From: Megasphaera elsdenii DSM 20460
GTDB lineage: Bacteria > Bacillota > Negativicutes > Veillonellales > Megasphaeraceae
DNA length: 32,000 bases
Direction of reading: 5' to 3'
NCBI RefSeq assembly: GCF_003010495.1
Contig: NZ_CP027570.1
Coordinates: 2,310,001-2,342,000, forward strand
Shown here: piece after piece, positions 1 to 32,000 of the stretch
How positions within the stretch are numbered: the stretch's first letter is position 1
Layout of the letters: each line of letters opens with the position of its first letter
Made by a program: the position numbers and the translations under genes
The notes under the pieces: model-generated
Databases searched by the model: none
What the model saw: only the letters and a program-made list of their open reading frames with translations
What the model was told of the DNA's origin: nothing

Positions 1-336
1 GAGCTCATCGAAATACGTCCGACTCTGGCACCGGATGCCAATATCCGCCATCGTCCCCTGCTCCTGGCTCAAATCGAAAAGTACGTCCACGTCCACACGT
101 CGTATAAAGGCCTCGCAGTCACGCCGGAAGGCGTCCTCTGTGAAGATCCGCAGGGTCAGCGCGTCCTCGTCCCTGGCGATACGGTCATCTGTGCCTTAGG
201 CCAGCGGTCCCGCACCGACGTCGTAGAAGCCTTGCAAGACAGTGCGCCCTTCGTCCGCGTCATCGGCGATGCCGCCAAAGTATCGACCATCACCAATGCC
301 GTCTACTGGGGGTACTGGGCTGCCCTCGATATCTGA
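1..336 (+). CDS. 3' end of an FAD/NAD(P)-binding oxidoreductase (C-terminal domain of the 2,4-dienoyl-CoA reductase / NADH:flavin oxidoreductase type); the 5' part lies outside the window
   Basis: Frame 1 is open from base 1 to TGA at 334-336. It is absent from the ORF track because it has no start codon. The translation ends ...VICALGQRSRTDVVEALQDSAPFVRVIGDAAKVSTITNAVYWGYWAALDI, a typical C-terminal GD-motif region of pyridine-nucleotide-dependent reductase domains. Confidence 0.55.
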   Translation, partial: ELIEIRPTLAPDANIRHRPLLLAQIEKYVHVHTSYKGLAVTPEGVLCEDPQGQRVLVPGDTVICALGQRSRTDVVEALQDSAPFVRVIGDAAKVSTITNAVYWGYWAALDI

Positions 337-342
337 TTCGGG

Positions 343-1152
343 TCAGTCCTCATACCAGCCGAACAGGGTTTTCCCCGTTTCTAACTGCTGAATCCGGGCC
401 ATGTCGTCTCGATTCAGGGTGACGTCAAAAATAGCGAGATTCTCAATCATCCGCTCCCGATGGGATGATTTCGGGATGACGCCGATGCCCTGCTGAACCA
501 GGTACTGCAAAGCAATCTGTGCGGCCGTCTTGCCGTATTTCTCGCCGACAGCCTGTAAAATAGGCTCCTGGAATATCGGCTTTTTCCCTTCTGTAAAAGG
601 GCTCCATGCCTGCATTTGTGTCCCCTGCGCCACAAGTGTTTGTTGGAGCTCTTTTCGTCTGTAATAGACGTGACACTCGACTTGATTGACAGCGGGGATG
701 ATATCACAACTTCCGATAAAATCAAGATATTCCCGAGCATTGAAATTAGAAATGCCAATGGCCCGGACCCGTCCCTGGCGGTAGGCTTCGGTCAAGGCTC
801 GATACATGTCTAAAGCCTCGTCATAAGGCTCGTGGATGAGCAGCAAATCGATATAGTCAGTCTGCAACCGGGCCAGCGATTCTTCAATGCCCTGCCAGGC
901 CAGTTCATAGCCGGCCCGGGTCTGACAGAGCTTCGTCGTAATGAAGATATCCTCCCGGCGCAGACCGCTCTCGGCCACGGCCTGGCCGACCATGGCTTCG
1001 TTATCGTACATGTGGGCCGTATCGATGAGGCGGTAGCCCACAGCCAAAGCATCGAGGACCGCCCGCTTCCCCGCCTCGCCCTTCAACATCCACGTACCAA
1101 AGCCGACAATCGGCATGGTCAGGCCATTATTCAAAATGATATGCTTATGCAT
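343..1152 (-). CDS. aldo/keto reductase (2,5-diketo-D-gluconate reductase-like)
   Basis: 269-aa ORF with MPIVGFGTW, DTAHMYDNE, ITTKL and LLIHEP motifs. A GGAGG-type SD lies a few nt upstream of the ATG at 1152. Convergent with the preceding partial CDS, 6-nt gap. Confidence 0.9.
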   Translation of the reverse strand: MHKHIILNNGLTMPIVGFGTWMLKGEAGKRAVLDALAVGYRLIDTAHMYDNEAMVGQAVAESGLRREDIFITTKLCQTRAGYELAWQGIEESLARLQTDYIDLLLIHEPYDEALDMYRALTEAYRQGRVRAIGISNFNAREYLDFIGSCDIIPAVNQVECHVYYRRKELQQTLVAQGTQMQAWSPFTEGKKPIFQEPILQAVGEKYGKTAAQIALQYLVQQGIGVIPKSSHRERMIENLAIFDVTLNRDDMARIQQLETGKTLFGWYED

Positions 1153-1405
1153 ACTACGCCTCCATTCATCTTACAAAATCGACTAAAAAAAGGAACTGCG
1201 CATGATACACACTTCATGCTACAGTCCCTGTCTTACTTGGCCTAGTTCAAGCCGCCGGATGATAATTAACAACAGCAATGTCCGTCATAGAATTGCAATT
1301 TGAACTATATACTCAAATATACGATACCATGTTGCTTGGCAAAAATCAACATTTCAAAATTATATGCTTATGCATGATAGATGTAGGAAATTTGAGTTTT
1401 ATCTT

Positions 1406-2032
1406 TTACAAGGAACCATTATTAAGCATCCACGTTTCAAACCGGCAAATACTCGGGTTTTGATTGATGAAATCATTGAGTTCCTCATCGATAATACGGA
1501 TTCCCTTGCGACGAGGTTCACTAGTAAATCGATTCGTGACTTCATAACAGATCCGTGGCGGTGGTGGTGTTTTCAGCGTGTAAAAGACGAGATCCGAATT
1601 ATTACGAATGGCATCTGAAACAACGGACATAGGTGCTACAGCCCATCTATCGGGAATCATCAAATATCGCTGCAACATGGAGCCCGTATTGACCGTTAAG
1701 AGCGGCAGTTCATCAGGATTCCAGTGAGAATGGTGCCATTGCAGGAAATCATTCCCCCAAATCAGCATAATTTGTTGACGGACATCTAAATCTTCACAGG
1801 CAACCTCGTCACCATAGATACTATCCTTATGGCAGATAAGATACATCAGTTCACGATAAATCAGTTTGATAACAATATCTGGATAAGACATCCTGCTAAA
1901 GACAAAACCAATATCAGCATCCAAGCTCTCAAAGGTGTCTGTATTTGATACAATCGAACGATAGCAGGGATTTTGAACACCCCCGTGTGCATAGGCAGGT
2001 TCACTCTTTTCCTTACAAATCTGCGCCATCAT
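1406..2032 (-). CDS. hypothetical protein (no family recognised)
   Basis: Long ORF in a visibly AT-richer patch. The track start at 2098 is a TTG. In-frame ATGs lie at 2077 and at 2032/2029, with no clear SD. I could not place the sequence (..WHHSHWNPDELPLL..KTPPPPRICYE..) in a family. Confidence 0.35.
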   Translation of the reverse strand: MMAQICKEKSEPAYAHGGVQNPCYRSIVSNTDTFESLDADIGFVFSRMSYPDIVIKLIYRELMYLICHKDSIYGDEVACEDLDVRQQIMLIWGNDFLQWHHSHWNPDELPLLTVNTGSMLQRYLMIPDRWAVAPMSVVSDAIRNNSDLVFYTLKTPPPPRICYEVTNRFTSEPRRKGIRIIDEELNDFINQNPSICRFETWMLNNGSL

Positions 2033-2075
2033 GGTATACTGGAACAAAAGGAATCTACAACAAGAAGCTGATATC

Positions 2076-2654
2076 ATGGGCTTATTTGATACTTTCAAGA
2101 AACTGTTCCATCATTCCATCGATAACACATCGGCAGCAGAGCAGACTCTTCCCCGGGGCAACAATCCCCCTGTGAAGATTACGTTTTCACGAGAACCCCC
2201 TGCGGATAGTCCATCTCCAGATATAGTTCCCCTCAGTGTACGTCTGAAAAAGGCGGTTCCCACAATGAGGGGCCTGTATCCGCATGAAATCCTGATGCTT
2301 GAATATGCCCATACTTACTCTACAGACTTATCGCATCAGCATTTCCAGGGATTCTGGTATTATGAATATTCCGTAGAACATCCTGGAGATGTATTAAAGT
2401 CACTGGAAAAAAAGGTTTTATCCAGCCCGGTAACCTGCGTTCTGCCATCGAGAATCAGACAGTACCGGTGATAAAAAATGAATTGAGGGCAATCGGTCAA
2501 AAAGTAAGCGGCAAAAGGCTGATCTGATTGACCGTCTGTTAATGTCCCCTATCTCCATCGCCACAAGTATATGTCCATCTGGGAAATGAACGACCGGTTG
2601 AACCATAAGAATCCGCATCACCTCGGCTTCCGCGACCTTATCTGGCAGTTCTTC
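2076..2654 (+). pseudogene. decayed SAP-domain protein gene (multiple frameshifts, probable internal deletion, 3' truncation)
   Basis: MGLFDTFKK... opens at ATG 2076. After the A-run at about 2406-2413 the sense continues in another frame (GFIQPGNLRSAIENQTVPVIKNELRAIGQKVSGK). A second shift at the A-run near 2511-2514 gives KADLIDRLL, a classic SAP/HeH motif. A third frame gives SIWEMNDRLN..FRDLIWQFFN. Homology stops at the 26-bp repeat at 2655. Confidence 0.55.
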
Positions 2655-2680
2655 AACGATGAACCCCCTTGCACCCCCCT
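2655..2680. repeat. 26-bp exact direct repeat copy 1 (aacgatgaacccccttgcacccccct); left island edge
   Basis: Identical to 9493-9518. Flanks differ on both sides (2654 c vs 9492 t; 2681 a vs 9519 g). Contains one TGCACCCCC motif (2670-2678). Confidence 0.85.
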
Positions 2681-2917
2681 ATTATATAATTACCAGTTTT
2701 CAAACCTTCGCCGCATATTCAAAGCACATATTTCCTGCATTTCTTCCTCGGAAAAATCCGATGACAGATTTTATCGATTTTGTTGCATGATTTGACAATG
2801 ACATCCCCTCCTCGCAATATATTTATTTTGTACCTATCATGGCAAAGTGTCACGCCGTTTGCTTCAGCAACATCAAAAAGCTCCTTTGCCATGCGGCAGT
2901 CATTTGGCTCTGCCCTC

Positions 2918-3955
2918 TTACTCCTTCGGTGCGTGTTTTGCCCACGCTTGGCCTTCACTGTCGGCATTTTTGGTGTTTTGCGCCATAACGCCCACCAGCG
3001 GATGAGGAACATATAGTTCTTCCAGATAGTTCCTGTCCTCGTCCGTCAGCGTCAAATCCACCGCCTTGACTGCCCCTTCCACATGATGAAGCTTGGTTGC
3101 CCCGGCTACGGGAGCATCTACCTTTGTCAGCAGCCATGCCAAGGCAATCTCGGTCATGGTGATCCGGTATTTGTCCGCAAGTTCTGCCACTCGCACAATG
3201 ATTTTCTGGTCAGCCTCCGCCATACCGTCATATTTCAGATGCGCCATACTGTCCTCTTGAAGCCTCTTGGTGATTTCGCCGGGTTTGCGGGAAAGCCTGC
3301 CGCTGGCTAAGGCGCTATACGGCGTCATGGCAATATTATCCTCTTCGCAAAGTTCTGCCATCTCCCGCTCTTCCTCACGGAAAAGCAGATTGTAATGGTT
3401 CTGCACAGAAATGAACTTGGCAAAACCTTCCTTTTCGGCGAGCGCATTCGCCTTGGCGAGCTGCCATGCGTAGCAGTTGGCGATGCCCACAAAACGCGCC
3501 TTGCCCGCTTTGACCATGCGGTTCAGTCCATCCATGACCTCATAGATTGGAGTCTTATAGTCCCACATATGGCAAATATACAGATCCACATAATCCATGC
3601 CCAAATGCTTCAAGCTCATGTCAAGAGATTTTTCGATATGCTCCTGCCCCGTCACGCCGTCTGCGATTTCCTGCGGACTGCGGGGCAGGAATTTTGTCGC
3701 CACTGCCACGTCCTCGCGTCTCGCGAAATCGCGCAAAGCCCGCCCCACATATTCCTCGCTCGTGCCGTTCTGGTAAACGATGGCGGTATCAAAGAAATTG
3801 ATGCCCAGCTCCAGTGCATGTTTGATGATGCTACGGCTCGTTTCTTCGTCCACCGTCCAACTGTGCTGCCCCGTCTTGGCATCGCCAAAGCCCATGCAGC
3901 CCAGGCAAATACGGGAGACGTGCAAATCCGAATTTCCCAGTTTCGTGTATTTCAT
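2918..3955 (-). CDS. aldo/keto reductase (Tas/YajO-like long form)
   Basis: 345-aa ORF: MKYTKLGNSDLHVSRICLGCMGFG, INFFDTA..Y..G.SEE, YVDLYICHMWD, GATKLHHVEGAV. Confidence 0.9.
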   Translation of the reverse strand: MKYTKLGNSDLHVSRICLGCMGFGDAKTGQHSWTVDEETSRSIIKHALELGINFFDTAIVYQNGTSEEYVGRALRDFARREDVAVATKFLPRSPQEIADGVTGQEHIEKSLDMSLKHLGMDYVDLYICHMWDYKTPIYEVMDGLNRMVKAGKARFVGIANCYAWQLAKANALAEKEGFAKFISVQNHYNLLFREEEREMAELCEEDNIAMTPYSALASGRLSRKPGEITKRLQEDSMAHLKYDGMAEADQKIIVRVAELADKYRITMTEIALAWLLTKVDAPVAGATKLHHVEGAVKAVDLTLTDEDRNYLEELYVPHPLVGVMAQNTKNADSEGQAWAKHAPKE

Positions 3956-3988
3956 GAAAAACAGTCCTCTCCTATCAATGAGTATATC

Positions 3989-4684
3989 TTATCGCAGTTC
4001 TTTCCTCAATCCCTCAAGCCAAGCGTCGATGTCCGCTTGGGAAGTCAGCATATGGTCGCCGCCCTCCGAATCAAACTGTATTTCCATAGCTGCGGCAAAT
4101 TTTGCCCCGGCGCAGTATTCCTTGATGTCCGTGATTACATGCCCCGGCCAGCCGCCGTGTGTCATAAAGGGAATGACCGTCTTGCCCGTCCAGTCCTGCG
4201 ATTTCAGGAAAGTGTGCATGGGAGGCGCCATGGTAAACCACCAGGTCGGCGTTCCCACGGCGATGATGTCATAATCGGCGATATTCACCGCAAGGGGCTT
4301 GATTTCCGGCATAAAGCCGGCCTCCACCTCCCGCTTCCCTTGCTCGGTCACTTCGCTGTTCCAGCCGCCATAGGGCGGATAAGGATGGGTCGGCTCGATT
4401 TCTGCATAATCGGCATCAAGAACCGTTTGCAACTGTTTGGCGATTTTCCTGGTGTTGCCACGGGAAAAGGAATAGCAGACGACCAAAATCTTCTTATCCT
4501 TGCTCATAATTCTCTCCTCCTGCTTGCTCATCATTTTTTCCTCCGCTAATTTCGCGTCCTTCATGCCGTCCGTTTTCAACGAGGAATTTTGCGGCTCGGA
4601 ATCTGCCGTAAAAGCGATGCCGAAAACGGCCAACATAGTCAGCAAAAGTGCGGCAAAGACGAACCGATATGTATGAGGCTTCAT
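3989..4684 (-). CDS. flavodoxin-family protein with an N-terminal signal/anchor extension (alternative internal start at 4507)
   Basis: Core KILVVCYSFSRGNTRKIA...YDIIAVGTPTWWFTMAPPMHTFL...GKTVIPFMTHGG is flavodoxin-like. The long form starts MKPHTYRFVFAALLLTMLAVFGIAF with SD AAGGAGG 7 nt upstream. The internal ATG at 4505-4507 (MSKDKKILVV) has its own AGGAGGAG SD. Confidence 0.8.
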   Translation of the reverse strand: MKPHTYRFVFAALLLTMLAVFGIAFTADSEPQNSSLKTDGMKDAKLAEEKMMSKQEERIMSKDKKILVVCYSFSRGNTRKIAKQLQTVLDADYAEIEPTHPYPPYGGWNSEVTEQGKREVEAGFMPEIKPLAVNIADYDIIAVGTPTWWFTMAPPMHTFLKSQDWTGKTVIPFMTHGGWPGHVITDIKEYCAGAKFAAAMEIQFDSEGGDHMLTSQADIDAWLEGLRKELR

Positions 4685-4696
4685 CGTACTGCCTCC

Positions 4697-4816
4697 TTAT
4701 ACTTCAAATTTTTCAGGCTCTAACCGCTTGATACATTTGGCAGGATTGCCCACCACGACTTCATAGTTCCCCACATCTTCTCCTATCTTTCGCAAATCAA
4801 TCCGTACTTCGTCCAT
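4697..4816 (-). pseudogene. C-terminal stub of a hexapeptide-repeat sugar O-acetyltransferase
   Basis: 39-codon ORF MDEVRIDLRKIGEDVGNYEVVVGNPAKCIKRLEPEKFEV. The VVVGNPAK.I..L ending is typical of the last beta-helix turn and tail of maltose/galactoside acetyltransferases. The rest of the gene is absent. Confidence 0.45.
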
Positions 4817-4833
4817 TTTTTGTTCCTCTTCCT

Positions 4834-6471
4834 TTAGTACATATTGATATTTTGCCAGAAAGCGAAATGGTGGCGCTGCTTGTATTCCTTCATATCCACC
4901 ATCTGCGGCTTCCCTTGGCCAAGTTTCAAATAACGGGCATGGTCGCCGTCAAAACGCTTCCATATTCCCTGCTCGTCCACTTTGGACATGCCCGTCCAGA
5001 TTTTCGCCATCTGCTTGGCGACCTTCTGCTGCTTGGGCGTGAGTTCGGTGCCGATGTCTGAAGAACCGTGAAAGCCGGGGAAAAGATACGGCAGCTCGTA
5101 AGTATGCGCCGTTCCCTGCTCAAAATCGGTCGCAACATACTTGGGACACTGCGGATCGCTGAACTCGTAGTAATAGACTTTCAGCTTGCTGTCGAGCGAA
5201 TCGGCAATCCGATAAATCGGCGCAGCAAACCAGCTGTCCGTGATGACCTGTGCATACGCCTCGGCGGGACTGCCGTAAGCCTCTGCGGGATACTCGGCCA
5301 TCACCTTGTCCGCAAAGCCGGGGATAGCGTACTGTTTTTCCAATGTCTCGAGATTGGTGCGATAGGCGGCCTCGTCCATATTTTTCCCGGCAATGCTCTC
5401 CGTCAGGGCGGCAAAGAAAGAACCCTCGTTTTGCACATTGCCAATGCCCAGCCGTTCGCCGTTTACTTCGCCGTTCTTAAAGGCTTCAGCGATGCTTGAC
5501 GGCACATACTCACCGTCACGGGTGATAATGCCGTCCAATAAATAGTTGTTTTCCAAAGCCAAAATTTCTTCCGTGGAAAGGGAGCGCAACTCCTCGGCGG
5601 TAGCGTTTTCCAATCCTGCCGCTTTAGCCAGGCCGATGCCCTTTTCCTCGGCCTGTTCCCGCGAAATCGAATGGCCATTGGCATACATGACAGGACTGGA
5701 CATGGCGATGATGTTTTTGAACAAGCCTTTGGCCTTGGGACTGGCCATCAGGATTTGCGAGCTTTGCCCGCCGGAGGATTCGCCGGAAATCGTCACATTG
5801 TCGGGATCGCCGCCGAAGTTCTCGATATTTCTCTGCACCCATTCAAGCGCCGCAATCTGATCCATCACGCCGTAATTGACAGCGGCGTGACCTTCCGCAT
5901 CAAGGGCGGGATGGGCAAAATAGCCGAACGCCCCGAGCCGATAGTTTATCGTCACCACCACGGCGCGGCCTTCCTTGGCTAAAAGCGAGGGGTCATAATC
6001 GCTCCCCGCGCCGACCACCAAAGCCCCGCCATGAATCCAGACAAAGACGGGAAGTTTATCGGGGTCGCCGGGTTGCTTCTCCGGCACGGCCACATTGAGG
6101 TACAGGCAATCTTCTGAGCCGCCTGCCGTTGCGAACACGCCCAAGTAACCCGTCTGCGCCGCTTCGCTTTTGTATTCGGTGGCATCAAGCACCCCATGCC
6201 AGTTATCGACCTTCACCGGCGGCCGCCAACGCAGCTCACCGACCGGCGGCTTGGCGTAGGGAATCCCCCGCCAGTAGCGCACACCACCCTTGGCAAAGCC
6301 CCGCACTTGCCCGTTTTCGGTATTTGCCAATACGTTTTGGCTGACGGCCTGCGCCTCTGCTGCGTACACCATCGTTTGCTGATTGGGCAGCACCGCCGGA
6401 ATAATCAACCAAGCGGCAGCGGCTGCCACAGCCAAAGTTTTCTTTAAGCGGGAAGAAAATTTGCTGCTCAT
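4834..6471 (-). CDS. secreted carboxylesterase, type B family
   Basis: 545 aa. Signal-like N-terminus (KKTLAVAAAAAWLIIPAVL...AAEAQA). Also WRGIPYAKPPVGELRW, EDCLYLNV and the nucleophile elbow GESSGG. Its ATG overlaps the upstream stop (ATGA). Confidence 0.9.
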   Translation of the reverse strand: MSSKFSSRLKKTLAVAAAAAWLIIPAVLPNQQTMVYAAEAQAVSQNVLANTENGQVRGFAKGGVRYWRGIPYAKPPVGELRWRPPVKVDNWHGVLDATEYKSEAAQTGYLGVFATAGGSEDCLYLNVAVPEKQPGDPDKLPVFVWIHGGALVVGAGSDYDPSLLAKEGRAVVVTINYRLGAFGYFAHPALDAEGHAAVNYGVMDQIAALEWVQRNIENFGGDPDNVTISGESSGGQSSQILMASPKAKGLFKNIIAMSSPVMYANGHSISREQAEEKGIGLAKAAGLENATAEELRSLSTEEILALENNYLLDGIITRDGEYVPSSIAEAFKNGEVNGERLGIGNVQNEGSFFAALTESIAGKNMDEAAYRTNLETLEKQYAIPGFADKVMAEYPAEAYGSPAEAYAQVITDSWFAAPIYRIADSLDSKLKVYYYEFSDPQCPKYVATDFEQGTAHTYELPYLFPGFHGSSDIGTELTPKQQKVAKQMAKIWTGMSKVDEQGIWKRFDGDHARYLKLGQGKPQMVDMKEYKQRHHFAFWQNINMY

Positions 6472-6839
6472 TTTGCTGCTCCCTCCTCCACATAAGCCTT
6501 CTTCATGGAATTAAACGCCGCCCACACATTCGGCCAGCCGGCATAAAACGCCTGATGGGTCAAGATTTCCGCCATTTCCTCTTTGGTGACGCCGTTCTTC
6601 TTGGCTTCCTGCATCTGGTACTGACAGGCGAAGGTATCGCCCATACCCTTGGCTACCAAGGTTGCCACCGTCACCATCGAGCGGTCACGCAGGGAAAGTT
6701 TGTCGTTCCGCGACCAGACCTCGCCGAACAGGACATCATCGTTGAGCCGGGCAAATTCCGGCGCAATCTCGCCGAGCATATCGCGCCCCGCCGTCTGCAC
6801 TACCTTTACCGCTTTTCTCTCGTTATTGTTCTGCTCCAT
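6468..6839 (-). CDS. carboxymuconolactone decarboxylase (AhpD-like) family protein
   Basis: 123 aa; EVWSRNDKLSLRDRSMVTVATL...GVTKEEMAEILTHQAFYAGWP is the CMD-domain signature. Confidence 0.85.
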   Translation of the reverse strand: MEQNNNERKAVKVVQTAGRDMLGEIAPEFARLNDDVLFGEVWSRNDKLSLRDRSMVTVATLVAKGMGDTFACQYQMQEAKKNGVTKEEMAEILTHQAFYAGWPNVWAAFNSMKKAYVEEGAAK

Positions 6840-6920
6840 TTATGCCGCCTCCGTAAACATCAAATTCATCGATAAAATTCCTGCCGCCAGCAATGCAGCT
6901 GCAAGCTTATAGAAACGCAT
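6840..6920 (-). CDS. 26-aa signal-peptide-like mini-ORF abutting the CMD start (possible severed leader)
   Basis: MRFYKLAAALLAAGILSMNLMFTEAA, with GGAGG about 8 nt upstream of the ATG at 6918-6920. Its TAA (6840-6842) directly abuts the CMD ATG (TAAATG). Below the track length cutoff. Confidence 0.3.
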   Translation of the reverse strand: MRFYKLAAALLAAGILSMNLMFTEAA

Positions 6921-6997
6921 AGTCCTATCCTCCGTCATTTCAAGGCTTTATAAGCCGCTTCATCCACCGGCTCCAGCCACTCTTTGCCCCCTTCTTT

Positions 6998-7843
6998 TTA
7001 TCTTACCTTCAGTTGATTCAGCTTTTTGATAAGTTCCACGTCCGTCAAATCGGCAATGGCATCATTCCTGTCCAGCAGGTCAATCGCCGTGATTTCCTCT
7101 TTCGTCAGACGAAAATCGAATATGTCGAAATTCTCCTCTATGCGTTTCTTGCGTACGGATTTTGGAATCGTGACGATGCCGCGCTCCACATCCCAGCGCA
7201 GTATGACCTGCGCCGGAGTTTTCCCGTATTTTTTCCCGATGGAAATAAGAGTTTTATTTTCAAGGATTCCCTTGCCGCCATGCCCCAATGGGCTCCATGC
7301 CTCCATCTGGACATCGTATTCCCGCATGATTTTCTCGGCGGCTTTTTGCTGATAATAGGGATGGAACTCCACTTGGTTGACGGCCGGCGGCAGCTTATTG
7401 TTCATGATGAAATCCACCAGACGGTCGCTGCCGAAGTTGCACACGCCGATTGCCCGAATACGCCCTTCCTGATACAGTTCCGTCATGGCCCGCCATGAGC
7501 CGTAACAGTCTCCGCAAGGCTGATGAATAAGATAGAGGTCGAGATAGTCAAGCCCCAGTTTTTGCAAGGACGTTTCAAACCCCGCTTTGGCATTTTCATA
7601 GCCCGCATCCTGTATCCATAGCTTTGTCGTGACGAACAGTTCCTCGCGGGGAATGCCGCTTTCCTTGATGGCACGTCCAACGGCTTCTTCATTGAAATAA
7701 GCCGAGGAAGTGTCGAGCAGCCGATAGCCCGTTTCCAGCGCCTGAAGGACGCTCGTCTCGCATTCCTTTGGGTCGGTCATCATGTAAACACCAAATCCCA
7801 AGAGAGGCATCTTGATGCCATTGTTCAGCATGGTATATTCCAT
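6998..7843 (-). CDS. aldo/keto reductase (DkgA/YvgN-like)
   Basis: MEYTMLNNGIKMPLLGFGVY, LDTSSAYFNEE, VTTKLW, YLIHQP. I prefer the ATG at 7843 (AGGAGA 6 nt upstream) over the track start at 7894. Confidence 0.9.
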   Translation of the reverse strand: MEYTMLNNGIKMPLLGFGVYMMTDPKECETSVLQALETGYRLLDTSSAYFNEEAVGRAIKESGIPREELFVTTKLWIQDAGYENAKAGFETSLQKLGLDYLDLYLIHQPCGDCYGSWRAMTELYQEGRIRAIGVCNFGSDRLVDFIMNNKLPPAVNQVEFHPYYQQKAAEKIMREYDVQMEAWSPLGHGGKGILENKTLISIGKKYGKTPAQVILRWDVERGIVTIPKSVRKKRIEENFDIFDFRLTKEEITAIDLLDRNDAIADLTDVELIKKLNQLKVR

Positions 7844-7874
7844 ATACATTCTCCTCTGCAATCCACTCGAAAAT

Positions 7875-7910
7875 TTACGGCTTTTGGAAGGCATTTTCCG
7901 TAACGGCCGT
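7875..7910. promoter_or_regulatory. candidate LysR operator in the divergent AKR/lysR intergenic region
   Basis: Inverted repeat TTACGG-N17-CCGTAA (7875-7903) with a nested GGAA..TTCC, followed by the 8-bp perfect palindrome ACGGCCGT (7903-7910). A plausible lysR promoter is TTGCAA (7949-7954), 17-nt spacer, TATCAT (7972-7977). Confidence 0.3.
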
Positions 7911-8013
7911 GTCCCTCCGTCTGTAAATTCATTTTATGGCAAATCTCCTTGCAACGGAAGTCGCTTTTTGCTATCATGGCATTAACCAAAAGGTTCATAC
8001 AGGAGGCTTTGCG

Positions 8014-8922
8014 ATGTACAACAAACACTTGGACGCATTTCTGATGGCGGCCGATTGCGGCAGCTTCACGAAGGCGGCGAAAAAACTCTTCATCACCCCC
8101 AATGCGCTCATCAAGCAGATCAATCTCTTGGAGGGCAGATTAGAATTGACGCTGTTTCGGCGGACGAACCACGGCATTGTGCTTACAGAGGCCGGCAAGA
8201 GCATTTATCGGGATGCCCGCCGCATCATCCATATATCCGAGCAGGCTCTGGTTACTGCCAAGGCACTCACGACAGGCAAGCAGAACATTATCCGGCTGGG
8301 CAGTTCTATGATGAATCCCTGCCGCCCCATCATGGAGCTATGGGTGGCTGTAAGCAGTCGTTATCCTCATATCAAACTTTCCATCGTCCCCATTGATGAC
8401 GGAAAAAGTGACAAACAGGATTCTTTCGCTGAAAAAACGGGAAGCGTCGACATCATTGCCGGACTCTTCCCGTCCACATTATGGAAAAATAAAGTCAATG
8501 CCCTCAAAATACGCCAGCTTCCCTTGGCGGTGGCCGTCCCCATCAATCATCCGCTGGCAAGCTGCAAAAGGCTGATGCTGACCGACCTCTACAGCGAGAC
8601 GCTCCTCATGGTGGAGCGGGGCGACACAATTTATATCGACCGCTTGCGCGATGAGCTTGAAACCGCGCACCCGCAAATCCATATCCACGATGTACCTTCC
8701 TATGACATCAGCATCTTCAACTATGCAGCCACCACGGGGCATCCCATGATTACCGCCGATATTTGGTCGGAAATCCACCCTTCCCTCGTGACGCTCCCTT
8801 GCGACTGGGGAGGCGATTACTCCGTCCCATACGGCCTGCTCTATGCCAAAGAGCCTGCGCCGCACGTCAGGGAGTTTGTGGAGATTATGACAAGTTTGAT
8901 AAAAGAACAAACAACATTTTGA
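8014..8922 (+). CDS. LysR-family transcriptional regulator
   Basis: MYNKHLDAFLMAADCGSFTKAAKKLFITPNALIKQINLLE is the LysR HTH. ATG at 8014 with AGGAGG 7 nt upstream (track start 7936 is further upstream). Divergent from the AKR-CMD-esterase-flavodoxin-AKR operon. Confidence 0.9.
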   Translation: MYNKHLDAFLMAADCGSFTKAAKKLFITPNALIKQINLLEGRLELTLFRRTNHGIVLTEAGKSIYRDARRIIHISEQALVTAKALTTGKQNIIRLGSSMMNPCRPIMELWVAVSSRYPHIKLSIVPIDDGKSDKQDSFAEKTGSVDIIAGLFPSTLWKNKVNALKIRQLPLAVAVPINHPLASCKRLMLTDLYSETLLMVERGDTIYIDRLRDELETAHPQIHIHDVPSYDISIFNYAATTGHPMITADIWSEIHPSLVTLPCDWGGDYSVPYGLLYAKEPAPHVREFVEIMTSLIKEQTTF

Positions 8923-8925
8923 TTT

Positions 8926-9447
8926 TACAGCCGTCTCTCCGTTCCATCCCGAAACACCACCGTCATTCCACCATCCACACCCACCGTCACACAATCCCCA
9001 TCGCCCCCCAGAGCGGCTCATCGAACTCCGCCACAGGCCCCTCCTGCGCCTCAAGTGTCCTGATGAACCCCGCTCCCTAAAGGGACTAGCTTCGCGTCGC
9101 AACCGCTCGCCCTTGGCTGACCGCTGGGCGATGGTCTCCGTCACCTCGTCGAATCGTGTCTTAGCTTTCTCGTACCAGCCCTCTGGCAGTCAGCTCCCTG
9201 GCAATGGAGCGGAAGGTATACCCGTCCAGGAACAAACGGTAAATCAGTTTCACCGTCCTGGCCTGTTCCTTGTTGACGGCCAGATTCCCATCCGGCCCTT
9301 TGTCATAGCCCAGAAAATGCCTGTAGGGAACACACACCTTGCCGTCAGCGAACCGCTTCCGATGACCCCAGGTCACGTTTTCCGAAATGCTCCGGCTTTC
9401 TTCCTGTGCCAGGCTGCTCATGATGATGAGGAGGAGTTCCCCTTTAC
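8926..9447 (-). pseudogene. large serine recombinase remnant A (5'-truncated, internally deleted, frameshifted)
   Basis: 9161-9445 encodes GKGELLLIIMSSLAQEESRSISENVTWGHRKRF...YTFRSIARELTARG (end of the resolvase domain and start of the recombinase domain). This is joined out of frame near 9174-9180 to YEKAKTRFDEVTETIAQRSAKGER... and ...MTVVFRDGTERRL* (stop 8926-8928). There is no catalytic N-terminus and no zinc ribbon. Confidence 0.8.
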
Positions 9448-9490
9448 CGCAAATTTTGATACAAAATAACGATGCACCCCCTATACTCGA

Positions 9491-9622
9491 TTAACGATGA
9501 ACCCCCTTGCACCCCCCTGCCTATCGTTAAGCAAGTATTCCTCGGAAGCCGCACGGGACAAGGCTTCGACAAAAAGAGAAGGGGGTGCATTTGCACCCCC
9601 TCGTCGAGGATTTTGCACCCCC
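9491..9622. repeat. junction repeat R (26-bp repeat copy 2 at 9493-9518, plus a 104-bp unit at 9519-9622 repeated at 16575-16677)
   Basis: By manual alignment, 9519-9622 vs 16575-16677 shows about 7 substitutions and one 1-nt indel, and similarity stops sharply at 9622/16677. TGCACCCCC motifs lie at 9473, 9508, 9592 and 9614, and inverted at 9581. A 40-bp site at 9491-9530 has perfect 8-bp inverted arms TTAACGAT / ATCGTTAA. Confidence 0.8.
9571..9600 (-). terminator. intrinsic terminator of the MarR-headed operon (inside R)
   Basis: On the minus strand: GGGGGTGC-AAAT-GCACCCCC (8-bp GC stem) followed by TTCTCTTTTT. It lies 62 nt downstream of the last operon stop (9662). Confidence 0.7.
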
Positions 9623-9661
9623 AGTTCATATGTCGAATGGTTTTGTAATGGCAATAGATGT

Positions 9662-10555
9662 TTATAGCCAAGTGGCCCAAGTGCTTTGCAGTGGTATCTT
9701 TGTCGTGAATTGCACGGTTGCCGACCATTTCGTTTTTTTCCACTCGCCATTTTCCTTGCGGTAATCACATTTGCATTTCAGGGCGTTCATGGTGACTTCC
9801 GATATACCCTGCAATTTTTTTGCCATGTTGAGCATAACATATTCATAGGTTTCGGCGGTATCATCGGACAGTTTCGTAATGAGCTGCTGACCGGTAAAAC
9901 CGAAAGTAAACTCGCAGGCATCGAAAAAGCCGCAAAAAAGCGGAAATTCTTCGTCAATGCTTCCATGTATGGCCTGTTTGCCGTCCAAAAACATCTCAAG
10001 AACGGCATCGTTCGAAAAGACGGTACGCAAAACTTCATAATCTTTGTTGTCCACAGATACCCAATGCTTATCAAAATTTTGCCGAATGGCCAAGCGGTCT
10101 TCTATCTGGTTTGCAGCCATAATCTCCCCTCCCGAATTTTCCTCTTTCTTGACCCATGGCATGGCAAGCCCGATATCGGTACTGAGTTTGCCGCGACCGA
10201 AAGACATATTTTCAATCGGCAGGGGATACATCATCATGCTTACATCGTCCGGGCCGATGCCGACTTTTTCCTTGGCGTAGCGAGTGACAAGTTCGGCAAG
10301 TTTCCGCTTTTGTTCCAGTGTTCTGGTGTCGCCAAAGGCCACGTTCACGACTATGCGCTTGCCGGTGCGCTGCATATCGGGAAAAGTATCCGTGATAAAA
10401 AATTCATCTTCTTTATGCTCGCTGATGATGATAAAACGGTCATCCATCGGGGTTTCCATAGCCTCGTGAAGAGCAAGATTCAAGGCATCGGCAAGATTAC
10501 GTTTCTCCTCCCCAGTGAATTGGTTCGCTCCTATGTGAACATGAAAAACAGGCAT
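9662..10555 (-). CDS. tautomerase-superfamily domain fused to a SnoaL/NTF2-like domain
   Basis: Start MPVFHVHIGANQF (Pro right after Met, the tautomerase hallmark). The N-terminal ~130 aa resemble the long tautomerase_2 type (..DRFIIISEH..VNVAFGDTRTLEQKRKL..ENMSFGRG). The C-terminal ~150 aa begin IEDRLAIRQNFDKHWVSVDNKDYEVLRTVFSNDAVLEM, a SnoaL_4/NTF2 pattern. ATG at 10555 is preferred to the track start 10579. Confidence 0.75.
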   Translation of the reverse strand: MPVFHVHIGANQFTGEEKRNLADALNLALHEAMETPMDDRFIIISEHKEDEFFITDTFPDMQRTGKRIVVNVAFGDTRTLEQKRKLAELVTRYAKEKVGIGPDDVSMMMYPLPIENMSFGRGKLSTDIGLAMPWVKKEENSGGEIMAANQIEDRLAIRQNFDKHWVSVDNKDYEVLRTVFSNDAVLEMFLDGKQAIHGSIDEEFPLFCGFFDACEFTFGFTGQQLITKLSDDTAETYEYVMLNMAKKLQGISEVTMNALKCKCDYRKENGEWKKTKWSATVQFTTKIPLQSTWATWL

Positions 10556-10571
10556 TTTATCTCCCCTCGCT

Positions 10572-11567
10572 TCATTCACTCATGGCATTTCTCGCCCAGT
10601 CCGGATTCCCGATGACGGCTCTTGCTACGCCGATCATATCAGCTTTTCCCGCTTGGAGCAGGGATTCGGCATCTTCTTTTGTTTTGACACCGCCGGTAAG
10701 GATGATGGGCAGGGTCGTTTGCTGTTTGATTGCCTCGGAGGAGTCGCCAAAGTAGCCGACGCCTTTTTTGTTGCTCGGACTCGAGCCGCAGTGTCCACCG
10801 GAAATGCTGAGGTAGGAAAGTCCCGCGCTCTCCAATATTTTTGCAGCCTGAACGCCGTCCTCAATCGTACTGCCGCCGTCCATGTAGTCTGAGGCGCCGA
10901 AGCGCATTCCCAAAATAAGATCGCGCCCCAACACCTTGCGTACAGCCGCAATTACCTGCAAATGAAGTTTCAGCCGTCCATCAAGTGTTTTGATTGTGTA
11001 AGCGTCCGTGCGTTGATTCATTAGCGGCGAATAAAATTGATTGAGCAAATAACCGTGTGCGGCGTGAATCTCCACGCCATCGAAGCCGGCAACTTTTGCC
11101 CGACGTGCTGCCGCCGCAAAATTCTCTATCAAGCCGTCGATTTCTTCTTGCGACATGGCGTGTGTCGGAGCCATCGCGCCGCCCACCATAGCTTTCTTGG
11201 GACTTACAAGTCCGCTGGGGCTGATTCCTTCCGTTACCTGAGCCAACGGCGACACTGCCCCGGCATGGGAAATTTGCAGAACAGTTTTGCATCCGTTCCC
11301 GTGAATGAGGCTTGCCAGTTTCGTGAGCCCCGCTATATCCTCGTCTTTTGCAGAGGAAAGCTGATTCTCGGAAGCTCTCCCGTTCGGCTGAACAAAACTG
11401 TGTTCGATGACAACAAGCCCGAAGCAGCCGCCCTTTGTCCGCTCATCGTAATATTTGAGCTGTTCCTCCGTCACCGTGCCGTGGTCGGATTTCTCCAAAT
11501 CCACCGGTGCCATGACCAGGCGATTTTTCAGGGCAATGCCGCCCACCTCTATGGATTCTCTCAACAT
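10572..11567 (-). CDS. Old Yellow Enzyme-type NADH:flavin oxidoreductase (TIM barrel only)
   Basis: LKNRLVMAPV, GCFGLVVIEHSFV, GFDGVEIHAAHGYLLNQFYSPLMNQRTD, ILTGGVKT..DAE.LL..GKADMIGVARA. ATG at 11567 lies downstream of the cupin stop (11596). Confidence 0.9.
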   Translation of the reverse strand: MLRESIEVGGIALKNRLVMAPVDLEKSDHGTVTEEQLKYYDERTKGGCFGLVVIEHSFVQPNGRASENQLSSAKDEDIAGLTKLASLIHGNGCKTVLQISHAGAVSPLAQVTEGISPSGLVSPKKAMVGGAMAPTHAMSQEEIDGLIENFAAAARRAKVAGFDGVEIHAAHGYLLNQFYSPLMNQRTDAYTIKTLDGRLKLHLQVIAAVRKVLGRDLILGMRFGASDYMDGGSTIEDGVQAAKILESAGLSYLSISGGHCGSSPSNKKGVGYFGDSSEAIKQQTTLPIILTGGVKTKEDAESLLQAGKADMIGVARAVIGNPDWARNAMSE

Positions 11568-11595
11568 ATTTATGTTCCCCGCCTTTCTACGGCTA

Positions 11596-11955
11596 TTATT
11601 CTGCCACAACTCCATCGGTAGCCGTATATTCTTCCAAGGAACCGGCTTTCACTTGGATGCAAACATAGGAGAGAGGTTCATCTGCCGCTGCAAAAAACTG
11701 CCGCTTTCCCGCCGGGGAAATGCGAAGCCAGTCGCCTTTCTCCAGTTGTATCTCCTCCCCATCGACAACGGCCTTGCCCCGGCCGGACAAAATCGCATAG
11801 ATTTCCTCGTTTTGCTTGTGGTAGTGGGCAAAGGGTACTTTCTTCCCTGCGGCCAGCTCATTGATGCTGATTTCCGCCCCGGTAAGTCCTAATGTATCAT
11901 GCAATTCAATGCGTTTTTCGTTGTCTTTGACCTTCGTCGTGCTGTAATTTTTCAT
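11596..11955 (-). CDS. cupin-domain protein
   Basis: 119 aa; FAHYHKQNEEIYAILSGRGKAVVDGEEIQLEKGDWLRISP is a cupin two-motif core. GAGGAGG SD upstream. Confidence 0.8.
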   Translation of the reverse strand: MKNYSTTKVKDNEKRIELHDTLGLTGAEISINELAAGKKVPFAHYHKQNEEIYAILSGRGKAVVDGEEIQLEKGDWLRISPAGKRQFFAAADEPLSYVCIQVKAGSLEEYTATDGVVAE

Positions 11956-11974
11956 GGGATTGTCCTCCTCAATT

Positions 11975-12685
11975 TTATTTCCAAATAACCGATTCCGTCA
12001 GCGGACGGCGGGTCTTGTCACGATGGGGCGTTTCGTTCCGATAGCCAAGGGCAAGAGTAACGGCTGCGCTGTAATGCTCGGTGTCGTAGAGCTTTTCCTC
12101 TGCGCCCAAGATACGGTCAAGTTCTTTCGGCTGAAAGCCCTCGATGGCGCAGGAATCCACCCCGAAGAAAGCCGCCGCCGTCATCATGTTGGCCATGACG
12201 ATATACGCTTGTTTGGCAGACCAGTCAAAGGCGGCGCGTTCTGATTCCATGGTGTTGAAGTCCTTGGTGGAAAAATTCGTGTAGGCTTCTCTGAAAAACT
12301 CATATACCTTGTCGGGAATCTGATGAATTTCCTTCAACACATGGTCAAGGTAAGCCGAGCCGAAGGTCACGTCATTTTTCTTGTTGGCAATGAATACGAT
12401 GAAGTGGCTGGCATTGTCCAAGGGATTTTGCGCGCCCCACGCAAAGGGCTTAATCTTCTGGCGAAGTTCGGCATCTTGAAGCACAATCATCTTCCACGGC
12501 TCAAAGCCCATCGAGGTCGGCGCCAGCCGCGCAGCCTCCAAGATGGCATCGAAGGTTTCCTTGGAAATTTTGGCGTTCGGATCGAATTTCTTGGTCGCAT
12601 AGCGGTACTTCAGGACATTCAGCACCTCCTCGGCAGAGAAATTCGGCTTTTGGGCGTTCATGGTCAAAATGGTGTTCGGGTTCAT
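11975..12685 (-). CDS. NAD(P)H nitroreductase (NfsB/FRase-like)
   Basis: 236 aa; RYATKKFDP..ISKETFDAILEAARLAPTSMGFEPWK and the C-terminal ..GYRNE..HRDKTRRP are nitroreductase-fold signatures. Confidence 0.85.
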   Translation of the reverse strand: MNPNTILTMNAQKPNFSAEEVLNVLKYRYATKKFDPNAKISKETFDAILEAARLAPTSMGFEPWKMIVLQDAELRQKIKPFAWGAQNPLDNASHFIVFIANKKNDVTFGSAYLDHVLKEIHQIPDKVYEFFREAYTNFSTKDFNTMESERAAFDWSAKQAYIVMANMMTAAAFFGVDSCAIEGFQPKELDRILGAEEKLYDTEHYSAAVTLALGYRNETPHRDKTRRPLTESVIWK

Positions 12686-12724
12686 AGCGTCATTCCATTC
12701 CTTTCTGTGTAATAATTTTCTCTG

Positions 12725-13684
12725 TCAATTACGAATGGGACGAAATTCGATGGGAATCCAACGATATCCTGTTGCTTCTTTTTTGATATATCCCAAGCCC
12801 GGAAAGGGGAAGTGCGCTCCGGCAACTAAAATCCTGCGTTCGGCTATTTGCGGCAATATCGACAGGCGCATTTGGGCGGCTGTTTCGGCATCCGTATCAA
12901 ATATATCGCCCACTTCCGGGTGGGGAAGTTGCACCGATTTGATATGCACGAAATCTCCGAAGGCCAGAAAGTTTTGTCCCCGTGATGAAAACTCAAATCC
13001 GGTGTGTCCGGGAGTATGCCCGAAGAGCGGAACGAATTTTACGTTCGGAAACACCTCACTGCCCGAAGCATAGGACACTATGCGTCCTGAGCGGCGATAG
13101 GGAAGGAGCACATCTCTTGCCATTTTGACAAAGGGTAACATGGCCTCCGGGAAGTTTTCCATGGGGGTGTCGAGCCAAAAAATTTTTTCCTGTTCTGCCA
13201 GATAAATTGTTGCGTTTGGGAAAACCATTTCCCCGCTCTCCATAATCCCGTTGATATGGTCAAAATGAAGATGCGTCGGCAAGACTACATCGACATCGGA
13301 AGCCGCATAGCCCGCCGCGACCAGATTCTCCGTCAAGTGCCCTTTCGTGTCAAGAAATACCGGCGATTCCGTTTCGCCTATGCCCGCATCAATCAAAATC
13401 AGATGGTTTCCGGTATTCACCAAGAATACGCTCAGCGTCCCTTCCGACATTCCATCTGCCATGAGCGGGACAAAATCACGGCGAAGCATTTCGGAAAGTT
13501 CCTCGTGAGTAAATGAAGTAAAGCCGCTGAACATAGACGCATCGTATCGGACGGATGAATCAAACAGCGCCGTCACCTCATAATCGCCCACCATGGTGCG
13601 GAAGAACCCGGGAGCCTGTGTTTTTCGCATGGGTACGGGATTTTCTTTCATGCTGTTCACGCTTTCTGCCGTCTCAATCGACAT
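12725..13684 (-). CDS. MBL-fold metallo-hydrolase
   Basis: 319 aa with LPTHLHFDHING (HxHxDH) and downstream GHTPGH. The start is uncertain: ATG 13684 overlaps the upstream stop by 11 nt, and the alternative is ATG 13651. Confidence 0.85.
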   Translation of the reverse strand: MSIETAESVNSMKENPVPMRKTQAPGFFRTMVGDYEVTALFDSSVRYDASMFSGFTSFTHEELSEMLRRDFVPLMADGMSEGTLSVFLVNTGNHLILIDAGIGETESPVFLDTKGHLTENLVAAGYAASDVDVVLPTHLHFDHINGIMESGEMVFPNATIYLAEQEKIFWLDTPMENFPEAMLPFVKMARDVLLPYRRSGRIVSYASGSEVFPNVKFVPLFGHTPGHTGFEFSSRGQNFLAFGDFVHIKSVQLPHPEVGDIFDTDAETAAQMRLSILPQIAERRILVAGAHFPFPGLGYIKKEATGYRWIPIEFRPIRN

Positions 13685-14273
13685 AACTTACGGGATTGCC
13701 GGTGATTTTCCGCTCGGTGCGCTGCGGGAGTCCGTCTGCCGTGTCGGGCAAGCCCACCACCATCGAGGCGCAGACGGTTTCATCTTCCGCAAGGCCAAGT
13801 TTCATCAGATAGTCGCGGACAGCGGCATTTTCGTCCAGCCAATGGAGCTGGTTGATATAGCAGCTGCCGAGGTCAAGCTCGTTGGACATAAGCATCATGT
13901 TTTCTATGGCACAAGCGCAGTCCGCCATGGCGTTGCCGTAGCCGATTTTGTTGGCCGTCACGATAAGAACGGGGGCATTGTAATGAAAGGCGAAATTTCC
14001 TTTTTGCGCCGCCTTGATGACCGCCTGCATGGACTTATACATACCAGGCTTCACTTCCATAGCGGAAAAGGTCCGGCACACAAGTTCCGCCAGTTCCTTC
14101 AGCACCTTGGGACTGCGGATGACCAGAAAATGCGTGGTCTGACTGTTGCCGCCGCAGGGGGCGGCGCGCCCGGCATCCAGTATTTTTTCGAGCTTGTCGT
14201 CTGGGACGGCTTCCGCCTTGAATTTGCGGGTGCAACGTCTCGTTTTGATGACTTCGTAAGTGTTCATGTTCAT
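13674..14273 (-). CDS. nitroreductase-family protein (second, distinct paralogue)
   Basis: 199 aa; IKTRRCTRKFKAE.VPDDKLEKILDAGRAAPCGGNSQ. GGAGG SD upstream. Confidence 0.85.
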   Translation of the reverse strand: MNMNTYEVIKTRRCTRKFKAEAVPDDKLEKILDAGRAAPCGGNSQTTHFLVIRSPKVLKELAELVCRTFSAMEVKPGMYKSMQAVIKAAQKGNFAFHYNAPVLIVTANKIGYGNAMADCACAIENMMLMSNELDLGSCYINQLHWLDENAAVRDYLMKLGLAEDETVCASMVVGLPDTADGLPQRTERKITGNPVSYVD

Positions 14274-14302
14274 TCCTCCGCTGGCTTGTTTTCTCTATGG
14301 CG

Positions 14303-14728
14303 TTACATTTCCACGGATTTCGGCGTACCAAGCCCATGAGCGAGCTTGCAGGTGCATTCGTCCATATACATCAGGACAAGCGTGGGGCTATCGACGGTCT
14401 TATGGATTTTATGGACAATCTCATCGAGCCTGTCCCAAATGCGGCGACGCTCCTCTTTGTCCTCAGCGGCGACAAATTTCATCACGCCCGTGATGCGTAC
14501 CGTGAACTTGCCGGAGGGCTCCATGTAGGTGTAGGCCGTCTGGGGATGGTTGACGAGCTGCCGATAGACTTCCTTGTTGCTGGCCGTGGCGAAGTAAAAT
14601 TTCCCGTCCTCCTCGAACTGGAACTCGATGCACCGCGCTTCCGGCATTCCGTCCTCCCGCACGGTTGACATGATACCGTAGGCATCCACCGGCAAATACT
14701 TCATGAATTCTTCTTTGTTCATAGCCAA
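14303..14728 (-). CDS. pyridoxamine 5'-phosphate oxidase-like FMN-binding protein
   Basis: 141 aa; ..GIMSTVREDGMPEARCIEFQFEEDGKFYFATASNKEVYRQL is the split-barrel PNPOx-like pattern. AAGGAGG lies 8 nt upstream. Confidence 0.8.
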   Translation of the reverse strand: MAMNKEEFMKYLPVDAYGIMSTVREDGMPEARCIEFQFEEDGKFYFATASNKEVYRQLVNHPQTAYTYMEPSGKFTVRITGVMKFVAAEDKEERRRIWDRLDEIVHKIHKTVDSPTLVLMYMDECTCKLAHGLGTPKSVEM

Positions 14729-14769
14729 ATCCTCCTTGTAGTATGTATATACAGATGAAACATATAAAA

Positions 14770-15234
14770 TTACGCATGATCCAATTTGTCCGCCGCTTGG
14801 CTCATGGCCGCAGAAAGCTGGCGATATTCTGCTTCACCGATGGCGGCGACTGCCCTGTCTCTCAGCTGATGCAAACTCTCGTCGATGCCTTCTGTTTTCT
14901 CTTTGCCAAGTTCCGTCAGGCTGACATGAACGGTTTTCCATTCCTGCTCCTTTTGCAGTATGCCTTGCCCTACGAGAGCATTGACAAAGCGGGTGCAGGT
15001 GGACGGCGCAATATCCAGCTTCTCGCTGAGTTCGGAAATCGTGATGCCCGGATATTGGTTCACCACAATCAGCACATAAACATAGGGAGCGGCAATACCG
15101 GTCGTGGCATACACTTCATTTACAATACGCCGAAGCACATTCGCCAGCCGATTGGCAGTAAAGAACAGGCATTTTCTCAAGATAGTCTCGTCTGCTTTCA
15201 CCTTGCCGTCCTCCTCTCTCATTTGCATATACAT
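14770..15234 (-). CDS. MarR-family transcriptional regulator (start uncertain: 15228 leaderless or GTG 15201)
   Basis: Winged-helix core ..YVLIVVNQYPGITISELSEKLDIAPSTCTRFVNALVGQGILQKE. First gene of an 8-gene same-strand operon. Confidence 0.85.
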   Translation of the reverse strand: MYMQMREEDGKVKADETILRKCLFFTANRLANVLRRIVNEVYATTGIAAPYVYVLIVVNQYPGITISELSEKLDIAPSTCTRFVNALVGQGILQKEQEWKTVHVSLTELGKEKTEGIDESLHQLRDRAVAAIGEAEYRQLSAAMSQAADKLDHA

Positions 15235-15263
15235 ATAATAGCACTACCCCATACTGCTGTCAA
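15235..15263 (-). promoter_or_regulatory. sigma70-type promoter of the MarR operon
   Basis: Minus strand: TTGACA (15263-15258), 17-nt spacer, TATTAT (15240-15235). The -10 directly abuts the first ATG of the track ORF. Confidence 0.55.
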
Positions 15264-15273
15264 TACCCTTCAG

Positions 15274-15305
15274 AAAAAATTTGGCAGGACAAAAAAAGCC
15301 CCGCC
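15274..15305 (-). terminator. possible terminator downstream of recombinase remnant B
   Basis: Minus strand: GGCGGGGC-TTTTTTT-GTCCTGCC (8 pairs including two G.U) followed by AAATTTTTT. Confidence 0.35.
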
Positions 15306-15337
15306 AAGCATCATTCAAGATATTGGATTCATATTTG

Positions 15338-15745
15338 TCATTTATGTATCGTCATCCCATCGCGGAACACCACGGGCATACCGCCATCTGCGTCCACCGT
15401 TACATAATCCACCATGCTGCCCCACAGCTACTCGTCGAAATCCCAGAGCGGTGCGGTCTGCCCCTCAAACGTCTTGATGAAACCAGCCAGACGCTCTGCC
15501 TTGACCGACCGCGCGGCGATGGCCTCCGTCACCTCGTCAAACCACTGCTTGGCGGTATCGTACCGCACCACCAGTCCGTTGTAGCGTTTCTGGTACTCCG
15601 CTTGGTTCTGTGCGATGCGGGCGTTCTCGGCGACGCACTCCTCCAACATCTTCACCACCACGGCAAGCTCCTCGGCGAGAGCCGACTTCTCCCACCCTAG
15701 TTTCCCGATGGTGCAGAGCATCGCTTGGATGGTTTTCGGCGTTGC
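15338..15745 (-). pseudogene. large serine recombinase remnant B (5'-truncated, in-frame TAG)
   Basis: ..LCTIGKLGWEKSALAEELAVVVKMLEECVAENARIAQNQAEYQKRYNGLVVRYDTAKQWFDEVTEAIAARSVKAERLAGFIKTFEGQTAPLWDFDE-TAG-LWGSMVDYVTVDADGGMPVVFRDGMTIHK* (stop 15338-15340). Collinear with remnant C. Confidence 0.7.
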
Positions 15746-15858
15746 CTATAGCCAGCCGTCGGCATCGACATATATTCTATCCGCGGTGGTTTTCGACACG
15801 AATCATCAGATTCCTGCATAGCACGAAAATTTTTTCGCACCGCACCATCCATCGCGCA

Positions 15859-16562
15859 TCACACCCTCGTCCCATCCCGGAACACCACGGACAGCCCGCC
15901 GTCCGCCCTCACCGTCACGCACTCCACCATGCTCCCCCACAGCCGCTCGTCGAACTCGGTAAGCGGTTCGCCCTGCCCTTCGAGCGTCTTGGCGAACCCC
16001 GCCAGCCGCTCTGCCTTGGCTGACCGCTCGGCGATTGTTTCCATCACCTCGTCGAACCGCCGCTTGGCGGCATCGTACCTTGCCACCAACCTGTTGTAGC
16101 GTTTTTGATACTCCGCTTGATTTTGAGCGATGCGGGCGTTCTCGGCGACGCACTCCTCGACCATCTTCACCACCACGGCAAGTTCCTCGGCGAGTGCAGA
16201 CTTTTCCTGCTCAAGTTCTTCCGTGGCGCAGAGCGTCTTTTGCACGAGCCGGGCATTGGCGATGACCTCCTCGCGCTCCGTCACCAGTTTGTTGAATGCC
16301 GTGACGAAGGCCGCCTTGACCTCGTCCTCCGTCACATGAGGCGTTTGGCATTTATGCCCGTCGTACTTGTTGTTGCAACGGTAGATGACCCTGCGGTACT
16401 TGTCTGTGCTGTGCCAGACCTTCGCCCCAAAATAGCTGCCGCATTCGGCGCATTTTATCTTGCCGGAGAAAATGCTCACGCCGCTGTATCTGCCTCCCTC
16501 CCGCTTGCGCCGCGCTGCCTCCGACTGCACCATCTCAAAGGTAGCAGGGTCGATGATGGCGG
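15859..16562 (-). pseudogene. large serine recombinase remnant C (5'-truncated; zinc ribbon, coiled coil and C-terminal domain intact)
   Basis: PAIIDPATFEMVQ..., zinc ribbon GKIKCAECGSYFG..YRCNNKYDGHKCQTPH, a coiled coil, and the ending LWGSMVECVTVRADGGLSVVFRDGTRV*. The first ~14 codons of the track ORF are read-through into repeat R'. No resolvase catalytic domain. Confidence 0.8.
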
Positions 16563-16677
16563 GAACCCCCCACCGCCTATCGTTAAGCAAGTCTTCCTCG
16601 GAAGCCGCGCAGGACAAGGCTTCGACAAAAAGAGAGGGGGTGCATTTGCACCCCCTCGGTGGGGATTTTGCTCCCCC
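16563..16677. repeat. junction repeat R' (second copy of R; the core part is shortened)
   Basis: 16575-16677 aligns with 9519-9622. 16563-16574 (gaaccccccacc) looks like a collapsed version of gaacccccttgcacccccct. Motifs: inverted at 16636, direct at 16647, degenerate at 16669. Confidence 0.8.
16627..16655 (-). terminator. intrinsic terminator (R' copy) downstream of the TetR-module operon
   Basis: Same GGGGGTGC-AAAT-GCACCCCC hairpin, followed by TCTCTTTTT on the minus strand. Confidence 0.65.
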
Positions 16678-16695
16678 TAAATTGGATAAGTTCTG

Positions 16696-16850
16696 TCACT
16701 TTTCCATTTGTTCCATTAGCCAATACGGATTCTTCAAAATCTCTCTGCCAACCCCAATCAAGTCCGCAGCATTATTTTTTAGGAGAGTTTCTGCATCTTC
16801 TAAGGTCTTAACTCCCCCCGTCAGCATGACGGGAATGAGTTCGAAAATGG
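16696..16850 (-). pseudogene. 3' remnant of a second OYE-type flavin oxidoreductase
   Basis: Minus-strand frame gives ELIPVMLTGGVKTLEDAETLLKNNAADLIGVGREILKNPYWLMEQMEK* (stop 16696-16698). This parallels the C-terminus of the intact OYE (LPIILTGGVKTKEDAESLLQAGKADMIGVARAVIGNPDW). It overlaps the tail of the MBL ORF in another frame. Confidence 0.55.
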
Positions 16851-17477
16851 CGCATACCACGAGCGTTCCCGTTCTGCCCCCACCGTAGTCGGTTCCGTAT
16901 GTCCGGACAGCAAGACGGTTTCCTGCGGCAGTTTCAGTATACGCTGTGTGATACTCTGCATCAATGTTTGCTCATCCCCGCCGGGAAAATGTGTCAGCCC
17001 GAAACTGTTCTTGAAAATGGAATCACCCACGAAGGCCACATTGTCCTTGGCGCTATAATAGAATACGCTGTCCGTAGTATGACCGGGAACGTAGTGCATG
17101 GTCAAAGAAAATACAGGATTCCTTTCGAGGGCAATCCTACTCCCGTCCGGCAAATAGCTCACATCATCCAGTTTGATATATAGCCCGCAACCTTCCGAGA
17201 GATTCCAACGAGGATTCTCTGTATATTCCCGCCCTCTCTCGTGCATACAGATAGGGATGGACAGTGCACCCTGGATTTGCGCTGCGGCACCCATGTGGTC
17301 GAAATGTCCATGGGTGAGCAGAATTTTTTCGATGACGAATCCTCTTTGTCGAATAACGGCTAAAAGAGTATCTGCTTCTGCACCGGGGTCGAGCAAAAAG
17401 CCGTGTCCTGTGGCATCATCAATATAAAAGTAGGTATTGGTGTTAAAAACGCCTGCCACGGGCAACGATAAAATCAT
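16821..17477 (-). CDS. MBL-fold hydrolase, glyoxalase II / YcbL-like
   Basis: 218 aa; ILLTHGHFDHMGAA (HxHxDH) and YVPGHTTDS. The last ~12 residues (WYAPFSNSFPSC) are read from the OYE remnant and are probably not native. Confidence 0.85.
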   Translation of the reverse strand: MILSLPVAGVFNTNTYFYIDDATGHGFLLDPGAEADTLLAVIRQRGFVIEKILLTHGHFDHMGAAAQIQGALSIPICMHERGREYTENPRWNLSEGCGLYIKLDDVSYLPDGSRIALERNPVFSLTMHYVPGHTTDSVFYYSAKDNVAFVGDSIFKNSFGLTHFPGGDEQTLMQSITQRILKLPQETVLLSGHTEPTTVGAERERSWYAPFSNSFPSC

Positions 17478-17491
17478 GATGCTCCCCCGCC

Positions 17492-18187
17492 TTACTGCAC
17501 AATATGGCAGCCATCCGCCCCGCAGACCATGCCATCTAATGATGTTGCCGCTGACGTTTCCTCAGCCAGTATCTTTTCGATGGCTTTTTTCAGCATGGCC
17601 GTCGGTTGTGCACCTGATGCCGTGTACTTGCCGTTGATAAGGAAATAGGGTACGCCGTGAATGCCGTGCTCCATTGCTTCCTGCTCATCGGCGCGTACCT
17701 CATCGGCGTATCGGTCGCCGGACAACACTGCAGTCACTTCGTCCTTGTCCAAGCCACATTCGCCTGCGATTTGTGTCAGCACATCATGGTCGCTGAGTTT
17801 CAGATTCTTGGTGAAGTAAGCATCAAATAACTTCGTGATAATTCCTGTTTTCCCTTTTTCCTGGGCATATTTCGTGAGACGCAGGGAGTCAAAGGTGTTG
17901 GTGTAACGTGTAGAGACGTAGCGAAAGTCGATTCCCTCACTCCTGCCCATGCGGGAGATGGCTTCAATACGCTCTGCTGCCTCCTCTTTGCTCAGATGAT
18001 ACTTCGCGGCAAAACGATCCACCGTAGAGGAAACGACCTCCCGGCTGGCATAAGGGTCAAGTTCAAAGCTCTTGAATTCGATTTCCACTTTATCTCCGCC
18101 GTCAATTTCCGCCAAGGCCTTTTCCAGCCGCTTCTCACCGATATAGCAGAAGGGACAGGCGTAGTCCGACCATAATTCGATTTTCAT
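17492..18187 (-). CDS. DsbA-family thiol oxidoreductase (FrnE-like)
   Basis: MKIELWSDYACPFCYIGEKRL (CPFC active site) ...HGIHGVPYFLINGKY. ATG at 18187 has TAAGGAGG upstream. The track start at 18313 adds 42 implausible residues that run through the promoter. Confidence 0.85.
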   Translation of the reverse strand: MKIELWSDYACPFCYIGEKRLEKALAEIDGGDKVEIEFKSFELDPYASREVVSSTVDRFAAKYHLSKEEAAERIEAISRMGRSEGIDFRYVSTRYTNTFDSLRLTKYAQEKGKTGIITKLFDAYFTKNLKLSDHDVLTQIAGECGLDKDEVTAVLSGDRYADEVRADEQEAMEHGIHGVPYFLINGKYTASGAQPTAMLKKAIEKILAEETSAATSLDGMVCGADGCHIVQ

Positions 18188-18227
18188 TTTCCGTGCCTCC
18201 TTAGCAATATATAGAACTTGTTCGATA

Positions 18228-18261
18228 TTGACATTATACACAGGGCAGTATATAATGTCAA
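18228..18261. promoter_or_regulatory. palindromic dual consensus promoter / probable TetR operator
   Basis: ttgacattatacacagggcagtatataatgtcaa. Plus strand: TTGACA (18228-33), 17 nt, TATAAT (18251-56). Minus strand: TTGACA (18261-56), 17 nt, TATAAT (18238-33). The outer 12 nt form a near-perfect inverted repeat. Confidence 0.6.
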
Positions 18262-18304
18262 TAGAAATAGAGCGCGTTCTAAAAATAATTTTGAAGAAGG
18301 TAAG

Positions 18305-18520
18305 CGACGTCAACTACTCCCGACTAAAGTCGGGAGCTTGTAAGTCGGAACTACATAGGTACTAACGGCATCAAAAGACGTCTCCCTATATCCGCCTACA
18401 TCATCGGGTGGCTGACAACACCCGCTTTGCTAAGGAGTTTACTCCGAAGCAGTTGTTATTCTTTCGTAACGAGGATGGTTATCTCCGGAAATCCACATAG
18501 TTCCGAGGAGCTGAATATTC
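18305..18520 (-). ncRNA. predicted omega/right-end RNA of the TnpB element (extent approximate)
   Basis: By analogy with characterised TnpB systems, the guide RNA scaffold overlaps the tnpB 3' end and the right end. The region has several hairpins: ggagt-aa-actcc across the stop codon, cgggtg..cacccg, and the right-end hairpin at 18317-18336. Confidence 0.4.
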
Positions 18521-19665
18521 ATGGCACCAATACGGTCATCGTTGGATTTGTAACCGCACTGACAGCTATATAAGTGCCTGTGATGGTCACGGTTTTCCTT
18601 GTGGATAGTACCGCATTTGGGACAACGTTGAGAGGTATACTTAGCAGATACCTTCAGAACTTCGGAACGATTTTCATGAGCTTTATAAGTCAGGAATTGC
18701 TCCAACTGATAGAATGCCCAGCTGCGCAGGTCGTAATTTTGTTTAGCAGTTTTTGAAAGATTGGACTCTTCGAAGCTAACACCGGTCAGATCTTCAAGCA
18801 CAAATAGCGTATCTTTGCCGTATTTTTCAACGAGTGTCTTAGAAATCCGATGGTTTACATCAGACATCCAACGGTTCTCTCGTCCTGAAATGGCTTTGAG
18901 TCTACGCTTTGCTGATTTTGTACCCTTAGACTGGAGCTGGCGGCGGACTTCCTGAAATTTATGGCGTTTAGTAGCCATCTTCTTACCAGAGACGAATTCG
19001 GTTTTGCCCTGTTCGTCGTAACTAACAGTAAGAAAACGTAATCCGCGGTCAATACCGACAACGTGACGGACGTTTTCTTTCTGAAAATCTTCGACAGCTT
19101 GGGTTACGGGAATATGGAGATACCATAAACCTTTGAGTTCGACCAGTTTTCCTGTTCCAAGGTCATAGGAACCATCGAGGTATTCAGCGAAATGTTCACC
19201 CTCAAAAGTGCATTTGGTTCTTTTTCCGAGTGTATTGATAGACAGAACCTGTCCGCTATCAACGAAGCTATAATCACGATTGCGAACCAAGTCCGCTTGT
19301 GGGCGGCTGAAGAATACTGGCTTCCAGAGCCATTCCAAAGTTTTGGTAATGCGTTGCCAGTTGCCATTCTTATCCTTATATCTGTAGGGATTTTGGAAGA
19401 GCTGTTGTTTTACCGTTTTATATCTGGCAATCGTCGTCTTGATAGAAGACTGGGCCAGCTGCGATTTCAGACCGAACTGGCTGCGCAGGTCACTGTACAG
19501 CTCTCTGTTGAGACTTTGGTAGGTCATGTTAAATCGGTGGTCGAAGATGTACTGCGACACGAAGTTACAAGCCTGACGGTATTGTTCAGTCATCTGACGG
19601 AACAGCGTCTCTTGTTCGGGAGTAACATGTATACGAAGTTTTATTGTTTTAGTTAGGTTAGACAT
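18439..19665 (-). CDS. tnpB: TnpB (IS605 OrfB-type RNA-guided endonuclease family)
   Basis: 408 aa. RuvC-like motifs VVGIDRG, FVLEDL and SNDDRIGAMNI. Zinc finger CPKCG...CQCG. All three catalytic acidic positions appear intact. Confidence 0.9.
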   Translation of the reverse strand: MSNLTKTIKLRIHVTPEQETLFRQMTEQYRQACNFVSQYIFDHRFNMTYQSLNRELYSDLRSQFGLKSQLAQSSIKTTIARYKTVKQQLFQNPYRYKDKNGNWQRITKTLEWLWKPVFFSRPQADLVRNRDYSFVDSGQVLSINTLGKRTKCTFEGEHFAEYLDGSYDLGTGKLVELKGLWYLHIPVTQAVEDFQKENVRHVVGIDRGLRFLTVSYDEQGKTEFVSGKKMATKRHKFQEVRRQLQSKGTKSAKRRLKAISGRENRWMSDVNHRISKTLVEKYGKDTLFVLEDLTGVSFEESNLSKTAKQNYDLRSWAFYQLEQFLTYKAHENRSEVLKVSAKYTSQRCPKCGTIHKENRDHHRHLYSCQCGYKSNDDRIGAMNIQLLGTMWISGDNHPRYERITTASE

Positions 19666-19809
19666 TTTTTCACCTGCCTTTCTAAAATTTATACTACTTC
19701 ATTAAAATTATTATATCATAATTTTTTTGCTAAAAGTCTATTATTGATTATTGAAAGGAGGGGAGGTGCGGCTCCTCTCATGACTAAAGTCACGAGTCTC
19801 CGCCGCACC

Positions 19810-20409
19810 ATGAAGATGAAAAAATGTGGTCGTCCTCCTAAAAAGGACAATCCCGAAGAAAATAAGGAAAAAATCATAGCTGCGGCCATAGCCCTTATCG
19901 AGGAACAAGGCGCGGACTGTATCACGGTGCGACGTGTCTGCGAGAAAGCGGATATTGCCACGGGAACATTTTATTATCACTTCCGTAATAAGGATGACCT
20001 GATGATGCACTTTGTGCGAGGGATCTCCTTCGAGACAGTCGAGCTTACGGCTCCACCCTCCGATATTGCAGGACGCATAGCAGAATTATATATGCTCCTT
20101 ATCCGGCAGTACATGAACCTTGGCATAGCTTTTATGCGTAGTTTTTACACGCCGGACAATCAGGCACTCCACACCTATATGGGAGAAAAAGACGGGAAGT
20201 TTGCCGCTGGAACGGTCATGGCCAGATGCGAGCAGGAGTTTGTCAAGGCACAGGCAGAAGGCTGCATACAAAAAAATGCAGATATCCACCAAATGAGCGC
20301 GGATATCTGCACGATTGTAAAGGGCTGTATCTTCGAGTGGTGTCTCAGCGAGGGGAAAATGGATATAGAAGCGGCGGTTCAACGAATGCTAAAAGCATAT
20401 ATGGCATAG
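19810..20409 (+). CDS. TetR/AcrR-family transcriptional regulator
   Basis: MKMKKCGRPPKKDNPEENKEKIIAAAIALIEEQGADCITVRRVCEKADIATGTFYYHFRNKDDL is the TetR HTH. Upstream in-frame codons from 19744 fall inside the IS left-end hairpin. There is no good SD before 19810. Confidence 0.8.
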   Translation: MKMKKCGRPPKKDNPEENKEKIIAAAIALIEEQGADCITVRRVCEKADIATGTFYYHFRNKDDLMMHFVRGISFETVELTAPPSDIAGRIAELYMLLIRQYMNLGIAFMRSFYTPDNQALHTYMGEKDGKFAAGTVMARCEQEFVKAQAEGCIQKNADIHQMSADICTIVKGCIFEWCLSEGKMDIEAAVQRMLKAYMA

Positions 20410-20439
20410 AAACCGATTGACATTGATATCATTCCTCAA

Positions 20440-20820
20440 CCTCCGTGTCCCATCCCGGAACACCACCGTCATGCCACCATCCACGCCCACCGTCACATAA
20501 TCCACCATCGCGCCCCACAGCCGCTCGTCGAACTCCGCCACAGGCTCCCCTTGCGCCTCAAGCGTCCTGATGAACCCCGCTCCCTAAAGGGACTAGCTTC
20601 GCGTCGCAACCGCTCGCCCTTGGCTGACCGCTCTGCGATAGCCTCCGTCACCTCGTCGAACCGTGCCTTGGCTTTCTCGTACCGCTCCACCAAGCCGTTG
20701 TAGCGTTTCTGGTACTCCCCTTGGTCTTGGACAATCCTTGCATTCTCGGCGCTGCAGTTCTGGGTCATCTCCACTAGCACCGCAAGCTCCTGCCCCCAGG
20801 AGGCTTTCTTTTGTTTTGCA
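20440..20820 (-). pseudogene. large serine recombinase remnant D (5'-truncated, frameshifted by the same 29-nt replacement as A)
   Basis: ..ELAVLVEMTQNCSAENARIVQDQGEYQKRYNGLVERYEKAKARFDEVTEAIAERSAKGER, then the 29-nt segment at 20581-20609, then (shifted frame) GFIRTLEAQGEPVAEFDERLWGAMVDYVTVGVDGGMTVVFRDGT. Confidence 0.75.
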
Positions 20821-20835
20821 TACAATAATTATACC

Positions 20836-20866
20836 AGCAAAGAGGCCCTTCGGGGCCTCTTTTGCT
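20836..20866. terminator. bidirectional-looking hairpin at the right island edge
   Basis: agcaaagaggccc-ttcg-gggcctcttttgct. GC core stem GAGGCCC/GGGCCTC followed by TTTTG on the plus strand and TTTG on the minus strand. Confidence 0.45.
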
Positions 20867-20884
20867 AAAAAAAATGGGGCTGTA

Positions 20885-21140
20885 ACAACTCTGCTGGCTG
20901 GACCTGGCGGATCCGCTTGGTCTTATCCCAACCCTTGTCGATCAGAAAAATGGCTACGCCCCGCTAATCTTCAGGCCGTGTCTCCTTGCGGATGAGGTCT
21001 AGTTTTTCCATGCACTTCAGCAGGCTAGTCACCGTCGATTTATCGATGATGCATTCGCGGCTGATATCCTTCTGACTGGCGCTATCATGGAACCACAAGT
21101 ATTCCAGAGTCTTAGGCTGTCCCGGCATGAGCCCTTCCAT
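20885..21140 (-). pseudogene. MarR-family pseudogene (paralogue of 22386-22814)
   Basis: Minus frame: EGLMPGQPKTLEYLWFHDSASQKDISRECIIDKSTVTSLLKCMEKLDLIRKETRPED-TAG-RGVAIFLIDKGW. Nearly collinear with the intact MarR (REGLMPGQPKILEYLWFHDGASQKDISRECIIDKSTVTSLLKRMEKLDLIRKETRPDDQRGINIYLTDKGW). Lacks the first ~38 codons. Confidence 0.7.
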
Positions 21141-21387
21141 TACTTCATAATCATAATCAGAATCGGGACCTGGCTGCGCAGAAGGACGTAGTTGCTGACG
21201 CTGCCTAGGAGGATTTTCTTTAATCCCGACAGGCCGCGGTTACCGATTGGGCATCAGCTTGAGCAGGACCTGATAGCCTTTTTCCTTTCATGCAGCATGT
21301 AGCATAGGTCATCATGCGTAGTCACTTTTCCTTTGTAATTTGTAGCACAAAGCGTGTAGTTTGCAGAGAGGCGACAGTGCCTTTTGG

Positions 21388-21540
21388 TTACTGCACGACG
21401 CGTTTCCGGCTCATCCACAGTCCGATAGCGATGACGGCGGCAGCCAAGAGGATTTGAAGGCTTATGGGAGCCCAGGAACCGGCCATTTGCTGCAACAGGG
21501 TCCCTAAGATTTTGTCGTGGCCGATCATTGAACGCGACAT
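21388..21540 (-). CDS. possible 50-aa small membrane protein
   Basis: MSRSMIGHDKILGTLLQQMAGSWAPISLQILLAAAVIAIGLWMSRKRVVQ: one hydrophobic helix followed by a basic tail. ATG at 21538-21540, no obvious SD. Below the track cutoff. Confidence 0.25.
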   Translation of the reverse strand: MSRSMIGHDKILGTLLQQMAGSWAPISLQILLAAAVIAIGLWMSRKRVVQ

Positions 21541-21591
21541 TCAATCTTCATACCAACCAAACAGCGTCTTCCCCGTTTCCAGCTGTTGGAT
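21541..21591 (-). pseudogene. 17-codon 3' relic of an aldo/keto reductase gene
   Basis: Minus frame IQQLETGKTLFGWYED* is identical in amino acids to the C-terminus of the AKR at 343-1152. It differs at about 9 nucleotide positions in the shared codons, all silent, mostly at third positions. Confidence 0.65.
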
Positions 21592-21674
21592 TTACAGGAT
21601 TCGCAGCGGGACGCCGATTATGGCGTCCCCTACGGCAATACAAGTCTACCATCCCCCACATGCGGGATTACTTC

Positions 21675-22382
21675 CTAACGGTTCTCCGCTACGGCTGCCG
21701 GCGCAGCTCCCCTGTTTTCATCGGCCAAAGACAGGCGTGCCAGGCGTTCGATGAAGAAGACGTGACGGTTGAAGAAATTGACGAAGCGGCCGACGAGCAT
21801 GGCCGAAATGACGGTGCCGATGCCGAGGCCCGACAGGGTCCCCAGTCCGCCATAGAGGAAAGAAAGGATGACAGCCAGCGTGACCATCGTCGTATCAAAG
21901 GCCACTTTCGTCGAGCCCATGCGCCACTTGCCGACCTGCGCGATGGCTTTGACGGCACCGTCACCGGGCACCATCAAGACCTGCGACGCCGTTTCGATGC
22001 AGATGCCGAAACCCAGAACAGCACAGCCCAGGACGAGGAACAGTACCTGCAGCGGTAACGACAAGTGCTGGAGTCCCGCTAAGAGCGGCATATAGAGGTC
22101 GAGGGCATAACTGAAGATGACGTTGATGCCGACCTGAAGGATTTCCAAGGGCCTGAAATTGCGGCGCAGGAGCAGGAACTGTAGGACGATGAAGGCCATG
22201 TTCATGACAAAGGTCAGCTGTCCAAAAGTCCAGGGAAAATAGAAGCTGAGGACCAGGGGCACGCTGGAAATCGGCGACGTCCCCAGGCTGGCGGCCGTAA
22301 TCAAGTCGATACCGAAAGCCGTCGTCAAAATACTGAGGATAAAAACAGGAATCCGGATTCGTTTATAATGCATCTGACGCAT
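21675..22382 (-). CDS. YczE/YitT-like integral membrane protein
   Basis: 235 aa, multi-span hydrophobic (..FGIDLITAASLGTSPISSVPLVL..). Starts 3 nt after the marR stop. Confidence 0.55.
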   Translation of the reverse strand: MRQMHYKRIRIPVFILSILTTAFGIDLITAASLGTSPISSVPLVLSFYFPWTFGQLTFVMNMAFIVLQFLLLRRNFRPLEILQVGINVIFSYALDLYMPLLAGLQHLSLPLQVLFLVLGCAVLGFGICIETASQVLMVPGDGAVKAIAQVGKWRMGSTKVAFDTTMVTLAVILSFLYGGLGTLSGLGIGTVISAMLVGRFVNFFNRHVFFIERLARLSLADENRGAAPAAVAENR

Positions 22383-22385
22383 GTT

Positions 22386-22814
22386 TTAGTCCCCCCACTT
22401 CTTCTGATTGGCAATGATTTTATGAAAGGTCCGCATGAACTGCTGCTTTTCTTCTTCGGGAATCCCCTGCCACATGGCATCGTCCGTGGCGTAGATGACC
22501 TTGCGGATTTCCTTGGCCTTTTCCCAGCCCTTGTCGGTCAGGTAAATATTGATGCCCCGCTGGTCGTCAGGCCGCGTTTCCTTGCGGATGAGATCCAGCT
22601 TTTCCATGCGTTTCAGCAGGCTGGTCACCGTCGACTTGTCGATGATGCACTCGCGGCTGATATCCTTTTGGCTGGCGCCGTCATGGAACCACAGATATTC
22701 CAGTATCTTAGGCTGACCGGGCATGAGCCCTTCCCGCTTGATGCGGCGGCCGATTTCCCGGTTCGACCGGTGAAACCCTAACAACAGTAAAATATGCAAC
22801 GCTTCTTCGTCCAT
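22386..22814 (-). CDS. MarR-family transcriptional regulator
   Basis: MDEEALHILLLLGFHRSNREIGRR... ATG at 22814 with AAGGGGA 6 nt upstream. The track start at 22847 is a TTG. Confidence 0.85.
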   Translation of the reverse strand: MDEEALHILLLLGFHRSNREIGRRIKREGLMPGQPKILEYLWFHDGASQKDISRECIIDKSTVTSLLKRMEKLDLIRKETRPDDQRGINIYLTDKGWEKAKEIRKVIYATDDAMWQGIPEEEKQQFMRTFHKIIANQKKWGD

Positions 22815-22858
22815 GGCGATTCCCCTTTTAATTAGTTTTAATTCCAACTATATTCCTT

Positions 22859-22886
22859 ATTATATCGCAAGAAGTAGAAAAGTCAA
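22859..22886 (-). promoter_or_regulatory. candidate promoter of marR-yczE
   Basis: Minus strand: TTGACT (22886-22881), 16 nt, TATAAT (22864-22859). An AATTA-N4-TAATT inverted repeat lies between the -10 and the SD. Confidence 0.45.
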
Positions 22887-23025
22887 CAGGGCGCCCCTTA
22901 CGAGGGGCGCCCACTCCAGGACATGTACGATTTACCAACCACTTTGCTAGAAAAATCCTCCATATTCTGAGACGGGCTCGCCACGTGCGAGCCCCTACAA
23001 ACTGCAAAATAACATCGGTCTGCAA

Positions 23026-23478
23026 TCAATGAGCCGTTTCGGCAGCAGGCAGTTCGCTAGTGCAGTGCGGGCAGCGGGTTGCATCGTCCGCGATGGGCTG
23101 GCGGCAGAACGGGCAGAGCCGCGGTTCTGGAGCCGGTTCCGGTTTGGGCAGGAAGCGGTTCAGCTGTTTGAGGACCATGAAGATGGCAAAGGCGATAATC
23201 AGGAACTCAATGACCGTGTTGAGAAAGGAACCGTACGCAATGACAGGGATCCCGGTGGCTTTCGCTTCGGCCAGGGAATCGACGTGTTCTGTGCTCAAAG
23301 GGATGAAGAAGTCCGAAAAATCAATCCCGCCGAGGAGGACCCCAAATGGGGGCATAATAATGTTGTTGACCAGTGACGTGACGATTTTCCCAAAAGCTCC
23401 GCCGACGACGACACCGACTGCCATGTCCAGCACGTTCCCACGCATGGCAAATTCTTTGAATTCCTTGATGATGCCCAT
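23026..23478 (-). CDS. mscL: large-conductance mechanosensitive channel MscL with a C-terminal CxxC-N9-CxxC tail
   Basis: [33 protein letters not shown] is the MscL signature. ATG at 23478 with AGGAG 8 nt upstream. The tail is [22 protein letters not shown]. Confidence 0.9.
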
Positions 23479-23516
23479 GTTTTCCACTCCTATCTGTGGT
23501 GTAAAAAATAAATTAT

Positions 23517-23566
23517 AAAAAAATAGGGACTCGCATGATGGCAGAAACCGTCGTGCGAGTCCCTAT
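23517..23566 (-). terminator. terminator between the methyltransferase gene and mscL
   Basis: Perfect 13-bp stem atagggactcgca / tgcgagtccctat (23523-35, 23554-66) with an 18-nt loop, followed on the minus strand by TTTTTTT. A TATAAT lies just downstream, before mscL. Confidence 0.5.
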
Positions 23567-23623
23567 TCATCATAGCGGAAAAAGGGCAAGCTGACAATGA
23601 TTTTTTATTTTTGTTATATTTAT

Positions 23624-24229
23624 TTAATAAAGCGACAGGAGCTGCGGCAACAGGCCTGATTCCTGTATGGCTTCGATACATTCCAGGATGCCGACGGCCA
23701 GGACGAACCAGAGGACGTCGCCGGCAGCGTGGCGGAAAACTTTCGGTTTGACTGTATATTCCTTAGGTTCATGGTAGAGCGACCATTTCGGGAAAAACCG
23801 AGGCACTTCCCGGATGTAGGCGCTGTACGGTTCCCCGAAGAGGCGGTGCAGCCGGGCTTCTTCCGTATGGATGACCGGGATGTACATGACGGCGAAGAGG
23901 AGGACCAGCAGCACCGTCAGGGTCAGCGATTCCGTGCACAGACCGACGCCGATGCCGCCGAGGAAGCTGAAGAAATACAACGGATTCCGGCAGACCGAGT
24001 ACGGCCCTTCGCGGACCAGGACGTCATTCTTATAGCCGGCAATATACTGGGCGCACCACATGCGGCCTGCCATGGCGGCGCCGACGCAGAGACAGCCCAC
24101 GAGGAATAAGATGCCCGAGATATACGGGGCCGTGACATCCAATTCCTTTTGCGAGAACATGAATAAAAATAAAAACAGAAGCCCAATGACTTGGGAAATA
24201 CGGGTGCGGTAATGGTCCAGGAAATACAT
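23624..24229 (-). CDS. ICMT/PEMT-superfamily membrane methyltransferase-like protein
   Basis: 202 aa from ATG 24229 (AGGAGG upstream). Multi-span. LVREGPYSVCRNPLYFFSFLGGIGVGL...EEARLHRLFGEPYSAYIREVPRF matches the isoprenylcysteine carboxyl methyltransferase-like C-terminal motif. Confidence 0.6.
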   Translation of the reverse strand: MYFLDHYRTRISQVIGLLFLFLFMFSQKELDVTAPYISGILFLVGCLCVGAAMAGRMWCAQYIAGYKNDVLVREGPYSVCRNPLYFFSFLGGIGVGLCTESLTLTVLLVLLFAVMYIPVIHTEEARLHRLFGEPYSAYIREVPRFFPKWSLYHEPKEYTVKPKVFRHAAGDVLWFVLAVGILECIEAIQESGLLPQLLSLY

Positions 24230-24407
24230 GGTGACTCCTCCTCTTGTCCTAATTGATAAGGCCAGTATAACGGTCATTTCTAACGAAAGATTAGGCAAAA
24301 GTTAAAGGAATCATAAAGATTTGTGAACAGACTGCGTATTCTTTGTAACAACTTTTATGATACAATAAAAGAAACGTCATTCGTCCATTTTTAAGGAGGC
24401 ATCTGCC

Positions 24408-25145
24408 ATGTTCAAAAAATTACTCATATTTACCCTCAGCGCCCTGCTCTGCTGCGGCGCGGCTGTCGCGGCCGACACGACGACCATGACCGACAAGGCC
24501 CGCCAGGCTGAAACACAGTCCCTGCCGTCGACGATCAAACATCTCGACCTGGTCCTGGTCCTCGATAAGAGCGGCTCCATGTATGGCCTGGAAAGCGATA
24601 CTATCGGCGGCTACAACGCCATGATTGCCAAAGAAAAAGACCTCGACGTCGATACCAAGGTCACAACGGTCCTGTTCAACAATAAAGTCGATATCCTGAC
24701 GGACCGCAGCAACATCAACAGCCTGTCGGACATGACGACCAAGGATTACCGCGTCGGCGGCTCGACGGCGCTCCTCGATGCCGTAGGCAACACGATTGCC
24801 AAGATATCAGACACGCCGGGCATTTCCGACAAGGACCACAAGGTCATCTTCGTCATCATCACGGATGGCTTGGAAAACGCCAGTACGGAATACTCTAAGG
24901 CGACGATCCAGAAAATGATTTCCGATAAAAAAGCCCAGGGCTGGGACTTCATTTTCCTCGGCGCCAATATCGACGCCGCTTCGGAAGCCCAGAACCTGGG
25001 TATCGATGCCGACCATGCCGTCAAGTATCGCAATACTTCGACGGGCGTCCAGAAGAACTTCGCCGCCATTGCCGCCTACACGCGCAGTGCCGTTCAGCAG
25101 CAAGACGACGACTCCTGGAAAGATAACATCGAAAAAGATAAGTAA
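24408..25145 (+). CDS. secreted von Willebrand factor A (vWA) domain protein
   Basis: Signal peptide MFKKLLIFTLSALLCCGAAVAA. MIDAS-type DLVLVLDKSGSM ... GGSTAL ... IITDGLEN. AAGGAGG SD. Confidence 0.8.
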   Translation: MFKKLLIFTLSALLCCGAAVAADTTTMTDKARQAETQSLPSTIKHLDLVLVLDKSGSMYGLESDTIGGYNAMIAKEKDLDVDTKVTTVLFNNKVDILTDRSNINSLSDMTTKDYRVGGSTALLDAVGNTIAKISDTPGISDKDHKVIFVIITDGLENASTEYSKATIQKMISDKKAQGWDFIFLGANIDAASEAQNLGIDADHAVKYRNTSTGVQKNFAAIAAYTRSAVQQQDDDSWKDNIEKDK

Positions 25146-25148
25146 GGC

Positions 25149-26534
25149 TTATTTCAAACCTGCCAATTTAGCCGGATCCATGGCTTTGTCGAACTGCTCT
25201 GCCGTGACCCACCCCGTCTTCAGGGCTGACTCTTTCAGGGTCAGCCCTTCTTTGGCTGCCTGTTTGGCAATGGTGCAGGCCTTGTCATAACCGACGAGAG
25301 GCACCAGGCCCGTGACCAGGATCAGCGAGTTGTAGAGGTTAGTCGTGATCCGTTCCTGATTCGGTTCGATGCCGACGACGCAGTGCTTGCGGAAGGAATC
25401 CATGCAGTCCGTCAGAAGGCGGATGGACTGGGTCAGGTTGTAGGCGATGACGGGCATGAAGACGTTCAATTCGAAATTGCCCTGGCTGGCGGCGATGCCC
25501 AAGGTGGCATCGTTGCCCATGACCTGGACGGCGACCATGGTGACGGCTTCGCACTGCGTCGGGTTGACTTTGCTCGGCATGATGGAGCTGCCCGGTTCGT
25601 TTTCAGGGATGCGGATTTCGCCGATGCCGCAACGCGGTCCCGACGAGAGCCAGCGGACGTCGTTGGCGATTTTCATCAGGTCGCAGGCCAGGGCCTTGAG
25701 CATGCCGTGGACGACGACGAGTTCATCTTTACTGGTCAGGGACTGGAATTTATTCGGTGCCGTGCGGAACGTCGTGCCCGTCAGTTCACTGACGATTTCT
25801 GCAAAGCGGACGTCGTAGCCCTTCGGGCAGTTGATGCCCGTGCCGACAGCCGTGCCGCCCATAGCCAGGTCGCGCAGAAAATCGACGCCCTGCGTGAGCA
25901 TTTCCTTGTCGCGCTGAATCATGCGGGCCCAGCCGCTGAATTCCTGGCCCAGCGTCAAGGGCGTCGCGTCCTGCAAGTGGGTCCGGCCGATTTTGACGAT
26001 GTCCTTGAAGGCTTCCTGTTTGGCCCGGAGTGCCTGGTAGAGGGCTTCCATGGCAGGGAACAGTTTCTGTTCGATGAGCAGGACGCCGACCATATGCAGG
26101 CCTGTCGGGAAGGTATCGTTCGAGCTCTGGGAATGATTGACGTGGTCATTGGGATGGACATTCAAGTCCTTGCCCTGGGCTTTTAAGATTTGTTTGGCCC
26201 GGTTGGCGACGACTTCGTTGACGTTCATGTTGAACTGCGTGCCGCTGCCGGTCATCCATACGGCCAGGGGGAAATTGCCATCGAGTTTGCCGGCCAGAAT
26301 GTCATCGCAGGCCTGGATAATGGCATCGGCCCGGTCGCCGTCGACGACGCCCAATTCTTTGTTGGTCAAAGCAGCAGCTTTTTTCAGGTAAGCAAAGACG
26401 GTGACCATTTCGGCGGGAATCTTTTCCGTGCCAATCTTAAAATTCTCGAAACTGCGCTGTGTCTGGGCGCCCCAGAGTTTATCAGCTGGGACTTTGATTT
26501 CCCCCATCGAATCTCTTTCTATACGGTATTCCAT
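25149..26534 (-). CDS. fumC: class II fumarate hydratase
   Basis: MEYRIERDSMGEIKVPADKLWGAQTQRS, GSSIMPSKVNPTQCEA (the fumarate lyase signature GSxxMxxKxN). ATG at 26534 with GGGAGG upstream. Confidence 0.95.
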   Translation of the reverse strand: MEYRIERDSMGEIKVPADKLWGAQTQRSFENFKIGTEKIPAEMVTVFAYLKKAAALTNKELGVVDGDRADAIIQACDDILAGKLDGNFPLAVWMTGSGTQFNMNVNEVVANRAKQILKAQGKDLNVHPNDHVNHSQSSNDTFPTGLHMVGVLLIEQKLFPAMEALYQALRAKQEAFKDIVKIGRTHLQDATPLTLGQEFSGWARMIQRDKEMLTQGVDFLRDLAMGGTAVGTGINCPKGYDVRFAEIVSELTGTTFRTAPNKFQSLTSKDELVVVHGMLKALACDLMKIANDVRWLSSGPRCGIGEIRIPENEPGSSIMPSKVNPTQCEAVTMVAVQVMGNDATLGIAASQGNFELNVFMPVIAYNLTQSIRLLTDCMDSFRKHCVVGIEPNQERITTNLYNSLILVTGLVPLVGYDKACTIAKQAAKEGLTLKESALKTGWVTAEQFDKAMDPAKLAGLK

Positions 26535-26602
26535 GAAAACCTCCCATATAATCAAATTATATAAAACATAGCGGATTCAGGCGGGCGCCCTTTGGGTCGC
26601 CC

Positions 26603-28159
26603 TTACGTTATCCCCATGGGATTGGGCTGGAAGATGCGGCTGTCCATGAGTCGCAGGTCGTCGGCGATGAGCGGGCGAAATTCCATCTGGCCCAGGATGT
26701 CCCGTTCCAGGTCCATGCCCGGGGCGATTTCCGTCAGCATCAGGCCCTGCTGTGTCAGGCGGAAGACGGCCCGTTCAGTGACGACCAGGACGTGCTGGTC
26801 ATGACTGGCCGCATAAGAGCCGGAAAAAGTGACCTGTTCGATGTCCGTCTTGAACTTCTGGTATTTCCCTTCATGGTCGATGACCAGGCGCCCGTCTTCG
26901 CAGTGTTCCCGCAGGCCGCCGGCCGTAAAGGTCCCCATGAGGATGAGTTTCTTCGTAGGCTGGGCCAGATCGATGAAGCCTCCTGGTCCGGTGACGCGGC
27001 CGTGGAATTTCGAGACATTGACATTGCCCATGGCGTCGATTTCCGCCAGGCCCAGGGCGCAGAGGTCGAGGCCGCCGCCGTGGCAGATGTCGAACATGTC
27101 GGCCATCTTCAGCTCGGCTTCGGCATTGACAGCCGCTCCCATATCGAGGCCCGACAAGGGGATGCCACCGATGATGCCCGAATCGGCAGCCAGGGTCAAG
27201 CTCGGCCCGAAGCCTTCTTCGGCGGCGACAGAACCGATGATTTCCGGGATACCGATTCCCAGGTTCATGACATCGCCCTTCTTCAGTTCCATGGCGGCCC
27301 GGCGGGCACAGATCTTGCGGTTGTCCAGGGGATGGGGCGGCAGGGACTGGATGGACTTGCGCCCTTCGCCGCTCAGTTCCGGCCGGTAGCCATGGGTCGA
27401 AAAGCTCTGGACGTGATACTTCGGCCGCGGTACGACGACGTAGTCGACGAGGAAATGGTGAATCTTCACGAGGCGCGAATCGAGGCTTCCCCGGGGCACG
27501 ACGTCTTCGACCTGGACGACGACGATGCCGCCGGAATTATGCGTCGCTTCGGCCACTTCCAGCTGTTCACCGATCATGGCTTCGCGCTGGAGGGAAATGT
27601 TGCCGTCTTCATCGGCCAGGGAGCCGCGGATGAAGCAGACCTGGATGGGAAAGGCCGGATAATACAGGTATTCGCTGCCATCGATTTCCATCAAGCGGAC
27701 GATGTCTTTCCCTTCGCGGACGGTCTTTTCATTGGCCTTGCTGCCGTCCCGGCGCGGGTCGGCCAGGGTATGCAGGCCGATGTCGGTCCAGACGCCCTTA
27801 CGGCCGGCGGCAATAGCCCGGTACAGTTCCAGGAGCGTCCCAGCCGGGACCGTATAGGCCAGGCACTGGTCAGCTGCGACCTTATCGGATAATTTCTTTT
27901 CCATGCCAAAATGACTGGTAATGATTGTCCCAATGAGGCCGTCTGCAGCCAGTCGGTCACCGCCGCGCTGGCCGCCGTCGCCAGTACCGGCAATCTTGAC
28001 CAAGGTCACGTTGCGGGGATGCCCTTCGTCGGCATAGCGGTCGTGGAGAGCCTTGAATAAACCATCAGGCGTACCGAAGCCGGCATGACCGCTGACAGCC
28101 AGGGTCATATCATCGCCGACGAGACGCGCCGCTTCGGCCGGCGTAATAAACTGTGTCAT
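26603..28159 (-). CDS. acyl-CoA:carboxylate CoA-transferase of the propionate CoA-transferase (Pct) type
   Basis: 518 aa. From my recollection of those sequences, it is collinear with Clostridium propionicum / Megasphaera Pct: ..YLYYPAFPIQVCFIRGSLADEDGNISL, NSGGIVVVQVEDVV, DYVVV, GLDLCALGLAEIDAMGNVNVSKF, FTAGGL. Confidence 0.8.
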   Translation of the reverse strand: MTQFITPAEAARLVGDDMTLAVSGHAGFGTPDGLFKALHDRYADEGHPRNVTLVKIAGTGDGGQRGGDRLAADGLIGTIITSHFGMEKKLSDKVAADQCLAYTVPAGTLLELYRAIAAGRKGVWTDIGLHTLADPRRDGSKANEKTVREGKDIVRLMEIDGSEYLYYPAFPIQVCFIRGSLADEDGNISLQREAMIGEQLEVAEATHNSGGIVVVQVEDVVPRGSLDSRLVKIHHFLVDYVVVPRPKYHVQSFSTHGYRPELSGEGRKSIQSLPPHPLDNRKICARRAAMELKKGDVMNLGIGIPEIIGSVAAEEGFGPSLTLAADSGIIGGIPLSGLDMGAAVNAEAELKMADMFDICHGGGLDLCALGLAEIDAMGNVNVSKFHGRVTGPGGFIDLAQPTKKLILMGTFTAGGLREHCEDGRLVIDHEGKYQKFKTDIEQVTFSGSYAASHDQHVLVVTERAVFRLTQQGLMLTEIAPGMDLERDILGQMEFRPLIADDLRLMDSRIFQPNPMGIT

Positions 28160-28184
28160 AACGACCTTCCTTTCGTGTGGTAGT

Positions 28185-28213
28185 AAAAAAGGCTGTCTGC
28201 GACAGCCTTTTTT
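28185..28213. terminator. bidirectional intrinsic terminator after purD
   Basis: aaaaaa-ggctgtc-tgc-gacagcc-tttttt. Sits between the purD stop (28235) and the CoA-transferase start (28159). Confidence 0.65.
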
Positions 28214-28234
28214 GAGTTTGATGTTGGAATCACG

Positions 28235-29509
28235 CTATTTCAAGTGTTTCAATCCTTTGGCGCCGATGTCGCTGCGGACCTGCTGGCCGTCGAAGTGGAT
28301 GCGTTTGACGTTATCATAAGCCTTTTCGATAGCACTCTTGAGGTCCGGAGCTACTGCCGTGACGCCGAGGACGCGGCCGCCGTTGGTGACGTACTGGTCG
28401 TCTTTCTTGGCCGTGCCGGAATGGAAGACCATGACGTCTTCTTTATCGACAGCGTCGAGGCCGCTGATGACATCGCCCTTATGGGACGAAGCGGGATAGC
28501 CGGCAGAAGCCATGATGACGCAGCAGGCAGCAGCGTCTTTCCAATGGACCATGTCAGCCGTCAGCGTGCCTTTGGCGCAGGCGTACATGATCTGTGCCAG
28601 GTCGCCGTCGAGGAGCGGCAAAACAGCCTGCGTTTCAGGGTCGCCGAAGCGGCAGTTGAATTCGACGACTTTCGGGCCGTCCGCCGTAATCATGAGGCCG
28701 GCGTAAAGGCAGCCCTGATAGGTAATGCCTTCCTGCTTCAGGCCGTCGACGACGGGTTTCAAGATCTTTTCTTCGACTTCCTTGCGGATTTCCGGCGTAA
28801 CGACCGGTGCCGGAGCATACGCTCCCATGCCGCCCGTGTTGGGGCCTTCGTCGTTATCGAAGATACGCTTGTGGTCCTGAGCAGAAATCATGGGCACGAT
28901 GGTCTTGCCGTCGACGAAAGCCAGGAGGCTCGCTTCTTCACCGACCATGCATTCTTCGATGACGATGCGGCCGCCGGAAGCGCCGAAGATATGGTCTTCC
29001 ATCATGGCATTGACCGCTTCGATGGCTTCTGCTTCCGTCTGGGCGACGACGACGCCTTTGCCGGCAGCCAGGCCGTCGGCTTTGACGACGATGGGTGCGC
29101 CCTGTTCTTTAATATAGGCCTTGGCGGCATCGCCATCGGTAAAGGAAGCGTAGGCTGCCGTCGGGACATGGTATTTCTTCATGAGGTTCTTGGCGAAGAC
29201 CTTCGACCCTTCCATCTGAGCAGCAGCCTTGTTGGGGCCAAAGACAGCCAGACCCTTGGACTGAGCCAGGTCGGCAAGGCCTTCGGTCAAGGGGACTTCC
29301 GGGCCGACGACGAGCATGTCGATGCCTTCTTTTTGGGCATAGTCCGTGATGGCGTCCAGGTCGGACAAGGCGATGTCGACGCACTGGGCGACTTCACTCA
29401 TAGCGGCACTGCCAGGGATGGCGTAGAGTTTATCGACACTCGGGCTCTGGGCCAGTTTCCAGGCTAAAGTATGTTCGCGGCCGCCGCCGCCGATGACTGC
29501 TACCTTCAT
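28235..29509 (-). CDS. purD: phosphoribosylamine-glycine ligase
   Basis: [19 protein letters not shown]..., ATP-grasp core, 424 aa. Confidence 0.95.
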   Translation of the reverse strand: MKVAVIGGGGREHTLAWKLAQSPSVDKLYAIPGSAAMSEVAQCVDIALSDLDAITDYAQKEGIDMLVVGPEVPLTEGLADLAQSKGLAVFGPNKAAAQMEGSKVFAKNLMKKYHVPTAAYASFTDGDAAKAYIKEQGAPIVVKADGLAAGKGVVVAQTEAEAIEAVNAMMEDHIFGASGGRIVIEECMVGEEASLLAFVDGKTIVPMISAQDHKRIFDNDEGPNTGGMGAYAPAPVVTPEIRKEVEEKILKPVVDGLKQEGITYQGCLYAGLMITADGPKVVEFNCRFGDPETQAVLPLLDGDLAQIMYACAKGTLTADMVHWKDAAACCVIMASAGYPASSHKGDVISGLDAVDKEDVMVFHSGTAKKDDQYVTNGGRVLGVTAVAPDLKSAIEKAYDNVKRIHFDGQQVRSDIGAKGLKHLK

Positions 29510-30114
29510 TATTTTGCAGCCCCCTTCTGAACCTGTTCCGCTAAGTATGCGGCAATGGCCGTATCATAGACAGCCGTATGATGGAAAGCTTCCTGAGCCA
29601 GTTCCAGGCGGTACTGGTCGGAAAATTCGCCGTCCTTCTGGAGGATGGAAATGATTTCGCCGTATTTAGCCGGATTGGTGACGATAGCAACGTATTTATT
29701 GTTCTTGGCCGAAGCACGGACCATGCAGGGGCCGCCGATGTCGATGTTTTCAATGGCTTCTGCCAGGGTGACATCCGGTTTGGCAATAGTCTGCTGGAAC
29801 GGATAGAGGTTGACGACGACCAGGTCGATCGGCTTGATGTCGTGTTCTTTCATGGCCTTGACGTGTTCCGGATTGTCGCGGACCGCCAGGATAGCGCCAT
29901 GGATTTTCGGATTCAGCGTCTTGACGCGGCCGTCCATCATTTCCGGGAAACCCGTGACGTCCTGAACGGCGATGACCGGTACGCCTGCTTCTTTCAGAGT
30001 CCGCATGGTGCCGCCGGTGGAGATGATTTCGATGCCGAGGTCTGCCAGGGCTTTGCCCAGTTCGACGACGCCCGTCTTATCAGATACACTAATGAGTGCG
30101 CGTTTTACTTTCAT
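29509..30114 (-). CDS. purH: stand-alone IMP cyclohydrolase (PurH N-terminal MGS-like domain only)
   Basis: 201 aa; [12 protein letters not shown]..., GGT...L...[46 protein letters not shown]. Ends at the domain boundary with TAATG overlap onto purD. Confidence 0.85.
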
Positions 30115-30133
30115 GGAAAATTCCTCCTATTCC

Positions 30134-30748
30134 CTATTCCTGAGTCCCTTTGACGACATTGCCGTCGATAGTCAATTTATCATCGCAAAAGAGTGCTGCC
30201 GCTCTGACGTAGGTCGGATGTTCCTTGGTGAGGATCCGGGCAGCCAGCGTATCTTCCGTATCGTCTTCGTAGACCGGTACGGCCGACTGCAAGATGATCG
30301 GGCCGGCGTCCATGTCGGGTACGACGAAATGGACCGTGCAGCCAGCGATCTTGACGCCGGCTTCGACGGCCTGGCGCTGGGCGTGAAGACCTCGGAACGA
30401 CGGCAACAGGGCCGGATGGATATTGAGCATCTTGTGTTCATAATGGGAAATGAAATCACCGCTCAAGAGGCGCATGAAGCCGGCCAGGCAGATGACGTCG
30501 GCCTGATACGGTTCGATGGCGTCGAGGATGTATTTTTCAAAAGCTTCTTTCGAGTCGAAGGATTTGCGGTCAGCCAGAATGACCGGTACGCCCCATTCCT
30601 TAGCCCGGTCCATGACCGGTGCGCCTGGGATATCGCAGACCAGGGCCTTGATTTCCGCATTGATCTTGCCATCTTCGACGGCATCGTGGAGGGCGATGGC
30701 ATTGGAGCCGCGGCCCGATGCGAAAATGACCATTTTCTTCTTAGTCAT
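30134..30748 (-). CDS. purN: phosphoribosylglycinamide formyltransferase
   Basis: VIFASGRGSN, LAGFMRLLS, NIHPALLPSF.G, VHFVVPDMDAGPII. Confidence 0.95.
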   Translation of the reverse strand: MTKKKMVIFASGRGSNAIALHDAVEDGKINAEIKALVCDIPGAPVMDRAKEWGVPVILADRKSFDSKEAFEKYILDAIEPYQADVICLAGFMRLLSGDFISHYEHKMLNIHPALLPSFRGLHAQRQAVEAGVKIAGCTVHFVVPDMDAGPIILQSAVPVYEDDTEDTLAARILTKEHPTYVRAAALFCDDKLTIDGNVVKGTQE

Positions 30749-31805
30749 GGAATACGCCTCCCCGCAAGGTTACGGGTACGTCGGAATCGACGACTTTGCC
30801 GATGACATAGGCCTTTTCATCGCGGTCTGCCAGATTCTTGAGGACGGCATCTGCGTCTTTTTCATCGACGATCATGATCATGCCGATGCCCATGTTGAAG
30901 GTACGGTACATTTCCTTGGCATCGACGTTGCCCCACTTCTGGAGGAGCCCGAAAATCGGCAGCTGCGGCCACGACGTGACGTCGATGTCGACGCCGACGC
31001 CTTTCGGCAGGACGCGGGGGATGTTTTCATAGAAGCCGCCGCCTGTGATGTGGACCATGCCCTTGACGGTGAAGTTCTTGATAATCGGCAGGCACGGACG
31101 CGGATAGAGACGGGTCGGCGTGAGCAGGCATTCACCGATGGTCATGCCCAGTTCGTCGACGTACTGGTCGAGCTTCATGTTCTGCCGTTCGAGGACGATC
31201 TTGCGGACCAGGGAGAAGCCGTTGGAGTGGACCCCAGTCGAAGGCAGGCCGATGAGGACGTCGCCGGCTTTGATGTTTTCACCGGTAATGACCTTGTCGC
31301 GGTCGACGATGCCGACGCCGAAGCCAGCCAGGTCATAGTCGTCTTTGGCATAGAAACCGGCCATTTCAGCCGTTTCGCCGCCGAGGAGAGCGCAGCCCGA
31401 TTCCTGGCAGGCATTAGCAACGCCTTTGACGATAGTTGCAACCTGTACCGGGTCGAGCTTGCCGACAGCGATGTAGTCCAGGAAAAAGAGCGGTTCTGCG
31501 CCCTGGACGAGGACATCATTGATGGACATAGCGACGCAGTCCTGGCCGACTGTATCGTGCTTGCCCATCATGATGGCCAGGCGCAGCTTGGTGCCGACAC
31601 CGTCGGTGCCGCTGACCAGGATGGGTTTCTTGATGTCGCTGTTCATCAGGGAAAAGAGACCGCCGAAACCGCCCAGGTCGCCGAGGACTTCCGGACGGTA
31701 CGTGGCTTTGACCGAATCTTTCATCAATTCTACGGCTTTGTTGCCAGCATCGATGTCGACACCGGCATCAGCATAAGTCAATCCTTTATTTGTGTTCGAG
31801 AGCAT
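30741..31805 (-). CDS. purM: phosphoribosylformylglycinamidine cyclo-ligase
   Basis: LTYADAGVDIDAGN, GTDGVGTKL, DCVAMSINDVLVQGAEPLFFLDY. ATG at 31805 with AGGAAGGAG upstream. Overlaps purN by 8 nt. Confidence 0.95.
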   Translation of the reverse strand: MLSNTNKGLTYADAGVDIDAGNKAVELMKDSVKATYRPEVLGDLGGFGGLFSLMNSDIKKPILVSGTDGVGTKLRLAIMMGKHDTVGQDCVAMSINDVLVQGAEPLFFLDYIAVGKLDPVQVATIVKGVANACQESGCALLGGETAEMAGFYAKDDYDLAGFGVGIVDRDKVITGENIKAGDVLIGLPSTGVHSNGFSLVRKIVLERQNMKLDQYVDELGMTIGECLLTPTRLYPRPCLPIIKNFTVKGMVHITGGGFYENIPRVLPKGVGVDIDVTSWPQLPIFGLLQKWGNVDAKEMYRTFNMGIGMIMIVDEKDADAVLKNLADRDEKAYVIGKVVDSDVPVTLRGGVFHD

Positions 31806-32000
31806 ATTTTTCTCCTTCCTCATTGGCCTGCGGAGTTTCCGTAGGATAGTCGTTGTTGAAGCAAGCTAAGCACATATCTTCCTTGGGGATATGTTCGACA
31901 GCCCGGTTAAGGCCATCGATGGAAATGAAATGGAGTTTGTCGACGCCGATGTACTTCTGGATCTGTTCGACACTGAACGTCGAAGCGATGAGTTCCTTGC
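31786..32000 (-). CDS. purF: amidophosphoribosyltransferase, 3' end (5' part outside the window)
   Basis: Minus frame is open from the window edge: KELIASTFSVEQIQKYIGVDKLHFISIDGLNRAVEHIPKEDMCLACFNNDYPTE..* (stop 31786-31788). The ..C.ACF.G.YP tail is typical of PurF. Overlaps the purM start. Confidence 0.8.
   Translation of the reverse strand, partial: KELIASTFSVEQIQKYIGVDKLHFISIDGLNRAVEHIPKEDMCLACFNNDYPTETPQANEEGEKYALEHK

Follow-up and report, generated by a model that had tools for sequence, protein, structure and literature searches.

The window analysed here is a stretch of 32,000 nucleotides from Megasphaera elsdenii DSM 20460 (NZ_CP027570.1:2310001-2342000). It contains three modules in which LysR, MarR and TetR regulators stand with oxidoreductases and hydrolases, in the order and with the Pfam content given by the initial annotation of this sequence. 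In addition, four minus-strand fragments of large serine recombinase (LSR) genes, termed remnants A to D, and four right-hand element ends (R0, a 26-bp remnant, R and R') were found. The features are as follows, genes within the modules being assigned by Pfam.

1406-1926, minus strand: LysR-type gene fragment (substrate-binding domain; weak PF03466 match), joined to R0
1927-2084, minus strand: R0, right-end arm of the Megasphaera/Veillonella-type element E0
2085-2654: leftover between R0 and the truncated R; plus-strand ORF at 2031-2471
2655-2680, minus strand: right-end R remnant of the LysR unit, an exact 26-mer found again at 9493-9518
2681-8940: cargo 1, LysR module
2918-3955, minus strand: AKR
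3989-4684, minus strand: flavodoxin-like
4834-6471, minus strand: carboxylesterase
6468-6839, minus strand: CMD/AhpD-like
6998-7894, minus strand: second AKR
7936-8922, plus strand: LysR regulator, with a protein identical to that of M. elsdenii DSM 20460
8941-9439, minus strand: remnant A, whole
8941-9176, minus strand: remnant A, 3' piece (LSR residues about 454-524, D-like type)
9177-9439, minus strand: remnant A, 5' piece (helix E and start of the recombinase domain, residues about 141-232)
9438-9622, minus strand: R, complete right end of the MarR unit
9623-15353, minus strand: cargo 2, MarR operon
9662-10579, minus strand: tautomerase-SnoaL
10572-11615, minus strand: OYE flavin reductase
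11596-11955, minus strand: cupin
11975-12685, minus strand: second nitroreductase
12725-13684, minus strand: MBL-fold
13674-14273, minus strand: nitroreductase
14303-14728, minus strand: PNPOx-like
14770-15234, minus strand: MarR
15354-15721, minus strand: remnant B (LSR residues about 393-525; in-frame stop)
15859-16565, minus strand: remnant C (LSR residues about 292-525; open frame; PF13408 match)
16566-16677, minus strand: R', right end of the TetR unit, 91-92% identical to R
16678-20446: cargo 3, TetR module
16821-17477, minus strand: MBL-fold hydrolase
17492-18187, minus strand: DsbA-like
18310-19815, minus strand: TnpB-only IS200/IS605-type insertion sequence (tnpB 18439-19665)
19816-20409, plus strand: TetR
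20447-20835, minus strand: remnant D (LSR residues about 410-526; 26-nt insertion at 20581-20606)
20901-21138, minus strand: MarR-type pseudogene fragment in the flank, with 84% identity to its intact counterpart at 22386-22847

Going by its Pfam content, the cargo would have a role in detoxification. The insertion sequence breaks into the divergent promoter region of the TetR module, and its assignment to IS200/IS605 is based on TnpB domains (PF07282, PF01385 and PF12323) and on presence/absence polymorphism: the insertion is precise in comparison with the loci L011 and L002, and it is missing from three related loci (L011, L012 and L002). No TnpA was found in this element. The initial annotation had reported no transposase, which has to be amended for 18310-19815, and was right that there is no intI and no attC; moreover, no tyrosine recombinase was detected among the window ORFs scanned. 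Rfam and tRNA scans of the window returned nothing, indicating that R is no known RNA and that no tRNA served as a target.

The four LSR fragments are homologous at the nucleotide level, with pairwise identities of 71-91% (B-C, 81% over 372 nt; A-D, 91% over 237 nt; B-D, 72%; C-D, 71%), as the initial annotation had proposed to check. Its further observations also hold: a common C-terminal block is present in all four, their similarity stops right after ...GTGTTCCGNGATGGGA (VVFRDG), and the resolvase catalytic domain is gone. In tblastn searches LSR residues 1-140 were matched by no window fragment, and the catalytic-serine region was found in none of the four. Intact relatives carry YARVSTD and PF00239. 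The domains PF07508 and PF13408 and the coiled-coil region are present in the window only piecemeal, as the start of PF07508 in remnant A and PF13408 in remnant C, which comprises the zinc ribbon, the coiled coil and the C-terminus. The description of the remnants as four 3' fragments was correct in number and position, but remnant A also keeps helix E. Its 5' piece covers the first third of the recombinase domain (PF07508 match), begins with its first codon exactly at the G-E boundary, and is of the E0-type LSR2, sharing 93-95% identity with intact LSR2 genes from M. elsdenii MSK.21.52 (L061) and Megasphaera L072. Remnant A is a chimera with frameshifts, in which an internal deletion fused this piece to a 3' piece of a different LSR type, itself frameshifted and with a 26-nt insertion at 9074-9099. 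Remnant D heads the array, its 5' side cut by a deletion. All LSR copies in the window are dead, and by their sequence they are pieces of LSR genes with no functional member among them.

The complete right end, R, has a terminator-like hairpin (9580-9602) followed by a T run, and repeated GGGGGTGCA and CATCGTTA motifs; its arm reads TTGTATCA-N8-GGTAAAGGG, with the crossover GA at 9439-9438. The junction of R with remnant A at 9438/9439 is a precise site-specific junction, the only such junction left in the window, and its codon has been reused in dozens of independent events. R', which like R lies where the initial annotation had placed it, is without the terminal approximately 75 nt, a deletion having fused it to remnant C; in the metagenomic contig L016 the TetR-unit cargo has a complete R behind it, which in turn is joined to helix E. 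The 26-bp repeat, previously regarded as the core of R, is indeed an exact 26-mer but proved to be an internally deleted copy of R, with the deletion lying between GGGGGTGCA repeats and the copy cut at ...TTCATCGTT. The related metagenomic contigs L014 and L016 retain about 140 bp of R where the window has 26 bp, and they have 95 bp more in the leftover region 2085-2654.

Within the supposed decayed host gene lies a fifth element end, R0, joined to the LysR-type fragment, and the array thus extends past the start coordinate given previously. Over about 160 nt R0 is nearly identical to the right end behind the intact LSR2 in L072, where an R0-like right end is joined to methyltransferase motif I. 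The R0 junction in the window, CACCTTTGA-GA-GCTTGGATGCTGATATTGG, is similar to the P' arm of elements of this type; the LysR-type fragment probably represents a secondary target site. No methyltransferase junction was found in the window, R joining an LSR gene and R0 the LysR-type fragment, nor was an adjacent LSR gene pair at an element end; at this locus neither a left end (P' arm) nor an LSR 5' fragment was detected. The junctions other than that of R with A (R'-C, C-B, the internal one of A, the truncated R at 2655 and the 5' end of D) are deletions, and therefore the order of events at this locus is a reconstruction.

Comparison with relatives established R as a bona fide element end. In L001 the MarR unit ends with ...GGTAAAGGG-GA, joined to DPFTGTGTF of a Type ISP enzyme gene, and the left end is an inverted repeat; this 6.1-kb composite has both ends and no recombinase and lies precisely within the methyltransferase motif. 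In L005 the MarR-unit end is joined to DPACGTFGF of hsdM. Intact relatives show the order LSR1-LSR2-cargo-...GGCAACA-GA followed by motif I (11 genome loci and about 17 of 28 IMG/VR contigs), and the LSR1 and LSR2 pair is present at nearly all of 80 genome loci as well as in L022 and L188. The relatives reside in gut and rumen bacteria of the Negativicutes and Clostridia, and some of the parent elements are prophage-like. Another candidate, L151, was considered as a complete small methyltransferase insertion and not used, its left flank being another gene.

According to our analysis, the ends fall into two classes with different targets: those with ...GGCAACA-GA are joined to motif I (DPxCGxG) of N6-methyltransferase genes, and those of the window's class, ...GGTAAAGGG-GA, mainly to the K-G-E codons with which helix E begins in the LSR genes of other elements. 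A metagenome scan, whose pattern was the window's own R end, yielded 79 occurrences; 56 of these, a proportion valid for that end subtype only, lie at the E codon of GE(L/I)LxxI..S(L)AQEE, split between G and E, while 7 are joined to a P' arm (attP-like) and 2 to motif I. The 56 helix-E junctions occupy exactly one nucleotide position in at least 14 different LSR DNA versions and with several R variants; the identity of R is uncoupled from that of the LSR, which points to many independent events. The reciprocal junctions were recovered as well, in the form of at least nine protein clusters that end ...ENIWTLDSKG-(D/E) and then read through into the P' arm. One 111-kb contig carries a complete nested insertion: the halves of an LSR2 lie about 89.5 kb apart, split at the helix-E codon, and rejoin into a seamless 524-aa LSR. 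The inner element of about 89 kb has its own LSR1-LSR2-cargo-R, and the outer element ends in methyltransferase motif I. Both P and P' arms (inverted TTGTATCA / TGATACAA motifs, 2-bp crossover) are present in L001, L038, L096, L113, L147, L154, L167, L172, L183, L185 and L187, and the crossover is GA at all junctions. The helix-E site has no evident sequence similarity to methyltransferase motif I; its resemblance to the P' and motif-I arms in dyad symmetry and sequence (TCATnnCC...TGA) is weak and unquantified, and we draw no claim from it.

Strains of M. elsdenii and related metagenomic contigs differ in their sets of modules, a polymorphism that the initial annotation had suggested looking for. 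The LysR module alone is present in L015, LysR with MarR in L014, LysR with TetR in L016 and all three in L011 and L012, whereas in L013 a further module, with a 215-bp direct repeat on its flanks, separates LysR from MarR. The MarR module was found at 99-99.9% identity in unrelated genomic contexts (L001-L010); no PLSDB plasmid matched this unit in a megablast search. Mosaicism is seen in the LSR tails, whose switch points vary in position: the tail of L005 is C-like and then B-like, in L003 and L014 a D-type tail is followed by MarR cargo, and L015 has a D/A mosaic. A second site-specific boundary at ...GATGG-GA after VVFRDG, suggested by L014, was rejected, since other loci switch LSR type at varied positions and homologous recombination explains the apparent boundary. 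A separate module, P0082, with sharp ends in four contexts, was likewise discarded; it is bounded by IS3-family copies and not by att sites.

Based on these results, the 19-kb island is likely to be the decayed right side of at least five nested related integrative elements, a "Russian doll" formed by insertion into recombinase genes. The initial annotation had already pointed to serial nesting or accretion with destroyed recombinases, and this is supported by the R ends, the junction of R with A, the reciprocal junctions, the nested contig and the module polymorphism. The parents are temperate-phage or ICE/IME-like elements whose right end comprises a SHOCT gene, tandem LSR1 and LSR2, a variable cargo of 1-5 kb and the arm R, with the cargo placed between the stop codon of the last LSR and R. 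The insertions would be catalysed by the LSRs, cutting at the GA dinucleotide; one end class would enter the motif I (D-P-x-C-G-x-G) codons of N6-adenine methyltransferase genes, and the window's class mainly the K-G-E codons that open helix E in a resident element's LSR gene. Each insertion would split and kill the resident recombinase. The new LSR, new cargo and R would then be joined through GA to what is left of the resident, namely its LSR from helix E onward, its cargo and its R, and repeated insertion would produce stacked units. Element bodies and the 5' parts of the recombinase genes would later have been lost by deletion, and the LSR tails and R copies, being repeated, would have allowed homologous recombination to shuffle and delete units. 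What remains are three regulator-linked operons with a putative redox/detoxification role, without left ends or a working recombinase, which can now presumably be moved or lost by homologous recombination only.

We lean, by a small measure, towards the further idea that an element lineage has evolved to use the helix-E codons (K-G-E) of the integrase genes of others as its normal attachment site. If so, each arrival would disable and trap the resident, seize the locus and stack the resident's cargo behind its own, resulting in an integron-like, self-extending cargo array through element-against-element warfare. The leftover truncated integrases might additionally act as dominant-negative or immunity factors.

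Several other explanations were weighed against nesting in recombinase genes. Exchange of modules by homologous recombination only, with the LSR tails and R as portable homology arms and no site-specific insertion here, agrees with the mosaic tails of L005, L003, L014 and L015, with the 215-bp repeats around the additional module of L013 and with the lack of a recombinase or left end in the window, and some strain differences, such as the D/A mosaic of L015, fit it equally well. It nevertheless leaves unexplained the precise joining of R to the G-E codon of a Megasphaera-type LSR2 and the MarR module within methyltransferase motif I elsewhere; it covers the present-day shuffling and not the origin of the array, and we consider it unlikely as a full account. 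A plain build-up of elements in tandem at one chromosomal attachment site, with random decay afterwards, would give the recombinase gene no special role as a target and make the junctions of R with helix E chance deletion end-points. Accretion of site-specific elements is well known from reviews, most window junctions are indeed random deletions, and the attP-like P-GA-P' junctions could come from tandem copies. This account is disfavored and seems quite improbable in view of 56 junctions at one nucleotide in at least 14 LSR sequences with several R variants, the use of the same codon by the reciprocal junctions, and the rejoining of a complete nested insertion into a seamless reading frame.

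An integron-like platform would make the unit of N-terminally truncated LSR, cargo and R a functional cassette, with the dead LSR expressed from R (AAAGGGG ribosome-binding site) as a DNA-binding regulator or immunity factor. The best 120 homologues of remnant C all lack the catalytic serine, an open frame of about 380 codons is kept at 13 of 41 junctions, and the SD-like AAAGGGG in the R end lies a few nucleotides before in-frame ATG/TTG codons. Against this, the other 28 of the 41 truncated genes are broken by deletions or frameshifts, every copy in the window is dead, there is no intI or attC, and insertion into the gene fully explains the truncation; we know of no cassette-sized circles. 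We therefore regard such a platform as very doubtful. Two related ideas, a self-circularising unit of truncated LSR, cargo and R and an integrase gene spanning attP as in SSV1, were dropped on account of the lack of a catalytic domain in R, the reciprocal junctions and the nested contig. Finally, repeats of 70-92% identity can mislead short-read assemblers, and the initial annotation had raised an assembly chimera of repeated recombinase sequences. However, a complete M. elsdenii genome (CP027569.1, L011) and JHXC01 (L012) show the identical order, as do several independent metagenome assemblies, with a sequence identity of 98.9-99.6%, which leaves a chimera with hardly any credibility.

Nesting in recombinase genes accounts for islands of regulated redox/detoxification operons between dead recombinase tails, which were recovered from many gut and rumen metagenome contigs. 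It shows how gut bacteria can stack cargo and how cargo can spread between genomes, as with the MarR operon at 99-99.9% identity. Where an integrase gene is the target, related mobile elements are brought into direct conflict: with its excision gene inactivated by the newcomer, the resident would be grounded and its domestication favored. Split halves are also the probable origin of hundreds of entries annotated as "recombinase family protein", with lengths of 350-400 aa or about 150-250 aa. For engineering, methyltransferase motif I and LSR helix E offer two natural attB sites in highly conserved coding motifs.

The initial annotation recognised no described element type, yet the parents are recognisable as phage- or ICE-like elements with tandem serine integrases in methyltransferase genes. 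In Bacillota, ICEs and prophage-like elements that encode two or three large serine integrases in tandem enter hsdM, mutT or traG; their LSR genes lie side by side at one end, all facing the target gene, with the possibility of a few cargo genes in between, the methyltransferase gene is disrupted with a very short (2-bp) repeat left, and a gene of another ICE is the insertion site of one of these elements (Ambroset et al., 2016; PMC4701971). The intact relatives found here have the same layout; the window differs in holding dead right-hand ends only, and the hosts are Negativicutes and Clostridia of gut and rumen, with some prophage-like parents. The parent element type is already known; in the limited literature searched we found no description of the helix-E codons of a recombinase gene as an LSR target, or of arrays of truncated recombinase and cargo.

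Tn4451 and Tn5397 (TnpX/TndX) are likewise excised and inserted by an LSR with a 2-bp crossover and a 2-bp target site. The crossover dinucleotide of TnpX/TndX is GA. Together with Tn6104-6106, which are nested in Tn6103 of C. difficile (PMC3158075), they also offer LSR elements within LSR elements and relaxed or multiple target choice. In contrast to Tn4451 and Tn5397, the elements described here have two LSR genes instead of one and target two defined coding motifs instead of loosely similar sites; DUF4368, which marks the multi-targeting TndX clade, was not detected in their LSRs (E<=0.001). ICE/IME accretion and CIMEs share tandem or nested site-specific insertion, the subsequent loss of recombination and transfer genes, and decayed units movable in trans, as exemplified by the 6.1-kb composite of L001. 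That composite is a CIME by definition (both attachment sites kept, recombination genes lost), and the window is not: its units have lost their left ends and hence, unlike CIMEs, are not even cis-mobilisable. Furthermore, nesting takes place here in a recombinase gene and not at a regenerated att site. The resemblance to integrons, an ordered array of independently acquired variable units, each with a conserved recombination end, is superficial: the island has no tyrosine integrase, no attI or attC and no common promoter, its units are multigene operons with their own regulators, its repeats are LSR att arms, and the array grows by whole elements entering the recombinase gene of the previous element.

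The initial annotation described four fragments of one serine-recombinase family, none with a resolvase catalytic domain, and both points are confirmed, with the fragments mapped here on an intact 527-aa relative:

8941–9439, minus strand, remnant A (residues 141–232 and 454–524 of the relative)
15354–15721, minus strand, remnant B (residues 393–525)
15859–16565, minus strand, remnant C (residues 292–525)
20447–20835, minus strand, remnant D (residues ~410–526)

The remnants are homologous at the DNA level (A–D, 91%; B–C, 81%; remaining pairs, 64–72%), and all four cease to match directly after the VVFRDG codons. The catalytic serine region is absent from all four; remnant A still has helix E with the beginning of the recombinase domain (PF07508), and the zinc ribbon (PF13408) is retained in remnant C. 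CP027569.1 and JHXC01 match the region at 98.9–99.6% identity, and the LysR protein encoded at 7936–8922 is identical to that of M. elsdenii DSM 20460. An identical, partly palindromic 26-nt insertion, CGACGCGAAGCTAGTCCCTTTAGGGA, is found at 9074–9099 in remnant A and at 20581–20606 in remnant D, as well as within the recombinase tails of the comparison loci L006 and L015; each interrupted tail is thereby frameshifted.

The remnants are accompanied by copies of a repeat, R:

9438–9622, R
16566–16677, R'
2655–2680, 26-bp remnant of R

Copies of the MarR operon that encode an identical MarR protein are found in widely differing genomic surroundings. One is L001, where a Type ISP restriction enzyme gene is interrupted by a 6.1-kb composite that includes the operon; the right junction is ...GGTAAAGGG-GA|CCCATTCACAGGCACAGGC (DPFTGTGTF), and the left junction, CTT-GA|AATAAGCCTTTCCGTATTGATAAAAAA..., repeats the R end in inverted orientation. 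The presence of both element ends and the precise insertion suggest that the composite probably moved in trans. In L005, the DPACGTFGF codons of hsdM are joined to the same R end. In both L001 (8922–15058) and L005 (9170–9330), the recombinase tail of the MarR unit is fused to ~150 bp of a foreign methyltransferase gene (SACGTSGFLVAASDYL...), left over from an earlier target and carried along with the unit.

Scanning one genome per species with a large serine recombinase (LSR) alignment yielded 80 loci with full-length genes, almost all of which had a second LSR gene just upstream. At these loci, a conserved end, ...CATCGTTA...CGTTATGTTGTATCAAATTAGACACGGCAACA-GA, lies 1–5 kb downstream of the last LSR, and at 11 of them this end abuts motif I (D-P-x-C-G-x-G) of a gene for an N6-adenine methyltransferase. 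Among IMG/VR viral contigs, 28 carry this type of end, which adjoins motif I in ~17 and a left arm in 2. Judging from these shared ends and motif-I junctions, R is the right-hand attachment arm of phage- or ICE-like elements. Cargo fills the interval from the last LSR's stop codon to the R arm, which explains why the similarity among the four remnants stops at the stop codon. The first part of R, a GC-rich hairpin with a T run after it, resembles the terminator of the cargo operon; one GGGGGTGCA-AA-TGCACCCCC pair with a T run has a terminator-like appearance. Upstream of the terminal arm, R (9438–9622) contains four GGGGGTGCA and three CATCGTTA copies at regular spacing, an arrangement repeated in L025 (14170–14352) and L183 (7810–7990). 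These repeats could be accessory binding sites, perhaps for the second recombinase.

Besides motif I, a second target is indicated by the junctions of R with recombinase genes. In the window, the R end ...GGTAAAGGG-GA is followed directly by ACTCCTCCTCATCATCATGAGCAGC, the E of the K-G-E codons, and then by LLLIIMSSLAQEE, the start of helix E. The identical precise junction was found in L002, L003, L011–L014, L016 and L025–L029, with differing R variants and LSR sequences. None of the 120 best homologues of remnant C contains the catalytic serine, and in ~10 clusters unrelated sequence extends up to exactly G-E. Scanning of metagenomes with the pattern TTGTATCA-N8-GGTAAAGGGGA gave 79 occurrences. 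The GA was followed by a helix-E codon of an LSR gene in 56 of the 79 (at least 14 DNA versions, some LSR1-like), by a left arm P' (...A(A/T)TGATACAA) in an attP-like configuration in seven, by methyltransferase motif I in two, by an internally deleted LSR in two, and by other or unknown sequence in 12. The identities of R and of the downstream LSR are uncoupled (in some pairs R is 95–100% identical and the LSR 52–64%, and the reverse is also seen), which indicates many independent events at one nucleotide. The downstream frame is broken in 28 of the 41 distinct junctions with enough sequence, and the truncated LSR genes are thus mostly in decay. We infer that LSRs catalyse these insertions. 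Public protein sets also hold very many "recombinase family" entries of either 350–400 aa (without the catalytic domain) or ~150–250 aa (catalytic domain only), and the two size classes resemble the halves that a split at K-G-E would leave of a recombinase gene.

If whole elements insert at the helix-E codon, N-terminal LSR halves ending in ...K-G and followed by a left arm are expected. When residues 1–142 of the M. elsdenii-type LSR2, the second of the tandem LSR genes, served as the query, only short proteins (126–247 aa) were returned, many of them cut by contig ends. In at least nine clusters, ...ENIWTLDSKG-(D/E) is followed by a translated P' arm (e.g., DVLPSEMIQ or DGGYSIMIQ, where MIQ/LIQ corresponds to TGATACAA). 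One N-terminal half (P0185) and one C-terminal half (P0115) share a single 111-kb contig, with the junctions ...GGATTCCAAGGG-GA-TGGTGGATACTCGATAATGATACAA and, ~89.5 kb away, ...GTTGTATCAATTTGGAGCAAACAGGG-GA-ACTTCTCATTTCCATCATG. Put back together, the two halves give an uninterrupted 524-aa LSR in which Resolvase, Recombinase and zinc-ribbon domains are present, and the inserted DNA has its own SHOCT-LSR1-LSR2-cargo-R. The outer element ends with ...GGCAACA-GA-TCCGGCCTGCGGC in methyltransferase motif I, and phage genes flank both sides. This contig is direct evidence of nesting via a recombinase gene. Phage structural or packaging genes, or a viral-contig prediction, were noted in many parent elements (L187/L188, L021 and the IMG/VR loci L191–L218); in that case, cargo between the integrase and the attachment site would be prophage "moron" cargo.

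The order of events in the window, read on the minus strand, is a reconstruction. Remnant D, the TetR cargo and R' would form the innermost surviving unit, which has lost its body and the 5' portion of D by deletion and borders on a MarR pseudogene. The tip of R' was presumably removed by a deletion extending into C; in L016, the TetR cargo is followed by a complete R joined to helix E. Remnant C would be the tail of another element, and B, the MarR cargo and R the next unit. The 5' piece of remnant A, joined precisely to R at helix E, matches intact LSR2 genes from M. elsdenii MSK.21.52, Megasphaera L072 and Veillonella at 93–95% identity and is assigned to a resident element, E0, with the following right end:

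1927–2084, minus strand, R0, right-end arm of the Megasphaera/Veillonella element type

The LysR unit, consisting of a D-type tail, its cargo and a truncated R, sits between residue ~232 of the E0 LSR2 and R0 and is bordered on either side by a deletion junction. The layout of R joined to helix E of an E0-type LSR2, followed by R0, is repeated in the metagenome contigs L116, L135, L140 and L176. At its GA, R0 meets a LysR-type gene fragment (1406–1926) whose sequence is similar to the P' arm of the same element type, and this junction is probably a secondary site. The initial annotation, which placed the array start at 2655 next to a decayed host gene, can be kept only in part, since R0 is a fifth element end inside that supposed gene and the array thus reaches beyond this start. 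In total, at least five elements are represented by the units and ends, and no left arm survives in the window.

Comparison of the module sets among M. elsdenii strains and related metagenomic contigs revealed the varying numbers of modules proposed as a check: LysR only (L015), LysR and MarR (L014), LysR and TetR (L016), and all three without the insertion sequence (L011, L012). In L013, an additional LysR/AKR/flavodoxin module lies between the LysR and MarR units, with a 215-bp flanking repeat (R and 30 nt of helix E). The recombinase tails are mosaic, with switch points that vary in position; the tail of L015 is a D/A hybrid, which fits deletion by homologous recombination. The suggested serial nesting of related elements is borne out by the precise junctions, the reciprocal halves and the complete nested contig. 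The array was built by site-specific nesting; its units are now being reshuffled and lost through homologous recombination between repeats. A 5.9-kb segment (truncated LSR2 with GNAT/NUDIX cargo; the P0082 module) has the same sharp ends adjoining IS3-family copies in several contexts (L020, L023, L024), which suggests that such units spread by way of insertion sequences.

The content of the three cargo blocks is as originally described: two aldo-keto reductases, a flavodoxin-like protein, a carboxylesterase and a CMD protein (LysR); a PNPOx-like protein, two nitroreductases, an MBL-fold protein, a cupin, an OYE reductase and a tautomerase-SnoaL fusion (MarR); and a DsbA-like protein with an MBL-fold hydrolase (TetR). 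Their presumed detoxification role is based on Pfam names only. The statement that the island has no transposase does not stand, as one element had been overlooked:

18310–19815, TnpB-only IS200/IS605-type element

It sits immediately upstream of the TetR start codon, within the divergent tetR/dsbA-like promoter region, and may alter regulation of the TetR module; its absence from L011, L012 and L002 indicates a recent insertion. The flank has been rearranged too, since two fragments adjoin the array head: a MarR-type pseudogene fragment (20901–21138; 84% identity to the intact gene at 22386–22847) and a 51-nt aldo-keto-reductase 3' fragment (21541–21591; 80% identity to 343–393).

Among known systems, TnpX/TndX are similar in their 2-bp crossover, the dinucleotide being GA there too, but DUF4368 was not detected in the LSRs of this analysis. 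The island is not an integron. Streptococcal ICEs carry serine-integrase triplets and integrate in hsdM, mutT or traG (PMC4701971), and the layout of the parent elements (tandem LSRs, cargo and a methyltransferase target) matches theirs. The parent elements are of a known kind, namely LSR-driven phages, ICEs or IMEs with tandem integrases and methyltransferase targets. In the literature searched, the coverage of which is incomplete, no description was found of helix-E codons of recombinase genes as an attachment site or of the resulting arrays. The junctions suggest that one LSR family uses two unlike sites, methyltransferase motif I and the helix-E codons of recombinase genes.

Follow-up and report, generated by a model that had tools for sequence, protein, structure and literature searches.

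The window analysed here, 32,000 nucleotides of Megasphaera elsdenii DSM 20460, contains exactly two copies of the 26-mer AACGATGAACCCCCTTGCACCCCCCT, in the same + strand orientation (2655-2680 and 9493-9518), and the question is what this pair represents. Within the window there was no third copy even when up to 3 mismatches were allowed, 100 dinucleotide-preserving shuffles yielded no match (0 expected), and self-BLAST extended the 26-bp match on neither side. The preliminary description was correct in regarding it as a perfect direct repeat with unrelated flanks, whose recurrence by chance is not credible. It also postulated a 6.9-kb unit, made up of the LysR module and recombinase remnant A, with the two copies as its duplicated att core; this unit would have entered the R site beside the MarR-operon element and could be excised via the two 26-mers. 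We conclude instead that the pair is an internal piece of a conserved module of about 180 bp, here called M, whose copy at 2655 is worn by deletions. It is neither an att core nor the footprint of one 6.9-kb insertion. The features of the window are given below, with the evidence in brackets; LSR stands for large serine recombinase.

2031-2654, + strand: SAP-domain gene remnant, frameshifted, cut after ...IWQFFN (three-frame translation; intact orthologue in L032)
2655-2680, - strand: S1, eroded M (M positions 53-78), the first 26-mer (exact match; longer M in L048/L138/L140)
2681-8940, - strand, LysR on +: LysR cargo cassette (ORFs; Pfam on the L135 genes and LysR; 99.7% identity in L048)
2918-3955, - strand: aldo-keto reductase, LysR cassette
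3989-4684, - strand: flavodoxin-like, LysR cassette
4834-6471, - strand: carboxylesterase, LysR cassette
6468-6839, - strand: CMD-family, LysR cassette
6998-7894, - strand: second aldo-keto reductase, LysR cassette
7936-8922, + strand: divergent LysR regulator
8941-9176, - strand: recombinase remnant A, C-terminal part, residues about 440-520 (self-BLAST)
9176-9450, - strand: recombinase remnant A, N-proximal part, LSR residues 140-230 (tblastn, translation, Pfam Recombinase match)
9441-9622, - strand: S2, complete module M (sharp-edged conservation in 62 loci; conserved joint geometry)
9579-9602, - strand: terminator-like hairpin and T-run in M, 3' of the MarR-operon cargo (consensus scan)
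9662-15234, - strand: MarR-operon cargo cassette (ORFs, Pfam)
15347-15722, - strand: recombinase remnant B, LSR residues about 407-520 (tblastn)
15862-16560, - strand: recombinase remnant C, residues about 290-520, zinc ribbon (tblastn; Pfam Zn_ribbon_recom)
16568-16677, - strand: S3, partial M, positions 72-182 (repeat families D7 and D13; BLAST; sequence)
16821-20409, - strand, TetR on +: third cargo cassette, with an MBL-fold hydrolase, a DsbA-like protein and TetR (ORFs, Pfam)
20446-20825, - strand: recombinase remnant D, LSR residues about 414-518 (tblastn)

The window is an array of at least three units, in each of which a beheaded recombinase gene is followed by cargo and then by M; the copies of M lie at 2655, 9441 and 16568. 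The MarR cassette encodes tautomerase/SnoaL, OYE flavin oxidoreductase, cupin, nitroreductase, MBL-fold protein, a further nitroreductase, PNPOx and MarR. The third cassette is interrupted by a TnpB/IS605-family insertion (18309-19815), which is not in L135 or L032. The N-proximal part of remnant A starts at a GKGE joint without a catalytic domain and is 88% identical to P0002, a full-length phage LSR2 protein used as reference, while 8941-9176 is 91% identical to 20447-20683 of remnant D (self-BLAST). Remnants B and C stand in tandem with a 515-bp period, and the fusion of S3 to remnant C at about residue 290 is a deletion-type joint. Repeat R (9512-9622; its counterpart at 16568-16677 is about 91% identical) shares its left end with the right 26-mer, which is separated by 44 nt from the start of recombinase homology at 9448 (tblastn), in agreement with its earlier placement within R and about 45 nt from remnant A. 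It was also correct that both 26-mers lie in R-type sites, the copy at 2655 being the remnant of a third such module.

On the + strand, S2 begins with the joint CCCCTTTACC (9441-9450) and a P-arm-like motif, TGATACAA-N3-AACGAT, followed by the sub-repeat TAACGATGCACCCCCTATACTCGAT, the 26-mer and ATCGTTAA, which together with TTAACGAT forms an imperfect palindrome of about 40 bp. The right part holds a hairpin (GAAGCC/GGCTTC), the terminator hairpin and TTTTGCACCCCC. In the direction of the cargo genes, M reads as terminator, hairpin, repeated GGGGGT(G/T)CATCGTTA motifs, two of which, one altered, compose the 26-mer, and a terminal arm, ATCGTT-N3-TTGTATCA-N14-GGGGA. The consensus scan gave one terminator-like site in M, on the cargo strand, and no sigma-70-like promoter; M had no match in Rfam. 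The alifold consensus was weak, and in one hairpin the base changes seem, by eye, to be compensated. In Megasphaera and its gut relatives among the Negativicutes, M is the downstream end of cargo cassettes and carries the terminator of the cassette.

By exact-match scans, 62 Negativicutes loci with M were located, from genomes and from metagenomes. Its 22-nt core was present in 19 species-representative genomes and 43 metagenome contigs, the genera including Selenomonas, Mitsuokella, Schwartzia, Anaerovibrio and Dialister. All these loci had the full M context except L048 and L034, the latter identical to the first 26-mer copy of the window, and the flanks outside both ends of M differed between loci. 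Considering that most loci were retrieved by the exact 22-mer, the conservation of this part looks inflated. The identity of M was nearly uncorrelated with that of the adjacent recombinase (r = 0.19) or of either flank. Since the identities of M-left and M-right were also uncorrelated, recombination inside M is conceivable, possibly at the 26-mer itself. In IMG/VR the 22-mer had 0 matches and a second pattern recovered one full copy of M; no matches to M were found in GenBank phages and plasmids, and M was missing from the IMG/VR phages that bear full-length relatives of the type-D recombinases.

The far end of M is attached at an invariant joint (...GGTAAAGGGGA|) to LSR genes that are 48-92% identical to P0002. 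In most loci the LSR homology starts at residue 137-140 approximately, so that these genes are devoid of the catalytic domain. The joint links the arm of M to the LSR 'GE' codons (residue about 140), where the catalytic domain gives way to helix alpha-E; it recurs in most loci with enough left flank, and divergence between loci starts directly after GGGGA. The placement of GGGGA 14 nt after ATCGTT-N3-TTGTATCA was the commonest arrangement (58 of the 96 matches of ATCGTT-N2-5-TTGTATCA) and is present both in M and in M3 of L129. L079 and L087 have ACGGA in place of GGGGA, and in the M-less prophages L071 and L075 the motif is followed by TGAGA at the chromosome-proximal end. No fragment of LSR residues 1-136 was detected by tblastn in the window or in the 62 loci, aside from L044, where residues 106-136 align over M itself, a probable alignment artefact; nor were LSR 5' halves found within 10-20 kb. 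Remnant A had been taken for an integrase beside its own att site, a view that does not agree with the lack of its residues 1-139 and with the recurrence of the same joint elsewhere.

S1 is the M of the LysR cassette, that is, the downstream end of that cassette, and its wear can be followed by comparison with other loci. L032 has an intact SAP gene of 412 aa, which runs on as ...IWQFFNEESLKHL... beyond the breakpoint of the window, in accordance with the earlier statement that the left copy truncates a decayed SAP-domain gene. Compared with the native SAP gene of L032 (AACGAgGAA), the 26-mer agrees in 8 of its first 9 nt (AACGATGAA), which indicates that the left boundary of S1 is a microhomology junction. 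In L048, L138 and L140, M positions 53-182 are retained at the SAP junction with the LysR cassette next to them, and with respect to these loci 106 bp are missing from the window, the deletion lying between two direct repeats of 12 nt, TTGCACCCCCCT. As the longer joint runs into the LysR cassette, the junction between 26-mer and cassette in the window is a later deletion and not an integration crossover. S1 was worn down in two steps: a junction to the SAP gene at the 8/9 microhomology, by which M lost its left part and presumably also the adjoining recombinase remnant disappeared, and a deletion of 106 bp between the TTGCACCCCCCT repeats within M.

The R/M modules bracket gene cassettes, and the units between them are variably present among M. 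elsdenii strains. The MarR-operon unit is missing from L140, which has the LysR unit, and the MarR cassette is missing from L032, which also has a chimeric M-right. In L032, L069 and L044 the LysR unit is missing, the SAP gene is intact and there is no 26-mer at that position. L137 has an extra unit of 7.3 kb between 215-bp repeats, each composed of M and 43 bp of recombinase gene, and L139 has a deletion of 11.5 kb, in which a crossover between remnants A and D removed all that lay between. L135 (CP027569.1) carries a different recombinase-remnant/M allele, and its second 26-mer copy, AACGATGcACCCCCTTGCACCCCCCT, agrees in only 25 of 26 positions; the perfection of the repeat is a strain-specific trait.

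Taking these data together, we consider it probable that the locus consists of eroded M copies in an array of cassettes joined by recombinase action. Elements that bear a recombinase gene and cargo, with M at one end, would integrate into the recombinase gene of a resident element by serine-recombinase site-specific recombination, after which M would border on the 3' portion displaced from the target gene. Repeated integration would give rise to an array. Its decay, with loss or reshuffling of units, would be due to deletion and to homologous recombination in which M copies, or else recombinase remnants, serve as the repeats. Since neither the reciprocal joint (recombinase residues 1-139 plus the other end of the element) nor a circular form was found, we infer integration from a single junction type. 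The module with its joints, both erosion steps, the differences between strains and two array heads are observed, whereas the recombining enzyme, the direction of the events and the choice between two variants of integration are inferred. Only two independent array heads were recovered. In L079/L080 the order is decayed prophage, SHOCT, near-full-length recombinase, cargo, M and beheaded recombinase; in L129 it is phage, LSR1, full LSR2, cargo, M-like and beheaded recombinase. Identity between the two recombinase copies is as low as 49% in one head and 57% in the other, a divergence too great for homologous recombination. The head gene of L079 is 81-91% identical to LSR2 genes of IMG/VR phages, only from the GE codons onward, and insertion of the cassette type, with regeneration of the target gene, fits this chimeric head better than whole-element integration.

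The att-core proposal is extremely improbable. It has in its favour the perfect repeat with four unrelated flanks, the existence of contigs without the unit (L032, L069, L044), and a predicted joint, SAP remnant + 26-mer + (c/g)(g/c)ctatcgttaagc..., which does exist in L048, L138 and L140. That joint is, however, no empty site: where SAP + 26-mer + ...gcctatcgttaagc... and then the MarR operon were expected, it meets the LysR cassette after 106 bp of M, and the right boundary in the window is the 106-bp deletion. The contigs without the unit keep the SAP gene intact with no 26-mer there, the circle junction (ctatactcgatt + 26-mer + attatataattaccag) was seen in 0 of the 62 loci with the 22-mer core, no catalytic recombinase was found in the unit (Pfam, tblastn), and the imperfect repeat of CP027569 also speaks against it. 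L140, with the LysR unit and not the MarR unit, argues against insertion into an already resident MarR-operon element.

It is unlikely, in our judgement, that M became fused to a recombinase gene, near residue 140, through one ancient deletion and that the resulting block of beheaded recombinase and M then spread with no site-specific targeting of recombinase genes, its later diversity arising from homologous recombination, gene conversion with resident phage recombinases, duplication and deletion. One origin would predict the invariance of GGTAAAGGGGA; L139, L137 and the chimeric M-right of L032 directly show homologous exchange between repeats; and the 120 type-D recombinase homologues listed, all of at most 408 aa and nearly all without a Resolvase domain, are compatible with an old truncated lineage. 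However, the recombinases differ from the first bases after GGGGA while M is about 86% identical, and gene conversion could not reach the joint without homology on the M side. It is also opposed by the divergence between head and downstream copies, by the GE codons being once more the point where homology of the L079 head gene breaks, and by the 14-nt joint spacing that divergent M types (M3 in L129, ACGGA in L079/L087) retain. We give very little weight to the idea that the beheaded recombinase has been maintained as a functional DNA-binding protein without catalysis (decoy, repressor or targeting factor), which keeps helix alpha-E, recombinase domain, zinc ribbon and coiled coil, M being its promoter/leader or a small-RNA gene and the 26-mer a regulatory or RNA element. 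Intact frames of about 377-398 aa are indeed frequent and diverse, and the C-rich motifs of M and its seemingly compensated hairpin would agree with such a role. Against it, about two-thirds of the copies are visibly decayed, several intact ones have no ATG at the usual position or canonical upstream start (e.g., ELLITVLSS...), and where the ATG exists the SD-like AAAGGGG is 17 nt from it; the promoter, Rfam and alifold results point the same way.

The array of cassettes proposed here can be compared with several known systems. In SCCmec-type composite islands, whose large serine recombinases are CcrA/CcrB, repeated integration-site sequences of 15-30 bp separate SCC and pseudo-SCC modules, and the target is the 3' end of rlmH. 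Similarly, elements related to ours carry a pair of large serine recombinases (LSR1 and LSR2, overlapping in tandem), tandem cargo modules lie between repeated site sequences, recombinase-less modules persist and module content varies by strain. In contrast, our joint lies inside recombinase genes, the repeat is a 180-bp module with a terminator, and no active recombinase pair is found within this window. In ICESt1/CIME of Streptococcus thermophilus, integrative and cis-mobilizable elements undergo tandem accretion and deletion through a tyrosine integrase at a chromosomal att at a gene 3' end. There, as we propose here, arrays grow by site-specific integration beside or into a resident element and decay to recombinase-less modules bounded by att-type repeats, but without a beheaded recombinase gene at every boundary. 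The archaeal SSV1 has attP within its own tyrosine integrase gene, which integration splits so that both halves flank the provirus; the recombination site within recombinase coding sequence and the gene fragments at element ends are alike, whereas here the 5' halves are missing within 10-20 kb and the split gene appears to be that of the resident element. Within Negativicutes, the beta-lactamase gene aci1 has been described in a 'Russian doll' context (Rands et al., bioRxiv 10.1101/235788): it lies among prophage remains and 'two serine recombinases', the mobile sequences on its flanks are diverse, and the authors identified no terminal repeats. That account contains neither module M nor the fixed joint or the cassette arrays. 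In Dialister (L009) a class A beta-lactamase-like ORF (by eye) directly follows the M-joined beheaded recombinase gene. Finally, tRNA/tmRNA-gene islands integrate into a gene, regenerate the target and leave the displaced fragment at the far end, tandem arrays included (Islander, PMC4383910). They differ from our locus in that the target here is a protein-coding recombinase gene and not tDNA, the enzyme is presumably a serine and not a tyrosine recombinase, every joint is accompanied by a conserved 180-bp module, and target regeneration appears in one case only. The shared features are these: a conserved gene is the target, its displaced 3' fragment marks the island end, serial integration leaves displaced fragments with cargo between them, and L079 resembles a regenerated, chimeric target gene.

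The 26-mer AACGATGAACCCCCTTGCACCCCCCT was found as two exact copies in the window, at 2655-2680 and 9493-9518. No third copy was detected within the window when up to 3 mismatches were allowed, none of the shuffled sequences used as control gave a match (0/100), and a self-BLAST of the window did not extend the match beyond the 26-mer on either side. The preliminary description took these copies as the att core of an excisable 6.9-kb unit formed by the LysR cassette (2681-8940) and remnant A, one of the four 3' pieces (A-D) of large serine recombinase (LSR) genes in the window. Identical direct repeats do lie at both ends of this unit; in M. elsdenii CP027569 (L135, CP027569.1:2406624-2427610) the second copy is conserved at 25/26 positions and sits in an allele of module M with a single sub-repeat, fused to a different LSR remnant. 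M is a conserved module of about 180 bp, with a full copy, S2, at 9441-9622 and partial copies S1 (2655-2680) and S3 (16568-16677). Tempting as the reading of an excisable unit is, these positions hold one period of an array in decay, made of cargo cassettes linked to recombinase genes.

A 22-nt core of M was present in 19 loci of species-representative genomes (Selenomonas, Selenomonadaceae, Mitsuokella, Schwartzia, Anaerovibrio, Dialister and Veillonellaceae), on up to three contigs per MAG, and in 43 metagenome contigs from rumen and human gut; considering that the M loci were gathered mostly by this exact sequence, it appears more conserved by ascertainment. The copies found independently of it (L079, L087, L122 and second copies within loci) had 1-2 changes in the 26-mer region. 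The context of ~180 bp surrounded the core in every locus except L034, which has the arrangement of the window's first copy, and L048. M starts with CCCCTTTACC and ends with TTTTGCACCCCC, and the flanks past both limits are unrelated between loci. On the gene strand (minus), M comes after the last cargo gene and is composed as follows.

Parts of M in minus-strand order
Part 1: GGGGGTGCAAAA
Part 2: terminator hairpin and T-run
Part 3: GAAGCC/GGCTTC hairpin
Part 4: TTAACGAT
Part 5: 26-mer region, GGGGGGTGCAAGGGGGTTCATCGTT
Part 6: 25-nt sub-repeat, with 0, 1 or 2 extra copies depending on the locus
Part 7: ATCGTTATTTTGTATCA
Part 8: 14 nt, then GGGGA

The 26-mer is held in an imperfect palindrome of ~40 bp, TTAACGAT-N22/24-ATCGTTAA. 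At 9485-9532 it reads TTAACGATG-N22-CTATCGTTAA; with about 40 bp it is as long as a serine-integrase att site, and every M copy retains it. GGGGGT(G/T)CATCGTTA could also be seen on the gene strand, twice in direct orientation, together with CCTATCGTTAA, present once and inverted with respect to the two direct copies. The palindrome and these direct and inverted repeats may be accessory binding sites, and the GGGGGTKCATCGTTA repeats, the 26-mer included, are candidates for the same role. The identities of M-left and M-right were uncorrelated, so exchange inside M is possible; the correlations of M variants with the flanks, on either the cargo or the recombinase side, were all weak, M being a mosaic. 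No match to M was obtained in GenBank phages and PLSDB plasmids. In IMG/VR the 22-mer core gave 0 matches, a hairpin-pattern search returned one full M (L087) and one fragment, and no M was seen downstream of full-length type-D recombinases. The complete copy, the only one in IMG/VR, is located between two fragments of fhaB/cdiA-like (TPS-domain) genes (L087, UViG_3300007566_000176, 565-3983), and its GGTAAGACGGA end is fused to non-recombinase DNA.

The left flank of M (+ strand), read on the minus strand, encodes GKGE(L/I)L..SSLAQEESRSISENV..., which corresponds to the sequence of an LSR beginning with helix alpha-E. When the full-length 522-aa phage LSR2 protein P0002 was used as tblastn query, the homology adjoining M started at residue 137-140 in most loci, with identities of 48 to 92%. 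No real match to residues 1-136 was obtained by tblastn in the window and the 62 M loci, which reach up to about 10-20 kb from M; in L044, residues 106-136 were aligned over M itself, a probable alignment artefact. Neither a reciprocal junction (attL) nor a reconstructable attP/attB was found in loci of that reach. We call beheaded these genes without catalytic domain. No LSR gene of the window combines the Resolvase, Recombinase and zinc-ribbon domains, there being only the four 3' remnants; full-length LSR genes are present in related loci (L020-27, L071-78, L079, L129), either paired (LSR1/LSR2) or as one frameshifted head gene. Past the other end of M, beyond 3-7 kb of cargo, there is usually the 3' end of another LSR remnant, so that the gene-strand layout is periodic: LSR 3' part, cargo and M, joined to the next LSR 3' part, cargo and M. 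The non-canonical joints are deletions from inside M into the neighbouring LSR remnant.

Deletion joints
S3, at 16568: M position ~72 to LSR residue ~290
L057: M position ~56 to LSR residue ~495
L002 and L039: M position ~25 to LSR residue ~258

An apparent insertion of M into a terminase gene (L005) was reinterpreted as a deletion which left only 'GKGDIM' of the recombinase gene. All the listed homologues of remnant C (120/120) had 408 aa or less, nearly all without Resolvase domain; this fits abundant displaced fragments and equally fits an old truncated lineage. In L081 (7598-7870) a phage LSR1 and a full LSR2 are followed by AATCGTT repeats and TTTGCACCC, and this region is fused to a second recombinase gene from residue ~93 (KSLSRFSRN). 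This resembles another kind of joint within recombinase genes, analogous to that of M and with an M-like region of ATCGTT repeats.

The comparison of related loci explains how 26 bp were left at 2655. L048, L138 and L140 share the window's junction with the SAP-domain gene remnant (2031-2654), ...ggcagttcttc|AACGATGAACC..., and past it they keep positions 53-182 of M, its entire right half, followed by the cassette start ...TTTTGCACCCCCCT|gttatataattaccag, 99.7% identical to the window. The window, L034, L135, L136 and L137 are without exactly 106 bp between the direct repeats TTGCACCCCCCT, which results in CCTTGCACCCCCCT|attatataattaccag. The sequence of the intact SAP gene of L032 is here ttcttcAACGAgGAAtcactt, which agrees with the first bases of the 26-mer at 8 of 9 positions, and in L032, L018 and L058 the 3' end of a beheaded LSR comes after the SAP gene in convergent orientation. 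From this layout and the microhomology, the simplest ancestral order is SAP gene, beheaded LSR, M and LysR cassette. A microhomology deletion would have joined the SAP gene to position 53 of M, a later one would have removed the 106 bp between the TTGCACCCCCCT repeats, and the 26-mer would be the residue of both.

The edges of S1, postulated as integration crossovers, are therefore the 106-bp deletion between 12-nt repeats on the right and the SAP microhomology on the left. The empty site was expected to join the outer flanks through one core copy; L032, L069 and L044 are without the unit, yet their SAP gene is intact and there is no 26-mer. The SAP/26-mer joint predicted as the empty site does exist in L048, L138 and L140, all of which still carry the LysR cassette. 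No functional recombinase is encoded in the unit: remnant A covers residues 140-230 and about 440-520, without Resolvase domain. The predicted circle junction, ctatactcgatt + 26-mer + attatataattaccag, was absent in 62/62 loci, as the reading of the 26-mer as an eroded M predicts. The reading as an excisable unit bracketed by an att core is not borne out in its specifics; what stands of it is that R-type sites delimit strain-variable cassettes. Short perfect repeats at cassette edges can be the remains of longer modules.

Long repeats of the window
9512-9622 and 16568-16677: repeat R, about 91% identical
8941-9176 and 20447-20683, minus strand: LSR 3' repeat, about 91% identical (Pfam Recombinase/Zn_ribbon_recom, tblastn)
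15352-15722 and 15867-16237, minus strand: LSR 3' repeat, about 81% identical (Pfam Recombinase/Zn_ribbon_recom, tblastn)

The modules lie between repeated sites, with three M copies in the window, and the M. elsdenii panel gains and loses units at M and at the recombinase repeats. L140 has the LysR unit, remnant A and M, and then directly the MBL/DsbA cassette (16821-20409 in the window), with no MarR unit, while L032, L069 and L044 have neither the LysR nor the MarR unit. In L032 the first part of M-right is like S2 and the last part like S3. L137 carries an additional 7.3-kb cargo unit between 215-bp repeats, which are composed of 43 bp of LSR and of M; L048 has extra cargo in the same interval, whose composition matches that of L137 only partly. 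In L139, remnants A (8941-9176) and D recombined by a crossover, with the loss of 11.5 kb. In the Selenomonadaceae MAG L003, the tautomerase-proximal start of the MarR-operon cassette (9662-15234 in the window), a cargo flank of ~25 nt, was found with M beside a different LSR remnant.

Other features of the window were also noted. Remnants B and C are in tandem at 15347-16560, with a period of 515 bp, 81% identity and neither cargo nor M in the interval; the tandem may result from the deletion of a unit or from a local duplication. A 238-bp repeat (84% identical) occurs at 20901-21138, unannotated, and at 22497-22734, inside the MarR gene 22386-22847; a 51-bp copy of the 3' end of an aldo-keto reductase gene relates 343-393 and 21541-21591 (80% identical). 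These two repeats are located at the right edge of the island, ahead of the core gene mscL (23026-23487). The 230-aa ORF at 1406-2098 (minus strand) adjoins the SAP gene and was found in all related strains; it is probably a decayed regulator, with a LysR substrate-binding match of 23.6 bits, below the cut-off of 28. A TnpB element (IS605 OrfB / Cas12f-like TNB) of 1507 bp lies at 18309-19815, between the DsbA-like gene and TetR; CP027569 and L032/L069 are contiguous across the insertion point, so the insertion is strain-specific.

Several identities were considered for M. An element that splits its own integrase, as those of SSV type do, would leave a recombinase 5' fragment nearby, and no real one was detected near any M. 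A dispersed REP/MITE-like repeat is contradicted by the 62 loci with at most three contigs per MAG and by the constant neighbours: on the left of M there is, in nearly all 62 loci, a beheaded recombinase gene or its visible deletion derivative, the exception being L087 (fhaB-like). By eye, GTTAAGC in M fits the integron attC core RYYYAAC/GTTRRRY; the palindrome is only ~40 bp with an unpaired 22-nt centre, against the 57-141 bp required, and no tyrosine recombinase, the class of the integron IntI, was found in Pfam scans of 20 window ORFs. With regard to a structured RNA, there was no Rfam match at the gathering threshold in the whole window and none at E <= 5 in 9300-9800, and RNAalifold on 50 M copies, both strands, gave a weak, partial consensus from a gappy alignment. 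An omega-RNA or end of the TnpB element was discarded, the TnpB insertion being strain-specific and apart from M.

M identity (mean 86%) was compared with that of the LSR flank over its first 150 nt, and the two were nearly uncorrelated (r = 0.19). M identity was still 86% where the LSR flank was only 60-70% identical, and LSR variation began from the first bases past GGGGA, GGTAAAGGGGA being invariant. This points to separate histories of M and the adjacent LSR. Two array heads could be recognized. In L079/L080 a decayed prophage is followed by SHOCT, a near-full-length LSR, Mga/PTS/transketolase cargo, M (83% identical) and a beheaded LSR; L129 has a phage holin, SHOCT, LSR1, a full LSR2, cargo, an M-like region and a beheaded LSR. 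Head and downstream LSR copies were 49% and 57% identical, and Campbell-type homologous integration was excluded for these heads by such identities between the gene copies. The head gene of L079 matched IMG/VR phage LSR2 genes (81-91%) only from the GE codons onward, and by this comparison it is chimeric, with a 5' part from another lineage. M and the divergent M-like M3 of L129 share the arm geometry ATCGTT-N3-TTGTATCA-N14-GGGGA, and the L079/L087 variant has ACGGA in place of GGGGA. The motif ATCGTT-N3-TTGTATCA, followed by TGAGA, was also observed at the chromosome-proximal end of the M-less LSR1/LSR2 prophages L071 and L075, which also have variable cargo between LSR2 and the element end.

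Taken together, the separate histories of M and LSR, the two array heads, the chimeric L079 gene and the fixed arm geometry argue for site-specific joining. M is most likely a candidate recombinase-binding end (P arm, accessory repeats and terminator) of LSR-associated elements. The attachment site would be inside LSR genes, at the boundary between the catalytic domain and alpha-E. Whole elements could integrate into the recombinase gene of a resident, resulting in nested prophages; or, in the variant suggested by L079, cassettes made of LSR 3' part, cargo and M could integrate with regeneration of a chimeric gene. Neither the reciprocal joint nor a circular form was observed in the loci.

Cargo was also seen in other settings. 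In L009 (Dialister succinatiphilus YIT 11850, 3446-5830) an ORF of 287 aa, assigned by eye as class A beta-lactamase-like, immediately follows a beheaded recombinase gene which looks intact and is fused to M, with IS3-family and IS4-like genes nearby. L071-L078 are LSR1/LSR2 prophages at one common chromosomal site, most of them with SHOCT-domain genes ahead of the recombinase pair; between LSR2 and the element end they have either ArfC and a SAP-domain protein or an ApaLI-type restriction-modification pair, and this place downstream of the recombinase gene is a variable cargo/defence slot. In L122-L128 a beheaded recombinase (377 aa) and M/M2 cassettes (MarR-PNPOx-cupin; MerR-GFO/IDH-glyoxalase-AKR-flavodoxins) have a DnaC/IstB-like gene on one side and a NikA/TrwC relaxase on the other, neighbours which suggest that the arrays are also in conjugative or mobilizable elements.

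M together with its fixed joint gives a sequence signature by which the limits of cassettes can be located in Megasphaera, Selenomonas, Mitsuokella, Dialister and relatives. The cargo of these regions includes redox/detoxification operons and genes for restriction and defence, as well as the class A beta-lactamase-like gene in Dialister. Should the integration model hold, recombinase genes would themselves be attachment sites, in conflict or cooperation between mobile elements. Large serine recombinases are used as genome-engineering tools, and under the same model the recurrent breakpoint at the boundary of the catalytic and DNA-binding domains would be a natural point for LSR domain swaps.

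In the literature searched on serine recombinases with Selenomonas, Negativicutes or accretion, only the aci1 preprint was relevant, and as a junction module M appears to be undescribed there. Earlier work identified no terminal repeats in such regions (bioRxiv 10.1101/235788). We tentatively propose, at somewhat short of even confidence, an undescribed LSR-based cargo-accumulating system of Negativicutes, in which elements or cassettes ending in the res-like 180-bp M would insert at a precise point within the coding sequence of a resident recombinase gene, the catalytic-domain/alpha-E boundary, at least some of them bringing a replacement 3' part that yields a chimeric full-length head gene. 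Its repetition would build an array resembling those of integrons, with detoxification, resistance and defence cassettes each tagged by a beheaded recombinase gene; the aci1 context would be one example. The L009 arrangement matches this published Negativicutes aci1 context, and the 'Russian doll' description of the preprint fits the nested-prophage variant (bioRxiv 10.1101/235788).

Follow-up and report, generated by a model that had tools for sequence, protein, structure and literature searches.

Eight intact open reading frames lie on the minus strand of the window (the whole stretch of Megasphaera elsdenii DSM 20460 DNA analysed, 32,000 nucleotides, NZ_CP027570.1 positions 2,310,001 to 2,342,000), bounded by a near-consensus promoter on one side and a strong terminator on the other. 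On balance we think it probable that they form a single autoregulated operon that supplies, on induction, NAD(P)H-dependent flavin reductases and helper enzymes as a battery against redox-active or electrophilic small molecules. The targets of this defence would most likely be reactive quinone, nitro or enone compounds; a reductive role against these classes had been proposed from the sequence-only reading and remains the best functional guess. In order, the genes encode a MarR regulator, a PNPOx-like protein, a nitroreductase (NTRa), an MBL lactonase, a second nitroreductase (NTRb), a cupin, an Old Yellow Enzyme (OYE) and a tautomerase-SnoaL fusion. Pfam agrees with the earlier family assignments: MarR PF01047, PNPOx-like PF01243, MBL PF00753, cupin PF07883, both nitroreductases PF00881 (103 and 102 bits), OYE PF00724 (222 bits) and, in one frame of the fusion, PF14552, PF01361 and PF13577 (tautomerase plus SnoaL_4). 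The PNPOx-like protein, both nitroreductases and OYE belong to FMN-binding families, matching the expectation of at least four FMN enzymes.

The promoter and terminator previously described as bounding this regulator-headed, co-directional unit were both found. The promoter P1 (15235..15263, minus strand) consists of TTGACA, 17 nt and TATTAT with a TG extension (11 of 12 matches). Of the promoter-like sites, 7 in number, P1 is the best; as shuffled sequences give 6.1, this count is not significant by itself, and the real support for P1 comes from orthologous loci, where the architecture is kept within otherwise unrelated flanks. The intrinsic terminator (9569..9602, minus strand) combines a 10-bp stem (9602..9579), 7 of its pairs being GC, with a T-run, and folds at -29.2 kcal/mol (z = -3.1). 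Upstream, a terminator-like hairpin (15307..15281, minus strand; 10-bp stem, 6 GC pairs, then a T-run) insulates the operon against a recombinase remnant. Start codons needed small corrections in three genes, and the gene gaps become 47, 29, -11, 39, 19, 28 (or -20) and 16 nt. The range given earlier, -11 to 41 nt, is thus revised to -11 or -20 to 47, and the statement that most genes have good Shine-Dalgarno (SD) sequences stands: five starts have a clear one (MarR, PNPOx, NTRa, cupin and tautomerase), and two (NTRb and the 11567 start of OYE) have a weaker purine-rich stretch. The MBL start is without a clear SD and overlaps the stop of the preceding gene, which suggests that the two are translationally coupled. 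Selection had been presumed from the intactness of the genes; all eight families show dN/dS of 0.04-0.21 against orthologues, with dS saturated. The RNA evidence is in the form of contigs, from RNA libraries of four studies, that cover the operon. One contig reaches from 9453 to 15668; another, 9408-15212, stops 23 nt beyond the -10 hexamer; contigs run on upstream of the promoter in three of four RNA runs, so DNA carry-over or read-through is possible. We infer that all eight genes are co-transcribed.

The regulator (14770..15201, minus strand) is a winged helix-turn-helix protein of 143 residues, most likely starting at GTG 15201 behind the SD GAGGAGG. ATG 15234 was rejected as a start as it falls within the -10/+1 region. 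A palindrome scan located a 14-bp operator, O1 (15222..15235), with one mismatch to the consensus TTTGYATATRCAAA. O1 abuts the -10 hexamer, covers the expected transcription start and has an identical position in 24 of 24 orthologous loci. A second copy with two mismatches, O2 (14742..14755), lies between marR and the first enzyme gene. In 16 of the 24 loci a second site is located 13-55 nt past the marR stop, often preceded by a -10-like (C/T)ATCAT; no O2 within two mismatches was found in five orthologous loci (L038, L039, L040, L048 and L049) or in L058. The window contains two palindrome sites as compared to 0.24 expected, the orthologous loci usually carry the palindrome before and after marR with almost no further matches in up to 18 kb, and the single other 12-mer match in the whole genome is a terminator hairpin. 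From these patterns we infer repression by this MarR at the predicted operators O1 and O2. Cys11 lies within a C-L-[FY]-F motif. An unbiased HMMER search gave 131 homologues at 24-58% identity, and once these were aligned with the query, 119 of the 132 sequences had this cysteine. MarR is thus possibly thiol-switched through Cys11. However, the characterised MhqR senses quinones by a mechanism that is not thiol-based (PMC6798810), so a conserved cysteine is no proof of a switch.

The PNPOx-like protein (14303..14722, minus strand; start corrected to ATG 14722; 139 residues; PF01243, E 9e-12; dN/dS 0.037) is a Nim-like split-barrel flavoprotein. Its structure model (pLDDT 93) has as best fold match 2ig6, a NimC/NimA-family protein (TM 0.76), which agrees with the proposal that it shares its fold with the Nim 5-nitroimidazole reductases, although identity is just 18% and the sequence-level E-value 1e-4; split barrels of the general-stress-protein-26-like and haem-binding kinds reach nearly the same score. 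NTRa (13674..14273, minus strand, 199 residues) has as nearest solved relative 3ek3 (E 3e-24), deposited simply as 'Nitroreductase'. NTRb (11975..12685, minus strand, 236 residues) falls into the NfsB/FRase-I-type group, with best PDB matches at E 3e-58 to 1e-49, and scores 95 bits against PRK11053, below the cut-off of 227. OYE (10572..11615, minus strand) probably starts at ATG 11567, giving 331 residues, and keeps the catalytic motif HAAHGYL; its nearest structures are YqjM, TOYE, CrS and XenA (E 1e-51 to 1e-38).

These reductases raise the possibility of a module specific for nitro compounds, which would reduce and detoxify, or conversely activate, nitro toxins and drugs such as 5-nitroimidazoles, nitrofurans, chloramphenicol and the plant toxins 3-nitropropionate and 3-nitropropanol. 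Two nitroreductase-fold genes, the placement of NTRb among structures of oxygen-insensitive NAD(P)H nitroreductases and flavin reductases, and the fold match of the PNPOx-like protein point in this direction, although that likeness is at fold level and the nitroreductase fold serves quinone, flavin and enone reduction generically. Malonate semialdehyde arises from nitropropionate breakdown, and the tautomerase of the last gene is MSAD-like in keeping Pro1, Asp and one Arg, but has Asp in place of the other MSAD arginine. M. elsdenii is listed, with Selenomonas ruminantium, among the rumen metabolisers of 3-nitropropanol and 3-nitropropionate (PMC4777734), but a search of 222 Veillonellales genomes recovered the operon from just 2, and it therefore cannot explain a genus-wide trait. 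We regard a dedicated nitro module as unlikely.

The MBL-fold protein (12725..13684, minus strand, 319 residues) is a binuclear lactonase-type hydrolase with an intact HLHFDH motif. Its closest solved relatives include OPHC2 (E 2e-71), a reconstructed ancestral dihydrocoumarin hydrolase (E 8e-57) and methyl parathion hydrolase (E 1e-52). The small single-domain cupin (11596..11955, minus strand, 119 residues) has the first metal motif, HYHKQNEE, and Gln for the histidine of the second; the nearest structure is 3cew, an uncharacterised cupin protein (E 1.5e-46). In the last gene (9662..10555, minus strand, 297 residues), a tandem tautomerase is fused in frame to a SnoaL_4/NTF2-like domain, and correction of the start to ATG 10555 gives Met-Pro1. 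The frame is continuous, yet a full SD (GGGAGGGGAG) and ATG 10120 are retained exactly at the domain boundary. The fused form was found only as 100%-identical copies, and relatives consist of the tautomerase alone (137-138 residues). The lactonase, cupin and tautomerase-SnoaL protein have no obvious part in simple reduction and hint at more specific chemistry.

One such chemistry would be the dedicated transformation of plant or fungal α,β-unsaturated lactones, e.g. coumarins or butenolides, in which MarR would respond to the substrate as its ligand. Reduction of the C=C bond (coumarin to dihydrocoumarin) would fall to OYE and ring opening to the lactonase, and the tautomerase-SnoaL protein and cupin would handle enol or phenolic products. 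Dihydrocoumarin hydrolysis is the ancestral activity of the hydrolase clade near the MBL protein (PMC8222346), and XenA, of the same class as OYE and among its matches, reduces 8-hydroxycoumarin (PMC5519977). The MBL protein nevertheless scores 154 bits against the AidB-type lactonase equivalog model, under the cut-off of 360. OYE and MBL occur together in the window as well as in RUG043, a rumen genome; MBL lies next to the tautomerase even in Betaproteobacteria, at 40% identity for MBL and 70% for the tautomerase; and the hosts inhabit rumen and gut. Against this, MBL and the tautomerase are present in only three of the seven genome loci with a 74-100% identical MarR orthologue (several metagenome contigs being too short for a verdict), the others having OYE without MBL or neither gene, and it is the PNPOx-like gene, rather than OYE or MBL, that constantly accompanies MarR. 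We give the lactone pathway a small chance.

A synteny survey showed that the genes co-occur in other genomes rather than just singly. In bacteria of gut and rumen, orthologues of MarR at 51-100% identity stand at the head of differing subsets of one gene pool, from MarR-NTRb-FMN_red, the smallest, to that of the window, the largest seen. Further arrangements are MarR-PNPOx-cupin-OYE, MarR-OYE-NTRa-MBL-NTRb-Taut-FMN_red and MarR-PNPOx-NTRa-FMN_red-NTRb-FMN_red-cupin. The PNPOx-like gene adjoins MarR in nearly all loci with MarR of at least 50% identity. Among MarR relatives at 35-42% identity, a flavin or NAD(P)H reductase is directly downstream in nine of nine sampled loci (Flavin_Reduct in five, nitroreductase in two, AKR and Flavodoxin_2 in one each); a tenth frame, second in line, is SnoaL_4. 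Differing subsets and orders under orthologous MarR genes argue for a modular battery rather than mutually dependent pathway steps, and against the dedicated route of the sequence-only reading.

An island shared with M. hexanoica at 99% identity carries the operon as cargo, whereas core genes of the two are only about 80% identical, and the eight-gene composition is restricted to one recently transferred cassette. A junction repeat of about 110 bp (9512-9622) contains the operon terminator and recurs at 16568-16677. The neighbours are recombination-assembled cassettes, so some of the gene order may be historical accident. At the extreme, unrelated cargo would have been stacked behind a MarR-PNPOx pair by cassette recombination, co-directional without shared function. 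The operon does lie amid beheaded serine-recombinase fragments and junction repeats, its flanks vary between samples, one metagenome contig matches MarR-PNPOx with 99.7% identity before switching at 14226 to other DNA, and the tautomerase shares 70% identity with proteins of Betaproteobacteria, suggesting piecemeal acquisition. We nevertheless consider a mosaic of this kind very improbable, given that independent lineages show the same families with this MarR in differing orders, that gaps are tight or overlapping with no internal terminators of note, and that purifying selection acts on all eight families.

Among known systems, the MarR-type repressor MhqR, whose operator is a 9-9 inverted repeat, controls quinone resistance genes, and the mhqRED operon is its sole target in Staphylococcus aureus (PMC6798810). 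As in the Bacillus subtilis MhqR regulon and mhqRED, a MarR-type repressor here heads its own operon with an inverted repeat at the promoter and detoxifying enzymes as targets, and the operator count suggests a single-operon target too; MhqR is released by quinones. The MhqR model, however, gave no match to the window's MarR in a profile search, MhqR controls ring-cleavage dioxygenases and a carboxylesterase rather than flavin reductases, lactonase, cupin and tautomerase, and does not sense through a thiol, whereas the family here retains an N-terminal cysteine; here, also, two operators bracket marR. A conserved N-terminal cysteine in helix 1 and nitroreductases, azoreductases or OYE as targets link the system here to the thiol-switch regulators of electrophile and quinone response YodB/QsrR/HypR (HxlR/DUF24), OhrR/SarZ/MgrA (one-Cys MarR) and NemR-nemA-gloA, where NemR targets NemA. 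HypR is paired with a flavin oxidoreductase target (PMC3351151). In Curvibacter, a cluster of MBL, tautomerase and flavin reductase adjoins an HxlR-type regulator, whereas the regulator here is MarR proper, not HxlR or TetR. The OhrR model gives it 15.6 bits against a cut-off of 200, the cysteine context of OhrR is L-C-F-x-L-Y rather than C-L-[FY]-F, and the operon has no ohr-type peroxidase gene. The bilQRS bilirubin reductase locus of gut Firmicutes also pairs a MarR-family regulator with an OYE-family reductase, and with a flavodoxin-like protein, in gut anaerobes. The NCBIfam model that matches MarR best is BilQ (42 bits, below the cut-off of 125), but this match begins at residue 39 and leaves the Cys11 region outside; the bilirubin reductase model reaches 143 bits against a cut-off of 425.

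In the proposed mechanism for the inducible battery, a MarR dimer on the palindrome at O1 would overlap -10/+1 of the only strong promoter and, together with MarR on O2 just before the first enzyme gene, keep all eight genes off. An inducer, probably modifying Cys11 or else binding as a ligand, would free the repressor, and the whole unit would be transcribed as far as the terminator (9602-9579). The PNPOx-like protein, the two nitroreductases and OYE would then serve in the reduction of quinones, nitro groups and activated C=C bonds, and the MPH/dihydrocoumarin-hydrolase-like lactonase, cupin and tautomerase-SnoaL protein would process ring or enol products; inducer and substrates are proposed here from sequence. 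By sequence and comparison we take as established the gene content, operon bounds, conserved promoter, dual palindrome and conserved cysteine, as well as the MarR-PNPOx core with variable accessories and its location on a recently transferred cassette. The single transferred cassette, the conserved dual operator and Cys11 are new relative to the earlier reading. The system fits an autorepressed, perhaps thiol-switched, electrophile and xenobiotic reductase battery like those of MhqR, YodB or NemR, and its MarR-PNPOx core with variable accessory genes reads as a toolkit, a modular stress battery rather than a fixed pathway.

The eight operon genes are long minus-strand ORFs between 9662 and 15263, encoding in order a MarR regulator, a PNPOx-like protein, a nitroreductase-fold protein (NTRa), a hydrolase (MBL), a second nitroreductase-fold protein (NTRb), a cupin, an Old Yellow Enzyme family ene-reductase (OYE), and a tautomerase-SnoaL fusion. 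Their Pfam families are those named in the sequence-only reading, and the single promoter and strong downstream terminator that it described also hold. The promoter (15263..15235, minus strand; TTGACA, 17 nt, TATTAT, with a TG extension) is the best promoter-like site in 9000–16000, and the terminator (9602..9579, minus strand) is the best found in the region, with a fold of −29.2 kcal/mol (z = −3.1). A hairpin with a T-run on the same strand (15307..15281) closes the unit on the upstream side. Three starts shifted after the junctions were read. The marR start was placed at GTG 15201 (SD GAGGAGG, 143 aa), as the alternative ATG 15234 sits within the −10/+1 region; the PNPOx-like gene starts at ATG 14722 and the fusion at ATG 10555, which gives the protein the Met-Pro1 typical of tautomerases. 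For OYE, ATG 11567 is the probable start. The intergenic gaps with the revised starts are 47, 29, −11, 39, 19, 28, and 16 nt. An internal promoter-like site (13353..13325) was rejected as a signal, such counts being at chance level, as were weak intragenic hairpins, whose counts were no better than chance. An Rfam search of 8500–17000 found neither an RNA family nor a riboswitch.

Four studies yielded RNA-library contigs that cover the operon. One of them spans 9453–15668; another spans 9408–15212 and stops 23 nt downstream of the −10 hexamer. The contigs carry no depth, strand, level, or transcript ends, and in three runs extend upstream past the promoter; we regard them as compatible with co-transcription, short of proof. 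Contigs of two RNA-library runs have G for T at 15260, a natural promoter variant that turns the coding-strand −35 hexamer from TTGACA into TTGCCA.

The regulator matches PF01047 with 32.6 bits (cut-off 24.6), as well as HTH_24, and in both its winged helix-turn-helix fold and its length it belongs to the MarR family (about 140–150 aa). Cys11 is invariant among the orthologues. When the query was aligned with 131 homologues drawn from 1.8 billion representatives by an unbiased HMMER search, 119 of the 132 sequences retained it, within a C-L-[FY]-F motif; Cys69 is not conserved in this alignment. A conserved cysteine in the N-terminal helix 1 is the feature shared with 1-Cys MarR proteins of the OhrR/SarZ/MgrA type, and a reactive role of Cys11 is a candidate one. 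Membership of the OhrR family was nevertheless rejected, since the OhrR model gives 15.6 bits where 200 are required, and covers residues 23–112 only. The operon has no OsmC/Ohr gene. MhqR was defined by orthology to MhqR together with dioxygenase or carboxylesterase targets, and was rejected as well; the NCBIfam matches for the operon proteins include no MhqR model and the target genes differ, with no glyoxalase- or dioxygenase-fold gene and no MhqD-type gene found in the operon by Pfam. Against the bilQRS system, both the BilQ score (42.4 bits, cut-off 125) and that of the bilirubin reductase N-domain (142.9, cut-off 425) fall under the equivalog cut-offs, and BilQ/BilR membership was rejected.

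The upstream regions of the MarR orthologues have a TTGACA-17-TATNAT promoter in common. Directly after the −10 hexamer follows a palindrome with the consensus TTTGYATATRCAAA; the surrounding sequence is unrelated. We took as a MarR operator a (pseudo)palindrome of 16–20 bp or less overlapping the regulator's own promoter. In the window and in all 24 orthologous loci, the 14-bp palindrome directly adjoins the −10 hexamer, and it is a candidate operator on this basis. It is located 17–31 nt ahead of the marR start in every one of the 24 loci scanned, and a second copy lies 13–55 nt past the marR stop in 16 of them; the same scan, over up to 18 kb, gave almost no further matches. In the window, the first site (O1, 15222–15235) has one mismatch and the second (O2, 14742–14755, between marR and the PNPOx-like gene) has two, against 0.24 palindromes expected by chance. 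(C/T)ATCAT often precedes the second palindrome, at the spacing that the −10 hexamer has from the first, so O2 may be a second regulated promoter or a roadblock. This dual operator had not been noticed before. Elsewhere in the genome, the operator 12-mer has a single match, rejected as a regulon member because it is part of a terminator hairpin stem; the regulon is therefore probably limited to this operon.

In a class-level sample of 401 genomes, MarR proteins of 74–78% identity occur in five genomes of one other family. We matched the eight operon proteins against these five loci, which read MarR-PNPOx-NTRa-cupin-OYE, MarR-PNPOx-cupin-OYE, MarR-PNPOx-NTRa (followed by the contig end), MarR-NTRb-FMN_red, and, in the rumen genome RUG043, MarR-OYE-NTRa-MBL-NTRb-Taut-FMN_red, where Taut is the tautomerase. 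The NTRb orthologue of RUG043 (L044 3697–3699) is split in two frames at residue 135/136, by a frameshift or an assembly error. The operon genes do co-occur behind MarR orthologues in other genomes, as the sequence-only reading had proposed to survey. Its interpretation of the set as a dedicated reductive xenobiotic route is unsupported, since relatives carry only subsets of the genes, whereas they could not do without individual steps of a linear pathway. A metagenome scan with the MarR alignment gave 80 loci. Where the MarR is 51–100% identical, the loci come from gut or rumen samples, human and monkey ones among them, and the PNPOx-like gene is almost always next after MarR, with a variable selection from NTRa, NTRb, cupin, OYE, FMN_red, and an ECF S-component behind it. 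In the clade with 35–42% identity, a reductase directly follows MarR in all nine sampled loci (Flavin_Reduct in five, nitroreductase in two, AKR and Flavodoxin_2 in one each); a tenth ORF, second in line at one of these loci, is SnoaL_4. In Betaproteobacteria, the tautomerase (about 70%) has an MBL homologue (about 40%) as a conserved neighbour, and in the one Curvibacter locus inspected an HxlR regulator and a flavin reductase adjoin the pair. All eight gene families show dN/dS values of 0.04–0.21 against the orthologues, rough because dS is saturated, which bears out the claim that the genes are under selection; the PNPOx-like family is the most constrained. Of the reductase batteries headed by the cysteine-bearing MarR and PNPOx, the operon is the largest seen, and it is mobile. 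Overall, what had been observed from the sequence is confirmed, and what had been made of it is partly supported.

The PNPOx-like protein is modelled as a split barrel (pLDDT 93). Its best structural match is 2ig6, of the NimC/NimA family (TM 0.76), followed by general-stress-protein-26-like proteins. The fold agrees with that of the Nim 5-nitroimidazole reductases, but in sequence the link is weak (18% identity, E 1e-4). Its NCBIfam matches include no Nim-specific model, and in the protein atlas it falls in generic PNPOx clusters only. NTRa and cupin each have one close solved relative, 3ek3 and 3cew, respectively, both of uncharacterised function. NTRb falls among NAD(P)H nitroreductase and flavin reductase structures of the NfsB/FRase-I type. 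3-Nitropropionate and 3-nitropropanol are listed as metabolised by M. elsdenii and S. ruminantium (PMC4777734), which would agree with a narrower role, specific to nitro compounds; such a role leaves the variable gene sets unexplained, however, and we think it unlikely.

MBL has an intact HLHFDH at residues 138–143, corresponding to the HxHxDH binuclear metal motif. Among solved structures it is nearest to OPHC2 (E 2e-71), the reconstructed ancestral dihydrocoumarin hydrolase AncDHCH1 (8e-57), and methyl parathion hydrolase (1e-52). The homology to OPHC2 and AncDHCH1 is full-length, spanning about 300 residues, and places MBL in the MPH/OPHC2/dihydrocoumarin-hydrolase clade; with the AidB lactonase equivalog it reaches 154 bits, under the cut-off of 360. 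MBL is predicted to be a lactonase-type enzyme. OYE matches PF00724 with 222 bits and carries HAAHGYL at residues 184–190, in agreement with H-x-x-H-x-Y, the catalytic motif of these TIM-barrel FMN oxidoreductases. Its nearest structures, XenA among them, belong to the YqjM/thermophilic-like class, whose hallmarks are P-M-C-x-Y (Cys26/Tyr28) and a C-terminal arginine finger. Here, however, the PMCxY motif is absent, the aligned N-terminal stretch being APVDL, and so is the C-terminal tail, as the protein stops where the alignments reach residues 320–328 of 338–349. Membership of NamA was rejected (216 bits, cut-off 431). XenA reduces 8-hydroxycoumarin (PMC5519977), and together with the dihydrocoumarin-hydrolase likeness of MBL (PMC8222346) this would suit a route for unsaturated lactones or coumarins by OYE and the lactonase; the route does not account for the variable gene sets, however, and seems improbable to us.

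The tautomerase half of the fusion is MSAD-like at an E-value of only 3e-9. Malonate semialdehyde decarboxylase has the catalytic residues Pro1, Asp37, Arg73, and Arg75; in the HMMER alignment to 2aag, Pro1 and the residues matching Asp37 and Arg75 are present, with Asp in the place of Arg73, for which this identity was rejected. The fusion ORF is continuous in two independent genomes, and the protein is identical in M. hexanoica strain MH. Among 5.8 billion proteins, the fused form has identical copies only; the tautomerase of relatives is always stand-alone (137–138 aa). At the tautomerase/SnoaL_4 boundary (10120–10145), an in-frame full SD (GGGAGGGGAG) and ATG look like the relic, or the still-used start, of a once separate gene. 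The fusion probably arose when a stop codon was lost, and separate production of the SnoaL part may occur as well. A word-based search with the SnoaL_4 half returned fragments of the same cassette only, and the half has no similarity to the SnoaL_4 gene following the distant MarR or to the unknown ORF between MBL and the tautomerase in Curvibacter. Among the searches made, the fusion is found nowhere else. The tautomerase half is 62–70% identical to proteins of Betaproteobacteria (Curvibacter, Rhodoferax, and Duganella; loci L023–L026) and 64–65% identical to proteins of Actinobacteria (Arthrobacter and Paenarthrobacter; L027–L028), a likeness across phyla far closer than expected.

The window is C1:2310001–2342000 of a single-contig genome of 2.48 Mb. 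Its segment 9337–16564 is 99% identical to M. hexanoica DNA, whereas the core genes in 25150–32000 are 79–81% identical and placed 2 Mb away in that genome, which indicates that the operon is cargo on an island that was exchanged recently. On its flanks lie 3′ fragments of serine-recombinase genes and a junction repeat of about 110 bp (9512–9622 and 16568–16677), which contains the terminator. This MarR occurs in 2 of 222 Veillonellales genomes searched, that of DSM 20460 and that of M. hexanoica, and the left flank of the cassette differs between samples in the RNA-library contigs. Megablast of the operon against a plasmid collection gave no match. The next cassette (16821–18313, minus strand) encodes DsbA (273 aa) and then a 218-aa MBL-fold protein, and ends at the junction repeat. 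It looks like a truncated sister operon, as a metagenome contig (L067 10000–12651) has the fuller set of a MarR relative, DsbA, an MBL of the same kind, and a full OYE (44% identity). A second metagenome contig, L046, matches the promoter, marR, and the PNPOx-like gene with 99.7% identity (4976–6069); the match ends at window position 14226, inside NTRa, with unrelated DNA beyond, and L046 1–572 corresponds to window 3976–4547 (flavodoxin gene), reversed. L046 is a different mosaic of the same modules. Window 343–8922 is a detox-like stretch with three aldo/keto reductases, a flavodoxin-like protein, a carboxylesterase, a CMD-family protein, and LysR regulators. A TnpB-only IS200/IS605-type element (18291–19824) is missing at the same M. 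hexanoica site, with a 94% identical copy elsewhere in that genome.

The constant regulator, the operator pair, and the PNPOx-like core with freely exchanged accessory reductases fit an autorepressed electrophile and xenobiotic response unit, as do the conserved cysteine and the association of MarR with flavin or NAD(P)H reductases throughout its clade. By analogy, the operon would act like the MhqR, YodB/QsrR/HypR, or NemR systems; MhqR is described in PMC6798810 and HypR in PMC3351151. We infer the substrates and inducers of the operon, and likewise the thiol switch. We tentatively propose, as a possibility rather than the expected outcome, that the C-L-[FY]-F MarR, the TTTGYATATRCAAA operators flanking marR, and the PNPOx-like partner define an uncharacterised, widespread thiol-switch family controlling mix-and-match flavin-reductase batteries in anaerobes, of which the eight-gene Megasphaera version would be a horizontally mobile cassette.

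Gut and rumen anaerobes convert many compounds of the quinone, nitro, and enone types, among them drugs, plant toxins, and feed additives, and the regulated gene sets for such conversions are poorly mapped beyond aerobic model organisms. The locus offers a compact, directly testable system, with a clear candidate operator pair, a candidate sensing cysteine, and a constant regulator-flavoprotein core, and its natural variants reveal which enzymes are interchangeable. Its movement between Megasphaera species means that any tolerance or capacity for drug activation that the cassette confers is transferable. If the proposal is true, the cassette could carry tolerance to, or activation of, toxins and drugs of the quinone, nitro, or lactone type from one gut or rumen species to another.
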